DNA from: Euprymna scolopes
Lineage: Eukaryota
Assembly (NCBI GenBank): GCA_053919585.1
Contig: CM132802.1
Reading direction: 5' to 3' (one strand)
DNA length: 64,000 nucleotides
Position numbers and translations under genes: made by a program. Under the pieces are notes generated by a model, which made no database searches, was not told the origin of the DNA, and worked only from the letters and a program-made list of their open reading frames with translations. The first letter of the stretch is position 1, and each line of letters opens with the position of its first letter. Below, in pieces: positions 1 through 64,000 of this stretch.

Positions 1-423
1 CAAGTATTACAGTTGTTAAGAAAGAGGTTGTTACTGAAAGCCAATCAATTGTCGTTAGTGAGGAGGTACTTAGTGCTGATAAACCTAGAGAAATCCAGGA
101 GAAACTTCCGGTCGTGGAAGTATCTACAAAATATAAGGAAACAATAAGGTTAAACATAGTAAAAGATTTTAACGATATATGCACCTGGGCGGGTGACAGG
201 TTTACTCTTGAGATCGTATTTGATGCATATCCTGCACCTCGAATTTCATGGTTCTTCGAGGATGAGCCAATTGAATCCACTGAAGAATTCAAGATTGTCA
301 TTGAAGAAACGAGAACAATGATTATTGTGAAACAAGCAATCCTGGAAGATGAGGGTGAATACAGGGTCAAGATTGAGAATGAAGCTGGCTCTCTTATATC
401 AACTGCATATGTAACAGTTCTGC
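1..423 (+). CDS. 3' part of a coding exon of a titin/sallimus-like gene (E/V/K-rich linker plus Ig I-set domain); begins upstream of the window
   Basis: Frame open from position 3 (SITVVKKEVVTESQ...) into an I-set pattern: GDRFTLEIVFDAYPAPRISWF...LEDEGEYRVKIENEAG...AYVTV. Ends at donor CTGC|GTAAGT (423/424), phase 1. Confidence 0.9.
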
Positions 424-1234
424 GTAAGTAACAAAAAGGAAAACTATAAATATAAAATCGGGCTTTTCTAATATATATTAGCAGCTTTGTCTTAATGTTA
501 ACTCTGAAAGAATGTGCTGTTGCCCAGACAAAAAAGAACTTCCTACCAGAATTCCATTGTGCTTTGCTAATGCTGTTTTCTTGCTTGTATGATTTGGCTC
601 TGTTAGATTATTATTTAAAATATTTACTATTAATTTAGATAATTAATTAATATAAATATATTGTACTTGATTTCAACAGAATATTTAGCCTTTTATTCTT
701 TTAAATATTCAGGTTTTCATGGTACTATTCTGTTGATATCTCAATACGAAACATCTTAAGAACAAATCATACCCTAAATTATTCTAAGAAAATGGTTTGT
801 TCTGAGACAACATAAAAATTCAATCGTTGTTTTTCCTCTTTTATTTTGCTGATGTATTGCGGCTTGCTTTTCTCACTGTTATAATATTGATGATAAATGT
901 GTAGTAAGTGGTACGCATATTTTTTTAAGTAATACTAGTTAATATTTATATTTGATGTAGAATTCTAAATGCCTTCATCCTTGTGATTAAAAATACCAAT
1001 ACTTCGAAAACAAAAAATGTATGTAATTTTAGATTCTAAATTATAAAGATATTATTTCTTTATTTTCTTATTTCGTTGATTGTTATAGTTTTTAATTTTA
1101 CAAATGCTTAAATAATGTATTGATAGATTTGTATTATCATGTGAACTTCAGGGCCTTAATGTTGTCAGAATTGAATATTAAATAATATATTTTTTACAAA
1201 TCATTGTAGTTATTATTTCCGATTTAAATAAATA

Positions 1235-1500
1235 GGAACTTAGTTTCAATAAACAGTTACATACTTTAAATATATAGTTATATAGTTACAAATATTTATC
1301 TAATTTCAATAAACAGTTTCATAGTTTCAATAAACAGAAACCTAGTTTCAATATTTAATTACCTAATTTCAATAAATAGTTACCTAATTTCAATAAACAG
1401 TTACATAGCTTTAATTAAGTACCCTGTTTCAATAAACAGTTACTTACTTTCAAAATTAGGTACTTAGTTTCAATATGAAATTACCCAGTTTAAATAATTT
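1235..1500. repeat. ~21-bp minisatellite, left part (CAGTTACATAGTTT(C/A)AATAAA-like)
   Basis: Repeated tagtttcaataaacagttac units. Confidence 0.8.
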
Positions 1501-1507
1501 CATTACG

Positions 1508-2207
1508 CATTAGCTGGATGCCCGGCATTGCCTGGTCGTACAGTATGCTTAAATATTATATTTTAATTTATGCAGATTGTGTATGTATTACTAGAGAATC
1601 AATCCTTTATTCAATATTATATATTACGCGGAATAATTTGCCTGGTCGACTAATTTGCAAAAAATAAATAAATAAATAAATAAATAAATTTTAATAATAA
1701 TAATAATGTCATTCATCAAATTCCATCTGTGTTTACAATATCTCGTCAGCTGATATTTGGGCTTGACGATGAATGCCCTGGAAAAGTCACTTCTGATTAA
1801 TGTTTAGTTTTAAAATATGCAAACAAAGAAATGATTTGTGGCAATTTTAAATGGTACTTTTCTTTTACCATAAATTGAACTCATTAATAAGAAAAAATTA
1901 AAATAAAATAATGAGCTACTCATTCGATCTGTAGTCGAATGCTCTACCACCGAGCTATATATACAGATGTTGATAAATCTGTTTTGTTTTTTTTTTCTAA
2001 GAAGAAATGATTTGCTGAGATGTTATTATCTCTTTTGGCTGGTGTAACGTAAAATATTACCCTGTAAAAATTCTTCGTTATGTAAAAGAAAGACATATAA
2101 ATTATAGCTTTGTGTGAAATTTGCAAAAGATAGGTTCAATCGTTTCGGAACCTATGAGGAAAAATCTCACGTACACATAAAGTGACTTTTATATAATAGT
2201 AGAGATA
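1508..2207 (-). mobile_element. Non-autonomous Helitron-like element inserted in the minisatellite
   Basis: Minus-strand 3' hairpin ccaggcaatgccgggc followed by atccagcta; the other end reads tctctactattatataaag. The same satellite lies on both sides. Confidence 0.6.
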
Positions 2208-2209
2208 GA

Positions 2210-3330
2210 AGTATCTAGTTCCAATAAACAGTTACATAGTTTAAATAATCAGTTACATTATTTAAATAATAAGTTACATAGTTTAAATAAGTTACATAGT
2301 TTAAATAATCAGTTACATTATTTCAATAATAAGTTACATAGCTTAAATAATCAGTTACATAGTTTAAATAATCAGTTACATTATTTAAACAATAAGTTAC
2401 ATAGTATAAATAATCAGTTACATAGTATAAATAATCAGTTACATAGTATAAATAATCAGTTATATTGTTTAAATGAACAGTTACATAATTTAAATAATCA
2501 GTTATATCGTTTAAATGAACCATTACATAGTTTCAATAATCAGTTACATAGTTTCAATGAACAATTACAGTTTCAATGAACAATTACATTGTTAAAATAA
2601 TCAGTTACTTAGTTAGAATCATCAGTTATATATTTGAAATAATCATTTACATAGTTTAAACAATCAGTTATATAGTTTCAATGAACAATTACATAGTTTA
2701 AATAATTAGTTACAATGTTAAAATAATCAGTCATATATTTTAAATAATCAGTTATATAGTTTCAATCAACAATTACATAGTTTAAATTATCAGTTATATC
2801 GTTCAAATGAACAATAACATAGTTTAAATAATCAGTTACATAGTATAAATAATCAGTTATATAGTTTCAATCAACAATTACATAGCTTAAATTATCAGTT
2901 ATATAGTTTCAATGAACAATTACATAGTTTAAATAATCAGTTACGTGGTATACATAATCAGTTACATAGTATAAATAACCAGTTACATAGTTTAAATAAC
3001 CAGTTATATAGTTTAAATAATCAGTTACATAGTTTCAATGAACAATTACACAGATTAAATAATCAGTTACATAGTTTAAATAATCAATTACATTGTTTCA
3101 ATATATAGGTTCTTTTTTTTTCAATAAATAGTTACCTAGTTTAAATTGTTAAGTACTTAGTTTTCATAAACAGTTATACAGTTTGAATAAATGAGTACCG
3201 AGTTTCAATAAACAGTTATTTAATTTTTAAATATAAATACGTAGTTTCAATGGACAATTATCTAGTTTCAATAAGCGGATACCTAGTTTTCATAAACAGT
3301 TATACAGCTTCAATAAACAGTTACCTTGTT
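2210..3330. repeat. 21-bp minisatellite, main block (CAGTTACATAGTTTAAATAAT)n
   Basis: Dozens of contiguous units; explains the 7-aa-periodic spurious ORF 2323-2523. Confidence 0.95.
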
Positions 3331-5039
3331 TAGAAAATCTAATATCTAATTGATATAAAGGTCCTCTATGGTATAATGGTTTGTTTTTTTATGAATGTTA
3401 ACTTCATCTCGTAAAACTATAACCATACAATGACAAATAACAAAAAGCTTGTCTCAAATCTTTCTTCTTTCCTATTTCTTTGTGAACTTACCCACTTTGT
3501 TATTGTATTTCTCGGCCTGACTTCCTGCTGTTAATTCCTTCCTGCTCATCATTTCTATCTCGTCTTCATGTACAGATGTAGACGCATGGTTGTATGTATG
3601 TTTGAAAAACTGTGCCATTAAAAAAATAAGTTGAAACATTGCTTTAAATGTTACTTTATATTAAATCTAAGAAAAAAAAAGACATTGTTAGAAATTGAAG
3701 AGCAAAACATTTCTCAACCGATTAGATCATAATCATACTTTAGATTATTTTATCATTTTTAACATTTTTGTCGGCATTTATTTAGTTTTACCCCAATATT
3801 AAAAACTGCATGTAAAAAGAAAATAAACAAAATGGTACAGCAATTTTATTACGTACTTACCTGTAAGGTTTAAAAAGGGCAATACGCCAAAAATTACACA
3901 AATCCATCAAGTATTTTTTTTAAACAGAAAAAATATTTTAATGACGAAATGTCTCGTCTGCTATTTTCTGCATACATAAAGTTCAAAGGATAAGGAACAT
4001 AATTGAACACGGTCATAATAAAAATTATAGATAGAAATCGTTTACCTATCAAATTTGATTTTATTTCATGAAAACAAAAATACTGGATGAATTAGTGCAA
4101 ATTGTGGTATACAGCTTTTTTCAAAAAATTATCATTAACCTTATAGGTACATACATAATAAAGGTTTTGTACAATTATAATTTTTTTAATATTGGGGTAA
4201 AACTGGATAGCGCTTTTTTCTTCTTTCTACAAATTATATATATAAAATACAGAGCTGTATATAGCCGGCAGTACTCCAAACTCTTTTTACCTGGATTTTT
4301 AATTTTGCTAATTGACTCACACCCTTGCCTTTTCTCTTAATGTTTACGATTTTTTGCTATATCAAGGGGAAACAACTCGGTTCAAAAATACAATTCTTAT
4401 TTTACCTCGCTTGAAAATTCGTTATGACTACACGGCGTTACCTGGGAGTTCTTTTATCTTCAGTTGTGCTTCGTTTTTATTTTAACAGATTACCTTTTTA
4501 AAATAAGATTCTTAAAGTTAAATTTAATTATTAATGTATATGCATGGTCATTAAATTATTAATTGAACCATATAAAACTAGAACAATATTTTTATAAATG
4601 TAAAGAAATGAACATAATAGTATAAAAATGATTAGATAAATATTTAAAAAAATGTAACCTTTATTTTTATTTTCATAATCCACAGAGTAGACATAATGAG
4701 TATTTGGCATTAGTTCAAAGCCGATTACTTTTATTAAAAACATAATTTCTAATATTTTCTGCTTCAAATAACAAATATGTACATACATTCATCATAGTTA
4801 CTAACTCTCTCATGCAAATACTAAGTAGCATATTTTTCCCACAAAATATCACAAATATTTCGTTTGCATCAGCTATAAGGTGGTGTAGATGGATTAACAT
4901 AATGAGATACTGTACGAACACTACTCAAGGAGCTGTTATAAACTGGTCTAGACTGATATAACTAATCAATGTTTCATTTTAATAGTTTTTCTCATTTATT
5001 ACTTTGAAAGTTCATGTTTTATCACAGGTAAATGCGGAA

Positions 5040-5524
5040 TATTATTCTCAGCTATTGGCATACAATGTGTGCATGGTAGGAGGGTGACAGTGGCCCAGGC
5101 CAACCAAATTAATAGCGGTAGTGTGTGGGGAAGGAGGTCAATAATTTTCAAGCGATCTTCCATTTGTTGTACTATTTCTCAGTTCTAGGACTTATATTTG
5201 ATTCTTTGGGGCAGATAACCAAGGAGTTAAACCCGAGCATGACCAGACCTTTGCATACCACTGTTCACAGCATACATATATGTCATTATTTTTAGATGTT
5301 GATATGTCATTCTCAACCAGTAGCATGTAGATGTGGAGGAAGCGACAGAATAGTGGCCCTGAGCAACGAAATTGGGGGTAGGGAGCAGTCAATCATTTTC
5401 AAACTATCTTCCTTTCTCATAATATGTCTTAGTACTAGGACTCGTACTAGAGTCTTTAGGGCATACAATCAAGGAGTTACCTCTGCACATTCTTAGCATA
5501 CATATACATCATTATTTTTAGATG
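5040..5524. repeat. Diverged ~230-bp tandem duplication
   Basis: ctaggact...caaggagtta...gcatacatat..tcattatttttagatg occurs twice, ending near 5298 and 5524. Confidence 0.6.
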
Positions 5525-5790
5525 CAATGTCAAATGTCTTCATTTATTTCCAAGAAAATATGCTTACTACTATTAGTACAAATGTTATTTTTCAGCTGCT
5601 GTGCATAAAATGTTATACATGTGCACTGACATATTGCAGTGCTAATGTATTAATACTATGCAATCATTTACCATTGCTTGCCTGTTCGTTTGATGCTCAT
5701 GATTCGCACAGTTGCACCAAATGTCTCTGCACTCTCTTAATAATGATTTCTTTTTTCCAAGTAATTTAAACAGGAGACAGATTTGTCCAA

Positions 5791-6570
5791 ACTAGTTCTA
5801 CCTAGCCGGCGTTGTCCAGGATGAAGTAAAGTAACTTTTATTTTTATTTGGGTGCGTGCATATATATATACTAAAAGGATTGTAACATGATCGTTTACCA
5901 GGGAAAGTAACTTGGGTTGTCCGTGCCATGGGGGCGTCTCTAGAATATTTTGTTACATCCTGGTCGCAGATACCTCGGAAGTATAAACGATAAAACATTA
6001 CCCGTTCCAGGATGGGTAAAATTAATTCCCCAAACAAAACAGTTTTGCATCTCCTTGTGAAGATTATAATCAAGATATAACGATATTAAACTTGTGTCTA
6101 GAAACCCTTATCCATTACATGATTTTGATTCTAGAAAAATGTCTAACATTTAAGGCTTAAGTTTAAGGGGTCTTAAGAAATTGAAATCTAGGGAATCTTA
6201 CTCAATTGGTGTCTAATGACGATGGATCAAATTCAATACAAATCTGATACATTTAAAATTTCAAATCAGAGGTTGTGTTCTCCAACTTTCTTAAAATATT
6301 TAAAAAAAAAAAAAACTGTATTTATTAATTGATTTCAAATATCTATTGTTAAAATTTCACAAAAATCAGAGATCTCTGAATTTTCACAAAGGGCCTCTAC
6401 CTCTTTTTCTTTATCCCCTTTGCATACAACAAAAACTAAATATAGCCTAAATTACCCATCCTTGCACCTAGCAACTATGTTCCAAAATTATGTTAATTAT
6501 TTTAGAAGTGAATCCTGTACATGCAAATATATAAACATATAAACGTACTTAACGTTATAAAGATGTAGAT
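5791..6570 (-). mobile_element. Non-autonomous Helitron-like family A copy
   Basis: Minus-strand 3' end cctggacaacgccggctagg...aactagt. Internal block gattctagaaaaatgtctaa...gggaatctt..aattggtgtctaatgac is shared with 7545-8160, 24520-25070, 33905-34210 and 38690-39180. Confidence 0.65.
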
Positions 6571-6973
6571 ATATAATTAATCGGTGAAAATAGCTTTATA
6601 AACGTCAAATCTTTTGATGTATGAGGATTTAAGAATTTTTAAGCCAGTTCACATAACTTTCTATTTAACAGTTTAAAAGTTTACAACTTCTTTTACAATT
6701 GTCATAAAATAAATAATTTATTTTACCAACTGTTAGCAAAATATTAAAATGGCTGACTTTTATATAAATATATTGAAATGAATTGTGGTGGATTTCATTT
6801 GTTTAAACCGTATTTTAAAATGTTTATTTTATGCCATTTAATTTTTGCTATCAATATATATTCGATTAACAATATATACAATTAAAATTAATTCAATGTG
6901 TACATCATTTATTTGTAAGACAAAAAATACAAAGACCATGCACACAGACACTCATGAAGTTGTCTTATAATTT

Positions 6974-7230
6974 TACTAGCAAAATACCTGTCCCATGACA
7001 GGTATAACCAATATGTATAGCATTAGTTTTAATTTTTCTTCTTTTGCTTTCGGGAGAGAGGGGTTAATACGTCACGGCTTTATCCCCCTCCACCGCTAAA
7101 TGTTAAAGTTTACAAAAAACGTATAATAATGTTCCAATGTTACTCATTGTATTGCCTAGAATATGAATCCCATATATCATAATGATAAGTTCCTTAGTTT
7201 TGGAATTTATCTTGCACATACATATTATTG
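6974..7230 (-). mobile_element. Short Helitron-like element (family shared with 21454-21650)
   Basis: actag followed by the perfect hairpin TACCTGTC-ccat-GACAGGTA; same layout at 21455 (tacctgtc-gcaa-gacgggta). Confidence 0.6.
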
Positions 7231-7544
7231 ATAGCTTGCATGCCCATCAATCTACTTAAAATTTTAGATTTTATTACATAATATAATTTACACTTTGATG
7301 CAGAGCAATTCTTTTCTCTAGTAAATTTTTTGTACCTAGCTTATTTTAAAAGTTTGTTCTTTTTTTATTTGGGTAGGGAAGTGCAAGTTTGAGAGATACA
7401 CTCACCCCAATAGTAAGGTTAAACAAAATAATAATGTGCACAGTTTACTCTCTGTGTTGTTTAGTATATAAATGTCATAATTCATAATGACCAGTTCATT
7501 AGTTCAGAAGTGAATTCTATACATAGAAATATATATAAAAACAC

Positions 7545-8160
7545 TAGTGTAATACCTGCCCAATGAGGAGTAAAATTAATTCCCTGAACACTGCTTTTAT
7601 ACCCCCTTAAAAAGATTAAAATCAAGCTATAATAATGTCTAGAATTATTCAAATTTTGATCAATATCCATTACATGATTTTGATTCTAGAAAATTTCTAA
7701 AATTTAAGGCTTAAGCTTGAAGCGTTTTAAAATGAAATTAATATTCAAGAAATCTTGTTTAATTTGTGTCTAATGACTATGGATTAAATTCAATATGTAT
7801 CTGATTTGAATTTTCAGATTGGAGATTCTGCCCATACCATTCCTCCTAAATACCATTTAAAATACCCCCCAAATTGAAATTTCGTATATATTTATTAATT
7901 ACAGATTAATATCTATTGTCCAAATTTCATAAAAATCGGATGTATCTGGATTTTTGCAACGTGCTTCAACTCCCACCTTCTTTTAACTCGTTTGCCTAAA
8001 ACTAAGTTAAACCAAATATAGCTCACATTTGGACCCCTTAACTGTAGATACCTATGCTCAAAAATTAATTATTATCAGGTGATTAGTTCAGGAATTCTGT
8101 ACATACAAATATATAGATATAGATACATACCTATCTTTACACAGAGAGACATAAGCAAAA
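7545..8160 (-). mobile_element. Helitron-like family A copy
   Basis: actagt terminus; sequence colinear with about 6090-6560. Confidence 0.65.
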
Positions 8161-8162
8161 TG

Positions 8163-8206
<44 letters not shown>

Positions 8207-8293
8207 AAAATCATAAAAACTTATAAATCTATAAGGAAAGTATACAAAATTTTTATTATTTGGCAAGGAGTACAAATAAAACAAGGAAAAGAT

Positions 8294-8344
<51 letters not shown>

Positions 8345-8349
<5 letters not shown>

Positions 8350-8530
8350 ACCCGAATATAAGAAAAAATCTTTTCAGGTTTTCAGGTCCCAAATTAGAGC
8401 TTGTGTAAATGTACAGGGTAACCCGGATGTAAGTGGAATCCGGATATAAGAGAGCTAAATCCCCCCCGTATGTTATATCCGTTAAATATGTTATATCCGG
8501 GTTATATTGTAACCCGGATATAATATATCT
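8345..8530. mobile_element. MITE-like remnant with inverted AACCCGGATATAA motifs
   Basis: gtaacccggatgtaag, ttatatccgggtta and taacccggatataa occur in both orientations. Confidence 0.45.
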
Positions 8531-9249
8531 TATTTTCATATTTTTAATATATCCAATTGAGCAATTCTGAGTCCCTTAAATTCGAACTTTTCACAAAAAA
8601 AAAAGATAGTTTTCTTTTCAGAGGCTTAAGATAACTTTGACAATTATAAAAATTAGCTTTAAATATTTTTGAAAATTATAAAAATTATTAAACAGTTCTT
8701 AAGAAAGATAAATCATTTTAGAAGGGATTTAGAAGGAAAAATATAACTTTTTAAATCTATCTATATATGTATGTATGTGCATGTGTATCAGTTTATATAT
8801 GTATAGAGAGAGAGAAGGGGGGAGAGAGAGACAAAGATTATTATAAAGATTACAGAGAGTTTCAAAGAGAGATAACTTTTCATTCCATTTTTACTTATCT
8901 GCTCTGAATTTATCTCTGATGAAAAAATGACTGGTTTACTTGATATTACATCCAGCAATAATATCCCTTTTTTTCCTAAATTCACTTTTAAGCTTTTCAC
9001 TGCCCAAATTATTCCTTGCTGCGTTTTATTAAAATGATTATTGAAAAAAAAAGTAAGCAAATCGCTTTATATAACAGTTAAACCAATCTAATGAGCATGC
9101 TCTTTAATGGGCTGACCCCCTTTTTGCTAACTGCTGTTACTACGTGGATTGCCCCTACGACTAATGTTGTAGTGGTCAATAAACCCTTACAACGCTGAAC
9201 CGTTCTTCACCTGCTTGGGCAGTCATTCATATAAAAAATTTCATTTATA

Positions 9250-9331
9250 TGCAGGGTGTTCTGAAAATAACAATCTATTTTGGAATATAAATTAACATCA
9301 AAATGGATGTTTAATTTTGAGACACCCTGTA
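9250..9331. mobile_element. ~80-bp Tc1/mariner-type mini-MITE
   Basis: Inverted ends CAGGGTGT...ACACCCTG-TA with further internal complementarity. Confidence 0.6.
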
Positions 9332-10055
9332 TAAAATATCTGTACAGTTTTCTTAATGGTAATCATTTTCAAAAAACAGCGTCTCCAGAGCAGGTCTGTG
9401 GAGTTGAGAAGAATAAAGTCCTACTCTGAATCCTAAAATTCCAAAAATTCACATTATGACTTTAACTCTGACACCTAGAATCCCAATCCTATATCTTATT
9501 CTACAATTCAAAACCTATGCTTAATTAATTAAGATATTTCAAACTAATGAAAACTCTAACACGATATTGTAACTGTAAGAATAAAAATACCTGCCCTTTT
9601 AATAATAATTGCATATATAAGGCAGTGGTTTACAGGTGTATTGTTAAATCTTGTTATAATAGTAGCAGTAATCAGGATAATCATACTATCAATAGTAATA
9701 ATAATAAAATTTATTAAGAATCATAATAATAATAGAGACATGAATATAATACCTATATCGGTTTGACTGAAAGTCCTATCCAAATCACGTACTGTCTTCA
9801 ACTCTTCAACCTTACTCTGGGGGCGCTGTCATCAAGTTACAGAATATTCACAGTTATTATAGTCAAAATAAAGACAAATAATGATTTTTTTTTTCATATA
9901 AATCACTATTAAGGATACCTGGCATTTCCTGTGAATGCTAATTTCCATTAATTACCCTACTGAAAAAAATAGTGATGAAATGAAATAATCTGTTTAATAT
10001 TGTAATTTGAAATGCTTAAGTTTATTTTCAGAGAAAGTCAGAGATAAAATACCTA

Positions 10056-10120
10056 TGCCCCAGGTGAGGTTCGAATTCACAACCTCTCTCTAAGTACTGC
10101 GCGCTAATCGATTGAGCCAC
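10056..10120 (-). pseudogene. tRNA-Ile(UAU)-derived pseudogene fragment
   Basis: Minus strand GTGGCTCAATCGATTAGCGCGCAGTACTTA-gaga-GAGGTTGTGAATTCGAACCTCACCTGGGGCA matches the D arm, T arm and 3' acceptor of metazoan tRNA-Ile-TAT as I recall it. The 5' acceptor strand and 3' anticodon strand are missing. Confidence 0.75.
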
Positions 10121-11394
10121 CTTACAAAATAGGAAAAGGTGACACTATTAACTACATAAATCAAGAACAAGCAGTTTTATTTCTTCTTTTCCTTGTTTGA
10201 ATTTTTCGTTCTACCCCCTTATTATAATCGAGTGTGAGTTAGCTGCTTAACTACATAAAGCAGAGCAGGTGGCTTTTTTCTTCTTTTCTTCTCTCTTTTA
10301 ACTTTCATTCCCCTCTCTCTAGTTTAATACGGGTCAGCCAGCGAATATCAGAAAACTATTGCTAGAGTTGTCCCAGCATTATGGGTGTCAATGTTAGGAT
10401 TTCTGAGTGTAAGGGTAAAAGCTCATAACCCCCTTTCCTTTACTTATAACTGATTAAGAATAAATTATCAACCAGGATTAAATATTAAAACATTATAATC
10501 TATCGGAAATGCAATTTTTATTTTTTAACAACACAGACCAATATTTGGTTAATATGACTATTGAAACAGATTTGAATATATACCTTATCTTTAAAAAGCT
10601 ATTAATTACAAAGATTGGCAAGATAAGTGAATAAAAGTTGATCAACCATAGTTTGAGATTTGAACGCAGTCATTAGGTATTATTACGTATTACTTATAGA
10701 CTTCCATAGACTGGTGAAGAGACGTTCAGTAACACCATTTGAAAATGATTACCGTTAAGAGAATTGTATAAAAAAAAGGTTAATTTGATTAAAGTAAAAT
10801 AAATTTATTTTTTAAAACTATTGTGAAATTTATATTCATCTATTTTTTTTTCTGCGTCAGCTGGACAATAATTCAACGGTGAAAGGGTTAAAAACGTTTT
10901 TCTCTAACATTAATATATTTTTACTTATTTGCAGAGTCAATGTCCTTTCATGTAAGGTATTATGCATGTAATATTTTTGTTTATATCATTAATGTATCAA
11001 TAAATTGAATATCTGTTAATAGTTTATGAAGAGAAACAACATAATTCACATTTTTAAAAGAACTTATCAAAAAGCGAAAATTTCTCTGTGGAAATTTTCG
11101 CTTTTTGTTTTATAAATTCTTGGAAATCATTCTCTGTTTTGAATAAGCTTTTTGCAGCTTATTTGTATCATAAACAATTAAATCCATAAATTGCATTATT
11201 TTCTATAAGAAAACTGTATGAATCATATAGAAATAAGGTATAGGGTTTCTCAGTATAAAACGTGGTAATCCATCTTGTTGTGGTATCATACATATTTAGA
11301 TACACAACGGACTCTTCCAATAACTATATAATATTTTGACTCTAATACACTTGGGAGTCGAGTAACAGAACTACTTTCAGACAATATGCATACC

Positions 11395-11945
11395 AATTGA
11401 GGATCTGTCTTTACAATCAATCAGCAGAGACTGGGCCAACTCGGTGACCATTTATCTGTCAGGTTGGGGTAATTCTAGGATGTCCACCCTCTCTTGCCTT
11501 TCTTGCTTTGAGAACGAGTTGGTTCAGAGCTGTCTGGAGTACCCTCATCGGGGAATGCCAATAAAGCTGTTCAGGCAAATTTGGAGGGACCAGAGTGCAT
11601 TACCTCTAGTGTGATTGCTTTTGCTTCAAGAATATCATGTTAAATTGAAAAATGATCACGAACAAGAAACGCAGTAGTTTCATCCTTATTTATATACACA
11701 ATGGATTCATTTGATAAATACATAATACTTTCACTGTAATCCACTCAGGGTTAAACAACAAATGATAAATCATAAATGACAAATGTTGACAAATATATAC
11801 CAGTTGAAGATCCGTTTTGACAATCAATCTGACAGAGAGTGGGCCTCGACTAAAAAATGCTGACAGGGTTTCCAGGCATTTTTAAGCGGTCAGAGTGCTC
11901 CATCTTTGGGGTGCTGACTTATTCTTCCCACCTACAAACCTTATG
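11395..11945. repeat. Two partial copies of an unclassified GC-richer interspersed repeat (third copy about 45900-46110)
   Basis: Shared blocks gatc.gt.tt.acaatcaatc...gggcc, tccacc.tc...ggggaatg...aagctg and cagagtgc...ggggtgct. Confidence 0.5.
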
Positions 11946-12269
11946 CCACAACATCCTAAGATATAATAGATAGAAAATTGTATTTATATTTAATACAAAT
12001 TATTCACAATGCATCTGTAATTTATTCAGACAATCAAGCAGCTAAAGCTACACTGGCAACATTGTATTACTGTAATGTAACCTTATTCTTCTTTTCAACA
12101 TGTGTTTTGCTCTTAACTATTTGATATGCCTCTTTGAGGACATGACACGCCTTTTTATGAACGAGACAAGAAAGACAAGAAAACTTTGCATTCACAAAAA
12201 ACTGAAATGATAACAATATGAGTGTTCCTTTAGTATATCTTTTAAAATTTAAATTTTACAAGCCATTTT

Positions 12270-13000
12270 CTAAACATGCACCTCGGCACTAATAGAACCA
12301 TTCTAAAAAGTAACAGATTACCCTGACACACTCTTTCATTGTTATGCTATGGTTCTGCTGAGTAATGACTTCCTTGAGTTCTGCGATTGTTTGTGAATTG
12401 TTCTCATACACATGGTCTTTCAAAAAACAAAAACACAAAGATAGAAATCGAGTACATGTGGTGACTATTCTGGAATGCAGCGTTTTCTGATCAATCAACT
12501 TGCAAAACAACAATGCAAATGTTCTATCATGATGTTAGCTGTATGGGGAGTTGATTCATCTTAAAACCATTGCTTATCTCATCACATACCATGACAGACA
12601 TGAAGTACTCTTCAGAGTTTGTTAAATATACTATGTGACACTCATTATTAACCATCACTTTTTCCTTATTCTGAAACTAAAATGGAACCCGATGATGCCA
12701 TGTTTGAAGATGGCGGCCCACATGGTGCACTTTAATATGCAATGGTCTCTGAAGGATTTCATCTGCCGCTTGAGATGGTCCTTCAGAATGCAGAGTTGTA
12801 GCTATTGATAAGGAAAAGTGGGCTTCATCACTGAAACACACATTCTGAAGAAAGTCTTCTCTTAATCAGTCAACATACAAAGCAACAATCTAGCCACTGC
12901 ATAGTTATGTGAGGTGTGCTAGCAATTACTATCTTGATGAAACCATTGTCCCTCTTAGCATATACTATAATGGTCATCAAATGCCCTCCAGAATTATTAA
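12270..13000 (-). mobile_element. Degraded Tc1/mariner-superfamily transposase
   Basis: Minus-strand motifs in the expected order: VCFSDEAHF, TMWAAIFKHGIIG, WF*DESTPHTA (QQDGAxxH-like), FLKDHVYENNSQTIAELKEVI. Stops and frameshifts present. Confidence 0.8.
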
Positions 13001-14399
13001 TAGTCTTACATGTTTTGCAATGGAAACCTAAGTAACGCATTTCACAGGTGTATTTGTCATTAGACAGATAAAAAACAAAGACCGTTGCATATTTATGGCT
13101 GAAATTTGATAGAAAAGTCAGGCATAGACAGAAGTTTAATTGTGACAAATATGGCTGATGTACAAACAATTTCTGACAATCCTTGTTAAAGGAAAATGTC
13201 TCTATAAGAGATTCTATTAGTTTGTTATGCATAAGTTTGAAATACAATTATGGTTAGTCTTTGTCATGTTTAAATATAAAATACCATTTTCATTGTTCTG
13301 TCATGCTTAAGTTTAAAATAGCATTGTGGTGTACTTAAGAGTAAAGTGTACACTGAAGGATTTTATCAGGAATCGCTTGAAATTCTCTGAACAAAATTCT
13401 TGCTTTTGACGTAGCATGATGAAAACAATTGAGTTTCATCATTGAATAGAAGAAAACTTTTCCTTAACTGTGCCATCATTTTAAATAAGTTGGAAACGTT
13501 TTTCTGTTTTCTACCAACCCAGAAAAATACAGATTAATACCGTTAATATTGGTGGAGGTATTAACCTCCAAATAGGTCAGGTTTATACTGAGATACCCAG
13601 TACATTTACTTTCCAATAAAATGTATAGTTTGATATATATAATTTTTTGTTTTTTACAGGTAATTTCTATGGATATCTAATAATACATATATGTAATTAT
13701 GTGATTGTCCTCTTAACCATACATGTGTGTAGAAAAATCTGTTTTAACCTGTATATTATTTTGTTTATTTAGAAGATGTACAATTGAGATACTGAAAAAG
13801 CATGTGGACATGTTCGTTTTGCCTAATATGTAAAATATCTCATTTTGTCGTCATCTCCAGTAGAATGCACATAGAGCTTAACTATTTTTAGACGTCAACT
13901 TTGAACTAAGCATTTTAATCACAGCTTCTTATGGTCTGTTATCTCTGCATCCATTATGAAATTAATACCATGCTTTAACATGAAGTATCGTTTTATAAGA
14001 AAACTCATCTCTGTTATTTACTGCTTATTATGCACCATATCAACTTATTACTGCTTATTATATATTACATCAAGTTTATATTTTCTTTGTGACTTCAGAA
14101 ATTTAATGTTCAAGCATATATGCTTTATTTTTTACTAGATAAGCCTTGGTGTATAAAAAGTATCGATTTCTTAATTGTTATTAAATATAAACAAAAATGA
14201 TAAAGTAAAAAAACTAAAACTTATGTATAAAATATAACAGGATTTATTTGCACTCACAAGTAATACACTAAAATAGTCTTATAAATCAGTTTTCCTAATA
14301 CATGGATATAATATGTACACCAACAGAACTGATTTGTTTTAGTAATGAGAAGCGACACATATCAGTGAGCTTATGGAACCTGCTAAGATCAATCATCAT

Positions 14400-14700
14400 C
14401 AACCGTCCTCATCTTGGATGTTATTCTCAAAACGCTTCAACTGGTATAACCTCTGATCTTTTGCAGGTGCATTTTATCGAATTCGAGAATCTGTATGAAA
14501 ACTTAAAAGGAACACATTTATTTGATCCACAGAGGTAGCTTACTCTTGTTCCCCCAGCCATGACTAAGTACAGATCTTAAGCAATTCATAATTGCATTTG
14601 TAGTCGCACCTGTTGTGCAATAGATAAAGTACTTTAAGTAGTAATCAGTACTACGAGATAGTCTTCTGGAAGTTGATGGTCTAATCCTCCATATAGATTC
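14400..14700 (-). mobile_element. Penelope-like terminal-repeat fragment (family also at 16285-16510, 29750-30055, 30190-30270)
   Basis: Shared tctcatcttggatgttatt...tttcaac.gatgtaacctc.ga...cagg and agccatgac blocks; CTGAnGA...GAAAC-like core on the minus strand. Confidence 0.55.
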
Positions 14701-14984
14701 TCAAGTTCCACAACCCCTTTATTTAATAAATGAAGGTAGCTTGCTCTTGCTCCATCTCGTTCCATCTTGTAGTCTTGTATAGAGTAATGCTTTCATATAC
14801 TGGGTATTGTGTGTGGATTTGTGCTTCTGAGTTCGAGTTCTGTTGGAGCTACTGCATTATTTTCACTAATGTGGTTGAGAAAGGTATGAACGTACATAGC
14901 CCCTTCTGCTATACAAGACAAGACTCAAAAACGTTAGTTGTTCAACTAGACTAGAAGGAATTCTATGAAAGAACAAGACTTACT

Positions 14985-15137
14985 TTCTTATCACTGCATT
15001 ATTTCCAGTCAAGATGGACTTCTCTTTGCCATTAGACTCTCAAGCAGGAGAGTTAAGGTTGGAGATTGTACAACCCTTGCATCACTATAGACTTCCCTTC
15101 CTTAAAGGGAATATCCATTGTCTTTCAAAACTGCAAG
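14985..15137 (+). mobile_element. Headless body fragment of the 5S-derived SINE
   Basis: ttgccattagactctcaagcagg...ggttggagattgtacaacccttgc...cattgtctttcaaaactg aligns with the reverse complement of about 42095-42250. Confidence 0.7.
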
Positions 15138-15392
15138 GAGGCTTTATATTAGTTCAAATTAATATTAAACATTTTTATAGGTGTTCATTTGGGAGATTAT
15201 CATTAGAAAATTCTTACTGACTAAATTGGTTTAAAAACATATCTGCCTTAAATAGTCTCTACTTCCTGTCTAATCATTCAAGGGAAATAACTCATCTGTA
15301 ATCTGATATTAACACATAATAAATTTTACCAGTAAAACTATTCTGACACATTGTTTCCTCTTAAAATTCTTAATTGGTTCACTTTTCTTTAG

Positions 15393-15524
15393 CATCAGCA
15401 GGTACTGAGTCGGACTTCCAAGTCCAGAAGTCTGTTGTGAGTGAACAACAGAAGAAAGAAATTAAAGAAGAGTTCCAAAAGCTGGAAGTCAGCGTTGATG
15501 TGAAACGCGAGCACAAGAAATCAG
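15393..15524 (+). CDS. 132-nt symmetric (phase 1-1) internal exon, E/K/V-rich
   Basis: Acceptor cacttttctttAG (15391-92), donor TCAG|GTAACT (15524/25). Encodes SAGTESDFQVQKSVVSEQQKKEIKEEFQKLEVSVDVKREHKKS. Composition and phase match the other exons. Confidence 0.8.
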
Positions 15525-16284
15525 GTAACTATACAATGAGAGATGATCTTCTGCAGCACGTAATAAAGCCTGGGTTTCTTTTTTTTATCTTTTTGAAAAA
15601 AAAAATCTTACCAAATATTTTTTACCTGTGATAAAAATGCATTCCTTGACTTAATATGATTTGTTTATTGATGTGAGTTATCTACCCTTGAATTGAACGA
15701 TGATGCCTTGCTATAAATTCCCAAAATCTTTAATACTCCTGGCCTCTAATTATTGCTTTATACAAACGGTTTGTATGATTAACAATATTCATGGGAGGAA
15801 AAAAAAAATTTTAATTGATATTTTGCAGAAACATTACAAAGATAAAACATGTTGAATAAATAACTTTACATGAATAACATGTAAAATCTATATAATAATA
15901 TGCTAAGACAATTTCATGACTTTATCGCCCTTTCACTGTCGAAGATGCAATTACAAAAAAAAAATCATTTTTTTTAAAATTTCATCTGATGTCACTATGT
16001 GGTGAACATAAAACTTAAATTAAAATACACTTCTTTGGCCTTTGGACTAGGATCAAAGTGTAGCATCTGCTTTATCCAACGATTGTATAATAATATTGTG
16101 GGTTCCTTGTTCTTGCCGGGCATCCATATCAAAATATATCAAAAACTCCTGCAAGTGTTTTGCAAATAGACCCTCCCACACACTTATAATCTGAATTATT
16201 CTGAAACTATTCAAAAGTTCGATGAGCAGCAAATTAAATTTTTTGTTTAACAAAAAAAGATTTATTGAATTATATTGGTTGCTG

Positions 16285-16510
16285 CTTGTATTATTTGGAC
16301 TATTGTTCTCATCTTGATTGTAATATTCACAACGTTTCAACCGATGTAACCTCCGACTTTGTTCAGGTGCATCTTTTCGAACATAGGAACCTTCTAGTCA
16401 AAATTGAGAATCTTCACTTTGAATTCAGAATCCATTACAGAATTTTTAACTAAATGCTTTATTTAATTCACATAGGGCGATTGTTTTTATTCCATTAACC
16501 ATGACTGGGT
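16285..16510 (-). mobile_element. Penelope-like terminal-repeat fragment
   Basis: Minus strand CCTGAACAAAGTCGGAGGTTACATCGGTTGAAACGTTG...gtccaaataa. Confidence 0.55.
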
Positions 16511-16699
16511 ATGAATGTTAATTTATGCTATCCTTTTAACTTATGCACAGTTTTTAGTGTATATTGTTAATATATTTACACAATAAGAACATTGAGCTAG
16601 CACAGCACTCATAGAATGTGGTGGAACTTTTTATTTTGTGATAAAGATACATCCGGGCATCTATGGAAGTCATCATCACCCGGTTTTAGTATTTAAAGT

Positions 16700-17140
16700 G
16701 TTGCAAATGTCTCAGTCTCTGAGGTAGGCAACATCAGGTAATGTTTCACATCTGCTCTTCATGTTGTCTGATCTATAGAGTGTACACCAGTCATGTAGCA
16801 AGTAGTTAGCTCAACTCAGTTTTTTCTTGGTCTTCCATGCACCCTCATGTCTGGGATATCTATGAGCGTTAATTAAGTGGATGCAGAAGGCGGAATGCTG
16901 TACATGGCCTATCTATCTGAGATGCCAAGTACGTAAAGCATTCCAATGCCAAACTTTTGATAGAGCATGGCAGAAGGGATTCTTTCTTTTAGTTTTCTGC
17001 CGCGCATCCACCTGATCATTAAATGGTCATTCTGTTGAAGCCGTTACGTCAGAAATGTTGACAGCTCATGTTTCACTGCCATTCAAGATGGTTGAGCAAA
17101 CACAGGTCAAAAAGACCTTGCCCTGTGTCCTGATAACAAT
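16700..17140 (-). mobile_element. RTE-clade LINE 3' remnant
   Basis: Minus-strand VCSTILNGSET*A (cf. LxYGSETW) and RVHGRPRKN* (cf. RxxGRPRxRW). Confidence 0.65.
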
Positions 17141-17665
17141 ATTTAAAGAAAAAAAAAGATCTGCCATTTTGTATTTTTTTTACATTTGTAACCCAAATAT
17201 GGAAAGAGAGTAGTTAACCATATAATAAATAATGCACACACAATATAAACATTAATTATGAGGATTGTGTTTCCTTTAAATATTTCTCCCTTATCAATGT
17301 TTAAAACATTTCCAACAATTTTCCGTATTTATTACTTAGAATGAGTGGACAGTTTGATTATACATTGTTTATTTACCGGATAATTATACCAAAAGTGAAT
17401 GTGATATTAAAAAATATCTTCAGTTTATATTTTTCCATCATTTTCTCTCTTCTCTTGGTTATGCTTATTTTTATTTTTATTTTTTATGCATAATGATGTA
17501 GTTATTTTTATAAAGTTTTTATTTATCTAATAAATATATTACCAGAGAAATGTTTCACTTTTCCAAAATAGTACTGCTATTTGTGGTAGATATTTTTAAT
17601 TAATGTCATCTGCAGAATGAGGTGTTTAGAGAAAGGAAAATAATAATTATTACATTCTCCAATGT

Positions 17666-17859
17666 CAGGGTTGCGCAGTTGGAAGGGATAAAGTTTGACT
17701 CTGACTCCGACTTGTAAGATTCCTAAATTTCTGACTGTAACTCTAATTCCTGCCGATATTCAGATTGTCTATTAATTCTTCATAGATTAAAAAATCTAGC
17801 ATTCTTACAAGTCTGACTTTTTCCTTAATCCCATAACTCCCCCCGACTATGCAACCCTG
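17666..17859. mobile_element. MITE with CAGGGTTGC terminal inverted repeats and GACTCC/GACTCT subrepeats; related pieces at 9390-9480, 18020-18110, 18470-18583
   Basis: cagggttgcg...tgcaaccctg ends. Confidence 0.6.
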
Positions 17860-18154
17860 GTTTAAATTTGCTTTTAATTAATTTTTTTTTTTCAGCATTA
17901 ATTCAGGTTAATTTTAAATAATAAAAGTTTTACTCCAATTCATAGGATTCTGAAATATCCTTATTTTAAAATCATCCACTATAAAAACTGTCTTTTGATT
18001 CTTTGGAGATTAAAAAACCCAACTCAAACTCCTAGCATTCTTCAAGTCTGATTTCAGCTCTGACTCATTCCAAAACCTCAAACTCACTCCAACTTCGGCA
18101 TCTCTAGCTTAAATTGGCTTAAAAAATATTTTGTATTCTTTTGTAATTTTTTTC

Positions 18155-18346
18155 AGGGTTCTTATGCAGAACTGTACTATTTTTTAGATAATATTTTCAA
18201 GTTAAATTCAATTTTTACAGTATCTTTTGTTTATCAAATTGTAAGGTGAAAGTACAGAATAATTACAAAACGTCCTCTCCATGTTAAGAATGGCTTTCTA
18301 AATAATAACGTTATTTCAGCATGGCCCGTATTCTGCATAAGTACCT
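18155..18346. mobile_element. MITE-like element with ~17-bp imperfect terminal inverted repeats
   Basis: agggttcttatgcagaa ... ttctgcataagtacct. Confidence 0.5.
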
Positions 18347-18919
18347 TTTTTGATGTTAATTCAGGTTATGTTTCTGAATTTTGGAGATGAGGATCGATAA
18401 TTTGTATTATTTGAACTACTGTTCTCATCTTGAGAATTCAGGTTAATTTCTAATCATAAAATATTCAACTTGGACTCCTTATTTTAAAGTCAATATTCTG
18501 ATTGTCTTGATTCTTTGGAAATTTAATTATCTGACTACGACTCTTTCCAAAACTTTGACTTTGACTCCAACTCTGCAACCCTGGTTTAAATTGGATTTTA
18601 ATATTTTTTTTTTATTATTTATTTTTTTTTTTCAGCTTTACTTCAGGTTAATTTCAAGTGATAATTTAAAACCTAGAAAAATGCTATAATCCTTACTCCA
18701 TTTTTAGAAAATATTTTATTTGTGAAGCAAATATTGAGATTTTATGATATTGTTTATGAGAAGAATAAATGCCTTTGTACAATAATACGCCAGTACTTTC
18801 GTTTGTACCTCCATTATTAAAAGTTCGGATTGTGTTGCAGCTAAATGATAAGAAATGCATCTGTCGGCTCTCCTCCTCTCCCCATTATTCATAGCATGTC
18901 TCCCTGTTTCCTTCCCTAG

Positions 18920-19051
18920 AGTCTCCACCTGTTGCTGAAGTGAGCCCTTTGATTACGAAGACAGAAACAACGATAATTACTGAAGAAACTACTCAAACAA
19001 TTACCGACAGAAGAGTAGACAAAGAGACTACTCAAACAGCTCCCTCGGAAG
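18920..19051 (+). CDS. 132-nt symmetric (phase 1-1) T/E-rich exon; extends to 19200 if the donor is not used
   Basis: Long pyrimidine tract tctccctgtttccttccctAG (AG 18918-19). Encodes ESPPVAEVSPLITKTETTIITEETTQTITDRRVDKETTQTAPSE. Candidate donor GAAG|GTGGGG at 19051/52, phase 1. Confidence 0.75.
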
Positions 19052-19200
19052 GTGGGGAACCCGCACAATTTGAGGATTCCAGCATGCAGACCTTCCTCTT
19101 GACCATGATAATGGCAATGATGTTGATACGATTCATGGCGTGGCTCTTAAGTTTTGGTTGCTGTTTTTGGTGTTGTTTCTTCTGTTGTCTTTGGCAGTGA
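19052..19200 (+). CDS. Putative alternative terminal extension encoding a hydrophobic, Cys-rich C-terminal tail
   Basis: In-frame continuation GGEPAQFEDSSMQTFLLTMIMAMMLIRFMAWLLSFGCCFWCCFFCCLWQ-TGA; visibly more GC-rich than the bulk intron. Confidence 0.5.
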
Positions 19201-20681
19201 GAATTGGGGGAACAAAGAAACATCAAACCATCCAACAACGGCTCATCTGATTGCTGTCCCCCCAAAACGATATGCATGGCATAATTCAAAGAAACAAAAC
19301 CATCAGGCTAACAATATTTTTGCTTATTTTTAATTTTTGTAAAATTACTTATATTAAAAAGCTGTTATAACCCCAGGAATTTAAGTAAAGGAAAGTTTAA
19401 ATTAGGAATTCTGTTGAGTTAGATGTTCATCTCTTTCTCTAACATTTGCATTTTGTCCAAAAGAATTATGTTTTATGCTTTAGATATGCTGAATTAATAT
19501 TTCATTTTTCAAAGAAATTCTTTTTGATTGTATAAAAAATAGATCTGCAGTATTTTTTAATTTAAGTTTAAAAAGACCCTCAATTTTCGCTCTTGTATGA
19601 CTGCTGTTTTTTCTTTGTATTTTTCTGAAAAAGCATCAGTTTCTTGCAAGTTAGTTTATGCTTTACTCTCATAAAATACTCAAGATCTTCATGCTATGAA
19701 CTTGCTTTAAAATAATGTTTACTTTTGATGACAGTTCAGAGTTTTAGATAAAGTAGATGCTAATATTCATTTGAAGCTTTGGTGTATTATTTATTCAACT
19801 ATATATTAAAAATCTATTTCAACTGACAAAACACTTTCTATAATAATACAGATATGGTTCATTGTGAAATGATATAGCTTATTGTGAACAGGAAAATTAA
19901 GTGTTTCATTTTAGATTTTTATTTTATTTATATAATTTTGAAACATAGTGTTACAAAAATAATGGTTATACTATATTTAAGACATCCATTTATAAACTGA
20001 ATCAGTTAAGCAAATAAATATATATTATATATTATTTCTAAATGTTAATTTTCATAGTCAAGTACTTAGAAAGACTTTTATTATTTTATAAATAGGTACA
20101 AGCTAAAACAAACTCATTTGCGTAAATTAAAATCTATTAGCAAAATAATTTAGAAGAATAAGAATCTTCTAGTATAAATTAGTATATTAGAATCTTCTAT
20201 GGTGATTATTTAGAATTTAATTTATTTATTCATTTTATGTGAAATGATTTTTTTTGTTTTCAACTGGGGTTATAACAAACTTTGTTAGAAGCAGGTGGCC
20301 TGATATTATGACAGTAAAGTATTGGCTTTGTTATTTCATAAGTAATGCTGTTTATAAATCAAAGTAAATTGAATCGAATCAAAGAATTATTTCTGCAAAC
20401 CTGTCTTTGGTTCAGCAGCAATTTGTACATTTGAATAGAGAATGTTTAAATAAATGAATTGGATTTATCATAATTATTGCTTTTTTGTGTCATGAAGTAT
20501 TTGAGTGGTGCAGTAACTAATGTTTGGAAGGCAAAGGGCATGATATTTCCTTCTATTTTTCAAACTAGGCTTCATTACAGACATACTTTGTTGAATGCTG
20601 CTTTTTATATACTAGATTGCATATTCATTGAACTATATGTTCTTTTATGATGTATTTGAAGTGAATAAAACGTCAGTAGGT

Positions 20682-21099
20682 GATATATAAAAGTGAACGT
20701 GTGTGTGTGTATGTGTGTGTGTGTACATTTCCCTACGCAATAACTCTGTCAATTTTTAGTCTACAGACTCGAAATTTGATATACAGGGTACTGAGATTTG
20801 GGAAAATCGACGTGATCGGTTTTCGGCCAGAAATTTGGCGATCAAGGGGTCAAAGTTCAACGATTTGACCTTTAAGAACTCTACGAAACTCCTCCGACAA
20901 TTTTGGGTCTAAACACTTGAAATTTTAAATATAGGTTCATTGGACATGGATCTAACTTAATAACTTGATTTGAGCCCAAAACAATAAATTTAAAGGGGTC
21001 ATAATAGGGTCAAAGTTAAAAAAATTGACCCTTTTTTTTTTTTTTTTTGCTCAACATACATCTCCAAATACCCGGGCAACGCCGGGCACCCATGCTAGT
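20682..21099 (+). mobile_element. Complete non-autonomous Helitron (family B)
   Basis: 5' atatataaaagtgaa plus (GT)n microsatellite; 3' hairpin CCCGG-gcaacg-CCGGG followed by gCTAGt. Inverted copy at 37681-38045. Confidence 0.8.
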
Positions 21100-22688
21100 A
21101 TATATATATAAGTGGATAAGTTAGTTTGTTTATTAGCAAGGTTAATATTAAAATACCCTTTTTATATATTATATACTATTAATTAGCATTATTGGAAAAA
21201 GTGCTTGGATTTTAGTATTACTTTTTATTTGGAATGCAATTATAAAGGTGTTGTCATTTATATGTACTTACAGAAATCAGCCGGAATGTATTGAATATTG
21301 TACATTTATTACTTGTTTTTAAAAATCTTTTTGGTTAATCTAGTTGTAATACTATTTCACTGAAATTTGTATATGCACACATACACATATATATGAATAT
21401 TGTTATACTATATTCAATTTATATCGAAAGAATAATTACATAACCTAAATATGAACTAGAATAATACCTGTCGCAAGACGGGTACAAACAATATCTAAAT
21501 TCATTTATTTTTTTCTTTTTGGAGAGGTACACTCTTTAAATGGTAAAGTTTACAAACAAAAATGTGCTCATGTTACTCATCACGTTGCCTACAATACATA
21601 TTCTATAATTCACTAATAAGATTATAATTTTTGGAATAATCAGATTAAATAATATGGTTGAGGATGAACTTATAGCTACTAGGATTTTGACAGGACTATC
21701 TAATTGATTAGGCCTCTCCAAACTCCCATTTAGTGAAAGTAAGAGTCAAAGTAAAAATTGGCTCAGTCACCGGGATTCAGTCCTGAAGCATCATGAATTG
21801 CCACCCACGGCCAACAAGTAGCCCCGTTTTCGGGAAGAGAAGAGCGTTACCTCTCTGCATAGGGTTGAAATGAATGAATTTGTGGTCATGTCGACAAGGT
21901 AGCCATGCTTTAAGTAAACAATATAACCATGTTAAACATAAAGATAATAGTTTAAAATTGTTACGGCAATGTAAACCTCAAATCTCTTATATTCAGTGTT
22001 GTAGCCTTGCAGGCTAATAATAATCAAGACAAAAACATTGGTATGATAAACAAAAAGCATATCAACAAAACTGTATTACAGAAATACACATCATAATTCT
22101 GTGGCCATAACTCGCTGCCACAGTGTTTATATTTATATCTATTGTTTTTGGGTAAATCCATTATTCCTGAAAGGGTAAATCAGCTAACCCCAAAATAAAA
22201 ATAACTATAATATAATCAAAATACATCATCTAAGAACATAGGAAAGTAAATGTTTCATTTTGCAAATGTTTTTATGTTCAATGAATATGTTGTTTATTAA
22301 TTTTCTTTTTTATTGGTGATTATTACTTTTGTGAAACTTTTTTTGTCTAGATAACTTACATTAAGACTATTCTTAGATGCACTGTCCAAATATTGATATG
22401 CACATTGGCACAGATTTTAGTACCTGTCATTTCTCCAAGATCACCTGCTTCTAATGTAATTCCCAATGCATGATAAACCTGCTGTTTATATGACATTATC
22501 ACCAAAATATTCCTATTTTTACTTTCCATTTTCCCATGTTACTTTTGCATGTTTCTCTGTATTTGCTTAATGAATATGGACATAAGCTTGCACTTGATTT
22601 ACAGATAGATTGTTAATTAATTTTTTTTGTTTAGAAAAATATGTATGCAGTCAAAGTTATGTTCTTGTTTATCTCCCCTTGTAGCAAC

Positions 22689-22883
22689 AGTAATCATAAA
22701 AAGAAAGCATCAGTCATATGACTGATTATGACTTACATACAACTCCTCTTTGTGAGCTTCTCCCCTCCTCCCACGACTTATACTTTATGTTATTCATATT
22801 GTGATGTCACTAACACAAACATCTAGTCATATATTTATGACTAGTCATATCTATGACTGGTTCTACTTTCAAATAACTATTAC
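22689..22883. mobile_element. MITE-like palindromic element with nested AGTCATA/TATGACT inverted motifs
   Basis: catcagtcatatgactga ... tagtcatatatttatgactagtcatatctatgactgg. Confidence 0.45.
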
Positions 22884-24519
22884 AGTATATTGTTTTAATA
22901 AGTTCTTCATGTACATGCACACTTTGTTTCTGATATCATTCCAAAGATGACATGAGCAAATTATTCAGCTAGTCATTCATTAATCGACATCTTGAATTTT
23001 AAAACTTTTTGTACATTCTACATGCAGACATTTAAATAATTTCAGCCATTTTAAAAAAATAAGTGTGAGTATTTCAGTGTTTTCTTTCCAACTAAAGGAT
23101 ATTTGATAACAGTCTACCTAAAAATATCTGTTACAGGTAAAAAAAAACAAATTTCCTTCATTTATATTTTTGGTAATTTCAAAAATTACAATTCTTTTAT
23201 CTTGCCTTTAATTCTTGTTTCTCAATATACATTTGCTACTAGTTAAAATGCACTTTAAACGTTTCATTGAAAATTGTTTTTGTTTTGTCATTGTCATTGT
23301 ATCCACATGTATTTGAATCCAAATGTTATTGTAGCCACATGTATTTGTATCCAAATGTTATTGTATCCACATATATTTGTATCCAAATGTTATGTTTCAT
23401 CTCATATTGCCATTCTGGTCATCTTACAATATAGTTAACAGGCAAGAAACCGAAAAGAAAAAAATGCAACTAATAATTTTAAGAAATAGAATTTAAATTT
23501 AATTTTCTATGCTTTTAAAGTGTGGAAAATGTTTATAAGATTTATTTTCTCTGAATTTGTAATTATTAAGTTGACTTAGTGAAACACAAACCAAAAGAAA
23601 AATGGTAATCGATTTTTTTTAGAAGTTGTCGCTTAGTTTGGGATTATTTTAGGCTGAAAAGATAGTAAAAATAAACAAATGACTTGCTCCGCTATTATCT
23701 CTAAGTTCAGAAAAAGGGTTTGTAACTGGGACTTCAGGTTAGTGATAGGCTAAGTTATTTATTTAAACTATTTTTTAAGCAATTAAGCACCAACAACAAC
23801 ACAAAGTTAAAACGACCATTTTGTTCCTTGTGTAGCAAAAGAGAGAGCTTTGAACAGATTCTAATTTAAAAAAAAAAAAAAATTCAAATCATTAAAAGCA
23901 TACAAGTCGGTAAAAAATTTAATTTTAATGTGTTTCATAAAAATTGTTTGTTACGTTTTTATTTCATTTTTTTTTTTAAATATCTCAGTTAACTAGATTG
24001 TAAGATTACCTTCATTCCTTTTCTTTCCGTAGTAAACCATTATTTATGTTGATTAATCCTAGCATGTATTTGTTTATCCTCTGTTTTATTTGTGTCATCC
24101 ATACTTTTTATAAATGTATATTTCCCGATCTCAGTGATTCCTGCGATCTTTACTCATCGTAAGTTTTTCTCATCATTCAACATCATCAGCCATTTAATAT
24201 GCGATTTTATGCTCATTAGTCCGCTACACTAATACGCTAGAAATTGCGACAGTGACTCACTGACTGACCTATTGACGCCACTGTTCCGTTGGTACTGTAT
24301 GCCATACTTCTATTTTGCTGTAGTTTTGCACAATTAAACATGGCTGCTTGCAATTTTGCACCTACACAGCTACCTCACATGTAGACCTACACGCTTGCTT
24401 TTTAGTACTCTGGGATTATGGCAGTCATCTACCTATGAGTTTTAATAAAGATAATCGAAAGTTTATTTAATCATACTATAGTCCATTAAAAACAGTCTGT
24501 ATTAATCCATAAAGTACAT

Positions 24520-25070
24520 TATATCTATCTTTATAAAGTTAAATATGTGCATATGTTTGCATAATGCATTAAAGTTAAATATGTGCATATGTACAGCATT
24601 ATAGAACTCATTCGTAAACTTATTAACTGATCGTGAATTTTAGAACACAAATGCTAGCAATAAAAGTGGTTAATATGGGCTATGCTAAGTTTAGTATACT
24701 TTATATATCAATGAATTCCTAAAATTTAAGTTTCTTTGGGGTATTTTAAAGGGTTTTAGGAGGAATAGTATTGGCACAACTCTCTCATTTGAAAATGCAG
24801 ACATATCAGATTTGCATGGGATTCGATCGATAATCATAAGACACCAATTAAGTAAAATTCCCTAAATTTCAATTTCTTCTTAAAACTTCTAAAATTTAAG
24901 CCTTAAATTTTAGACATTTTCTGAAATCAAAATCATGAAAGAGATTTTTTATCAAAATTAGAATAACGATTCTAGACATAAGGTTTAGTATAATTATATT
25001 TTTATTTTAATCTTCATAAAAATGGTGCAAATCTGTTATGTTCGGAGAATTGATTTTATTCTCCTGGGAT
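24520..25070 (+). mobile_element. Helitron-like family A copy in the opposite orientation
   Basis: Reverse complement of the 6030-6570 block; starts atctatctttataaagttaa. Confidence 0.65.
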
Positions 25071-25507
25071 GGGTATTCTTCTAATTTTTCTGTTGGCCAT
25101 TTTATTAATTATATTTATAAATACACCTTCAAAATAACTGAATTACATTTTTTGAAAATCAAAAATACATAAAAGATATTATAACCCCTCTTATCATAGA
25201 CAAATTAAAAATCAGAGATGATATAATTTGTTGAAGATGAGAACTCTATCAAACCATGAAAGTTCCATTATTAAGCATTAACCCAAAAAGGTAAATTACT
25301 TATTCATAAGAAATACAAACCCAAATCTTGTTAGACTTTATTTTTTATTATGATTTATTATAACCGTCATAAACGGCAATGATATGCAATACAGATATAA
25401 AATAATATTACAATATGATAATATTACAATAATTTTTAGAATGATACTTTAAAATCAAAATGATAATACGAGAATTAAGCTTGTATAAAGCTTGTTCTGA
25501 TTTGTTA

Positions 25508-25811
25508 TATTGGGTTCACAACTAAATTCCCGCTATTTTAAAATTTAAATTGAAAAAGTTTAACAAAAAGTAGTAATAAATTAATCAATGTTCAGTAATA
25601 TTTCCAATACCTCGTTGGTTGAAAGCAAAAATAAATAAATAAAAACAAATAGAAGGTGTCGAAAATATTATTTTTTCTTAACTTGATTCCATTTTAATTA
25701 TTTGAAAATAAACTGAAATTAATTGAAATTAACGTTAAAAAGGAAAATATTCGAAAACACAATAGATTTCAAAATAAAAAAAATGGTGGTAACTTAGTTG
25801 CCTACCCTATA
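25508..25811. mobile_element. mariner-type MITE with TA target-site duplication
   Basis: TA-TTGGGTTCACAACTAAATT...AACTTAGTTGCCTACCCTA-TA; about 30-bp imperfect TIRs. Confidence 0.7.
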
Positions 25812-28800
25812 TTTTAGATAATGTCATTTGCATAAAGATCTTTGAAGGATTAAAAAGAGCTTAGATATTGGCTTAGATGTTAGTTTAGAGAAATTCAGTT
25901 TTATTTCAAAAGATGACTGCCACAATTATCTCAGGTAGAACACAAGTCCCTGCAATACCAGAATTAGTTCTTTTCATTATTGCCTTTTAGAAATGCCAAA
26001 GGAAATATGTATGATTGATATGGTGAAGATGTAATAATGTTACTGCACAATTTGTATGATATGGCGTGAAATGTTTGTACAAAACGAAACAGCTTTATAA
26101 ACCAGTGTGATATCGCATATCGCTTATCACATTTTTATAAAATATTTAAAATTCTACATAAAAACTGCAACTTCTTATATGATGGTCATCAGAAATTGTT
26201 GCCTTTCAAAATTGCTTGGAAATTAAATCAATTTGAATTTTTCTGATCACTAATTCATTTTAAAATAAACTTTAAAGTTAATAATTCTTAATGTACTACA
26301 CATTTCAAAATTTGTCAATATCTAAAATTCAATGTAAAAATTTGAAATTTTTGATATATCAAAAGTTGTTGCTCTTCCAAATTGTCTAGAAATGAAATTA
26401 ATTTCAAATTGATTTCAAAACAAAATTTAAAGATAATAATTTTTAATTTACTCCACATTTAAATATTTCTATACAGCTGTTTCTATGTTTAAATGTACAA
26501 CTGAAAAAAAAGAGAAAATGATAACTTCAATATGTATTGAATGGGAAGAATTGGTTTTGAGGATTGAAATATGACAGCTTCACCACATTGGGGACTCATT
26601 ACGAATATAAAATCTATTTAAGAATATTATATTAATTATCAATCATTTATTAATAATAAATTTTAACTGGTAACATATTTCCTTTCTTATGATAAATTTA
26701 TTTTATTAAAAAAAACTAGCAATTAAATTATATATGAAATACATTCATTCTAATCTGATGCATTATTGGTAATGAGTTCCTTATTATTTTCAACAGCCAT
26801 TTTTATTTGTTATAAATACGATTTTATAAAATAGTTATAGAAAATTATAACTTTTAATTTTTATCGACGTAATTGTGAAAACTTGTGCTGTATTAATTAT
26901 TTACAATATAAATCTAAACATTAATTTTTCAAAATTGCATCCAATGTTGCATTTGTGTCAAACGTGATATTCTAACTAAAATAAATTAGGATCAAAGTGT
27001 GATATCTGTTCTGCCTAGAGATCGTACAATAATATTCTGGTATCTCTAGTCACACTAGACGTTTATTAAATGGAAACTGGAAATAAACTCTTGCAACAAG
27101 ATATATTTTAAAACTACATTAACCATAGTACTTAGCTAAATATGCTTCCGTTTAAACAAAGTGATTTAGTGAGGTCTGTATTCACGACAGACGTCCATAC
27201 AATTGAAATATGTCAGAATTCCTACAAGGGTTTTGGAAAAAGATTCCCATAACCAAATGTATTTTAAAACTTCATTAATCAGAGTAGTTAGAAGGACACA
27301 ACTTTGGAATTTTTATGAGTCTCGCTAATATAATTCTGCTTTATAAAACTGAATATTTTATTCTTAATAGAATTTTATGATAGACAAAAGCATATTGGAA
27401 CCTTTGAAATTATAAATTAATATTTTTTTACTTTATCTGAGACAATAAAGATGGCTGCTGAATATAAACTTATATTTGTGGTGATTCTGCATGATTATCA
27501 GTGGATCAGTAATTATACCAGGAGCTCTGAAGTGGAAGACATTGTGGAAATAAACGTGCAGGTAAGATTGATGGCCCTTTTTTAGTTTAAGGTGGTAACT
27601 TATCATATCAAGTGAGATAACTTTTATATGACTTCTTTTTCGATTGTTTTTGTCAAAATTTGATTTTAAAAAGGGCATTATTTCAAATTGATATTTTTTA
27701 TAAAAACAACAAAGATTTTTAAAAAATTATTTTTAAATGAAGAAACCCTTTTTATTTGTTAGTTTAAGGAAAATAAGTTTTTCATTAGCAGAAACAAAGA
27801 AAAAAACAATATTAAAAATGCAATTTAATTAGCTATTGGAATTTAATGTTTTCGAATTCATAAATCATAAAAAATGTCAGACTTAAAATGTTTTTGTACT
27901 ATGAAGGAATATATTGTGGACCATACATTCATTCCAATCATATTTCTTAACATTTTTATTTGAATTTTAATCTTAAAAAACAAAATTTAATTCTTATCCA
28001 CTCAAACAAGATAGATTACCACTAAATGGGGGTACTTTGATAGTGGCTAGATTTATAGGAGGTAAACCTGGTGAAGGATTGGGCAGCAAGGTGTTTGCTC
28101 ACATTACATATAAATTTCTCCATTTTGGTATGGTTGAGGAAACAGGAAGAAAAAGAAGGAAAGAAGCTATTCTGACATCTAGAGATTTCTATAAAGAAGA
28201 GGTCTGAATTTACTGCTACTTAGGTAGATCAGAGATATTCACTTGAGGAGGGGAATACAATATTTTTAATTGTTTTTTAATATGAATTTTGTTTAAATCT
28301 TTGTTAAAAAAAAATCAAGTAAATTTCTCATAATTATTAATTAGAGGTAAGAAAAGTTTGTTGATATGACAAGTTGCCACCTAAAACTGCAAAAGAGTCA
28401 GATTGCTGAACATGGAATGCTTACAGAATGCAGGTAATTAAAAGTGACATACATCCCAAATAGCTTTGCAAATCTAGCAATGTAGTCAATCATCATGTTT
28501 TCATTTTTCATTTTACTTAATAGTTCATTCTTTATTTATTTTATTAATAAGAAGAGATCAAAAACTCTTTTTTGAGAAGAAAAGATAAAAAAATCATTTG
28601 AGAAACATTTCTTATACAAAATGGTTAAAAATATAATCTTGATCAATGTTTGTATAATATTTATTTTACTGTATCAGTATATTGCAATCGTGCCTAAATG
28701 CATAAATATTAATAAATAATGATACTGATAAAACAAGTCCTCATTAGATCACTGAAGTTAAATGGCATTGAACAATATAAGATGGATGACCATTTGTGAA

Positions 28801-28879
28801 TTCTAGGCACTATATATTGGAGAATAGTGAAACATCCCTGCAAAAAATAATACAGCCCTAAAGATACTTTTACTAAGTA

Positions 28880-29370
28880 TTTCAGTATAGCATGCTAATC
28901 CACATGTATTCACAAAATGGAAAATCACCCGCTAAGCAGAAGTTCTGTTCTCAATCACGTGGTGAATCTTTTGCAAGAGTATGCAATTTGAGCCACATTA
29001 CTAGAATGAGTTCAGAGTTTAGTGACGTGGGTGGCCACTGAGCTTTATACAAAGTTTAACAAACAATGGCTAGAGTTTCTCAACTTGTACTCGCTAGAGC
29101 CTAGGTGGTTGCATGATGATCGCATCCTTATCTTTAACATGTGTGGCAACTATAATGTGCTGTGTGACCTTATCTTTGCATTGACTCTGTGGAAAGGGAT
29201 TCAGGGAAACTCAAGTAGCTATACTTGAGACGATTTGGACTGAATCATTAGAAAGTTTCTTTTTTGATTTAGGTCGCTGAGTTGTGGAACAAACTCCCAA
29301 AAGCCAACAGCGTTTCAAACAGTTACAGGCATAGCTGAATGCATCATGGCTGTCTTTGGATAATTACACT
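28880..29370 (+). mobile_element. CR1-clade LINE ORF2 3' remnant
   Basis: LNLYSLEPRWLHDDRILIFNM (cf. LxLxSLExRRxRGDLI) and RVAELWNKLPK (cf. RVVxxWNxLP). Confidence 0.7.
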
Positions 29371-29544
29371 TCCATAACTCACTTTTACAAGGCTCTAAAT
29401 CTGTTCTAATCTTTAGCTGATATATTGACTTGAATTCTAATTCTGAGATATTATTGTACAAATTATAATGCAATATTTAAAACTTATTTGATTTATAAAT
29501 AGATTGATTATTTGCTAGAACTGATGAGAAGTAATATGCATGAT

Positions 29545-29765
29545 TTAGATCATTCTTGAATATTGGAATAGCAGATTAACACATTTATTATTACTATTAT
29601 TTGGATTATTCTTGAATATTGGAATAGCAGATTAACACATTTATTATTTGGATTATTCTTGAATATTGGAATAGCAGATTAACACATTTGCTATTAATAT
29701 TACTTGGATTATTCTTGAATACTAGAATAGCAAATTAACATATTTACTATTACTATTATTTGGAC
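29545..29765. repeat. ~50-58-bp tandem repeat, four copies
   Basis: attcttgaatattggaatagcagattaacacattt repeated. Confidence 0.85.
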
Positions 29766-30055
29766 TACTGTTCTCATCTTGGATGTTATTCTTTCATAGT
29801 TTCAGCTGATGTAACCTCTGACCATCTCCAGGATATCTTGTCAAACTCTGGAATCTTTATGTTAAACTTGGTAATATGTACTCATTTGTGAATCAAACCC
29901 TTTACTTAATTCATGAAGGTAAATTGTTCTTGTTCTGTCAGCCATGACCGTGTAGAGGTCTTAAGTAATTCTCAATTATATTCTTAGTATTGCCTATACT
30001 GAGGATTGAACCATCAATCTTCGGAAGACTATCACTTGACACAGATTATTAGTTT
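29750..30055 (-). mobile_element. Penelope-like terminal-repeat fragment
   Basis: Minus strand CCTGGAGATGGTCAGAGGTTACATCAGCTGAAAC; colinear with 14400-14700. Confidence 0.55.
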
Positions 30056-30504
30056 ACAAGGCTCTAAATCTGTTCTAATCTTTAGCTGATATATTGAATT
30101 GAATTCTAATTCTGAGATATTAATGTACAAATTATTATGCAATATTTAAAACTTATTTGATTTATAAATAAATTAGTTTATCAATTCTGCTACAGGTTTA
30201 TGTAGTTACATCGGCTAAAATGTGAAAATAACATACAAAGTGAAAATAGTAGTCTGAATAATCCAAATGCTACAAATTATAAACCCTTATCTAAAAAATT
30301 ACGAAGCATGATGAGAAATAAGTTTTATAAATTTGTAAATGACATTTTTTCATCTGTATTATATTCCTCTTAGTCTATTATGTTAGAAATAGAATCTTTG
30401 TCTGTCACGTTTAGATGAGAAATATAAGTTTTAGACGTATTCATCAAACACATAAACGGACTTTAATCTGATAATGATGATGCGTCCATGAGCTCAGATG
30501 ATTC

Positions 30505-31645
30505 TTTAAACTAATAGTGAGCTCAGTTTTAGACTAATAATGAGATCATTTAATTCTGTAGACTAATAATGAGCCCAGTTGATTCTCTAGATTAATAATG
30601 AACCCAGTTGATTCTCTAGATTAATAATGAACCCAGTTGATTCTCTAGATTAATAATGAGCTCTAGACTAATGATGAGCTTGGCTGATTCTCTAGTTCTG
30701 AGTTCATTTTATTCCCTAAACTAATAATGAGCTCATTTTATTCCATAGACTAATAATGAGCTTAGTTGATTCTTTAAACTACTAATGAGCTTAGCTAATT
30801 CTCTAGATTAATAATGAGCCCAGTTGATTCAATAGATTAATACTAAGCTCCTTTTATTCTCTAGCCTAATAGTGAGCTCAGTTAATTCTCTAGACTAATA
30901 ATCTCAGTTGATTCTCTAGATTGATAATTAGCTCAGTTGATTCTCTAGACTAAGAATGAGTTCTGTTGATTCTTTAGACTAATAGTGAGCTCAATTGATT
31001 CTCTAGATTGATAATGAGTTCTGCTGGTTCTCTAGACTAACAGTGAGCTCAGTTGATTCTTTAGACAAATAAGCTTAGTTGATTCTCTAGACTAATAGTG
31101 AACTCAGTGTGTTGTCTAGAGAAATAGTAAGCTCAGTTGATTCAATAAACTCATTGGGCTCACTTAGTTCCCTTGACTCCTCTGTTGATTCTCTAAAATA
31201 ATAATGAGCTCAGTTGATTCTGTAGACTAGAGTTCAGTTTATTCTGTAGACTTTTTTTGTCTAGACTAATAGACTAACTTATTTAATTATCTGGACTAAT
31301 AGTGTTCTCAGTCTATTCTCAAGATTAATAGTGAACTCAGTTGATTATCTAGACTAACAGTGAGCTCAGTTTGTTCTCTACACAAATAATAAGCTCTGTT
31401 TATTCTTTAGACAAATAGTAAGCTCTGTTTATTCTCTAGAGAAATAGTAAGCTCTGTTAATTCAATAGACTAATATTGAGCTAAGTTGATCCTCTAGAAT
31501 AATAACAAACTCAATTAATTCTCTAAACTAATATTGAGCTCAGTTGATTCTCAGACAAATATTGAGCTCAGCTAATTACTTAGACTAATATTAAGTACAG
31601 TTGATTATCTAGACAAATAGTGAGTTTCATTGATTCTCCAGAATA
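30505..31645. repeat. ~29-bp minisatellite (GAGCTCAGTTGATTCTCTAGACTAATAAT)n
   Basis: Contiguous degenerate units with no unique spacers. Confidence 0.95.
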
Positions 31646-32674
31646 AGAGTTGATACAGTCTATCAAACAAAATTTAGTTTATTAAATAAGTTTCTTGTGT
31701 TTTCATCTCAAATCTTCAGTTATCCATCAATTGATTCACAAAGGTTTTGTGCCATGATGCACTTTAATTCATTGCATTCAGAACTTCTATTCCTGAGAGG
31801 TCAGTGTTTTTCACCAGAAAATCCTTGATTGGGTATTTATTTGCTTCCCCACGAGAGCAAATTAGGCATGAGGCCGTTTTTTAATGTGGCAAGGAAGGGG
31901 AAAGGGAACCAGCTCCTGAGAGGTGGGAAATGAGAACTGATAGTGAGAGCTTCTCTTGGTATATAGGGTCGCCCCCACATGGAGCAGGAGCTCATTGCCA
32001 CAAAGACAATGGTCTCTGATTGCAGTATCTGCCAGAACTACACTTGGATCTTGGCCAAAAGGCCAAGCAGGCACGAATGCCAGGGAATTAATTGAGGCTG
32101 ATCAGCTTAATTGCAACACAATTGCTTTTATTGGCTTTAAAAGCATAGCTTATTTCATGTCTAATAAATATAAGTTTACTAACTACAATATACTTCATCT
32201 CGGATACTGTTAATATTGATTGATTGTGTGCAAAGCATTAAGAGTAAGTATTCTACTAAATCATTTCCTTTATTCTTAAATATGAAATTACTATCTTGAA
32301 CATTTTTACGGTTGATTCCACACAATTTAGAGTCCCTTAAAAATGGGTAATACATGCACAAATTATATTACATATTAATATAATGTTTTATTGCTACAAA
32401 CATCTTTTTGGCTACATATGTGCATACTTGTTTCAGCTATGACATTATTCAAAGTCTAGCTTAGGCCATTGACAGAGAATATTCTCTCTTGGTGATTTGA
32501 AGGAGCTGGATTTGGAATAAAGTTGTAGCTGAAACGTGTATGCACATAAGTAGGCAAAGATGTTTGTATAAATAAAAATTTGTACTAGTATACACCTCTA
32601 CTATATATTCAGCACTATCTTATAAACACCATAGCTTCATGGGATTAACACCTATGAACTAAAAACTCAACAAA

Positions 32675-32740
<66 letters not shown>

Positions 32741-33210
32741 AACATACTTGTTCCAGGATGTAGAAGAATTGGCGCTAGTTTGAATCAGAGATAACTAAAA
32801 ATTCAATTTTCACTAATTGTCTTCAAAAACTGCTTTCATTAATAATTAATTTTCGAGCTTATAGGTTTTCATGATTTTTGGATACTTTAATTCCAATGAC
32901 ATAATAATTAAGTAGTTATCCATTGGTTTTACTTGAAATTCAATATTTCGATTTTTATTAATGAAAACAGTTTTCGGACAATTAGCAAAAATTGAGTTTT
33001 TACTTATCTCTCCTGGATAAAACCTGTCATCCAAACTAGCACTGAAAAGTTAATTTCTTGAACAGAACGGTTTTCCATCAATTTTATGTCCACTTGTGAA
33101 AATTAGAATCAATAAATAATGATACTAAATCTTATCTCTAGAATACTTCTTCACATCATGATCAGAATGTAATACATCATTTTGGTTCTAGAAAATATTC
33201 AAACTATAAA

Positions 33211-33867
33211 GCAGCTGTGTTCTAAAATTCATAATTATCAGTTAATTAGTTTAAGAGTTAATTCTTTACATAAATACATGCTGACCTATGGCACAGTCAG
33301 CTGCTTTTCTGCACGCTAATGTAGAGGTGTCAGTATTGCTTCTTCAGTTCTTTGCTATGAGTTGACACCCTTTCCTGCCCCTCTTGTAGTTTCTATATAA
33401 ATAATTAATGGTGGCAGGCAGTGTGACTGCCAACCTTAGTCTCCCATTTGTTCAAGGAGATGTTGCACACACTAAAGTCCCTCCTGCAGGTGTCTTTAAA
33501 TCAGAGTGAAGGATAACCAAAGGCCATGCACTCTTGTCCTGTCCAACTATTTGTATAAGAGATTCTTCAGCAATCTTGCAACGCTTAATCGGCAGAAACG
33601 TCTATCCATTGTAGGCAGCACTGTTTCAGAAAAATTATATGCTGGAAATCTCCAGCACAAATTAGGGTAGACTACAACCTTGCTATTTAATTCCAATGAT
33701 GTGTCACGAACGCATGTAAGAATATACTAAACATAATATACAAAGGGAATAAAAATCACAGACATAGTTATTAAATGAAAGGCAATGTTAATCAAAAAAT
33801 CACAGACATAGTTATTCAATGAAAATGCTATGTTAATTGTTCATATACAATAAAAGTACACATGTTG
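33211..33867 (+). repeat. ~650-bp near-identical direct repeat, copy 1
   Basis: Matches 39113-39730 nearly base for base except a ~30-bp indel. Confidence 0.92.
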
Positions 33868-34949
33868 CCCGAATAAAGGAATATACAGCTTTAAGAAGAA
33901 ACTGATATTCAGGGAATCTTGCTTAATTAGTATCTAATCACTATAGATTAAATCCAATGCAAAACTGATATATTTACATTTTCAAATAGGAGTTTGTGCC
34001 CATATTATGCCTCCCAAAAACCCTATTAAACACATCAAAGAAACTAAAATTTGTGGAAAATTCATTAATTGATGTCTAATAACTATTGCTAAAATTTCAT
34101 AAAATAAGAGATATCTGAAATTTCTCAAAGTGCTTACACCCTTTTAACCGCTTTGCATGAAATGAAATTAAACTAAGTATAGCTCACATTAGGAATTCTT
34201 GCGCCTGGCAATTGAAGAAAGAATCCTGTTACTGAAACAATAGTAAACATTAAACAATACAAAATTTTTATGTTTAAGTGATGCTTAACCTTAATTAGTA
34301 GTAACTCAACAGCAAAAAAGAAATACTTGTCATAAAGCGTCCTCATTAATAATCAAATCTTGTTCATTCTATTCTCTCATAATATTATTCATCATTCAAC
34401 TGACAATCCATCCATCTCATGAATCCTTATCCTTGAATGGCTTTTAGCTTTGATAAGTGGTGACTCATCAATAAAAAAATGTCAGGAATCATTACTACTA
34501 CCACTACCACATCATCTGATCTGTTTACTTTACTTATTGAAAATATAGCAGTCATAAGATTAGACAAAATATTTTACCCTGCTTCCAATTAATCGTCCCA
34601 ACATTAATACATATATAATCATGGGTTCCTTTTAGTATTTTGCAAATTTGTCTGTAGTGAAATGAGCTTATACAAATTTTCAGCCTGCAATAAGAGAATT
34701 TAGTTAGTATTTCAAGGATTGAAACACCTTGGAGACTCTATATTTGTGTTAAGGTAGTACCGTTGTCATGAGGAATAAAAAGAAGAGAATGTTTCTGTAT
34801 TGCTAGCAGTGGGGGCTGTTTCTTGTAGCTGGTCTATATAAATTATATTTTTTGCTTGCATTGTATTAATGTTGAATATATGTATATTGGACTTTTTTAA
34901 TATACATATGATGGCCTCCGTTAAGTCTTGAGAAACAATGTATATGAAA

Positions 34950-35204
34950 GAGTGGGGGCTGAGCGTGTAATTGTGAAGCAAGTGTTGTGCAATCTCAGCT
35001 ACATCTATCCTAAATTAGCACTGCTTGAGTGCAATGGCAAGGAGGTGTACATAACATCTTGAAACAATGCCAAGATAAGTGGAGAGCAACAAACAGCACT
35101 TGGTATTCCCAAATGATCACTTATTTATTATTGATCAGGCTCAACATGGCTTAACTTTGGTGATCCAGTGGGAATATGTGTCAACATGATTATGCCATAT
35201 ATAC
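34950..35204 (-). mobile_element. 5S rRNA-derived SINE, diverged copy
   Basis: acagcacttggtattcccaaatgatcac...gcttaactttggtgatc is the reverse complement of a 5S-like head; the body is shared with 42085-42254. Confidence 0.8.
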
Positions 35205-36743
35205 AGGATATTTGAGCATTTACAGATCCACTCTCCTGATGTGTTCATACATTTTTTATTTAAAACCTCATTTTCTGTTGCTAGAACTAATGATAATATG
35301 ATAAATACTTATTTATTTCCAACCACCAGTGGAACTAAAATTTATAGATCATAATAGTAAATTTAGCAAAATACAAAAAATAGCTTGATAAAAATAACAC
35401 CGGTAAAAAATGACACGGGTGGATAAATAGAAAAAATGGCACAAGTGAAAAATATGGATCTAAACCTGACAATGAGTTTTATGAAATTTTGGATAAAATA
35501 CATAAAGGAAAAACTGTAACGAAATTATACTCACACTTAAAAGTAGAATCCCTCCCCTCTCTAAAAAAATGAAATTCTACTTAGGCAATTAGATGATTTT
35601 GGAATCAGAATCATTAATTGTTTCAAAATCGAGAATTTAGAATAGAATCAAAAAAATATTGGAATCATCACATTGCTAATATATAAATGTGTGTGTGTGT
35701 GTGTGGTTGTTATTATTGGCATGGCTGCCTGTTAAGGATAAACTTTTGCTAGATCTTTAAATATCCCAAATGATAAGAATAACATAAGAAAACACTAAGA
35801 AACAAGAGAAAGACTTAAAGCCGAGTTACTGACATCTTAAAACCAGTTTCCTTGGGTTAACAAAGCTTGTTAGTTTTGGATGGAGAAGGATCATTTTCAT
35901 TTTAAACCTGAGGTAGGTATTTGACAACCTATCTAGGAGCAGGTAACTCTGATATAAAACAAACATCTATATTGATTACCGGTCATCTTACCTTAGCATG
36001 TCCCCAGGTTATAATCATAGATGCTTAAAGAGTGGTACTTATATACAAGCATTTGTCATTATAACCACAATTATTACATAGACATACTAAAAGTACTTTC
36101 ACCATAGAGGGGTGACAAAGTATAATATATGACCTATGAGGACACAAAGCCACAATTCTGCACAGGCAATAAATTTATCCATTTACATCTTCTTTTGTTG
36201 ATAATCTTTAAAAAAAATGAATTACTTTGCGACCCTTTGTAATTTGAAAGGAATTTGGAAGCATTTATACTATCAGATAGTAGGTTATTTAAACTGGCTT
36301 AAAAAATTCTTAACAAATTACACACATATTAATTAAAATTTTGGAAGCTAATTAGCACAAACAATTTTTTAAAATTCTAGATTCCTCCAAATCCTAATTA
36401 CGAAATTTCAAATATATTACTACTCCTATCTCCCACTCAGAACCTGTTTTTTTTTTATTAAAGCAATCCCCTCAACACAAAAATAACTTTAAGAAAACGC
36501 TATTAAAAAAAGTGATATTACTTTATCTGTCTATATCTAATATAGTTGTGAGATTAGTTACACTAACAGCCATATTAAAACACTCTTTCAGATTCACAGA
36601 ACAGAAACCAATATCGTTCTGTTTCTCCTAGGTATATGTGAGCTACATGGTAAAGTCAACAAATTTGCAAAAGTTATTTCTGGGTGTTGCAATACTTAGT
36701 TTCCTCTATTTTTCTGGAAAACGTCAGGACACTGGTTCAGCTA

Positions 36744-36784
<41 letters not shown>

Positions 36785-36852
36785 TAGACTAAGGTTTGTG
36801 ATTCTTGGATATCACAATATTCCTGGGCAACGGCAGAACAAGGGTCATGCTA

Positions 36853-36914
<62 letters not shown>

Positions 36915-36919
<5 letters not shown>

Positions 36920-37114
36920 CAAAAGAAATCACCACTTATCAAGGCCTGGAGGTCACTTGAGGATACGGGTTAATGAGTGTACGGTAGTTAATGAGACAAT
37001 ATCATAGTAATCGTTAATAGAGGAAATTTGGTGTATTGGATTACTTAAGAAGTTGTTCACGTTGGACTTCAAGACCACATTGTAGTCAGTTAGAAAGTAG
37101 GGAAACAGAAGAGA

Positions 37115-37115
<1 letters not shown>
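36915..37115 (-). mobile_element. 5'-truncated LINE 3' end (CR1/L2/Jockey-group-like); family also at 41555-41670 (-), 45330-45410 (+), 52690-53000 (-)
   Basis: Shared tail aacccttatcc.t.agtgg...gggccttgataagtg followed by poly(A) or (TA)n; upstream FPxxxNxxVLKSNVN coding remnant. Confidence 0.6.
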
Positions 37116-37151
<36 letters not shown>

Positions 37152-37152
<1 letters not shown>

Positions 37153-38037
37153 TAGCATTTCAGCCCGACGTTGCCCGGGTGTTTGGAGGTGTGTGTTGAG
37201 CAACACAAAAAAAAAGTGGTAGTAGGAAGGCAGGCTCGAACCCATACCACGAAGGAGGAAAAGAATGGGAAAAAAACATGACGTCTTTGCTGTTATGACC
37301 ACCGCCAAACCGGAAGTGACGTAGGTTTAAATTAAGGCTAAACAATCGAAAAGAGGGGATGACTTTTGATGATATCGGTGAAAAAAGCAACCCCTACCTG
37401 TAGAAAAGTGCCCACTTGAGGGTGTAGAAATTAATGTTTTAGCCAATTTTTCAGTATTTGTCGTCTGAATGGTCGAACTTTAAAACGATACTAATCTTGT
37501 GAAAATCCGTCGCCTCTGTCGAAAGTTTTAGGCAGACATGCATACATACATACATTTATATATTGGTAGCTAAAATTTTCGACCCAAATCAATTAAAAAG
37601 CTTGCCCTATCTCTGAATACCCTTTATGTAAAATTTCAAATGTTTAGACCAGAAATTGTCTGTGTAATTTGATAGAGACCGCAGAGGTCAATTTTTTTTT
37701 TTTAACTTTGACCCCTATTATGACCCTTTAACATTTATTGTTTTGGGCTCTAATCAAGTTATTAAGTTAGATCCATGTCTAAGTAACCTATATCTAAAAT
37801 TTCAATTGTTTATACCCAAAATTGGCAGAGGAGTTTGGTAGAGTTCTCACAGGTCAAATCGTTGAACTTTGACCCCTTAACAGCCAAATTTCTGTCCGAA
37901 AACGGATTACAAAGATTTTCCCAAATCTCACTATCCTGTGTATCAAATTTCGAGTCTGTAGACTGCAAATTGATAGAGTTATTGTGTAGGGAAATGTACA
38001 CAGACAGACACACACAAACAGACAAACAGACACTTTC

Positions 38038-38045
<8 letters not shown>
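37152..38045 (-). mobile_element. Helitron family B copy, longer and probably composite
   Basis: 3' hairpin cccgggcaacgtcggg...gcta on the minus strand; 37681-38045 is the reverse complement of 20682-21030; (TA)n on both flanks. Confidence 0.75.
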
Positions 38046-38101
<56 letters not shown>

Positions 38102-38213
38102 GCAAATAGTTAATAAAACATGTTAAAAATACTTTGAAAAAGAGTTAAAAACATTTAATCTGAAAAGGAAACACTTTTTTCAATTTTTGGTAAATTTAAT
38201 TGTAATTTTTATT

Positions 38214-38254
<41 letters not shown>

Positions 38255-38689
38255 AGAAGTCAATGTAGTTTGCTTGAAGCATTGGTCAGTGTATATATAA
38301 AGTTAATTTAAGAAGGTAATGTAGCTGTGTAATGCATCTTCATTTGCTTCAGCCTACATTGTATTGCCTTCAATAAATTAACTCGATACATATACATTAT
38401 ATAAAGGTGATATATATTTCAGTTGGTTATATTATAATCAGCTGTTATACTGATAACCTTTTAACAATTTAGCTCAATAGATTTTTCAAATAATTTTCCA
38501 AAAATTATTACTTGTTAATTCAACATTTTCATGGGGTGCAGCATGTGCAACAAATAACGGAAGAAAATGTTTATAAAAACAAAATCTTTATATATCACAT
38601 GGAATTTAATGCTTATGAACGTTTCATCTCAGAAAAAATTGTCTTAAATAAAAATCATCAGTATCATACACCTGATAGAAACTATTATC

Positions 38690-39180
38690 AACATATTATG
38701 TTTAGAATCGTTATTCAAATTTTGATCAAATTACATCCATTACATAATTTTAATTCTAGAAAATGTTTAAAATTTTAGACTTAACCATAAGAGGTCTTAA
38801 TAAGAAATTTAAATTTGGGGAATCTTGCTTAATTTATGTCTATTAACTATGGATCAGATTTAATGTAAATTTGAATTATTGTAATTTTCAAATGGGAGGT
38901 TATAAAAATATTATTCCATCTAAAATCCCTTTTAAAATATTCCAAACAAGTTGAAATTTGGAGAATATTTAATAATTTATGTCTAATATCTATTGCCAAA
39001 AAATCCCAAAAATCAAAGACGTCTGAATTTTCATGAAGGACTTCCTCTTTGCTCTCTTCACATAAAACTAAATTTAACTAAATATATTTCACATTACCGA
39101 CTATTACACCTAGCAGCTGTGTTATTAAATTCATAATTATCAGTTAATTAGTTTAAGAGTTAATTTTTTACTTAAGAATA
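38690..39180 (-). mobile_element. Helitron-like family A copy
   Basis: Colinear with about 6090-6520. Confidence 0.65.
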
Positions 39181-39730
39181 TATACATGCTGACCTATGGC
39201 ACACTCAGTTGCTTTTCTGCACGCTAATGTAGAGGTGTCAGTATTGCTTCTTCAGTTCTTTGCTATGAGTTGACACCCTTTCCTGCCCCTCTTGTAGTTT
39301 CTATATGAATAATTAATGGTAGCAGGCAGTGTGATTGCCAACCTTCACAATAAAGTCCCTCCTGCAGGTGTCTTTAAATCAGAGTGAAGGATAACCAAAG
39401 GCCATGCACTCTTGTCCTGTCCAACTATTTGTATAAGAGATTCTTCAGCAATCTTGCAACGCTTAATCGGCAGAAACATCTATCCATTGTAGGCAGCACT
39501 ATTTCAGAAAAATTATATGCTGGAAATCTCCAGCACAAATTAGGGTAGACTACAACCTTGCTATTTAATTCCAATGATGTGTCACGAACGCATGTAAGAA
39601 TATACTAAACATAATATACAAAGGGAATAAAAATCACAGAGATAGTTATTAAATGAAAGGCAATGTTAATCAAAAAATCACAGACATAGTTATTCAATGA
39701 AAGGCAATGTCAATAAATGTACACATGTTG
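39113..39730 (+). repeat. ~620-bp direct repeat, copy 2
   Basis: See 33211-33867. Confidence 0.92.
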
Positions 39731-41509
39731 TCTGAGTAAAGAAATATATATAGAGAGAGGTATATAAAATGGATAATCTACACGTAAATATGACTTATTT
39801 TTTTATGTTTGGTGGGATAATGTTATCACTAAACGATTGATCTAATGTGAATAAGTGTCAGAATTGTGAAGGTCATGCGAATACCACAGACTATTGCACC
39901 ATGCCCGATGCTTTGGATACTCAAGCCAAAAAATAAAAAAAAGATATTCTGTTTGTGAATTCGCATATGGGTGAAATTAGATATATATTTGTTTCCAAAA
40001 ATAGCACAATGTATTCTTCCGTTAGCTAATAGTGATACAGGAAAGAAAATTAGGATTTAGTTCAAGGGAAATAATTCTGCTATTGCATTACATTTTTTTT
40101 TCTTTCAATCATTTTCATTTATCATTTCATTGAATCTCTTCAACATGCTTACTTTTATTTAATCATTTCATCATAAAATTGTTAAATATCATTTTAAAGT
40201 ATTCATCATCATAGGGAAGAATGTGCATAACACAAGAATTGAGTTTATTAAATAACTCACAGGAAACCCCGATGTTACTCAACATTTAATGAGGATCATT
40301 ATCATGTATTTTTTTTAACTATGCTCATATTCTTCCTCTGCTTCACCTCCTAATATAGTCGGAAGAATCAGAAATGTTGAAAAATTTTTTGAATCAGTCT
40401 TTTATATTAATACATATAGTGTAAATTTCATTAAACTCGGATATACATATCTCACATTTTAAGGGGTTCTGTTGCCATGGCTCATTTAGAAGTATTTAGC
40501 ACATAGAGGGTAATGTAGAGATTCAGGACCACTTCCATTGTCTTCCTTTGAGAATTTTATTCATATGATATACATTTCATCAAAATAGGATGTATAAGTT
40601 TTAGGGGAAATTCGATCCCCATAGCTCTCTGTTAGGTTAGGAGGGCATTTGGATATTTGGGATCACTTCCATTGTCTTCTTGAAGAATTATATATATCTA
40701 GTTTAAATATAATTAAAATAATATATATTTGAAGTTTAAACAGAGAGTATATTTTCATAGCTCTCTTAGATTCAGAAGCACTTCCCTTGTCTACCTCGGT
40801 AAATTGTACATGAGAATATACTTTTAGATTTTATGTAGATTCTCTAACTTTATTTCTATAGGAAATACACAAACATCATACAAACACACATACACACAGA
40901 CATTGAGTTTTGTATATAGAGATTTTTTCAAAGTTTGAAAAATTTTAGTGTATGATTATTAACCAGTGTCAATGCCATAAACAGATGATTATCATTTTGT
41001 ATGTTGTGTTATCATGGATAAATCATGGTGGTGAGAAGAAAGATAAAAGGATAATTAGTAATTTACAGTTAGATTTGCATATACAGGTAAACCTAGTTTG
41101 AACTGGTTTACATTCTCGACTCGTGTCCCAATCAGTAGGGTTGTTCCAATTAAAAGTAGCAACGTCTTCCCTTCAATGTGGATTGTAAATTTTCTATTAA
41201 GGTGCTTATAGAAAAATTGACGAGCATTACTTGCGATGGTTACTAATAAAAACAATCTAAGCAGTTATAAATCTGCAGAAATGAACACAGAAACATGTTT
41301 TCTAATTTTAAAACGCAATTTTAACTTATATAAGGGATTGTTAAATAGCACAAAGATTGATAATGAAAAGGATAATCTAAAATGTCTTTTCTATTATATC
41401 TGCTCAAAATGAAACGATGCTGCCATATCTGTAAAACTGCAAACAATAATTGTGTAGTTAGTATTATTGAAAATGAAAACAATTAAAAAACACTTATTAA
41501 TACACCAAT

Positions 41510-41557
<48 letters not shown>

Positions 41558-42084
41558 CTTGGGAGTTATCACTTATCAAGGCCCAGAGACCACTTAAGGA
41601 TAAGGGTTAATGAATGTAAGGTGGTAGTATCGTAATCATTAATGTTGTAAATTGGGTAGAATTTGATTACTGATTATTTATTTACTGTAAAAATTCTACT
41701 TGACACTTTATACGTGCAAATTTATATTAAAAAGAAATCAATTATTAGATAATATTGTAATTTAATGGTTCTAATGTATTTAGAAATAGTTTAATACAGT
41801 TTTTGATAAGTATAGCAATTCAGAATATTTCGAAGTACGATATCAAAACATGTGGCTCAATTGTAAATTCTTACAATTAGGGCTGTGCCAATTAGGAGTT
41901 TTGTCCGCAGATGCATTTTTCTCATACAGACGGTTTGTTGAGGATAAACGTAAGGAAGATAGTTAAGATAGACACTAAGAAGGTAAAAAAAACAACTGAT
42001 GTTGTTACTAAAGCAAAGACTAATGTTAATATCCAAAAGAAAACTAGAGCACATTTGTTGCAAGGGTAAACGAATAGAGATTGA

Positions 42085-42376
42085 TGCTACTGTTCAGTCT
42101 CGAGAGACAATAGACACTCCTGTAAGGGTAGCTGTGCATGTAATTGTGAGGCAACGGTTGCGCAATCTCCAACCATACATCTCCTGAATCGGCACTGCTT
42201 GAGTCCAGTGGCAAGAAGTTCAGAACACTGGAAACAATGCCAAGATAAGCGGACAGCATATACAGCACCTGAAACTCCCAAATGGTCACCCATTTTAGTA
42301 CTGACCAGGCTCAATGTTGCTTAACTTCGGTGATCTAACGGGAACCGGTGTGTTGATGTGATTATGCCGTGTAAAC
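42085..42376 (-). mobile_element. 5S rRNA-derived SINE (SINE3-type), best-preserved copy; 5S head about 42255-42376
   Basis: Minus strand ...caccggttcccgttagatcaccgaagttaagcaacattgagcctggtcagtactaaaatgggtgacc...ggtgctgtatatgct is colinear with eukaryotic 5S rRNA. It lacks the oligo-T terminator and runs into a ~170-bp body repeated elsewhere. Confidence 0.85.
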
Positions 42377-43254
42377 GAATAAATATATGCAATAAATAAT
42401 GTATAAATATGAGTAATCACATGAAAAACGAAAAATTGCAAATTGAACTAAAATTCAGTTTTTTTCATCTAAGCCATATGCCATGTAAAATTCTGAGAAA
42501 TAGGGAGCATTAAAATTTATCGCTCCCTTTTTCCATGAAGATCGTCCACGTAGGTATCATTTAGTTCAAAATTAAAATCATTACCTTTTTTCAAAGTCAA
42601 AGAATATATTTTCTCCTAAGAAAAGGATGTTTATTCCTCAAAACATTTCATATTAAATAAGTCGAGTTGAACTCGGTCAATATTCTATTGTTTTATGCGA
42701 ATTTTATATTTAAAATTTCCAAAACGAAACAATGATGATGCAGTTTTAAAATGAATAAAATTATTTATTTATTTTTAGGGTAAGACTTTCGATATTCTTT
42801 TCAAAGCAATACTTTTTTCTTTTCAACTATGGTCTTAACAGCTGAACGTATATTTTTATATCTACGGTGGATTCCCCTCTCTTGGGGTTAATATCAAGAT
42901 AAATGAAGAAAATGAAGGGAAAATGCCTTACTTTGAGACGAATACCTTTATTGAAAGTCTTAAACTACAAATAATTTTTTTATTTAAAATTGCATTATTG
43001 TTTTGGTTTTCAAATTCTAATATAAATTATTCGCTTACTCTTCAGGTTTATGCATTTATTATTGCACAGTTTACAACTTTATTGGCTAGCTTTCTTTTGT
43101 GGAATATAGCCATAGAATATCCAATATGGATTTAAATAAGTGAGTTTCACTAATGCATGTCTAACAGTCTTTGTTTCATCACCGTTCAATGTTATGTGTC
43201 CCAAATATGTTGTTATTGGTCAATAACGCAGATGAAAAGAGATATAAGCTTTTG

Positions 43255-43460
43255 AACTAGGCGCAAAGTGTAGCATCTGTTCTAATGTTCCACTTATTTT
43301 TTTCTGTCTCCAGTTAGTGAAAGAGTAATCCGTTTAGACCGAAGCTATTTTATTTTTGTTCCGATTCAGAGTGCCTCTTTTTGAGGAGCTGAATTTTCTC
43401 CACATTAAAACCCGACCTTTTGTCTCATTCTGCCCTCGTGGGGAAGCAAATAATAGCAAA
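43255..43460 (+). repeat. Interspersed repeat family C; inverted copies at about 44745-44935, 31835-31930, 53650-53725
   Basis: gagctgaattttctccacattaaaacccgacc...ccctcgtggggaagcaaataa and its reverse complements. Confidence 0.7.
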
Positions 43461-43834
43461 TGAATAGTAAGCGCTACTTAGTTGTTGTTAAGAAATTTTG
43501 ACAACCTTAGGCAGAGGAAAAAGTGTTGTTAGGTATAAATATTGCTTCAATAAGATGGGGCAACTCCCCATACTTCAAATGACCCATTGGAATAGCTGTG
43601 AGGTCACTTTGATAATCGTCTCATTAGTAGGTGTGATTCTGAATGGGATTCATGTTAGCTGAACCTTAACATTTCATTTTTTATCTCTTATTATCTCAAA
43701 GATAATGTCTATCAAAACATTCCCTAGACTATTCCTCATCATAATAAAAATCAAGGCATTATCAAAAGAGAATGTATTTGGTGGTGTATTTTTGGATCAC
43801 CCTTTATCATTCTGAAAATGATGTTATCTCTACT

Positions 43835-43870
<36 letters not shown>

Positions 43871-44339
43871 AATTCATTAAACACACTCACAAATATTGTT
43901 ATATATGTGTGTGTGTGTGTGTGTATAACTCCATATTTGTGTGTGTGTTTAATGAACTCATATATATATATATATATATGAGAGAGAGTGAGAGATTGCC
44001 AATGATCGAATTGTCGTTTATTCAATGTCAAAGAATAGAAGCAGGTATACAGATAGTCAATTTTTTGTCACAAATGTGAGGTGAATAAAAAGCTATTGTT
44101 AATAACAAGTTAGGTAATTTATCCTCTCTTTCTGATTTTATTTTCTGGATTGCAATGAATAAATAAAAATATATTTACTGGCTTATTCATTTCGTTTAAA
44201 TCAGATAATTCTTTTGTTGGCATTGATTCCGTCCATGGTATTTTTTTTAATTAGAATCTTTTCTAGAAATACATTGGATACTTTTAAAAGAGACTGTACG
44301 AAGGTCGTTAGCATCCTAAGTGAAAGTGTTTTCATAAAA

Positions 44340-44410
44340 TGGATTAGATTCGAACATGGCACACCCAGGTTATCAGTCCGTATAGTTAACCACTTAACCA
44401 CCATCACCCT
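44340..44410 (-). mobile_element. tRNA-derived SINE head or tRNA pseudogene
   Basis: Minus strand A-box TGGTTAAGTGG and B-box GTTCGAATC at tRNA-like spacing; stems degenerate. Confidence 0.5.
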
Positions 44411-45574
44411 CTCATGTACTGGCAAGCGCTGTTTAGCTTTTCATGTACAAGAGAATTTACCCCTAATCTGTAGCTGACTTGTGACTCCCCAACCAAGTTA
44501 AAAACACCAGTTTGATTCCCAAAACATTTAACTACAGAGCAATGCTATCAATGTTGAAGTTAAACATTAACGTCATTACAGCTCTTTGAAAATTTTAAAT
44601 CACCATGGTATTTATTTGTCTCAAAGGCTGGTTGCATAATTAGCATATAATGTAGCAAGTGTTGGGCAATCTACAACTCCACATCAATTTTCAAATATCA
44701 TTTTCAATGCTACCATAAGAGGTTGTATCTAACTACCACTTTCTAATTACTTGTCTCCCCCACAAGGGAAGATTTAGAGACAAGGTCGATTATTAATATG
44801 GAGAAAATTCAGCTCTCCAAAAAGGTCTCTCTGGATTGGAATAAAAATAAAAAATTTCCTTAGTCTAGAATACTTCTCTTTCATTCACTAAGGACAGAAT
44901 AAACTGCGGAGTATCAAAACAGATATTACACTTTATTTTTCATTACTTAGGTTGGCTACCGGAAATGCTTGAAACCAAAATTTTGATTTATGAAAAACAA
45001 AAATTGTCGCATTTACAATATAAATAGTAAATAGATTAACATTTATTCATATAAAAAGGCATTGACATTTTGCTAAATTTATCTTTTAAATAACACCATA
45101 AAAATGAAAATAAATAAAAATCAATTGTTTGAGCAATGGTGTGTGTGTATGTGAGGAGGAGGGTTCAGGGGCTCTACTTTTTTAAACTTATAATTTTACA
45201 AACATCCGGAACTACACATTTAAACACAAATGCGAAACATTTGGGCACATGATCAACACAGTAATTGAGTTTAAAAACAGTAAAAAAAGAGAATGCGGAG
45301 AGAGAGCAAATCTCCTCACTAACGTAATGTACTTGCAATAACCCTTATCCCTGAGTGGCTTCCGGGCCTTGATAAGTGGTGATCACTGTGTAAAAAAAAA
45401 AAAAAAAAGAGAGAGAGAGAGAGCGCAAGTAGTCATACACTTTCTCTATTAGCTTTTCTTGTTTATGTTTTGTCAGTTTTTAGTGCTATATTAGTTTAAA
45501 TTATCTCCCTTTAAAGAAAGGTCTTAGCAATTTTATCTTTTTAATTTTATTAAATTAATTACTATTAATGTTGA

Positions 45575-45641
<67 letters not shown>

Positions 45642-46312
45642 CAAAAATAGGACAATAGAATTACAAATGAATAACACCAAAATAAATTTATTATAGACTG
45701 TTTAAAAAATGGTTATGCTAATTAGGTAATCAGATAGATGTCCTTAGTACTATAGATAAAGTATTTCAAAATATTATGCTGTAATATTGATTTAAATAAC
45801 AGTAAGCCGTTTTTCTGTGACTTCTGTTGTTGTAAAACTTCTCTTGACATATACTAGTTGAGAATCCATTCTCAACAATTAATTAGATGGGAACTGGTTT
45901 ATTTCGGTGGCCTTTTATTTGTTGAGCTGAGATATTGGTCCTGAGTCCACCCTCCCAGGCCTTGCCTCCTCTTTTTGGGTTGGAATTTTGGAGCTTATTA
46001 CTGCCTGAGGCGCCCCGACTGGGGAATGGTGATGAAGCTGCCCATGCTGTTTTTAGCAGACCAGAGTGCTTTTTCTTTAGGGGTGCTAGCTTGAAAACAT
46101 AGACCTTATCATCCATGGAGGCGATCATCTATTTCTCTTTCTCTCTCTTTGTGCATATATGTGTGTATGTATCTACATACAATTTTAAGTATCTAATTTT
46201 AGTATTTATTTTAACAGTGCTTTATATGCAAGTAGAGATAGATAGTAAGTTTTTAAAATATAAATGGCAATTAAGCTACACAAAATTTTATGTGTTTCAT
46301 CCTTATGAGGAT

Positions 46313-46713
46313 TCGCCCACTACTAAATAAATGTCTACCAAAGGTATCATTTATCAGGACATAATATTTGTCAAAGAAAGCACAAATAACAAAAATTATT
46401 ATGTAGGAATGACCTCCCTGGATTATGAAAGCATATATTACGATCAAAGAAGTACATTCAAAAACAAAAAACGATGAATAAAAACAACATTAGTAAACCA
46501 CTACTGGGAGCTCAAGGAAAGTGGGCGATCACTGATAGTAGAGTGGAAAATAATATGGAAGGCCAGCTCATGTAGAAACTTAGACGACCCATTAAGACTA
46601 TGCTTGAATGATGAATTAACTATCCTAAACTTTAAAGAATCCCAAAGTTTATTAAAAGGTAACAGTGACATAGCAAACGCATATATACACCAAATAAACT
46701 TTACCTTAGAATA
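46313..46713 (+). mobile_element. Penelope-like element GIY-YIG endonuclease pseudogene fragment
   Basis: TKGIIYQ...NYYVGMT...STFKNKKR*..TTLVNHYWELKE...VEWKII...LCLNDELTIL...SLLK matches the C-terminal GIY-YIG domain pattern of Penelope-like elements; internal stop. Confidence 0.8.
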
Positions 46714-49700
46714 AAAAAATACACAAAAGACCTCCAAAAAATACATGAATAAATAATAATAACAACAATAACAAAAATGATAATCATGATTATAATAAAA
46801 ATTAATGAATAAACAAATGCATAAAAAGCACACTAGTATAAAATAAAATGTAAGTGAAAAACATCCAGATTAAAACTAGGTCAGTTCTCAATACAAAGAA
46901 AAGAGAAATCAGATCCCTGCCAAAAAGAAGAAAGAAACAGGTGAATTAGAGGTAAAATTACCTTTGTCTGATAAACGCACGCCAATTAACTATGATAAAT
47001 GGGTGTGTGAATAACAGAGAATCTGATTGGTTGACTAGCAAATTTACAGGAACATATTAAAACATGTAACAACATCGATTCCGTACAATAGCCTGACGAA
47101 TATTCATGAGGATGAAATGCGGAAAAATATGTGTACTTTAATTGCCATATATTTTCAAAACTTACTAAAGTCGAGGTTAAGAATGTATTCGTAGGATAAA
47201 ATCCAGGTTAAGAATGTATTCGTAGGAGAATATCCACCAAGTTTATAAAATAGTGTTCAATAATAGTTATTTATATATTTATTTATTCAGGCATGTCCAT
47301 GTTTGTTTAGAGCGCAATTAAACCATGATGCTTTAATTTTATACAATTTATTTTATAAAATCAACAATAGGTTCTCTACAGTGCAATGTATTATGGATCA
47401 AGTCACTATGGGGAAACATATGAAGTTTCCTCCTGATGCACCGGGGTGGGTCCCTGACTAGAGTAGGCAATCAACTGATTCGATTAAAAAATGGACGATT
47501 TCACTAATTTCGATGACAATAAATGTATTGGAAGTGTGGAATACTTGTAGATCCTAATTCAATCATGAGCAACGTCGGGTCTCCCTGCTAGTATGAATAT
47601 ACAATTATTATTGTTTTATGTATTCATATACAGTATTATAAGGAGATATATTATGTATTAATTTTCAGTAGTTATCTCAACAATCCTCAATACATGAATA
47701 GAGCTAGGTAGTAAGTTAATAAAATATATTTATAGCAATTAAGTTATACAGAGTCATTATATATGTAATTATTTAATCAAATTCAAATATCTTGATAAAA
47801 GGAACTTAAACCAATGCTTTTTCAAAAGTGCTCAATACAAAATAGTCTTATAAATAAAATTTATATAAAGATTAAATCAGCCTACACAAAGATTTTTTGT
47901 TTTGTTTTTGTTTTCCGTGTTAACCTTGGAAAGAACGTTGTTATTTTGTTAGTCTGGATTTCTATATCTGAAATCTCTTTTGGACAATTTAGTTATTTTC
48001 AAAGCAGTCAACTGTGAATGATGTGTGCTGACCACATAAACACAAATTAATTAGTGTAGGATTGTTTAATGTTTATATAAATTTTATATATTTATATCAA
48101 TTAAACTTACAAAAATAATATTATCTTTATATTAGAACGTATTGAGAGAATAGAAAGCCCAATATACTAGATAGAGCATTGCAAAAACAAAAATAAATTT
48201 GATAATGAAAATAAAAATCGAATAAATCACAATATTTATAAATCCATCAAAAATTCAAATAACGATTTATAATTTTTCTTAAAACTTAAAAATTCTTCTT
48301 TAAATTTAAAACTTTTTTTTATATTAATGTAGTTGATTCATTTTTTTTTTTATTTTCATCGTCAATCTTAAATAATAGCCATACAAACACATATTTTGTC
48401 AACAAGGTTAATGATTTATTTTGAAATAGTTCATCTCGTGACATCGTCATTAACCATGAGTATTGTAAGACAATGCAGACATGCACATTTAAATAGATGG
48501 CATATGGAACGTGTATATATTTAGTTTCAAAAGTGACTAGAACCAACGCATTAAGTTATGATAAAAATATTTATAAGAAGATCTGTTCTGGATTTTAGAT
48601 TTGCTTAATGGACATGATGAGTCAGAAGTAATCGGGCAGTCAATGTACATCATCATAATCATATTAGCTTTAACGTCTGCTTTACATGTTGACATGTGTT
48701 GAACAGCTTTAACAAAAAGATTTTCAAACAAACCTATATGTGTCCAGATCTTTATTTAGCCTTCTTTCTCTGAAATTAATCATTATCACCCCTTTCCTGT
48801 TTTTCTTGATCTTCCTTGGCCAATTGATCCAGCTACGAAAGATATGAAGCCCAGGCAACAATAGTATGACAAGCAGATGTTTTGTTTCTCATGTGTTGAA
48901 AAAGAAAGCTTTGTACAAAATCTCATTTTGAAATTAAAACAAAAAAAAAACTTGGACACATTTTCAGAATGTTTAAAGTGTATGTAGGTCGATGGGCAAT
49001 TAAATTATTTCTTGTAATTTTTTTTTTAGATTACTTGGCTGTTGACTATACTGCACTTTCATCGTTTATATACTCTTGCAAGATTATAGAAAATAAATAA
49101 TTTATGGAATGAATATTTTAAATTATTAAGTAAAAGAATATCTTTTTTTTTTAATCTTAAAATTTTGATTTAACAAAATCTTTGATTATCACCAAGTGTT
49201 ATTTATCATTGATAAGTCCTGATTTATAATTGTTTTTATTCTAATAAAACTGTTATTGTTTAAAGTAAATTTTGATTCATTTAATCATAATTTGAAATGC
49301 AAACATTTTTTTCAGATGGATCAATGTGCAGAAGATTACAATTTTCGAATATGTACTTTAGATAGTTATTTCATGTCTTCTGTTTAAGAGTGTCGAAAAT
49401 AAATAATTGGTGAATATTGTTTACTACTTAAAACTATTAAATCAAGCTTGAACTTGATCAGTACGGTTTGAATTTGCTCATGACATTTTTGATTGTGAAG
49501 ATAATTTTATAGTTGAAAGATTGTAAAAATGAAATGAATCTCTGGTATTTATTGCTACATGTTTACAAATGCTTAACATCATAAATATTTGCCATACAAA
49601 TTCTGTAATATTGTTTTAACATAAATGTATACTCGTCTGCATGATGTCGCTTTTAGACTAATATTTTTGTACAAGACAATTCATGCAGCATGAAAATGCT

Positions 49701-50102
49701 TCCGTAATGCATATTAATAAAATGGTAATCATTACTATTAGTGACATACATTATTTTAAAGGAAATACAGTTGGGAAATTAGTTAAAAAGAAATTATTTT
49801 GGTTTATCTATGTATTTATTATCTATGTGCATTAAAAATAAATATTAATACATAATTGATTTAATATTAATATATAATTAAGTTATAAGCCTTTTAAGTT
49901 AGCATAATATCGATTCTGAGCAGAGTAGCCATCTTTTTTGTAGCATAAATGTTTAAACAAGATGGCTTCTTTCCTCAAAATCAATATATGCCTGGACTTA
50001 AAAGGCTTATAACTTCTATAAAATCAATCAATCAATTAATTTTATTGGCAAAAGAACAGCAAAGTGCTACAAACCTTATAAAAAGATAAAAGATATTGCA
50101 TT

Positions 50103-50473
50103 TACGAGGGTCGTTCCAAAAGTAAAGCCTTCTATTTTTTTTACTCAACATGTTAAAGACCTACGAAGACTGAAGTGGTAGCATTAAAAGAAGCAGGATT
50201 TTTCTGCTCCAGAATTTATTTTTCTACATGGTCATCACTATTCTCAATGTACTTTTGCCAGGAATTCAGTGACTTCATTTCCGCTTCTGATGCACGTCAA
50301 TAAGAGATGTTGCTTTCTTAGAGTCTCACATCATCAATATCTGTTACAGAAATAAAACTTTCAGGCCGTGAATGCATAAGTTTATTTATCATAACAACGC
50401 AATTTGCAATCCCCTTTGATTCATTCGGGTTGAATAAAAAATAGGAGCCATTACTTTTGGAATATTCCTCATA
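50103..50473. mobile_element. mariner-type MITE with TA target-site duplication
   Basis: TA-CGAGGGTCGTTCCAAAAGTAA ... TTACTTTTGGAATATTCCTCA-TA. Confidence 0.75.
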
Positions 50474-50519
50474 TATACTGTCTGAATGTTTGTCCAAGGT
50501 TACTTTATATTTGGATATA

Positions 50520-50760
50520 GTAAGCATCATTATAACCTCCTCTGGACGGCTGTTCCAGCAATCAGAATGCTACCGTTCTTCTGTTGGTATGAAAGCAATG
50601 ATGGTACATCTTTTGTGGGTGGCCATGGAGACTGCAACTAGGCGTTAAGGAGAAAAGCTCCTCAAAAGGCAGATTCATATTACGGTTGATGATGATGTAT
50701 GAATCAGGTCCTCTTGCATCTTTTGTTGCTCAAGTGAGGACAGATATAGTTTTTAAGTTG
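50520..50760 (-). mobile_element. CR1-clade LINE 3' remnant
   Basis: Minus-strand LSSLEQQKMQEDLIHT followed by WNSRPE. Confidence 0.55.
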
Positions 50761-51357
50761 TTCTATATTAAATATTTATTCTTTCAACACAAATAAGTCA
50801 CAAATGAGTTTGATGCTTCTTTATTATTACTCACAAGTGAAAATTACACTTTACGTAAACACACGTTGCTGTACTTACATGTCATGCTGGAATAAGTATC
50901 CACACCAAAAATTAGAAAAAATGACTGAGTAAAAGATTAATTACAAATAAAACTCAATTTTATTGTAAAATGCAGTTTTATCGTATTACATTGTTCTTTT
51001 TTCTTGCTTAAATGGAAGAATGTCTTATCTCCCTGATTTATGAGAACTTCCAGTACTTCTGCTGTTATGAATGGCAGATCAAAAAATATGATAAGACCAA
51101 TGTTTATTTTTAATAAAAAGTTCTACATGATCTTCTTTTTTTATTATTTCTTGTTGAAGATAATTTTTTCTGCATGACAAATTAGTACATGAAAGTATTT
51201 CTACTTGAAATGCGATTTTCAGTTGTGATTAATAGTAAAGAACCACCTTTATTTCCCAATAGTATTTTCTTTAAAATGTCGTTATTAGTGACGATTACCA
51301 ATAAAACTTTGTAATTCATTTAAAGCAATTCTAATGAAGAATTTTTGTTTGTTGCAG

Positions 51358-51639
51358 GTAAGGAACCGACAATTCTTAAACATTTGGTTGATATTGAATC
51401 TTTTGAAGGAGAACCTGCATATTTTGAATGCCATGTTTCTGGCAATCCAATGCCAGAAGTGAAATGGTATTGCGATGATATGCCTATTAATGAATCTGTA
51501 TTTGAAGCCATTACATTGGAAGGTGGCATTTGTCGCTTGATCATTCAGGAGACATTTCCTGAAGATGAAGGCGAATACCAATGTATCGCCACAAATGAAT
51601 ATGGTTCAGCAAGCACAGTATGTGCTCTGTATGTCTCAG
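51358..51639 (+). CDS. 282-nt symmetric exon encoding one Ig I-set domain
   Basis: Acceptor tttttgtttgttgCAG, donor TCAG|GTATGT. KEPTILKHLVDIESFEGEPAYFECHVSGNPMPEVKWY...FPEDEGEYQCIATNEYGSASTVCALYVS is a canonical titin-type I-set domain. Confidence 0.93.
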
Positions 51640-54004
51640 GTATGTCGTGTCTTGACTTTTCATCATTTTCCAGCAACAATTTTTTTTTAAATATATGAAA
51701 CAGGTGTTAAAAACGTTAAATATAAATTGACTACAAGTTTGAAAGTTATCCATTACAGAATAAAATTCTGCAATTTGATATTTTAAAATAACAGTTTGAA
51801 TGCAAAAATGCGGTAAACCCAATTTGCTTAAATTGAGACATTATGCATTAAAAACACAAATATATAAAATCTTTATTTGGACAAAAAGTTTATTTTAATT
51901 GAAAGCAAAAATAAGTTATGCCAGTGTCATATCATCTAAAAACATGACTTGGAAGTTTTGAACTGTAATGGTTTTTGTAGTGATAACTTTGCAATTTTTT
52001 AAATGGCGTTTATCGCGTTTTATGTTTGAACACTTCAAATTTTGCATGCAGTGTTGTTTTTAGTGTTTTATTGATTCATTTTTAAAAACCTCTCTTAATA
52101 ATTCTCATCTGTTTTCAGAATGTTTAAATGTTCTTTTTATATGACTTTTCAACCTCAATATTATAATTTTGCCTATCCCAATAACCTTTGACCAATTATA
52201 TTATAATCCCATTGTTCAAACAATTAATCACAATTTGAAAATCAAAATACTTTGGAGTATTTAAATCAGAAAATTTTTTACCTAATTTCCGATGCCAAAA
52301 ACGATTCTTTTAATTATTATTTTTTTTAAAACTTAATTTTCTTTTGCTAGTACTAATGATACTATAATAAATATTTATTGATTTTAAACTACCAACAAAA
52401 CTAAAACTTATAAATCATAATAACGAATTTAGATAAAAATGACACCGGAAATATGGCCTGGTAAAAATAACACGAGCAAAAATGGCACGAGTAGATCAAT
52501 AGGAAAAATGGCACAAGTAAAAAGTATAGATAAAAATCCCATAATCAGTTTATAAAAATCTTGAACACAAGGAAGGGGAAACATTAAAAAGCTGGTTAAA
52601 TTAAAAAGAAAATGTTATCTACATTTACCCCAATGCAAACTTTGAGGTACATGAATACATGGCAGAACAGATAATGGTGATTTTTATACTAATAAAGCAC
52701 CATTTATCAAGGCCATTTATCAAGGCCCAAAATCCATTTAAGCATAAGGGTTAATAGAGTGTTAGCTGAATGATAAACAACACTATGAGAAGATTAGATA
52801 ACGATGGCTGGAAATGGTAGAATCTGATTACTTAAAGATGACAGATTGGCAAGTGTTTGTTAACATTTGACTTTAAAACGGCTATGTTGGAATCAGCAGG
52901 GAAGCAGTCTCATGGTATTGTTCGACAGAGTGGAAGTTAATATTGGACTTGAATAAGAGTGTTAAGTAACAATCAGTTCTAAGTGACAGTCTCTTCTGGA
53001 GGTTGAAAGTTCAATCCTTATTACAAGCACTACTAACTAAAAGTAGAATTAAAATTATTTTAGACTTCCATCTGTTTATGGATAATAAAGTAACAATTTA
53101 TTCGATCGATTAAGTGAAGATTTCAGTTTGAAATTTTGTAGTAATTTCTGATTTCAACATAAATATTCTCTAACTTGACAAGAAACATCTAAAATAAGGA
53201 CAGCAGTCCTAATAATCAATCCTTATTTAAAAAATTTCAAAACTTAATACAACTATTTTAAAAATTTGTACCAACATGCAGAAATTTAAATGTAACGTCA
53301 ATAAGCGTTTTGTTGCCTAACTCGTCACTTAGGTTGCTCCCAACCCCTATAAATCTGGTCCCCAAAACAACAACCCCACATACTTCACTGGCATATATAT
53401 ATATATATATATATATATACTTTTTTGGAATGGACAAAGTAAACAAAATATTTAGGACACCCCCAAAAACTTAATCATCAGTCTGTATTGTTTCCTTTTA
53501 ATTTAAATCAATAAATATATTTCAAGTGCATTAGAAAACAATATTAACGTTTGGATTGGTTTTTTGTAATTGTTAAAAAAAAAATTGCAGAAAAATATAC
53601 AAATAAACAATGCTAAATAACCATTTTCAAGAATTTTTTCATAATAATATTTTTACTTGCCTTCCTAGGAGGGAAGAATTATACATAAGGTCGGTTTCTA
53701 ATGTGGGGAAATCCAGCTCCCTCTAAAATGCAGCACTCTTGATTGTTATAAATATAAATATGTCTCAGTCCAAAAGGATTTCTCTTTCACTGACCGACGA
53801 CTGAAAAGATGTTGTACAGTATCAAAACAGATACTACACTTTGCCCCCAAGTGTTAGAAGGTGTACGTTTATTTTTCTTTAGTAATATGCTATGTCACAG
53901 CTCAATCTTGTTATGCCAGCAATTAAATACTCCATTATATGATTATCATTTAATTGGTCAATGGTTACATTTGCTTTGTTTGACACAAAATTTTAAGACT
54001 TGAT

Positions 54005-55071
54005 AATTAGGTCTTTGAATCCACAGATGTTTATTTCATATTTTTCTTTAAATTTTGTGATCTGAAAAATCATGTTTCGTTATTTTCAAAGATTTATATA
54101 CATTATAAATGTATACATATATGTTATAAATGTTTTTATACATTCCTTTACATAATCAAGAAATATTATTTAATTTTCTAAATGAATTTATTATTGATAA
54201 AATACAATCTAATATCTATTACACCGAGTTTAATTACAATGAATATCTGTTTTTGTTTAAGGCTAATAGTATTATTATTACATGAATTTTTTTCATGTAA
54301 ATATATCTGTTTTTTTTTTCATAATTATTAGTCAAAGTATTAACATCAATGAAATTACTTTATGCAGATGTAAATAAATAGTTCCAGAAAAAGATTTGAA
54401 AAAGATTATTTTATTTGCTTTATAAAACTTTTACTTGAATTAGAATTAACGATTTGAATTTTAAATGTGTTTAATGTTTATTTTCTTTATTATTTCTTTC
54501 AAAAATATGTGCTATGCATGTAAAAACTTACTAAGTCATAATAGTAATTAATAAATAAGTCTTTTTAATTCACAGATATTTATTTTATATTTTTCTTAAA
54601 ATTAGTTTTCGATCAGAAATTCACTATTTTCAAATATTGTATATATTCAATATGAATACAAATGTTTTATTTCTTATTAAATTGATTCATATAATAAATA
54701 AACATTTCTTTTTATTTGTCTAAATTGATTTGTTATTGATAAAATTTAATCTGACACCTATTAAAGCAAGGGTTATTAAAATGAATATTTTTAAGGGCTG
54801 ATAATAGTAACATTATTATTAAATAAATTTTTAATGAAAATATCATATATGCTTTTATTTCATAATTATCAGTATTTAAATAAAATAGTTTTATGTAAAT
54901 TAATATTTAAAAGAAGTTAGAAAATGTTATTTTCTTTATTTTCTGAAAATACTTCTTGAATTAGAATTAACGGTTTTAATTTACAATAAAAGTAATGTTT
55001 ACTTTTGGTTGTATCAGTTCTATTTAAAACCATATCTGCTGTGAACGGTAAAAGCAATAATAGTAATTAAT
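54005..55071. repeat. Diverged ~530-bp tandem duplication just upstream of the giant exon
   Basis: cacagat.tttattt.atatttttctt at about 54022 and 54571; cttgaattagaattaacg twice; both copies end taatagtaattaat. Confidence 0.8.
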
Positions 55072-55225
55072 TTGTATTTCCAGTAATGCATTGTGTATAT
55101 GTATATGTATACATATATTTTCCTATGCTGGTATATTTATTCTTGATGGGATATAAATTGAAAATTAATGGATTCCACATGTTCTTATTTGTTATTTTTG
55201 CTACCAAATATTTGATTTGTAATAG

Positions 55226-58200
55226 ATCAATTGCCGATTGATGATGCTGATGATGCCATCTGCGAATATAAAGAAACTGGAGAATCGAAAGAAGAAAAAG
55301 CTGAAGAAGTTTTTGCGCAACAACCTGTCTCCCGTGAGGAAAGCCAAACCAATTTGTTCTCAGCTGATATTGAAACACTCCCTATTTCGGAGCAAGAAAT
55401 AATTCTTGACCAATCTTCATCTGGTGCTGCTGTCGTAAAACCCATTTCAACAGTTATAGAATCAAAGCAAATAAATGTACATGAAGAAAAGCCACTCATT
55501 GCTAAAGTCGAAGAAAGATATCCTGACACAATTGAAGATGAAAGTGAAGATGAACTATTTGAAGAGATTCCAGAGAGTGTCAAAACAGTTAGCATCCAAG
55601 AAACTATGCAAATTGAAGTTACTTCAGAAAGAACAGAATCAGATGTAAAAGAAGAAGAAGAATCATTGTCAGAAGAAGAATTCTATGAAGTTTCATCTAC
55701 TGAAGTTGAACAAACCAAGTTTGAAAAAGTAAAACCTAAAGATAGCAAAATTGATATAACTGTTACATCAAAATCACTTGTTGCTGAAGGCACTACACCA
55801 GTTATTGAAGAAATAACAGAACATATTACAGAAGAATGTGAAGTCAAACCTCAAACTGAAGAAGTACTCATATCAGAGATGGAACAGATTGTTGTACCTA
55901 GAGCAGTGGAATCTTTTGTTCCTGAAGGAGAAGAAGTCAGAAAAGAGATGTCAGTCATCACGCTGAAATCTGACAAGGAATTAAAACCAGAAATCTCAGA
56001 AGTAATGCCTGAAGTTGTAAAAGACATATCTGCTATTTCTGTATTAACCATTGCTACTGAAAGCAAAGATACTACCGCTATTGAAAAAGTCACAGATGTA
56101 ATTCCAGAGACTGAAGTAAAACCAAAAGATCATGATGTCATAACCACTGAAAAGTTACAAATCACAGTTAGTAGTAGTTCACCTAGTGTCTCCAAAGAAG
56201 AGGTGGAACAAATAACGGAATCTACAACTCTAGAAGTAATGCCACTCAAAGAAACGGTTCCACAATCAGAAGAAGTACACATTCAGTTATCTAATATATC
56301 TATTGCTCCTACGAAGGAGTCTTCAGTTGTTATTAGTGACGAAATAAAAACTGTGGAGCAAGTGTCAGTCGTTGCTGAAACTGAGGTTCCACAAGTTTCT
56401 GAATTTGTTATTCCTGTTGTTGAGCCAGCTAAGATTATATCAGAGATTACAACTGATGTTAAAGAAAGTGAAGAAGTTGTTTTTGATGAAAAGGTAAAAG
56501 ATGTTCCTTCACAAATTACAATCGATATTGAATCAAAGAAAATAAGTCCAGAAAAACAGAAACCATTAATCAGTAAGGTAGAGGAAACTTTCATACATGA
56601 AGATGAAGAAAAAGATTCTGGTGATGAAGTATTTGATGTACCTTCTGAGAGTGTGGAAAATGTTTCTGTGCAACAGATTAAGTCTGGAGACATTCAGCTC
56701 TCTATCAAATCTGCTATGGTTGCAATGATAGATGAAGCTAAAGAGATACAAGAAAAGGATGAAGTTTCAGCATTAACACCTGCAAAGGAAGTAACTGTCG
56801 GTCAAGAAAAGGTTATTTCTGTAATTGCTAGTGAAAAGACAACAGACACTGATGCTATGCAAACTGTAGTTTCAGTTAAAAAGGGTTCTTTGTCAGAAGA
56901 AGAATTCTATGAAGTTTCATCTACTGAAGTTGAACAAACCAAGTTTGAAAAAGTAAAACCTAAAGATAGCAAAATTGATATAACTGTTACATCAAAGTCA
57001 CTTGTTGCTGAAGGCACTTCACCTGTTATCGAAAAAATAACAGAACATATTACAGAAGAATGTGAAGTCAAACCTCAAACTGAAGAAGTACTCATATCAG
57101 AGATGGAACAGATTGTTGTACCTAGAGCAGTGGAATCTTTTGTTCCTGAAGGAGAAGAAGTCAGAAAAGAGATGTCAGTCATCACGCTGAAATCTGACAA
57201 GGAATTAAAACCAGAAATCTCAGAAGTAATGCCTGAAGTTGTAAAAGACGTATCTGCTATTTCTGTATTAACCATTGCTACTGAAAGCAAAGATACTACG
57301 GCTATTGAAAAAGTCACAGATGTAATTCCAGAGACTGAAGTAAAACCAAAAGATCATGATGTCATAACCACTGAAAAGTTACAAATCACAGTTAGTAGTA
57401 GTTCACCTAGTGTCTCCAAAGAAGAGGTGGAACAAATAACGGAATCTACAACTCTAGAAGTAATGCCACTCAAAGAAACGGTTCCACAATCAGAAGAAGT
57501 ACACATTCAGTTATCTAATATATCTATTGCTCCTACGAAGGAGTCTTCAGTTGTTATTAGTGACGAAATAAAAACTGTGGAGCAAGTGTCAGTCGTTGCT
57601 GAAACTGAGGTTCCACAAGTTTCTGAATTTGTTATTCCTGTTGTTGAGCCAGCTAAGATTATATCAGAGATTACAACTGATGTTAAAGAAAGTGAAGAAG
57701 TTGTTTTTGATGAAAAGGTAAAAGATGTTCCTTCACAAATTACAATCGATATTGAATCAAAGAAAATAAGTCCAGAAAAACAGAAACCATTAATCAGTAA
57801 GGTAGAGGAAACTTTCATCCATGAAGATGAAGAAAAAGATTCTGGTGATGAAGTATTTGATGTACCTTCTGAGAGTGTGGAAAATGTTTCTGTGCAACAG
57901 ATTCAGTCTGGAGACATTCAGCTCTCCATCAAATCTGCTATGGAAACTGCTGTTCCTAGTAAACAGGATTCTTTCTCAGATGAAGAATTCTTTGAAGTTT
58001 CATCTACTGAAGTTGAACAGACCAAGTTTGAAAAAGTAAAACCTGAAGATAGCAAAATTGATATAACTGTTACATCAAAATCACTTGTTGCTGAAGGCAC
58101 TACACCTGTTATTGAAGAAAAAACAGAACATATTACAGAAGAATATGAAGTCAAACCTCAAACTGGAGAAGTACTCATATCAGAGATGGAACAGATTGTT

Positions 58201-61200
58201 GTACCTAGAGCAGTGGAATCTTTTGTTCCTGAAGGAGAAGAAGTCAGAAAAGAGATGTCAGTCATCACGCTGAAATCTGACAAGGAATTAAAACCAGAAA
58301 TCTCAGACGTAATGCCTGAAGTTATAAAAGACGTATCTGCTATTTCTGTATTAACCATTGCTACTGAAAGCAAAGATACTACGGCTATTGAAAAAGTCAC
58401 AGATGTAATTCCAGAGACTGAAGTAAAACCAAAAGATCATGATGTCATAACCACTGAAAAGTTACAAATCACAGTTAGTAGTAGCTCGCCTAGTGTCTCC
58501 AAAGAAGAGGTGGAACAAATAACGGAATCTACAACTCTAGAAGTAATGCCACTCAAAGAAACAGTTCCACAATCAGAAGAAGTACACATTCAGTTATCTA
58601 ATATATCTATTGCTCCTACGAAGGAGTCTTCAGTTGTTATAAGTGACGAAATAAAAACCGTGGAGCAAGTGTCAGTCGTTGCTGAAACTGAGGTTCCACA
58701 AGTTTCTGAATTTGTTATTCCTGTTGTTGAGCCAGCTAAGATTATATCAGAGATTACAACTGATGTTAAAGAAAGTGAAGAAGTTGTTTTTGATGAAAAG
58801 GTAAAAGATGTTCCTTCACAAATTACAATCGATATTGAATCAAAGAAAATAAGTCCAGAAAAACAGAAACCATTAATCAGTAAGGTAAAGGAAACTTTCA
58901 TCCATGAAGATGAAGAAAAAGATTCTGGTGATGAAGTATTTGATGTACCTTCTGAGAGTGTGGAAAATGTTTCTGTGCAACAGATTAAGTCTGGAGACAT
59001 TCAGCTCTCTATCAAATCTGCTATGGTTGCAATGATAGATGAAGCTAAAGAGATACAAGAAAAGGATGAAGTTTCAGCATTAACACCTGCAAAGGAAGTA
59101 ACTGTCGGTCAAGAAAAGGTTATTTCTGTAATTGCTAGTGAAAAGACAACAGACACTGATGCTATGCAAACTGTAGTTTCAGTTAAAAAGGGTTCTTTGT
59201 CAGAAGAAGAATTCTATGAAGTTTCATCTACTGAAGTTGAACAAACCAAGTTTGAAAAAGTAAAACCTAAAGATAGCAAAATTGATATAACTGTTACATC
59301 AAAATCACTTGTTGCTGAAGGCACTTCACCTGTTATCGAAGAAATAACAGAACATATTACAGAAGAATGTGAAGTCAAACCTCAAACTGAAGAAGTACTC
59401 ATATCAGAGATGGAACAGATTGTTGTACCTAGAGCAGTGGAATCTTTTGTTCCTGGAGAAGAAGAAGTCAGAAAAGAGATGTCAGTCATCACGCTGAAAT
59501 CTGACAAGGAATTAAAACCAGAAATCTCAGAAGTAATGCCTGAAGTTGTAAAAGACGTATCTGCTATTTCTGTATTAACCATTGCTACTGAAAGCAAAGA
59601 TACTACCGCTATTGAAAAAGTCACAGATGTAATTCCAGAGACTGAAGTAAAACCAAAAGATCATGATGTCATAACCACTGAAAAGTTACAAATCACAGTT
59701 AGTAGTAGTTCACCTAGTGTCTCCAAAGAAGAGGTGGAACAAATAACGGAATCTACAACTCTAGAAGTAATGCCACTCAAAGAAACGGTTCCACAATCAG
59801 AAGAAGTACACATTCAGTTATCTAATATATCTATTGCTCCTACGAAGGAGTCTTCAGTTGTTATTAGTGACGAAATAAAAACTGTGGAGCAAGTGTCAGT
59901 CGTTGCTGAAACTGAGGTTCCACAAGTTTCTGAATTTGTTATTCCTGTTGTTGAGCCAGCTAAGATTATATCAGAGATTACAACTGATGTTAAAGAAAGT
60001 GAAGAAGTTGTTTTTGATGAAACGGTAAAAGATGTTCCTTCACAAATTACAATCAATATTGAATCAAAGAAAATAAGTCCAGAAAAACAGAAACCATTAA
60101 TCAGTAAGGTAGAGGAAACTTTCATCCATGAAGATGAAGAAAAAGATTCTGGTGATGAAGTATTTGATGTACCTTCTGAGAGTGTGGAAAATGTTTCTGT
60201 GCAACAGATTCAGTCTGGAGACATTCAGCTCTCCATCAAATCTGCTATGGAAACTGCAGTTCCTAGTAAACAGGATTCTTTCTCGGATGAAGAATTCTTT
60301 GAAGTTTCATCTACTGAAGTTGAACAAACCAAGTTTGAAAAGGTAAAACCTGAAGAAAGCAAAATTGATATAACTGTTACATCAAAGTCACTTGTTGCTG
60401 AAGGCACTTCACCTGTTATCGAAGAAATAACAGAACATATTACAGAAGAATGTGAAGTCAAACCTCAAACTGAAGAAGTACTCATATCAGAGATGGAACA
60501 GATTGTTGTACCTAGAGCAGTGGAATCTTTTGTTCCTGAAGGAGAAGTCAGAAAAGAGATGTCAGTCATCACGCTGAAATCTGACAAGGAATTAAAACCA
60601 GAAATCTCAGACGTAATGCCTGAAGTTGTAAAAGACGTATCTGCTATTTCTGTATTAACCATTGCTACTGAAAGCAAAGATACTACGGCTATTGAAAAAG
60701 TCACAGATGTAATTCCAGAGACTGAAGTAAAACCAAAAGATCATGATGTCATAACCACTGAAAAGTTACAAATCACAGTTAGTAGTAGTTCACCTAGTGT
60801 CTCCAAAGAAGAGGTGGAACAAATAACGGAATCTACAACTCTAGAAGTAATGCCACTCAAAGAAACAGTTCCACAATCAGAAGAAGTACACATTCAGTTA
60901 TCTAATATATCTATTGCTCCTACGAAGGAGTCTTCAGTTGTTATTAGTGACGAAATAAAAACTGTGGAGCAAGTGTCAGTCGTTGCTGAAACTGAGGTTC
61001 CACAAGTTTCTGAATTTGTTATTCCTGTTGTTGAGCCAGCTAAGATTATATCAGAGATTACAACTGATGTTAAAGAAAGTGAAGAAGTTGTTTTTGATGA
61101 AAAGGTAAAAGATGTTCCTTCACAAATTACAATCGATATTGAATCAAAGAAAATAAGTCCAGAAAAACAGAAACCATTAATCAGTAAGGTAGAGGAAACT

Positions 61201-63306
61201 TTCATCCATGAAGATGAAGAAAAAGATTCTGGTGATGAAGTATTTGATGTACCTTCTGAGAGTGTGGAAAATGTTTCTGTGCAACAGATTCAGTCTGGAG
61301 ACATTCAGCTATCCATCAAATCTGCTATGGAAACTGCTGTTCCTAGTAAACAGGATTCTTTCTTGGATGAAGAATTCTTTGAAGTTTCATCTACTGAAGT
61401 TGAACAAACCAAGTTTGAAAAAGTAAAACCTGAAGATAGCAAAATTGATATAACTGTTACATCAAAATCACTTGTTGCTGAAGGCACTTCGCCTGTTATC
61501 GAAGAAATAACAGAACATATTACAGAAGAATGTGAAGTCAGGCCCCAGACTGAGGATGTCTTGATATCGGAGATGGACCAAATTGTGGTACCTAGCAAAA
61601 TGGAAACTTTTGTTCCTGAAGGAGAAGAGATGAGGAAAGAAATTTCTCTCACAATAAAGTCTGCTGAAGAATTTAAACCGCAGTTTTCACAAGTGATGCC
61701 TGAAGTTGTAAAAGACATATCTGCTATTTCTGTATTGACAATTTCTACTGAAAGCAAAGATACTACGGCTATCGAAAAAGTCACAGACGTAATTCCAGTG
61801 ATTGAAGGAAAAACCAAAGCTGATGAGTTTGAAGTCCGACCACAAACTGAAGAAGTCTTGATATCAGAAATGGAACAAATCATTTTACCTAGTGCAGCGG
61901 AATGCCCTGTTAGTGAAAGCAAAGAGAAACTTGTTCCTGCTTCTTTGGAATATGATTCTAAAGAAGTTTTGCTTGAACCATTTAGAGTCGATATCATATC
62001 TGAGATAGGTGATAAATCTGATATCTTTTCTGCACAAGAATCAGTTATTCCTGTGGATGTGAAACTTCTTGTAACTGAAGAAAGCGAAATATCTCTGATT
62101 GAAGAACAGTTACCATCTCCAAAAGAAGGCAGCATTGAAGATCTTTCTTTCTCTGATCAATCTTTAAGTCTATCTCCTTGTGAATCTGATTTGCCAGCTG
62201 ACAAAGCTCTCGTGAAAGACATTGAAGTAAGCCAAACATCACTCGCAGAGAAAGTTCTTGATGAAAAAGCAGTGGAATTTGAAAAATTCTCTCCATCTAT
62301 TAGTACTCCTGTCGTAACAGATGTCGGTACTGATGAGTTAATTATAGAAACAGAAGATTCTAGAGAAACACTTATTGATTCTTCTTCAGATATTTCATCT
62401 GAAGACATCGTTGGCATTCAGGATATTTCCACGGAAATTGCAACTTCTGGTGACGTCATATCTGAACATGATAAAGTTACAGTATCTCAGCTTGTAATTC
62501 ACGATGGACCACAAGAAGTGCCTGAACAAAAGTTATCTGAAGAGATCGAAGATGAGTCCATATGTGAGTCCTATGATTTAGGAATTTCTGCTCTTGAACA
62601 AGAAACTCAACCTAGTGTTGATGATATTGTGATTGAGCACACCAGTACGATGAAAATTACACAAGAATCTGATATAATTGAAAAACATTCTGAAGAATTA
62701 TCTGAGAAGATGTCTTTGGCAGAAGCTAATAAATCTGTAAAAGAAATAGCTATAGCTGATATTCCAGTTGATGAATCAAAACCTGAACTAGTCGTACAAA
62801 TAACTCCTAAAATAAAAGAAGAAGTAACCGCATTGATTCCTAAGGTACCTGTTGAACATCCAGAGTCTGAAATGCAGCTAACTCTTGATGTAGTTAAACC
62901 ATCTGAAGATACACAAATAGTCGAAAACATCGAACAATTGGATAGTTCGGTAGAGATTACATTCGAAGACGACACAGCAGCATCACCTGAAGTCATTGAG
63001 TCAACAATTATTCTCGCTGACAAAAAGGATAAACCGAAGAAAAAGGGAGTGGTATTTGCTGAGACTGTGGTTTTTGAAGAAGTAGGTGAGAGTCTAGATA
63101 CGATTCAACCAACTGTATCATGCGCAGGAGACCTCTTTGTTGAATCAAAAGAGAAGCTTGCTGGACCGAAGGACGTTCAGTTATTGAAAGAAGACGATTT
63201 AGGTATTTGGAAGGGCGATATGTCGGCTAAATGTATGCTAATGCACTTGCTGCTAGTGCTGCTGTTGCTGCTGCTTGAATGTATTCAAAGCGTCACTTCT
63301 ATGTAG
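55226..63306 (+). CDS. Giant exon of the titin-like gene: acidic low-complexity region with 361/408-aa tandem repeats. Phase-1 donors at 63085 and 63202; stop at 63304-63306 if unspliced
   Basis: Acceptor tttgatttgtaatAG (55224-25) in phase 1; about 8 kb without a stop. Donors GTAG|GTGAGA (63085/86) and TTAG|GTATTT (63202/03), both phase 1. Confidence 0.92.
55666..61900 (+). repeat. Coding tandem array: units of 1224, 1083, 1224, 1083 and 1080 bp plus a diverging partial sixth unit
   Basis: Unit starts at the (L/F)S(E/D)EEF(Y/F)EV motif: 55666, 56890, 57973, 59197, 60280, 61360. The antisense ORF offsets in the track show the same spacing. Confidence 0.95.
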
Positions 63307-63526
63307 TGTAAACAATATGTATGTATGTATGCCTTGACAGCATGTTGTAAAGTGTCTCGTCGTCAGAAATGTCCCGAAATGTATTCAACTATTGTACCTG
63401 TTATTTTCATGTTTTTTTCAGCCAGACTGCCTTAGTCGTAGTGTTATATTTATATGTACTTGTTTCAGTCGGGGTACTTTGTCTTTTGAATTTCATCCAA
63501 ATGCTTTACGTGTATAAATGTATAGT

Positions 63527-63752
63527 TGCATGATGCGCTAATTGTAGGTATACTCATAGATATTAGTACGCTTGTAATCAAGTATGAAGAGAAACAGGAG
63601 ATACTTCAGATTTGAAATCTTATAATAATAATCATAATTATATATATAATTATATTTGCATGATAATTGTAGGTATACTCATAGATATCAGTACGCTTGT
63701 AATCAAGTATGAAGAGAAGCAGGAGATACAACTTCAGATTTGAAATCTTATA
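63527..63752. repeat. ~130-bp-period tandem duplication downstream of the giant exon
   Basis: ttgcatgat..taattgtaggtatactcatagat...cttcagatttgaaatcttata occurs twice. Confidence 0.9.
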
Positions 63753-64000
63753 AAAATCAACTATTTACTAATTCATTTATATTTATTCAAATCTAGTCAG
63801 TATGAAATATATAACATCATAAATCACTGAAAAACGATGCATTTTTATTAGTATTTTTCGACATTGTTTCATTTTCTTATATCGATGCATGAAAAAACAA
63901 AGAATGCGATTTAGTTGTTGCAAAACTTTTATGAATTAAAATTATTTTGGAATCAAAATTTATTTTTGACATATTTTAATAATTTTATAATCTTTACAAG

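What the first reader, a model, noticed from the sequence alone, without database searches (positions are those of the whole stretch)
18920..63306. Candidate splice-versus-read-through switch giving membrane-anchored isoforms of a titin-like giant protein at two separate exons
Seen: two exons of the same Ig-domain gene have a phase-1 donor beyond which the frame stays open and ends in a hydrophobic C-terminus (19052-19200; 63086/63203-63306). The first Ig exon, by contrast, hits a stop two codons after its donor. Known: titin-family proteins are normally soluble sarcomeric proteins; tail-anchored proteins end in one hydrophobic helix; composite internal/terminal exons switch membrane and soluble forms, as in IgM heavy chain. 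Inference: the locus may produce membrane tethers of two very different lengths, differing by one Ig domain plus about 2,650 disordered residues, linking the Ig scaffold to sarcoplasmic reticulum, sarcolemma or nuclear envelope.
Basis: partly seen in the sequence, partly recalled or inferred. Interest (0 to 1): 0.8.

Follow-up and report, generated by a model that had tools for sequence, protein, structure and literature searches.

The report
Membrane-anchor ending in squid titin-like gene
A giant titin-like muscle gene of a cephalopod carries, in its middle, a small exon conserved in related invertebrate genomes that would end the protein in a membrane-spanning helix, so part of this "molecular spring" may be tethered directly to a membrane; a second such ending on the next giant exon is plausible but unproven.

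Summary
Both frames stay open past phase-1 AG|GT sites and end in hydrophobic C-termini (stops at 19198-19200 and 63304-63306).

Tail 1 is real coding sequence. It belongs to a family of C-terminal exons found at the same place, among Ig and PEVK-like exons, in at least four other lineages. Its dN/dS is 0.09-0.15. AlphaFold2 predicts one 43-residue helix, and a 19-21-residue membrane-type segment lies 1-19 residues from the end.

Two blocks inside it are conserved at the nucleotide level. The other is GCATG 30-45 nt downstream, present in 11 of 11. This fits a regulated internal 5' splice site (a composite exon), possibly controlled by RBFOX.

Tail 2 has no detectable relatives and contains a CTG-type run. 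It is nevertheless unlikely by chance, the stretch 63088-63201 scores as coding, and 63086 is the best phase-1 donor of the giant exon.

Only word shares show RNA past both sites. Use of the donors and attachment of the tails to the Ig protein are therefore inferred.

The scan had not found this on other DNA. I found no paper describing a tail-anchored titin or sallimus isoform.

The parts
3..423 (+). End of an upstream PEVK-like exon fused to an I-set Ig domain. Phase-1 donor C|GTAAGT at 424, with a stop two codons into the intron.
   Evidence: Pfam I-set E=3e-15. The closest solved chains are titin I-band Ig domains. It is orthologous to the PEVK+Ig exon ends in L005, L006 and L010.
15393..15524 (+). 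Small 132-nt phase 1-1 exon, rich in charged residues, that precedes the tail exon.
   Evidence: Splice sites read. The coding score exceeds all intron open frames. Similar small exons lie before the tail exon in L006 and L010.
18920..19051 (+). Tail-1 exon, part 1: 132 nt of acidic/Thr-rich linker running from a strong acceptor (90% pyrimidine tract) to the conserved AG|GT.
   Evidence: dN/dS is 0.10-0.58 among four related lineages, and synonymous change is lower than in part 2 in three of the six pairs.
19052..19200 (+). Tail-1 exon, part 2: read-through coding for the conserved D-x-S-M-Q-x-F motif, the membrane helix, a Cys/Trp-rich end and the TGA stop. GCATG lies at 19082-19086.
   Evidence: phmmer family. 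dN/dS is 0.09-0.15. AlphaFold2 predicts a helix over residues 50-92 with pLDDT 83-97. The hydropathy sum is negative. Nucleotide-level conservation is shown.
19201..20035 (+). Presumed 3' UTR of the tail-1 mRNA. The end is not mapped. ATTAAA lies at 19353 and 19805, and AATAAA at 20013.
   Evidence: RNA runs, including oligo-dT and polyA libraries, hold 0.83-1.00 of the sampled words of 18700-19400. The related contig L012 carries about 0.9 kb after its stop and ends on AATAAA.
51358..51639 (+). I-set Ig exon, phase 1-1. It is the next coding exon if the tail is bypassed.
   Evidence: Pfam I-set E=1e-22. Titin I65-I70 is the best solved match, E=9e-51. It is 50% identical to the Ig exon downstream of the tail exon in L010.
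55226..63085 (+). Giant PEVK-like exon body of about 2,620 codons, rich in E, V, S, I and K. It includes about 5.5 tandem units of 1,080-1,224 nt.
   Evidence: No membrane-like segment occurs anywhere in it (best 19-mer +10.4).
63086..63202 (+). Stretch between the two candidate donors of the giant exon. 63086 (TAG|GTGAGA) is the best of 84 phase-1 GT sites in the exon, yet the stretch itself looks coding.
   Evidence: Donor ranking is. The codon-usage score of 0.34 per codon exceeds all 721 intron open-frame segments.
63203..63306 (+). Tail 2: a 33-residue end with a Leu-rich hydrophobic 18-19-mer followed by 6-9 residues and the TAG stop. The hydrophobic run is a CTG-type trinucleotide run.
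   Evidence: It does not match the tail-1 profile, and no relatives were found. RNA runs hold up to 0.49 of the words of 63000-63999.

Best explanation
The window holds the middle of a cephalopod titin/sallimus-like gene.

The exon at 18920-19200 is an alternative last coding exon. When the transcript is read through and polyadenylated behind it, the Ig/PEVK protein ends in a disordered linker and one long helix. The hydrophobic core of that helix (19-21 residues, 1-19 residues from the C-terminus) has the layout of a tail anchor. This isoform would therefore be inserted post-translationally into a membrane with the spring in the cytosol.

A (U)GCAUG element lies 30-45 nt downstream of it. I infer that this is a weak, regulated 5' splice site. 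When it is used, the first 132 nt behave as an in-frame cassette joined to the next Ig exon (51358). The tail and its poly(A) site are then removed, and the long isoform with the 2.6k-residue exon is made. The GCAUG suggests control by RBFOX.

The giant exon may repeat the same logic: a strong donor at 63086, with read-through to a second hydrophobic end at 63306.

Shown: the coding status, conservation, synteny and helix/hydropathy of tail 1, and the nucleotide-level constraint on AG|GT and GCATG.

Inferred: donor use, RBFOX control, membrane insertion, and that tail 2 is functional.

My sub-estimates: tail 1 is a translated membrane-type ending of this gene, about 0.85; its internal AG|GT is a used splice donor, about 0.5; tail 2 is a used anchor, about 0.55.
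For: Family and synteny:
- phmmer against 1.84 billion representatives found 8 small ORFs sharing the motif [LI]-G-W ... [DE]-D-x-S-M-Q-x-F, then a hydrophobic helix with R-x-L-A-W, then C-x-W-x-C. A profile search added three more.
- In L003, L004, L005, L006 and L010 the exon lies on the same strand after an I-set Ig exon (after a PEVK-like+Ig exon in L005, L006 and L010). In L005, L006 and L010 another Ig or giant open frame follows it.

Coding status and fold:
- dN/dS is 0.09-0.15 for the tail and 0.10-0.58 for part 1.
- AlphaFold2 predicts a single helix over residues 50-92, pLDDT 83-97.
- All family members have a 19-mer with a negative Hessa-scale sum.

Nucleotide-level constraint:
- 10 of 11 lineages have AG|GT, and nine read NTA GGT TGG. 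Background use is 0.37-0.55 for GGT and 0.08-0.31 for xTA.
- All 11 lineages have GCATG, built from AGC (10) or TGC (1) plus ATG, although AGC is only 7-17% of Ser codons.
- Neighbouring conserved residues vary freely at synonymous sites.
- The sequence upstream of the AG is not pyrimidine-rich (0.35-0.6), which argues for a donor rather than an acceptor.

Transcription:
- RNA runs hold 0.83-1.00 of the words of 18700-19400, so transcripts run past 19052 and past the stop.

Site 2:
- 63086 is the best phase-1 donor in the exon.
- 63088-63201 scores as coding.
- Joint chance of the open frame and the hydrophobic end is about 1e-4 per donor.
- RNA words are present up to a share of 0.49.

Background: (U)GCAUG as the Rbfox motif in flies and vertebrates is stated in PMC8742874.
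Against:
- The same RNA runs also hold about 220 nt of intron upstream of the 18920 acceptor, and the related contig L012 does likewise. The RNA signal could therefore be unspliced precursor or a separate short transcript.
- In most relatives the putative donor is weak (GTTGGC), and one lineage (L005) lacks it.
- No annotated long protein with this tail appeared among the cluster representatives.
- Tail 2 has no relatives, lacks a nearby GCATG, and owes its hydrophobic run to a CTG-type repeat.
- The N-terminus of the gene is outside the window, so absence of a signal peptide is unknown.
Confidence: 0.5

Rival explanations
1. Tail 1 is a plain alternative terminal exon. It is either used whole, with polyadenylation behind it, or skipped whole. 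The AG|GT is never used as a splice donor. The conserved TAGGT and GCATG blocks serve another RNA-level role, for example U1 binding that tunes the nearby poly(A) site, or exon definition.
For: - The donor in relatives (TAG|GTTGGC) is far from consensus, and L005 has none.
- All exons are phase 1-1, so skipping the whole exon keeps the frame just as well.
- No junction evidence exists.
Against: - AG|GT is kept at two synonymous positions in 10 of 11 lineages, in the phase-1 frame shared by the window's exons.
- The cephalopod copy has a better donor (AAG|GTGGGG), which scores like the gene's constitutive donors.
- Part 1 is exactly 132 nt, like the preceding cassette exon. It shows reduced synonymous change in three of six pairs, as alternative cassette exons often do.
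Confidence: 0.28
2. The tail-1 exon belongs to a separate, shorter transcription unit that starts at an internal promoter in the intron. It would give a small membrane protein, or a 38-residue peptide starting at the invariant Met, that is not attached to the titin-like scaffold.
For: - RNA runs hold the intron sequence directly upstream of the acceptor.
- The contig L012, probably from a marine metatranscriptome (my memory of the sample series, not checked), carries 304 nt of intron before the exon and ends on AATAAA.
- The Met is invariant in 11 lineages.
Against: - The frame is open, and under purifying selection, from a conserved phase-1 acceptor 55 or more codons upstream of that Met. It has no ATG before it, so it needs an upstream coding exon.
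- Many upstream ATGs would precede the Met in an unspliced RNA.
- In L002 the base at -3 is T, so a Kozak reading does not explain the conserved GC before ATG.
- Position and strand within the Ig/PEVK gene are conserved.
Confidence: 0.12
3. Tail 2 is not a functional membrane anchor. Either the giant exon is always spliced at 63086 and the rest is intron that happens to stay open through a CTG-type repeat, or the read-through end is a fortuitous, unselected C-terminus.
For: - 63086 is by far the best phase-1 donor of the exon.
- The hydrophobic run is TTG/CTG/CTA/GTG repeats, which carry no stops in any frame and raise G+C.
- There is no homologue and no match to the tail-1 profile.
- Organism-D runs ('?' kind, 3.2-3.4 billion letters; a different organism label, perhaps a relative) hold only 0.21-0.23 of the words here, against 0.67 at tail 1.
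Against: - 63088-63201 scores as coding above all 721 intron controls.
- The open length (0.4%) and the terminal hydrophobic 19-mer (3-4%) are jointly rare.
- G+C drops only after the stop.
- Oligo-dT RNA runs hold up to 0.49 of 63000-63999, far more than the 0.09 expected if RNA ended at 63085.
Confidence: 0.4
4. Both tails are chance open frames in AT-rich introns, and nothing is there.
For: AT-rich introns do give Phe/Leu/Ile-rich frames. The read-through after the small exon's donor runs 35 codons and contains a short hydrophobic patch.
Against: For tail 1 this is excluded by the family, the synteny, the dN/dS and the predicted helix. For tail 2 the joint chance is about 1e-4 per donor.
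Confidence: 0.02

Closest known systems
Immunoglobulin mu heavy chain secreted/membrane switch (composite internal/terminal exon)
   Same: One exon holds an internal weak 5' splice site followed by in-frame coding sequence, a stop and a poly(A) site. Competition between splicing and cleavage decides whether the protein carries a membrane anchor.
   Different: The polarity is reversed: here read-through would give the anchored form. The anchor is a C-terminal tail on a cytosolic giant protein, not a type I transmembrane segment of a secreted protein. Use of the site is not shown here.
Truncated titin-family isoforms made by internal terminal exons (vertebrate titin Novex-3; Drosophila kettin from sallimus). 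This comparison is from my own knowledge.
   Same: An alternative last exon in the middle of a titin-family gene yields a shorter isoform that lacks the distal spring.
   Different: Neither of those ends is hydrophobic or membrane-inserted, as far as I know. No paper found or 59 describes one.
Tail-anchored membrane proteins, especially SLMAP with its two alternative tail-anchor exons (from my own knowledge)
   Same: A single hydrophobic helix at the extreme C-terminus with a short luminal end. SLMAP also offers two alternative anchors in one muscle gene.
   Different: There is no sequence similarity. The cytosolic part here is Ig/PEVK rather than FHA/coiled coil. Insertion is untested.
Nesprin/KASH giant proteins
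   Same: Very long cytoskeletal proteins with a C-terminal membrane segment, and isoforms that lack it.
   Different: There is no KASH peptide: the tails end 1-19 residues after the helix, with no PPPX. The repeats are Ig/PEVK, not spectrin.
Obscurin-small ankyrin 1 link between sarcomere and sarcoplasmic reticulum (from my own knowledge)
   Same: The proposed job is the same: tethering a giant sarcomeric Ig protein to an internal membrane.
   Different: In vertebrates two proteins do this through a binding interface. Here a single polypeptide would carry its own anchor.

Membership tests
Tail-anchored membrane proteins | One hydrophobic helix of about 18-25 residues within roughly 30-40 residues of the C-terminus | tested here: met
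   - Tail 1 and all 10 relatives tested have a 19-21-mer with a Hessa-scale sum of -1.1 to -5.2, followed by 1-19 residues.
- Tail 2 scores -0.5 and is followed by 9 residues.
- AlphaFold2 predicts a helix over residues 50-92 of the tail-1 exon.
Tail-anchored membrane proteins | No signal peptide and no other membrane segment | not testable with these tools
   The giant exon has no other hydrophobic segment (best +10.4). The N-terminus of the gene lies outside the window.
Tail-anchored membrane proteins | Post-translational insertion into a membrane | not testable with these tools
   This needs a localisation or insertion assay.
Titin / sallimus (kettin) family | I-set Ig domains closest to titin's | tested here: met
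   Pfam I-set E=3e-15 and 1e-22. The best solved matches are titin I-band Ig chains, E=2e-26 and 9e-51.
Titin / sallimus (kettin) family | Long disordered PEVK-like spring segments between Ig domains, with modules as phase 1-1 exons | tested here: met
   The open frame of 2,691 codons has E 17%, V 13%, S 12%, I 9%, K 9% and P 5%. All five splice-site pairs are phase 1.
Titin / sallimus (kettin) family | Kettin-type N-terminal Ig-linker array, distal Fn3/kinase parts, sarcomeric location | not tested
These lie outside the window.
Composite internal/terminal exon | A 5' splice-site motif inside the exon, upstream of in-frame coding sequence and a stop | tested here: met
   AAG|GTGGGG at 19051|19052 scores like the constitutive donors. 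AG|GT is conserved in 10 of 11 lineages at synonymous positions.
Composite internal/terminal exon | The internal site is actually spliced in some transcripts (junction 19051->51358) | not tested
Composite internal/terminal exon | A used poly(A) site behind the read-through stop | tested here: inconclusive
   Oligo-dT and polyA RNA runs hold the words up to 19400. Hexamers lie at 19353, 19805 and 20013. No 3' end was mapped.
RBFOX-regulated splice choice | A conserved (U)GCAUG close downstream of the regulated 5' splice site | tested here: met
   GCATG lies 30-45 nt after the AG|GT in 11 of 11 lineages. It is kept through an S-to-C replacement (TGCATG in L002) and through exclusive use of the rare AGC codon. 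The motif definition is from PMC8742874.
RBFOX-regulated splice choice | The splice choice changes with RBFOX level | not testable with these tools
   This needs knock-down or a minigene.
KASH-domain (nesprin) proteins | A luminal peptide of about 30 residues ending in PPPX after the membrane helix | tested here: not met
   The tails end ...CLWQ and ...SVTSM, 1-19 residues after the helix.

The most novel reading that the evidence does not exclude
In the cephalopod and the related lineages, the titin/sallimus-like gene carries a conserved, RBFOX-gated composite exon. The exon toggles between a long elastic isoform and a shorter isoform that anchors itself in a membrane (SR, T-system, mitochondrial or nuclear envelope) through its own tail anchor. 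This would be a one-protein solution to the sarcomere-membrane tether that vertebrates build from obscurin and small ankyrin. Cephalopods would have added a second anchor at the end of the recently expanded 2.6k-residue spring exon, giving tethers of two lengths.
Probability: 0.3. Interest if true: 0.8.

Novelty: new variant of a known kind. Interest (0 to 1): 0.62.

Why it matters
Titin-family proteins are treated as soluble sarcomeric springs and rulers. A conserved isoform with its own membrane anchor would give invertebrate muscle a direct mechanical link between the I-band filament and a membrane system. That would bear on how SR or T-system, or nuclei or mitochondria, are positioned on sarcomeres in animals that lack the vertebrate obscurin-ankyrin link.

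The two short nucleotide-level elements (AG|GT and GCAUG) make the proposed switch directly testable with minigenes. The tail family also supplies a new, compact candidate targeting signal.

The exon is missing from the protein cluster representatives that were searched. It may therefore be unannotated, or hidden in minor isoforms, in current genome annotations of these animals.

Tried and rejected
- **Word-index protein searches.** Searches with the tail-1 exon and with the last 400 residues of the giant exon found nothing. The length window of that tool excludes long proteins.
- **Tail-1 profile against six-frame ORFs.** Run on the window and all loci, it hit only the known tail-1 exons. Tail 2 is not a detectable paralogue, despite its L-G-I-W motif and TAGGT.
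- **Protein Atlas search.** It gave only low-scoring small viral and membrane proteins (best 0.58), which is not informative.
- **The search for related loci with the alignment.** It was rejected because no stretch was conserved enough.
- **DNA pattern scan of metagenome contigs.** It returned 9 chance hits and no new lineage.
- **P0002/P0020.** These are an unrelated repeat protein that matched only the Thr-rich linker.
- **AG|GT as an internal acceptor.** Rejected as less likely, because the upstream 20 nt are only 35-60% pyrimidine.
- **GCATG just upstream of the 18920 acceptor.** It is not conserved in relatives.
- **KASH membership.** Tested and not met.
- **Walking downstream in L005, L006 and L010.** I wanted to see how their giant exons end. 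This was impossible because the needed ORFs start with non-ATG codons or run off the loci.
- **Papers.** Four searches found no tail-anchored titin, sallimus or kettin isoform.

Full report
**What is in the window.**
The window is AT-rich (G+C 0.25-0.36). RNA runs that hold it are labelled as mollusc or invertebrate samples, and earlier notes of this scan call the genome a cephalopod (unchecked).

One gene runs along the + strand, with these exons:
- A PEVK-like stretch fused to an I-set Ig domain, ending at 423.
- A 132-nt exon at 15393-15524.
- The exon starting at 18920.
- An I-set Ig exon at 51358-51639.
- A giant exon starting at 55226 whose frame is open for 2,691 codons.

Every splice site is phase 1. 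The Ig domains are closest to titin I-band Ig domains among solved structures (E=2e-26 and 9e-51). The giant exon is rich in E, V, S, I and K and has no Pfam match. It contains about 5.5 tandem units of 1,080-1,224 nt at 86-100% identity. "Titin-like" is therefore a fair label. An unchecked note places a kettin-like part of the same gene 42.7 kb upstream.

**The observation.**
It is correct in all points.
- At 19051|19052 the exon reads AAG|GTGGGG. The frame runs on for 49 codons to the TGA at 19198-19200.
- At 63085|63086 the giant exon reads TAG|GTGAGA and at 63202|63203 TAG|GTATTT. The frame runs to the TAG at 63304-63306.
- The first Ig exon stops two codons after its donor.

Chance is a poor explanation:
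- In this window's introns, 2.4% of frames opened at GGT reach 49 codons and 0.4% reach 73.
- Only 3-4% of intron open frames of at least 33 codons have a membrane-like 19-mer near their end.
- G+C stays at 0.43-0.45 through both tails and drops to 0.31 right after each stop.

**Tail 1 is a conserved coding exon.**
phmmer of the exon against 1.84 billion cluster representatives gave eight small ORFs (E 2e-14 to 7e-6), and a profile search added three. All share this pattern:
- [LI]-G-W, then 4-8 residues.
- [DE]-D-x-S-M-Q-x-F.
- About 20 hydrophobic residues with a central Arg and L-A-W.
- A Cys/Trp-rich end.

These ORFs are exons picked up by prokaryotic gene callers on eukaryotic contigs. 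In L003, L004, L005, L006 and L010 the exon lies on the same strand a few kb after an I-set Ig exon. In L005, L006 and L010 a giant PEVK-like+Ig exon precedes it, and another Ig exon or giant open frame (3,676 codons in L005) follows it. The downstream Ig exon of L010 is 50% identical to the window's exon at 51358. The position of the tail exon in the middle of the gene is therefore ancestral to these lineages. I could not name the host species.

Further support:
- Among four related lineages, dN/dS is 0.09-0.15 for the part after the AG|GT and 0.10-0.58 for the part before it. Both parts are therefore translated.
- Each lineage has a phase-1 acceptor candidate near where the frame opens; its upstream 20 nt are 60-90% pyrimidine.
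- AlphaFold2 on the family alignment gives a disordered first half and one continuous helix over residues 50-92 at pLDDT 83-97.
- Every member has a 19-21-residue segment with a negative Hessa-scale sum, 1-19 residues from the C-terminus. The rest of the giant exon has nothing below +10.

This is the layout of a tail anchor. Membrane insertion itself is untested.

Ten of eleven lineages have AG|GT at the G of the G-W motif, and nine read NTA GGT TGG, usually followed by C.
- The Leu/Ile codon changes its first base (CTA, ATA, TTA) but never its last.
- Gly is always GGT.
- Background use in these genes is 0.08-0.31 for xTA and 0.37-0.55 for GGT.

A second block lies 30-45 nt downstream: GAT-NNN-(A/T)GC-ATG-CA(G/A).
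- Ser is AGC in all ten lineages that have Ser, against a 7-17% background.
- The one lineage with Cys has TGC.
- GCATG is therefore present in 11 of 11.

Other conserved residues (Phe, Arg, Ala, Leu, Cys) vary freely at synonymous sites in the same alignment, so the constraint is local and acts on the RNA.

The 20 nt before the AG are only 35-60% pyrimidine, which speaks against an internal acceptor. In the cephalopod, the Trp codon has become GGG, giving GTGGGG. This donor scores like the gene's constitutive ones on a simple matrix.

(U)GCAUG is the RBFOX motif in flies and vertebrates (PMC8742874). From established knowledge of RBFOX splicing maps, a site shortly downstream of a 5' splice site promotes its use.

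Part 1 of the exon is exactly 132 nt, like the cassette exon before it. In three of six pairwise comparisons it has markedly fewer synonymous changes than part 2, as alternative cassette exons often do.

Taken together, this is what a composite internal/terminal exon with a regulated weak donor would look like. It remains an inference.

**RNA evidence is thin.**
What remains are word shares.
- Runs including oligo-dT and polyA libraries hold 0.83-1.00 of the sampled words of 18700-19400. Transcripts therefore run past 19052 and at least 200 nt past the stop.
- The same runs must also hold most of the 220 nt of intron before the acceptor. The related contig L012, probably a marine metatranscriptome contig by my memory of the sample series, likewise starts 304 nt inside the intron and ends on AATAAA about 0.9 kb after its stop.
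- This may be abundant precursor RNA, or it may be a short independent transcript. The second reading is disfavoured because the frame upstream of the invariant Met is conserved and has no ATG, but it is not excluded.
- For 63000-63999 the best oligo-dT runs hold 0.31-0.49 of the words. That is well above the 0.09 expected if RNA stopped at 63085. If the held words are contiguous from 63000, the RNA would reach about 63490, not far before a TATAAA variant hexamer near 63510-63520.

**Tail 2.**
For:
- The stretch 63088-63201 scores as coding above all 721 intron controls.
- The joint chance of the open frame and the hydrophobic end is about 1e-4 per donor.
- The end has an 18-19-residue Leu-rich core followed by 6-9 residues.

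Against:
- The core is a TTG/CTG/CTA/GTG run that cannot contain stops.
- No relative was found.
- The tail-1 profile does not match it.
- 63086 is the clearly best phase-1 donor of 84 in the exon. The gene very probably continues beyond the window in at least some isoforms.

I put the chance that tail 2 is a used, functional anchor at about 0.5-0.6.

**Comparison with what is known.**
- The logic matches the immunoglobulin mu switch, but with opposite polarity.
- It also matches the internal terminal exons that truncate titin (Novex-3) and sallimus (kettin), whose ends are not hydrophobic (my knowledge).
- The tails meet the sequence criteria of tail-anchored proteins and fail those of KASH domains.
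- Four literature searches found no tail-anchored titin-family isoform.
- No long protein with this tail appeared among the cluster representatives. Such an isoform could still hide inside a cluster.

I classify it as a new variant of known kinds.

**Verdict.**
It is strong for [quoted passage not shown]. It is moderate for "splice versus read-through switch". It is open for tail 2 and for the cellular target.

Noticed in passing
window 55629-61919: The giant exon holds about 5.5 tandem units, alternating 1,224 and 1,083/1,080 nt (360-408 residues), at 86-100% identity. This is a very recent in-frame amplification of the spring segment.
   Followed up: partly
window 18700-18919; L012 1-304: RNA-derived data hold the intron directly upstream of the tail-1 acceptor in this species, and apparently in a distant relative. 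This could be slow splicing of the intron before an alternative last exon, or an internal start site.
   Followed up: partly
window 51358-51365: The Ig exon begins GTAAGG right after its acceptor (cag|GTAAGG), so a 5' splice-site-like sequence is regenerated at the junction.
   Followed up: no
window 15393-15524 and 18920-19051: The small exon and part 1 of the tail exon are both exactly 132 nt and phase 1-1.
   Followed up: no
L005 9980-10552: One lineage lacks the AG|GT (it reads CCC TTG TGG). Its tail lies at the end of a much longer open frame (190 codons) that is preceded by PEVK-like sequence. It may have lost the internal site.
   Followed up: no
window 2181-3105: Intronic minisatellite whose + frame reads as repeated N-N-Q-L-H-S-L units. 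It is open on both strands and probably non-coding.
   Followed up: no
window 63530-63740: Two copies of a roughly 95-nt element lie about 120 nt apart just after the presumed tail-2 3' UTR. The nature of the repeat is unknown.
   Followed up: no
L006, L010, L011, L013 tail exons: In three of six pairs, synonymous divergence in part 1 of the tail exon is two- to five-fold lower than in part 2 (for example 0.16 against 0.60). This hints at exonic splicing signals in part 1.
   Followed up: partly

What the first reader, a model, noticed from the sequence alone, without database searches (positions are those of the whole stretch)
19052..19200. Tail 1: 38-residue hydrophobic C-terminus with three regularly spaced Cys-Cys pairs
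Seen: MQTFLLTMIMAMMLIRFMAWLLSFGCCFWCCFFCCLWQ* has one charged residue in 38 and CC pairs at period 4. It is rich in Met, Trp and Cys, unlike the Phe/Ile/Tyr/Lys pattern of random AT-rich intron translation. The donor GAAG|GTGGGG is suboptimal, which would favour read-through. ATTAAA at 19353 and AATAAA at 20013 are possible poly(A) signals. Inference: TM helix plus S-palmitoylation cluster, resembling CYSTM or cysteine-string anchors.
Basis: partly seen in the sequence, partly recalled or inferred. Interest (0 to 1): 0.72.

Follow-up and report, generated by a model that had tools for sequence, protein, structure and literature searches.

The report
Conserved membrane-anchor tail on titin-like gene
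The 49 codons that follow a weak splice site inside this titin-like muscle gene are a real protein tail kept by selection in at least eleven animal lineages. It most likely pins a shortened form of the giant muscle protein to an internal membrane, and no paper in the held library describes this for titin.

Summary
Open-frame length alone proves nothing: about 4% of intronic positions in this window are followed by 49 or more open codons. But a search of 1.84 billion proteins found eight unnamed relatives, and a profile search added three. All align over the tail and share an acidic patch, an invariant Ser-Met-Gln, about 33-36 hydrophobic residues with a central Arg/Lys, an invariant Trp and Cys, then a stop.

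Three long foreign contigs place the exon in the same spot, among same-strand titin-type Ig exons and giant Glu/Val-rich exons. dN/dS of the tail is 0.08-0.15. AlphaFold2 gives a disordered linker followed by one confident helix that runs to the C-terminus.

All 11 lineages also keep, at synonymous sites, a phase-1 AG|GT before the tail and a GCAUG 31-55 nt after it.

Best reading: a composite alternative terminal exon. Splicing at 19051 gives long titin-like protein. Read-through gives a truncated, tail-anchored isoform, probably on sarcoplasmic reticulum/ER.

One Cys is invariant, the doubled Cys pairs are specific to this genome, and there is no CYSTM match. No RNA or protein evidence could be obtained. 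The scan had flagged this only on this same window.

The parts
15393..15524 (+). Upstream 132-nt phase 1-1 exon of the same titin-like gene (context). Its 35-codon AT-rich read-through serves as an in-window chance control.
   Evidence: the last base of the preceding exon (424) and this exon's first two bases complete a codon
18900..18919 (+). Pyrimidine-rich tract and AG acceptor of the linker/tail exon (phase 1)
   Evidence: 90% pyrimidine in the 20 nt before the AG. An equivalent phase-1 acceptor is present in all 11 lineages.
18920..19051 (+). Linker part of the exon: 44 codons, acidic and Thr-rich, predicted disordered. It would be a cassette exon when the site at 19051 is spliced.
   Evidence: Homologous linkers are 105-132 nt (357 nt in L028) and weakly conserved.
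19050..19057 (+). Conserved phase-1 AG|GT (AG|GTGGGG), a weak internal 5' splice site that separates linker from tail
   Evidence: AG|GT occurs 10-18 codons before the Ser-Met-Gln in 11 of 11 lineages. The Gly codon is always GGT and the preceding codon always ends in A.
19052..19200 (+). Read-through tail: 49 codons counted from the Gly codon that starts at 19051, plus the stop at 19198-19200
   Evidence: dN/dS 0.08-0.15
19082..19086 (+). GCAUG inside the invariant AGC-ATG-CA, 31 nt after the AG|GT. Candidate RBFOX-type splicing element that also encodes the invariant Ser-Met.
   Evidence: (A/T)GCATGC at +31 to +55 in 11 of 11 lineages; the motif is described in PMC8742874
19066..19194 (+). 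Predicted continuous alpha-helix (residues 49-91 of the 92-residue exon product). The hydrophobic part is 19093-19194, with the conserved Arg in the middle.
   Evidence: pLDDT 85-97 over residues 51-92; Kyte-Doolittle 19-residue means 1.5-2.1
19273..19278 (+). Full UGCAUG in the GC-richer stretch after the stop (putative 3' UTR)
   Evidence: GC is 0.42 for 19201-19300 and 0.26 for 19301-19700
19353..19358 (+). ATTAAA, candidate poly(A) signal 153 nt after the stop (weak evidence)
   Evidence: Similar hexamers occur at variable distances in the relatives and are absent within 1.5 kb in L036.
51358..51639 (+). Next recognisable exon downstream: a 282-nt phase 1-1 I-set Ig exon, phase-compatible with a splice from 19051
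   Evidence: It is the best match of the first Ig ORF after the tail exon in L036 (50% identity, E 1e-25).

Best explanation
Window 18920-19200 is a composite alternative terminal exon of a titin/connectin (sallimus)-like giant muscle gene. If the weak internal 5' splice site at 19051|19052 is used, the 132-nt linker acts as an ordinary phase 1-1 cassette and the transcript continues into the Ig exon at 51358 and the giant exon at 55.2-63.3 kb. If the site is not used and the transcript is cleaved downstream, translation runs 49 more codons. This adds a short acidic juxtamembrane stretch and a roughly 36-residue hydrophobic helix that ends one residue before the C-terminus. Because the bulk of the protein is cytosolic, such a C-terminus can enter a membrane only after translation, as a tail anchor. 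High hydrophobicity and a C-terminal flank that is not strongly basic in any lineage favour the ER/sarcoplasmic reticulum, or the continuous nuclear envelope. The product would be a truncated Z-disc/I-band titin-like isoform tethered to that membrane. A conserved GCAUG 31-55 nt downstream of the weak donor suggests that an RBFOX-type factor sets the choice between splicing and read-through. Shown here: the tail is coding and under purifying selection, it holds an orthologous position in the gene, the AG|GT and GCAUG are conserved at the nucleotide level, and the tail is predicted to be a helix. Inferred: the read-through isoform exists, it inserts into a membrane, which membrane it is, and RBFOX control.
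For: Relatives were found with E values of 1.8e-14 to 5.7e-4, all aligned over the tail. Three more came from a profile search. D52, M55, F58, W74 and C81 are invariant. The context is the same on long foreign contigs: same-strand I-set exons and ORFs of 1622-3676 codons flank the exon. The Ig domains flanking it in L036 best match the window's flanking Ig domains, in the same order. The window's Ig exons best match titin in the PDB. dN/dS of the tail is 0.10 (L036/L042), 0.08 (L036/L037) and 0.15 (L033/L042). The spacing from AG|GT to the ATG is 33, 36, 39, 42, 48 or 57 nt, always whole codons and without stops, so the tail is read in the linker's frame. AG|GT is kept at synonymous sites in 11 of 11 lineages and GCAUG in 11 of 11. 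AF2 predicts residues 1-48 disordered and a single helix over 49-91 with pLDDT above 85. The tail is single-copy in its own genome. Precedents for truncated titin isoforms made by an internal stop and poly(A) site are Novex-3 (PMC13649281) and kettin, the short sls isoform (PMC11081514).
Against: There are no junction reads, 3' ends or peptides. The only transcriptome-derived contig (L034, scallop gill metatranscriptome) is unspliced and uninformative. No long annotated titin-like protein ending in this tail turned up, although clustering at 50% identity could hide one. A 36-residue hydrophobic helix with a central Arg is longer than a usual tail-anchor span, so which residues cross the bilayer is unresolved. 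The GCAUG overlaps invariant codons. Its only free position is the Ser codon, which is AGC in 10 of 10 lineages with Ser, and a conservative estimate gives p of about 0.01. The poly(A) hexamers are not significant.
Confidence: 0.6

Rival explanations
1. Lipid-anchored rather than membrane-spanning tail. The hydrophobic Cys-rich end dips into the cytosolic leaflet as a hairpin or peripheral segment and is held by S-palmitoylation of the Cys cluster, as in cysteine-string protein or SNAP25.
For: There are six Cys within ten residues in this genome, and the family shows a C-x3-C-x3-C stripe on one helix face in 7 of 12 sequences. The hydrophobic stretch is too long for a single ordinary span.
Against: Only C81 is invariant, and one clade of five sequences has lost the second and third Cys positions. 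AF2 gives one unbroken helix with no turn. No CYSTM or other Cys-rich anchor model matches.
Confidence: 0.15
2. Constitutive last exon of a separate upstream gene. A kettin-like gene ends at 19200 and the Ig and giant exons downstream belong to a second gene, so there is no splice/read-through switch.
For: The exon carries its own stop in every lineage. No transcript evidence links 19051 to downstream exons.
Against: A phase-1 AG|GT is kept at synonymous positions in 11 of 11 lineages. Its phase fits the phase-1 Ig exon at 51358. The upstream and downstream Ig and giant exons are collinear on one strand in three other lineages.
Confidence: 0.12
3. Independent micropeptide. The invariant Met starts a roughly 38-residue single-pass peptide, like the small muscle SERCA regulators, translated from its own transcript or from the retained intron.
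For: Met55 is invariant, with A at -3 in 10 of 11 lineages. The size and single helix resemble phospholamban/sarcolamban-type peptides (my own knowledge, not tested).
Against: Residues upstream of the Met are also conserved (D52 invariant, S54 nearly invariant; the Gly-Trp at the splice site aligns as near-invariant, though this window reads Gly-Gly there and L028 lacks the Gly). All length changes between the AG|GT and the ATG are whole codons without stops, and the frame always continues from the linker.
Confidence: 0.08
4. Chance open frame through an A-poor T/G-rich stretch of intron.
For: About 4% of intronic positions give at least 49 open codons. The last 58 nt are only 5% A, so stops are unlikely there.
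Against: Homologues, purifying selection, conserved gene context and no frame breaks in 11 lineages.
Confidence: 0.01

Closest known systems
Novex-3 titin (vertebrates) and kettin, the short isoform of Drosophila sallimus
   Same: Each is a truncated isoform of a titin-like gene made by an internal I-band exon that carries its own stop and poly(A) signal. The product keeps the Z-disc/I-band end only (PMC13649281; PMC11081514).
   Different: Neither ends in a hydrophobic membrane anchor. There is no sequence similarity to this tail. Here the stop lies in read-through of a conserved weak donor, not in a dedicated exon.
Tail-anchored proteins on giant cytoskeletal linkers (nesprin KASH domain)
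   Same: A very large cytosolic filament protein ends in a single C-terminal membrane helix.
   Different: KASH has about 30 lumenal residues that end in a PPPX motif and bind SUN proteins. Here only 1-5 residues follow the hydrophobic stretch, and no Pfam model, KASH included, matched.
Obscurin - small ankyrin 1.5 link between sarcomere and sarcoplasmic reticulum
   Same: The proposed role is the same: tying the myofibril to the SR membrane (obscurin knockout alters SR architecture, PMC13649281).
   Different: There the link is a non-covalent contact between two proteins. Here the anchor would be part of the titin-like chain itself. The function is not tested here.
CYSTM (PF12734) and cysteine-string anchors
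   Same: A Cys-rich hydrophobic C-terminus.
   Different: No HMM match. The conserved core is Ser-Met-Gln, then Arg, then Trp and one Cys, not a Cys string. The host is a giant Ig-domain protein, not a small stress protein or a DnaJ protein.
Immunoglobulin mu heavy-chain secreted/membrane switch (composite terminal exon)
   Same: A weak internal 5' splice site competes with a downstream poly(A) site to give two C-termini, one of them a membrane anchor (textbook knowledge).
   Different: The polarity is reversed, since here read-through gives the anchor. The gene and the proposed regulator (GCAUG) are unrelated.

Membership tests
CYSTM (Pfam PF12734) | Match to the family HMM | tested here: not met
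   hmmscan against Pfam-A at E<=1 gave no family for the window exon and none of this kind for eight relatives
CYSTM (Pfam PF12734) | Conserved run of several Cys within the C-terminal transmembrane helix | tested here: not met
   Only C81 is invariant; C85 and C89 occur in 7 of 12 sequences; the doubled pairs occur only in this genome
Tail-anchored membrane proteins (topological class) | Single hydrophobic helix within about 30-40 residues of the C-terminus, with a very short segment after it | tested here: met
   The hydrophobic stretch covers residues 58-91 of 92 and 1-5 residues follow it in all lineages
Tail-anchored membrane proteins (topological class) | No signal peptide; cytosolic N-terminal bulk; insertion after translation | not testable with these tools
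   The N-terminus of the gene lies outside the window. A cytosolic location is inferred from titin-type Ig exons.
KASH domain (nesprins) | HMM match and a roughly 30-residue lumenal peptide ending in PPPX | tested here: not met
   No Pfam hit; the chain ends 1-5 residues after the helix
Titin/connectin-sallimus-like gene (host gene) | Tandem I-set Ig domains closest to titin, one domain per phase-1 exon | tested here: met
   PF07679 E 1.7e-15 and 9.3e-23; best PDB matches are titin 3b43 and 6fwx; many further Ig ORFs lie on the same strand over 260 kb
Titin/connectin-sallimus-like gene (host gene) | PEVK-like or Glu/Val/Lys-rich extensible segments in giant exons | tested here: met
   Open frames of 2118 and 2696 codons rich in E, V, K, S and T, and a Pro/Val/Lys-rich ORF about 80 kb upstream
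Titin/connectin-sallimus-like gene (host gene) | Z-disc N-terminus, Fn3 super-repeats, kinase | not tested
   Outside the 264 kb examined, or not scanned
Novex-3/kettin-type alternative termination | Transcripts that end at a poly(A) site just after the internal stop | not testable with these tools
   Only hexamers were seen. The one transcriptome contig is unspliced.
RBFOX-regulated splice site | (U)GCAUG conserved within about 100 nt downstream of the regulated 5' splice site | tested here: met
   GCATG at +31 to +55 in 11 of 11 lineages. Binding and effect were not tested.

The most novel reading that the evidence does not exclude
Molluscs make a membrane-anchored titin. A conserved switch between splicing and read-through, gated by GCAUG/RBFOX, converts the Z-disc/I-band part of a titin-like spring into a tail-anchored protein. 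That protein physically ties the contractile lattice to the sarcoplasmic reticulum or nuclear envelope through a so-far undescribed C-terminal anchor domain.
Probability: 0.4. Interest if true: 0.85.

Novelty: new variant of a known kind. Interest (0 to 1): 0.72.

Why it matters
Titin-like proteins are treated as purely myofibrillar springs and rulers. How invertebrate myofibrils are coupled to the sarcoplasmic reticulum and other membranes is poorly understood. In vertebrates the coupling needs separate proteins (obscurin and small ankyrin). A covalently membrane-anchored titin isoform, conserved across distant lineages and missing from Pfam, from named proteins and from the papers searched, would be a new architectural element of muscle. 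It would also define a new small anchor domain. It comes with a concrete, testable splice switch: a weak donor plus a GCAUG element.

Tried and rejected
- The word-index protein search with the 92-residue exon found nothing.
- A tail-only profile (A4) gave no new members.
- The ESM Atlas gave no usable hit.
- A scan of JGI metagenome contigs with A4 produced 190 pattern matches, none confirmed.
- Pfam gave nothing on the tail or its relatives.
- The paralogue search in the own genome, by protein and by profile, returned only the locus itself.
- I hoped the scallop metatranscriptome contig L034 would show splicing. It is unspliced pre-mRNA-like sequence and decides nothing.
- Literature look-ups by sample accession identified only the scallop run, so the taxa of the other ten relatives are unknown.
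- A search for papers containing both 'titin' and 'tail-anchored' returned 22 papers. None of the 15 listed, judged by title and abstract, describes a tail-anchored titin.
- The bacterial promoter/terminator scan is irrelevant for this eukaryotic DNA.
- My tblastn of 'Tail 2' against the loci used the wrong frame and was not pursued.
- Fold search was not run because a single helix gives meaningless fold matches.
Exons were searched one by one by reference.

Full report
**What is there**

The window is AT-rich animal DNA with about 30% GC. It comes from a 5.9-Gb assembly, at G000:C20:89,652,001-89,716,000. Other notes of this scan call the genome cephalopod; I did not test that.

One very large gene runs on the + strand across the window and at least 100 kb to either side. 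It has many single-exon I-set Ig domains, a Pro/Val/Lys-rich segment, and giant Glu/Val/Lys/Ser/Thr-rich exons with open frames of 2118 and 2696 codons. The two Ig exons I tested match titin best among solved structures: 3b43 at E 4e-51 and 1.6e-26. I therefore treat the gene as titin/connectin (sallimus)-like. Its kinase and Fn3 parts were not looked for.

**The observation**

In-frame translation of 18922-19202 reproduces the reported C-terminus, with a stop at 19198-19200.

- The exon starts at 18920, after a 90% pyrimidine tract and an AG.
- The site GAAG|GTGGGG lies at 19051|19052.
- Up to that site the exon is 132 nt and phase 1 at both ends, exactly like exon 15393-15524.
- Neighbouring donors read GTAAGT (425), GTAACT (15525) and GTATGT (51640), so this donor is the weak one.
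- The phases fit a chain from 424 to 15393-15524, then 18920-19051, then 51358-51639.

ORF length alone is unremarkable. About 3.5-4% of intronic positions in the window, or of intronic AGGT sites, are followed by at least 49 open codons. The last 58 nt are only 5% A, which makes stops unlikely there.

**Relatives**

The word-index search found nothing. The exhaustive phmmer search of 1.84e9 representative proteins found eight proteins of 75-183 residues, with E values from 1.8e-14 to 5.7e-4. All of them align over the tail. A profile search added three more. None has a name or a Pfam domain.

The shared pattern is:

- an acidic patch;
- an invariant Asp-x-Ser-Met-Gln-x-Phe;
- about 12 hydrophobic residues;
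- Arg or Lys in 11 of 12 sequences;
- x-Leu-(Ala/Ser)-Trp;
- an invariant Cys, and in seven sequences two more Cys at +4 and +8;
- a stop 1-5 residues after the hydrophobic stretch.

The doubled Cys pairs occur only in this genome.

**Same place in the same gene**

The relatives lie on AT-rich, intron-bearing contigs.

- On a 400-kb contig (L028) the exon sits between a 1622-codon ORF plus an Ig exon upstream and a 3676-codon ORF downstream.
- On a 412-kb contig (L036) it sits after a 2086-codon ORF and Ig exons, and before another Ig ORF.
- On L040 and L041 there are upstream Ig exons.

All of these are on the same strand as the tail exon. The Ig domain at the end of L036's upstream giant ORF best matches window 144-518. 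The first Ig after L036's tail exon best matches window 51357-51653 (50% identity, E 1e-25). The order is therefore collinear.

One relative comes from a gill metatranscriptome of the scallop Argopecten irradians (PMC10989825). The taxa of the others are unknown. The tail is single-copy in its own genome.

**Selection**

In closely related pairs, dN/dS of the tail is:

| Pair | dN / dS | ratio |
|---|---|---|
| L036 / L042 | 0.043 / 0.42 | 0.10 |
| L036 / L037 | 0.117 / 1.39 | 0.08 |
| L033 / L042 | 0.19 / 1.24 | 0.15 |

The linker is much less constrained at the protein level. No relative has a stop or a frameshift. The distance from the AG|GT to the ATG varies (33, 36, 39, 42, 48 or 57 nt) but only by whole codons. 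The tail is therefore translated, and in the frame of the linker. This argues against an independent micropeptide starting at the invariant Met.

**Nucleotide-level signals**

In 9 of 11 lineages the linker/tail boundary reads TAG|GTTGG. Here it reads AAG|GTGGGG, and in L028 it reads AAG|GTTCGT, eight codons further upstream. The Gly codon is always GGT and the preceding codon always ends in A. With synonymous sites otherwise saturated (dS above 1), this points to a conserved, weak 5' splice site.

The 20 nt before this AG are only 35-50% pyrimidine where one search scored it (window and L027). That makes use of the site as an acceptor unlikely, although I cannot exclude it.

A second signal lies 31-55 nt downstream. 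All lineages have (A/T)GCATGC, and the Ser codon is AGC in all ten lineages that have Ser. GCAUG is the RBFOX word. Rbfox binding downstream of an alternative exon changes its use, and Rbfox1 regulates muscle isoforms that include sls in flies (PMC8742874). Because the motif overlaps invariant codons, the independent evidence for it is modest, with p of about 0.01 on a conservative count.

**Structure and mechanism**

AlphaFold2 run on the 12-sequence alignment predicts residues 1-48 to be disordered. It predicts one helix over residues 49-91, with pLDDT 85-97. Hydropathy is 1.5-2.1 throughout the last 36 residues.

A giant cytosolic protein can bring such a C-terminus into a bilayer only as a tail anchor. 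By the established rules for tail-anchor sorting, a very hydrophobic span with a flank that is not strongly basic goes to the ER. In muscle that means the sarcoplasmic reticulum or the nuclear envelope. That step is inference.

It is open which roughly 21 residues span the membrane. The conserved Arg followed by 21 hydrophobic residues and then the end of the chain looks like a classical anchor. That would leave about 12 further hydrophobic residues on the cytosolic side.

In either arrangement the Cys residues lie in the half of the helix far from the cytosol. This speaks against palmitoylation unless the segment is a non-spanning hairpin.

**Comparison with known systems**

Truncated titin isoforms made by an internal stop and poly(A) site are known: Novex-3 (PMC13649281) and kettin (PMC11081514). 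Neither is membrane-anchored.

A search for papers containing both 'titin' and 'tail-anchored' returned 22 papers. None of the 15 listed, judged by title and abstract, describes such an isoform. A 2025 survey of connectin evolution does not mention 'membrane' or 'transmembrane' at all. CYSTM, KASH and cysteine-string membership all fail the tests I could run.

**Limits**

- There is no RNA junction, 3'-end or peptide evidence.
- The metatranscriptome contig is unspliced.
- Long annotated isoforms that end in this tail could be hidden inside 50%-identity clusters.
- The taxonomic range is unknown beyond one bivalve and this genome.
- As required, I built and searched no joined spliced model. 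Exons were handled one by one by reference.

**Verdict**

I rate this as a new variant of a known kind, an alternative titin C-terminus that is here a conserved and undescribed tail anchor. It is of real interest for muscle cell biology.

Noticed in passing
window 15525-15631: Read-through of the donor of exon 15393-15524 stays open for 35 codons and is also hydrophobic, but it is AT-rich. It looks like a chance extension and served as an in-window control. No homology search was run on it.
   Followed up: partly
window 55231-63306: The giant exon is made of near-identical repeat units of several hundred residues. My single tblastn used the wrong frame, so whether that tail is conserved is unknown.
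   Followed up: no
L033, L036, L037, L042 linker exons (e.g. L036:10056-10184): In closely related lineages the linker has lower dS than the adjoining tail (0.10 against 0.42; 0.28 against 1.24; 0.34 against 1.75) although its dN/dS is higher. This hints at RNA-level constraint, such as splicing enhancers, in the linker. The sample is small, about 42 codons.
   Followed up: partly
window 33500-33667 and 39378-39545: Two nearly identical open frames of 56 codons lie 5.9 kb apart in the long intron, presumably copies of a dispersed repeat.
   Followed up: no
window 8075-8539, 36684-37007, 37835-38113: Long (TA)n microsatellites give spurious Tyr-Ile repeat ORFs on both strands.
   Followed up: no
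L013:5825-6556 (about 34 kb upstream of the window, + strand): A 244-codon GC-richer ORF (46% GC) inside an intron of the titin-like gene looks like a transposase remnant. It was not scanned against any family.
   Followed up: no
L034 and L035: The scallop tail exon recurs 99.7% identical in a second, unrelated sequencing run (DRR846142). The exon is therefore recovered repeatedly from bivalve samples.
   Followed up: partly
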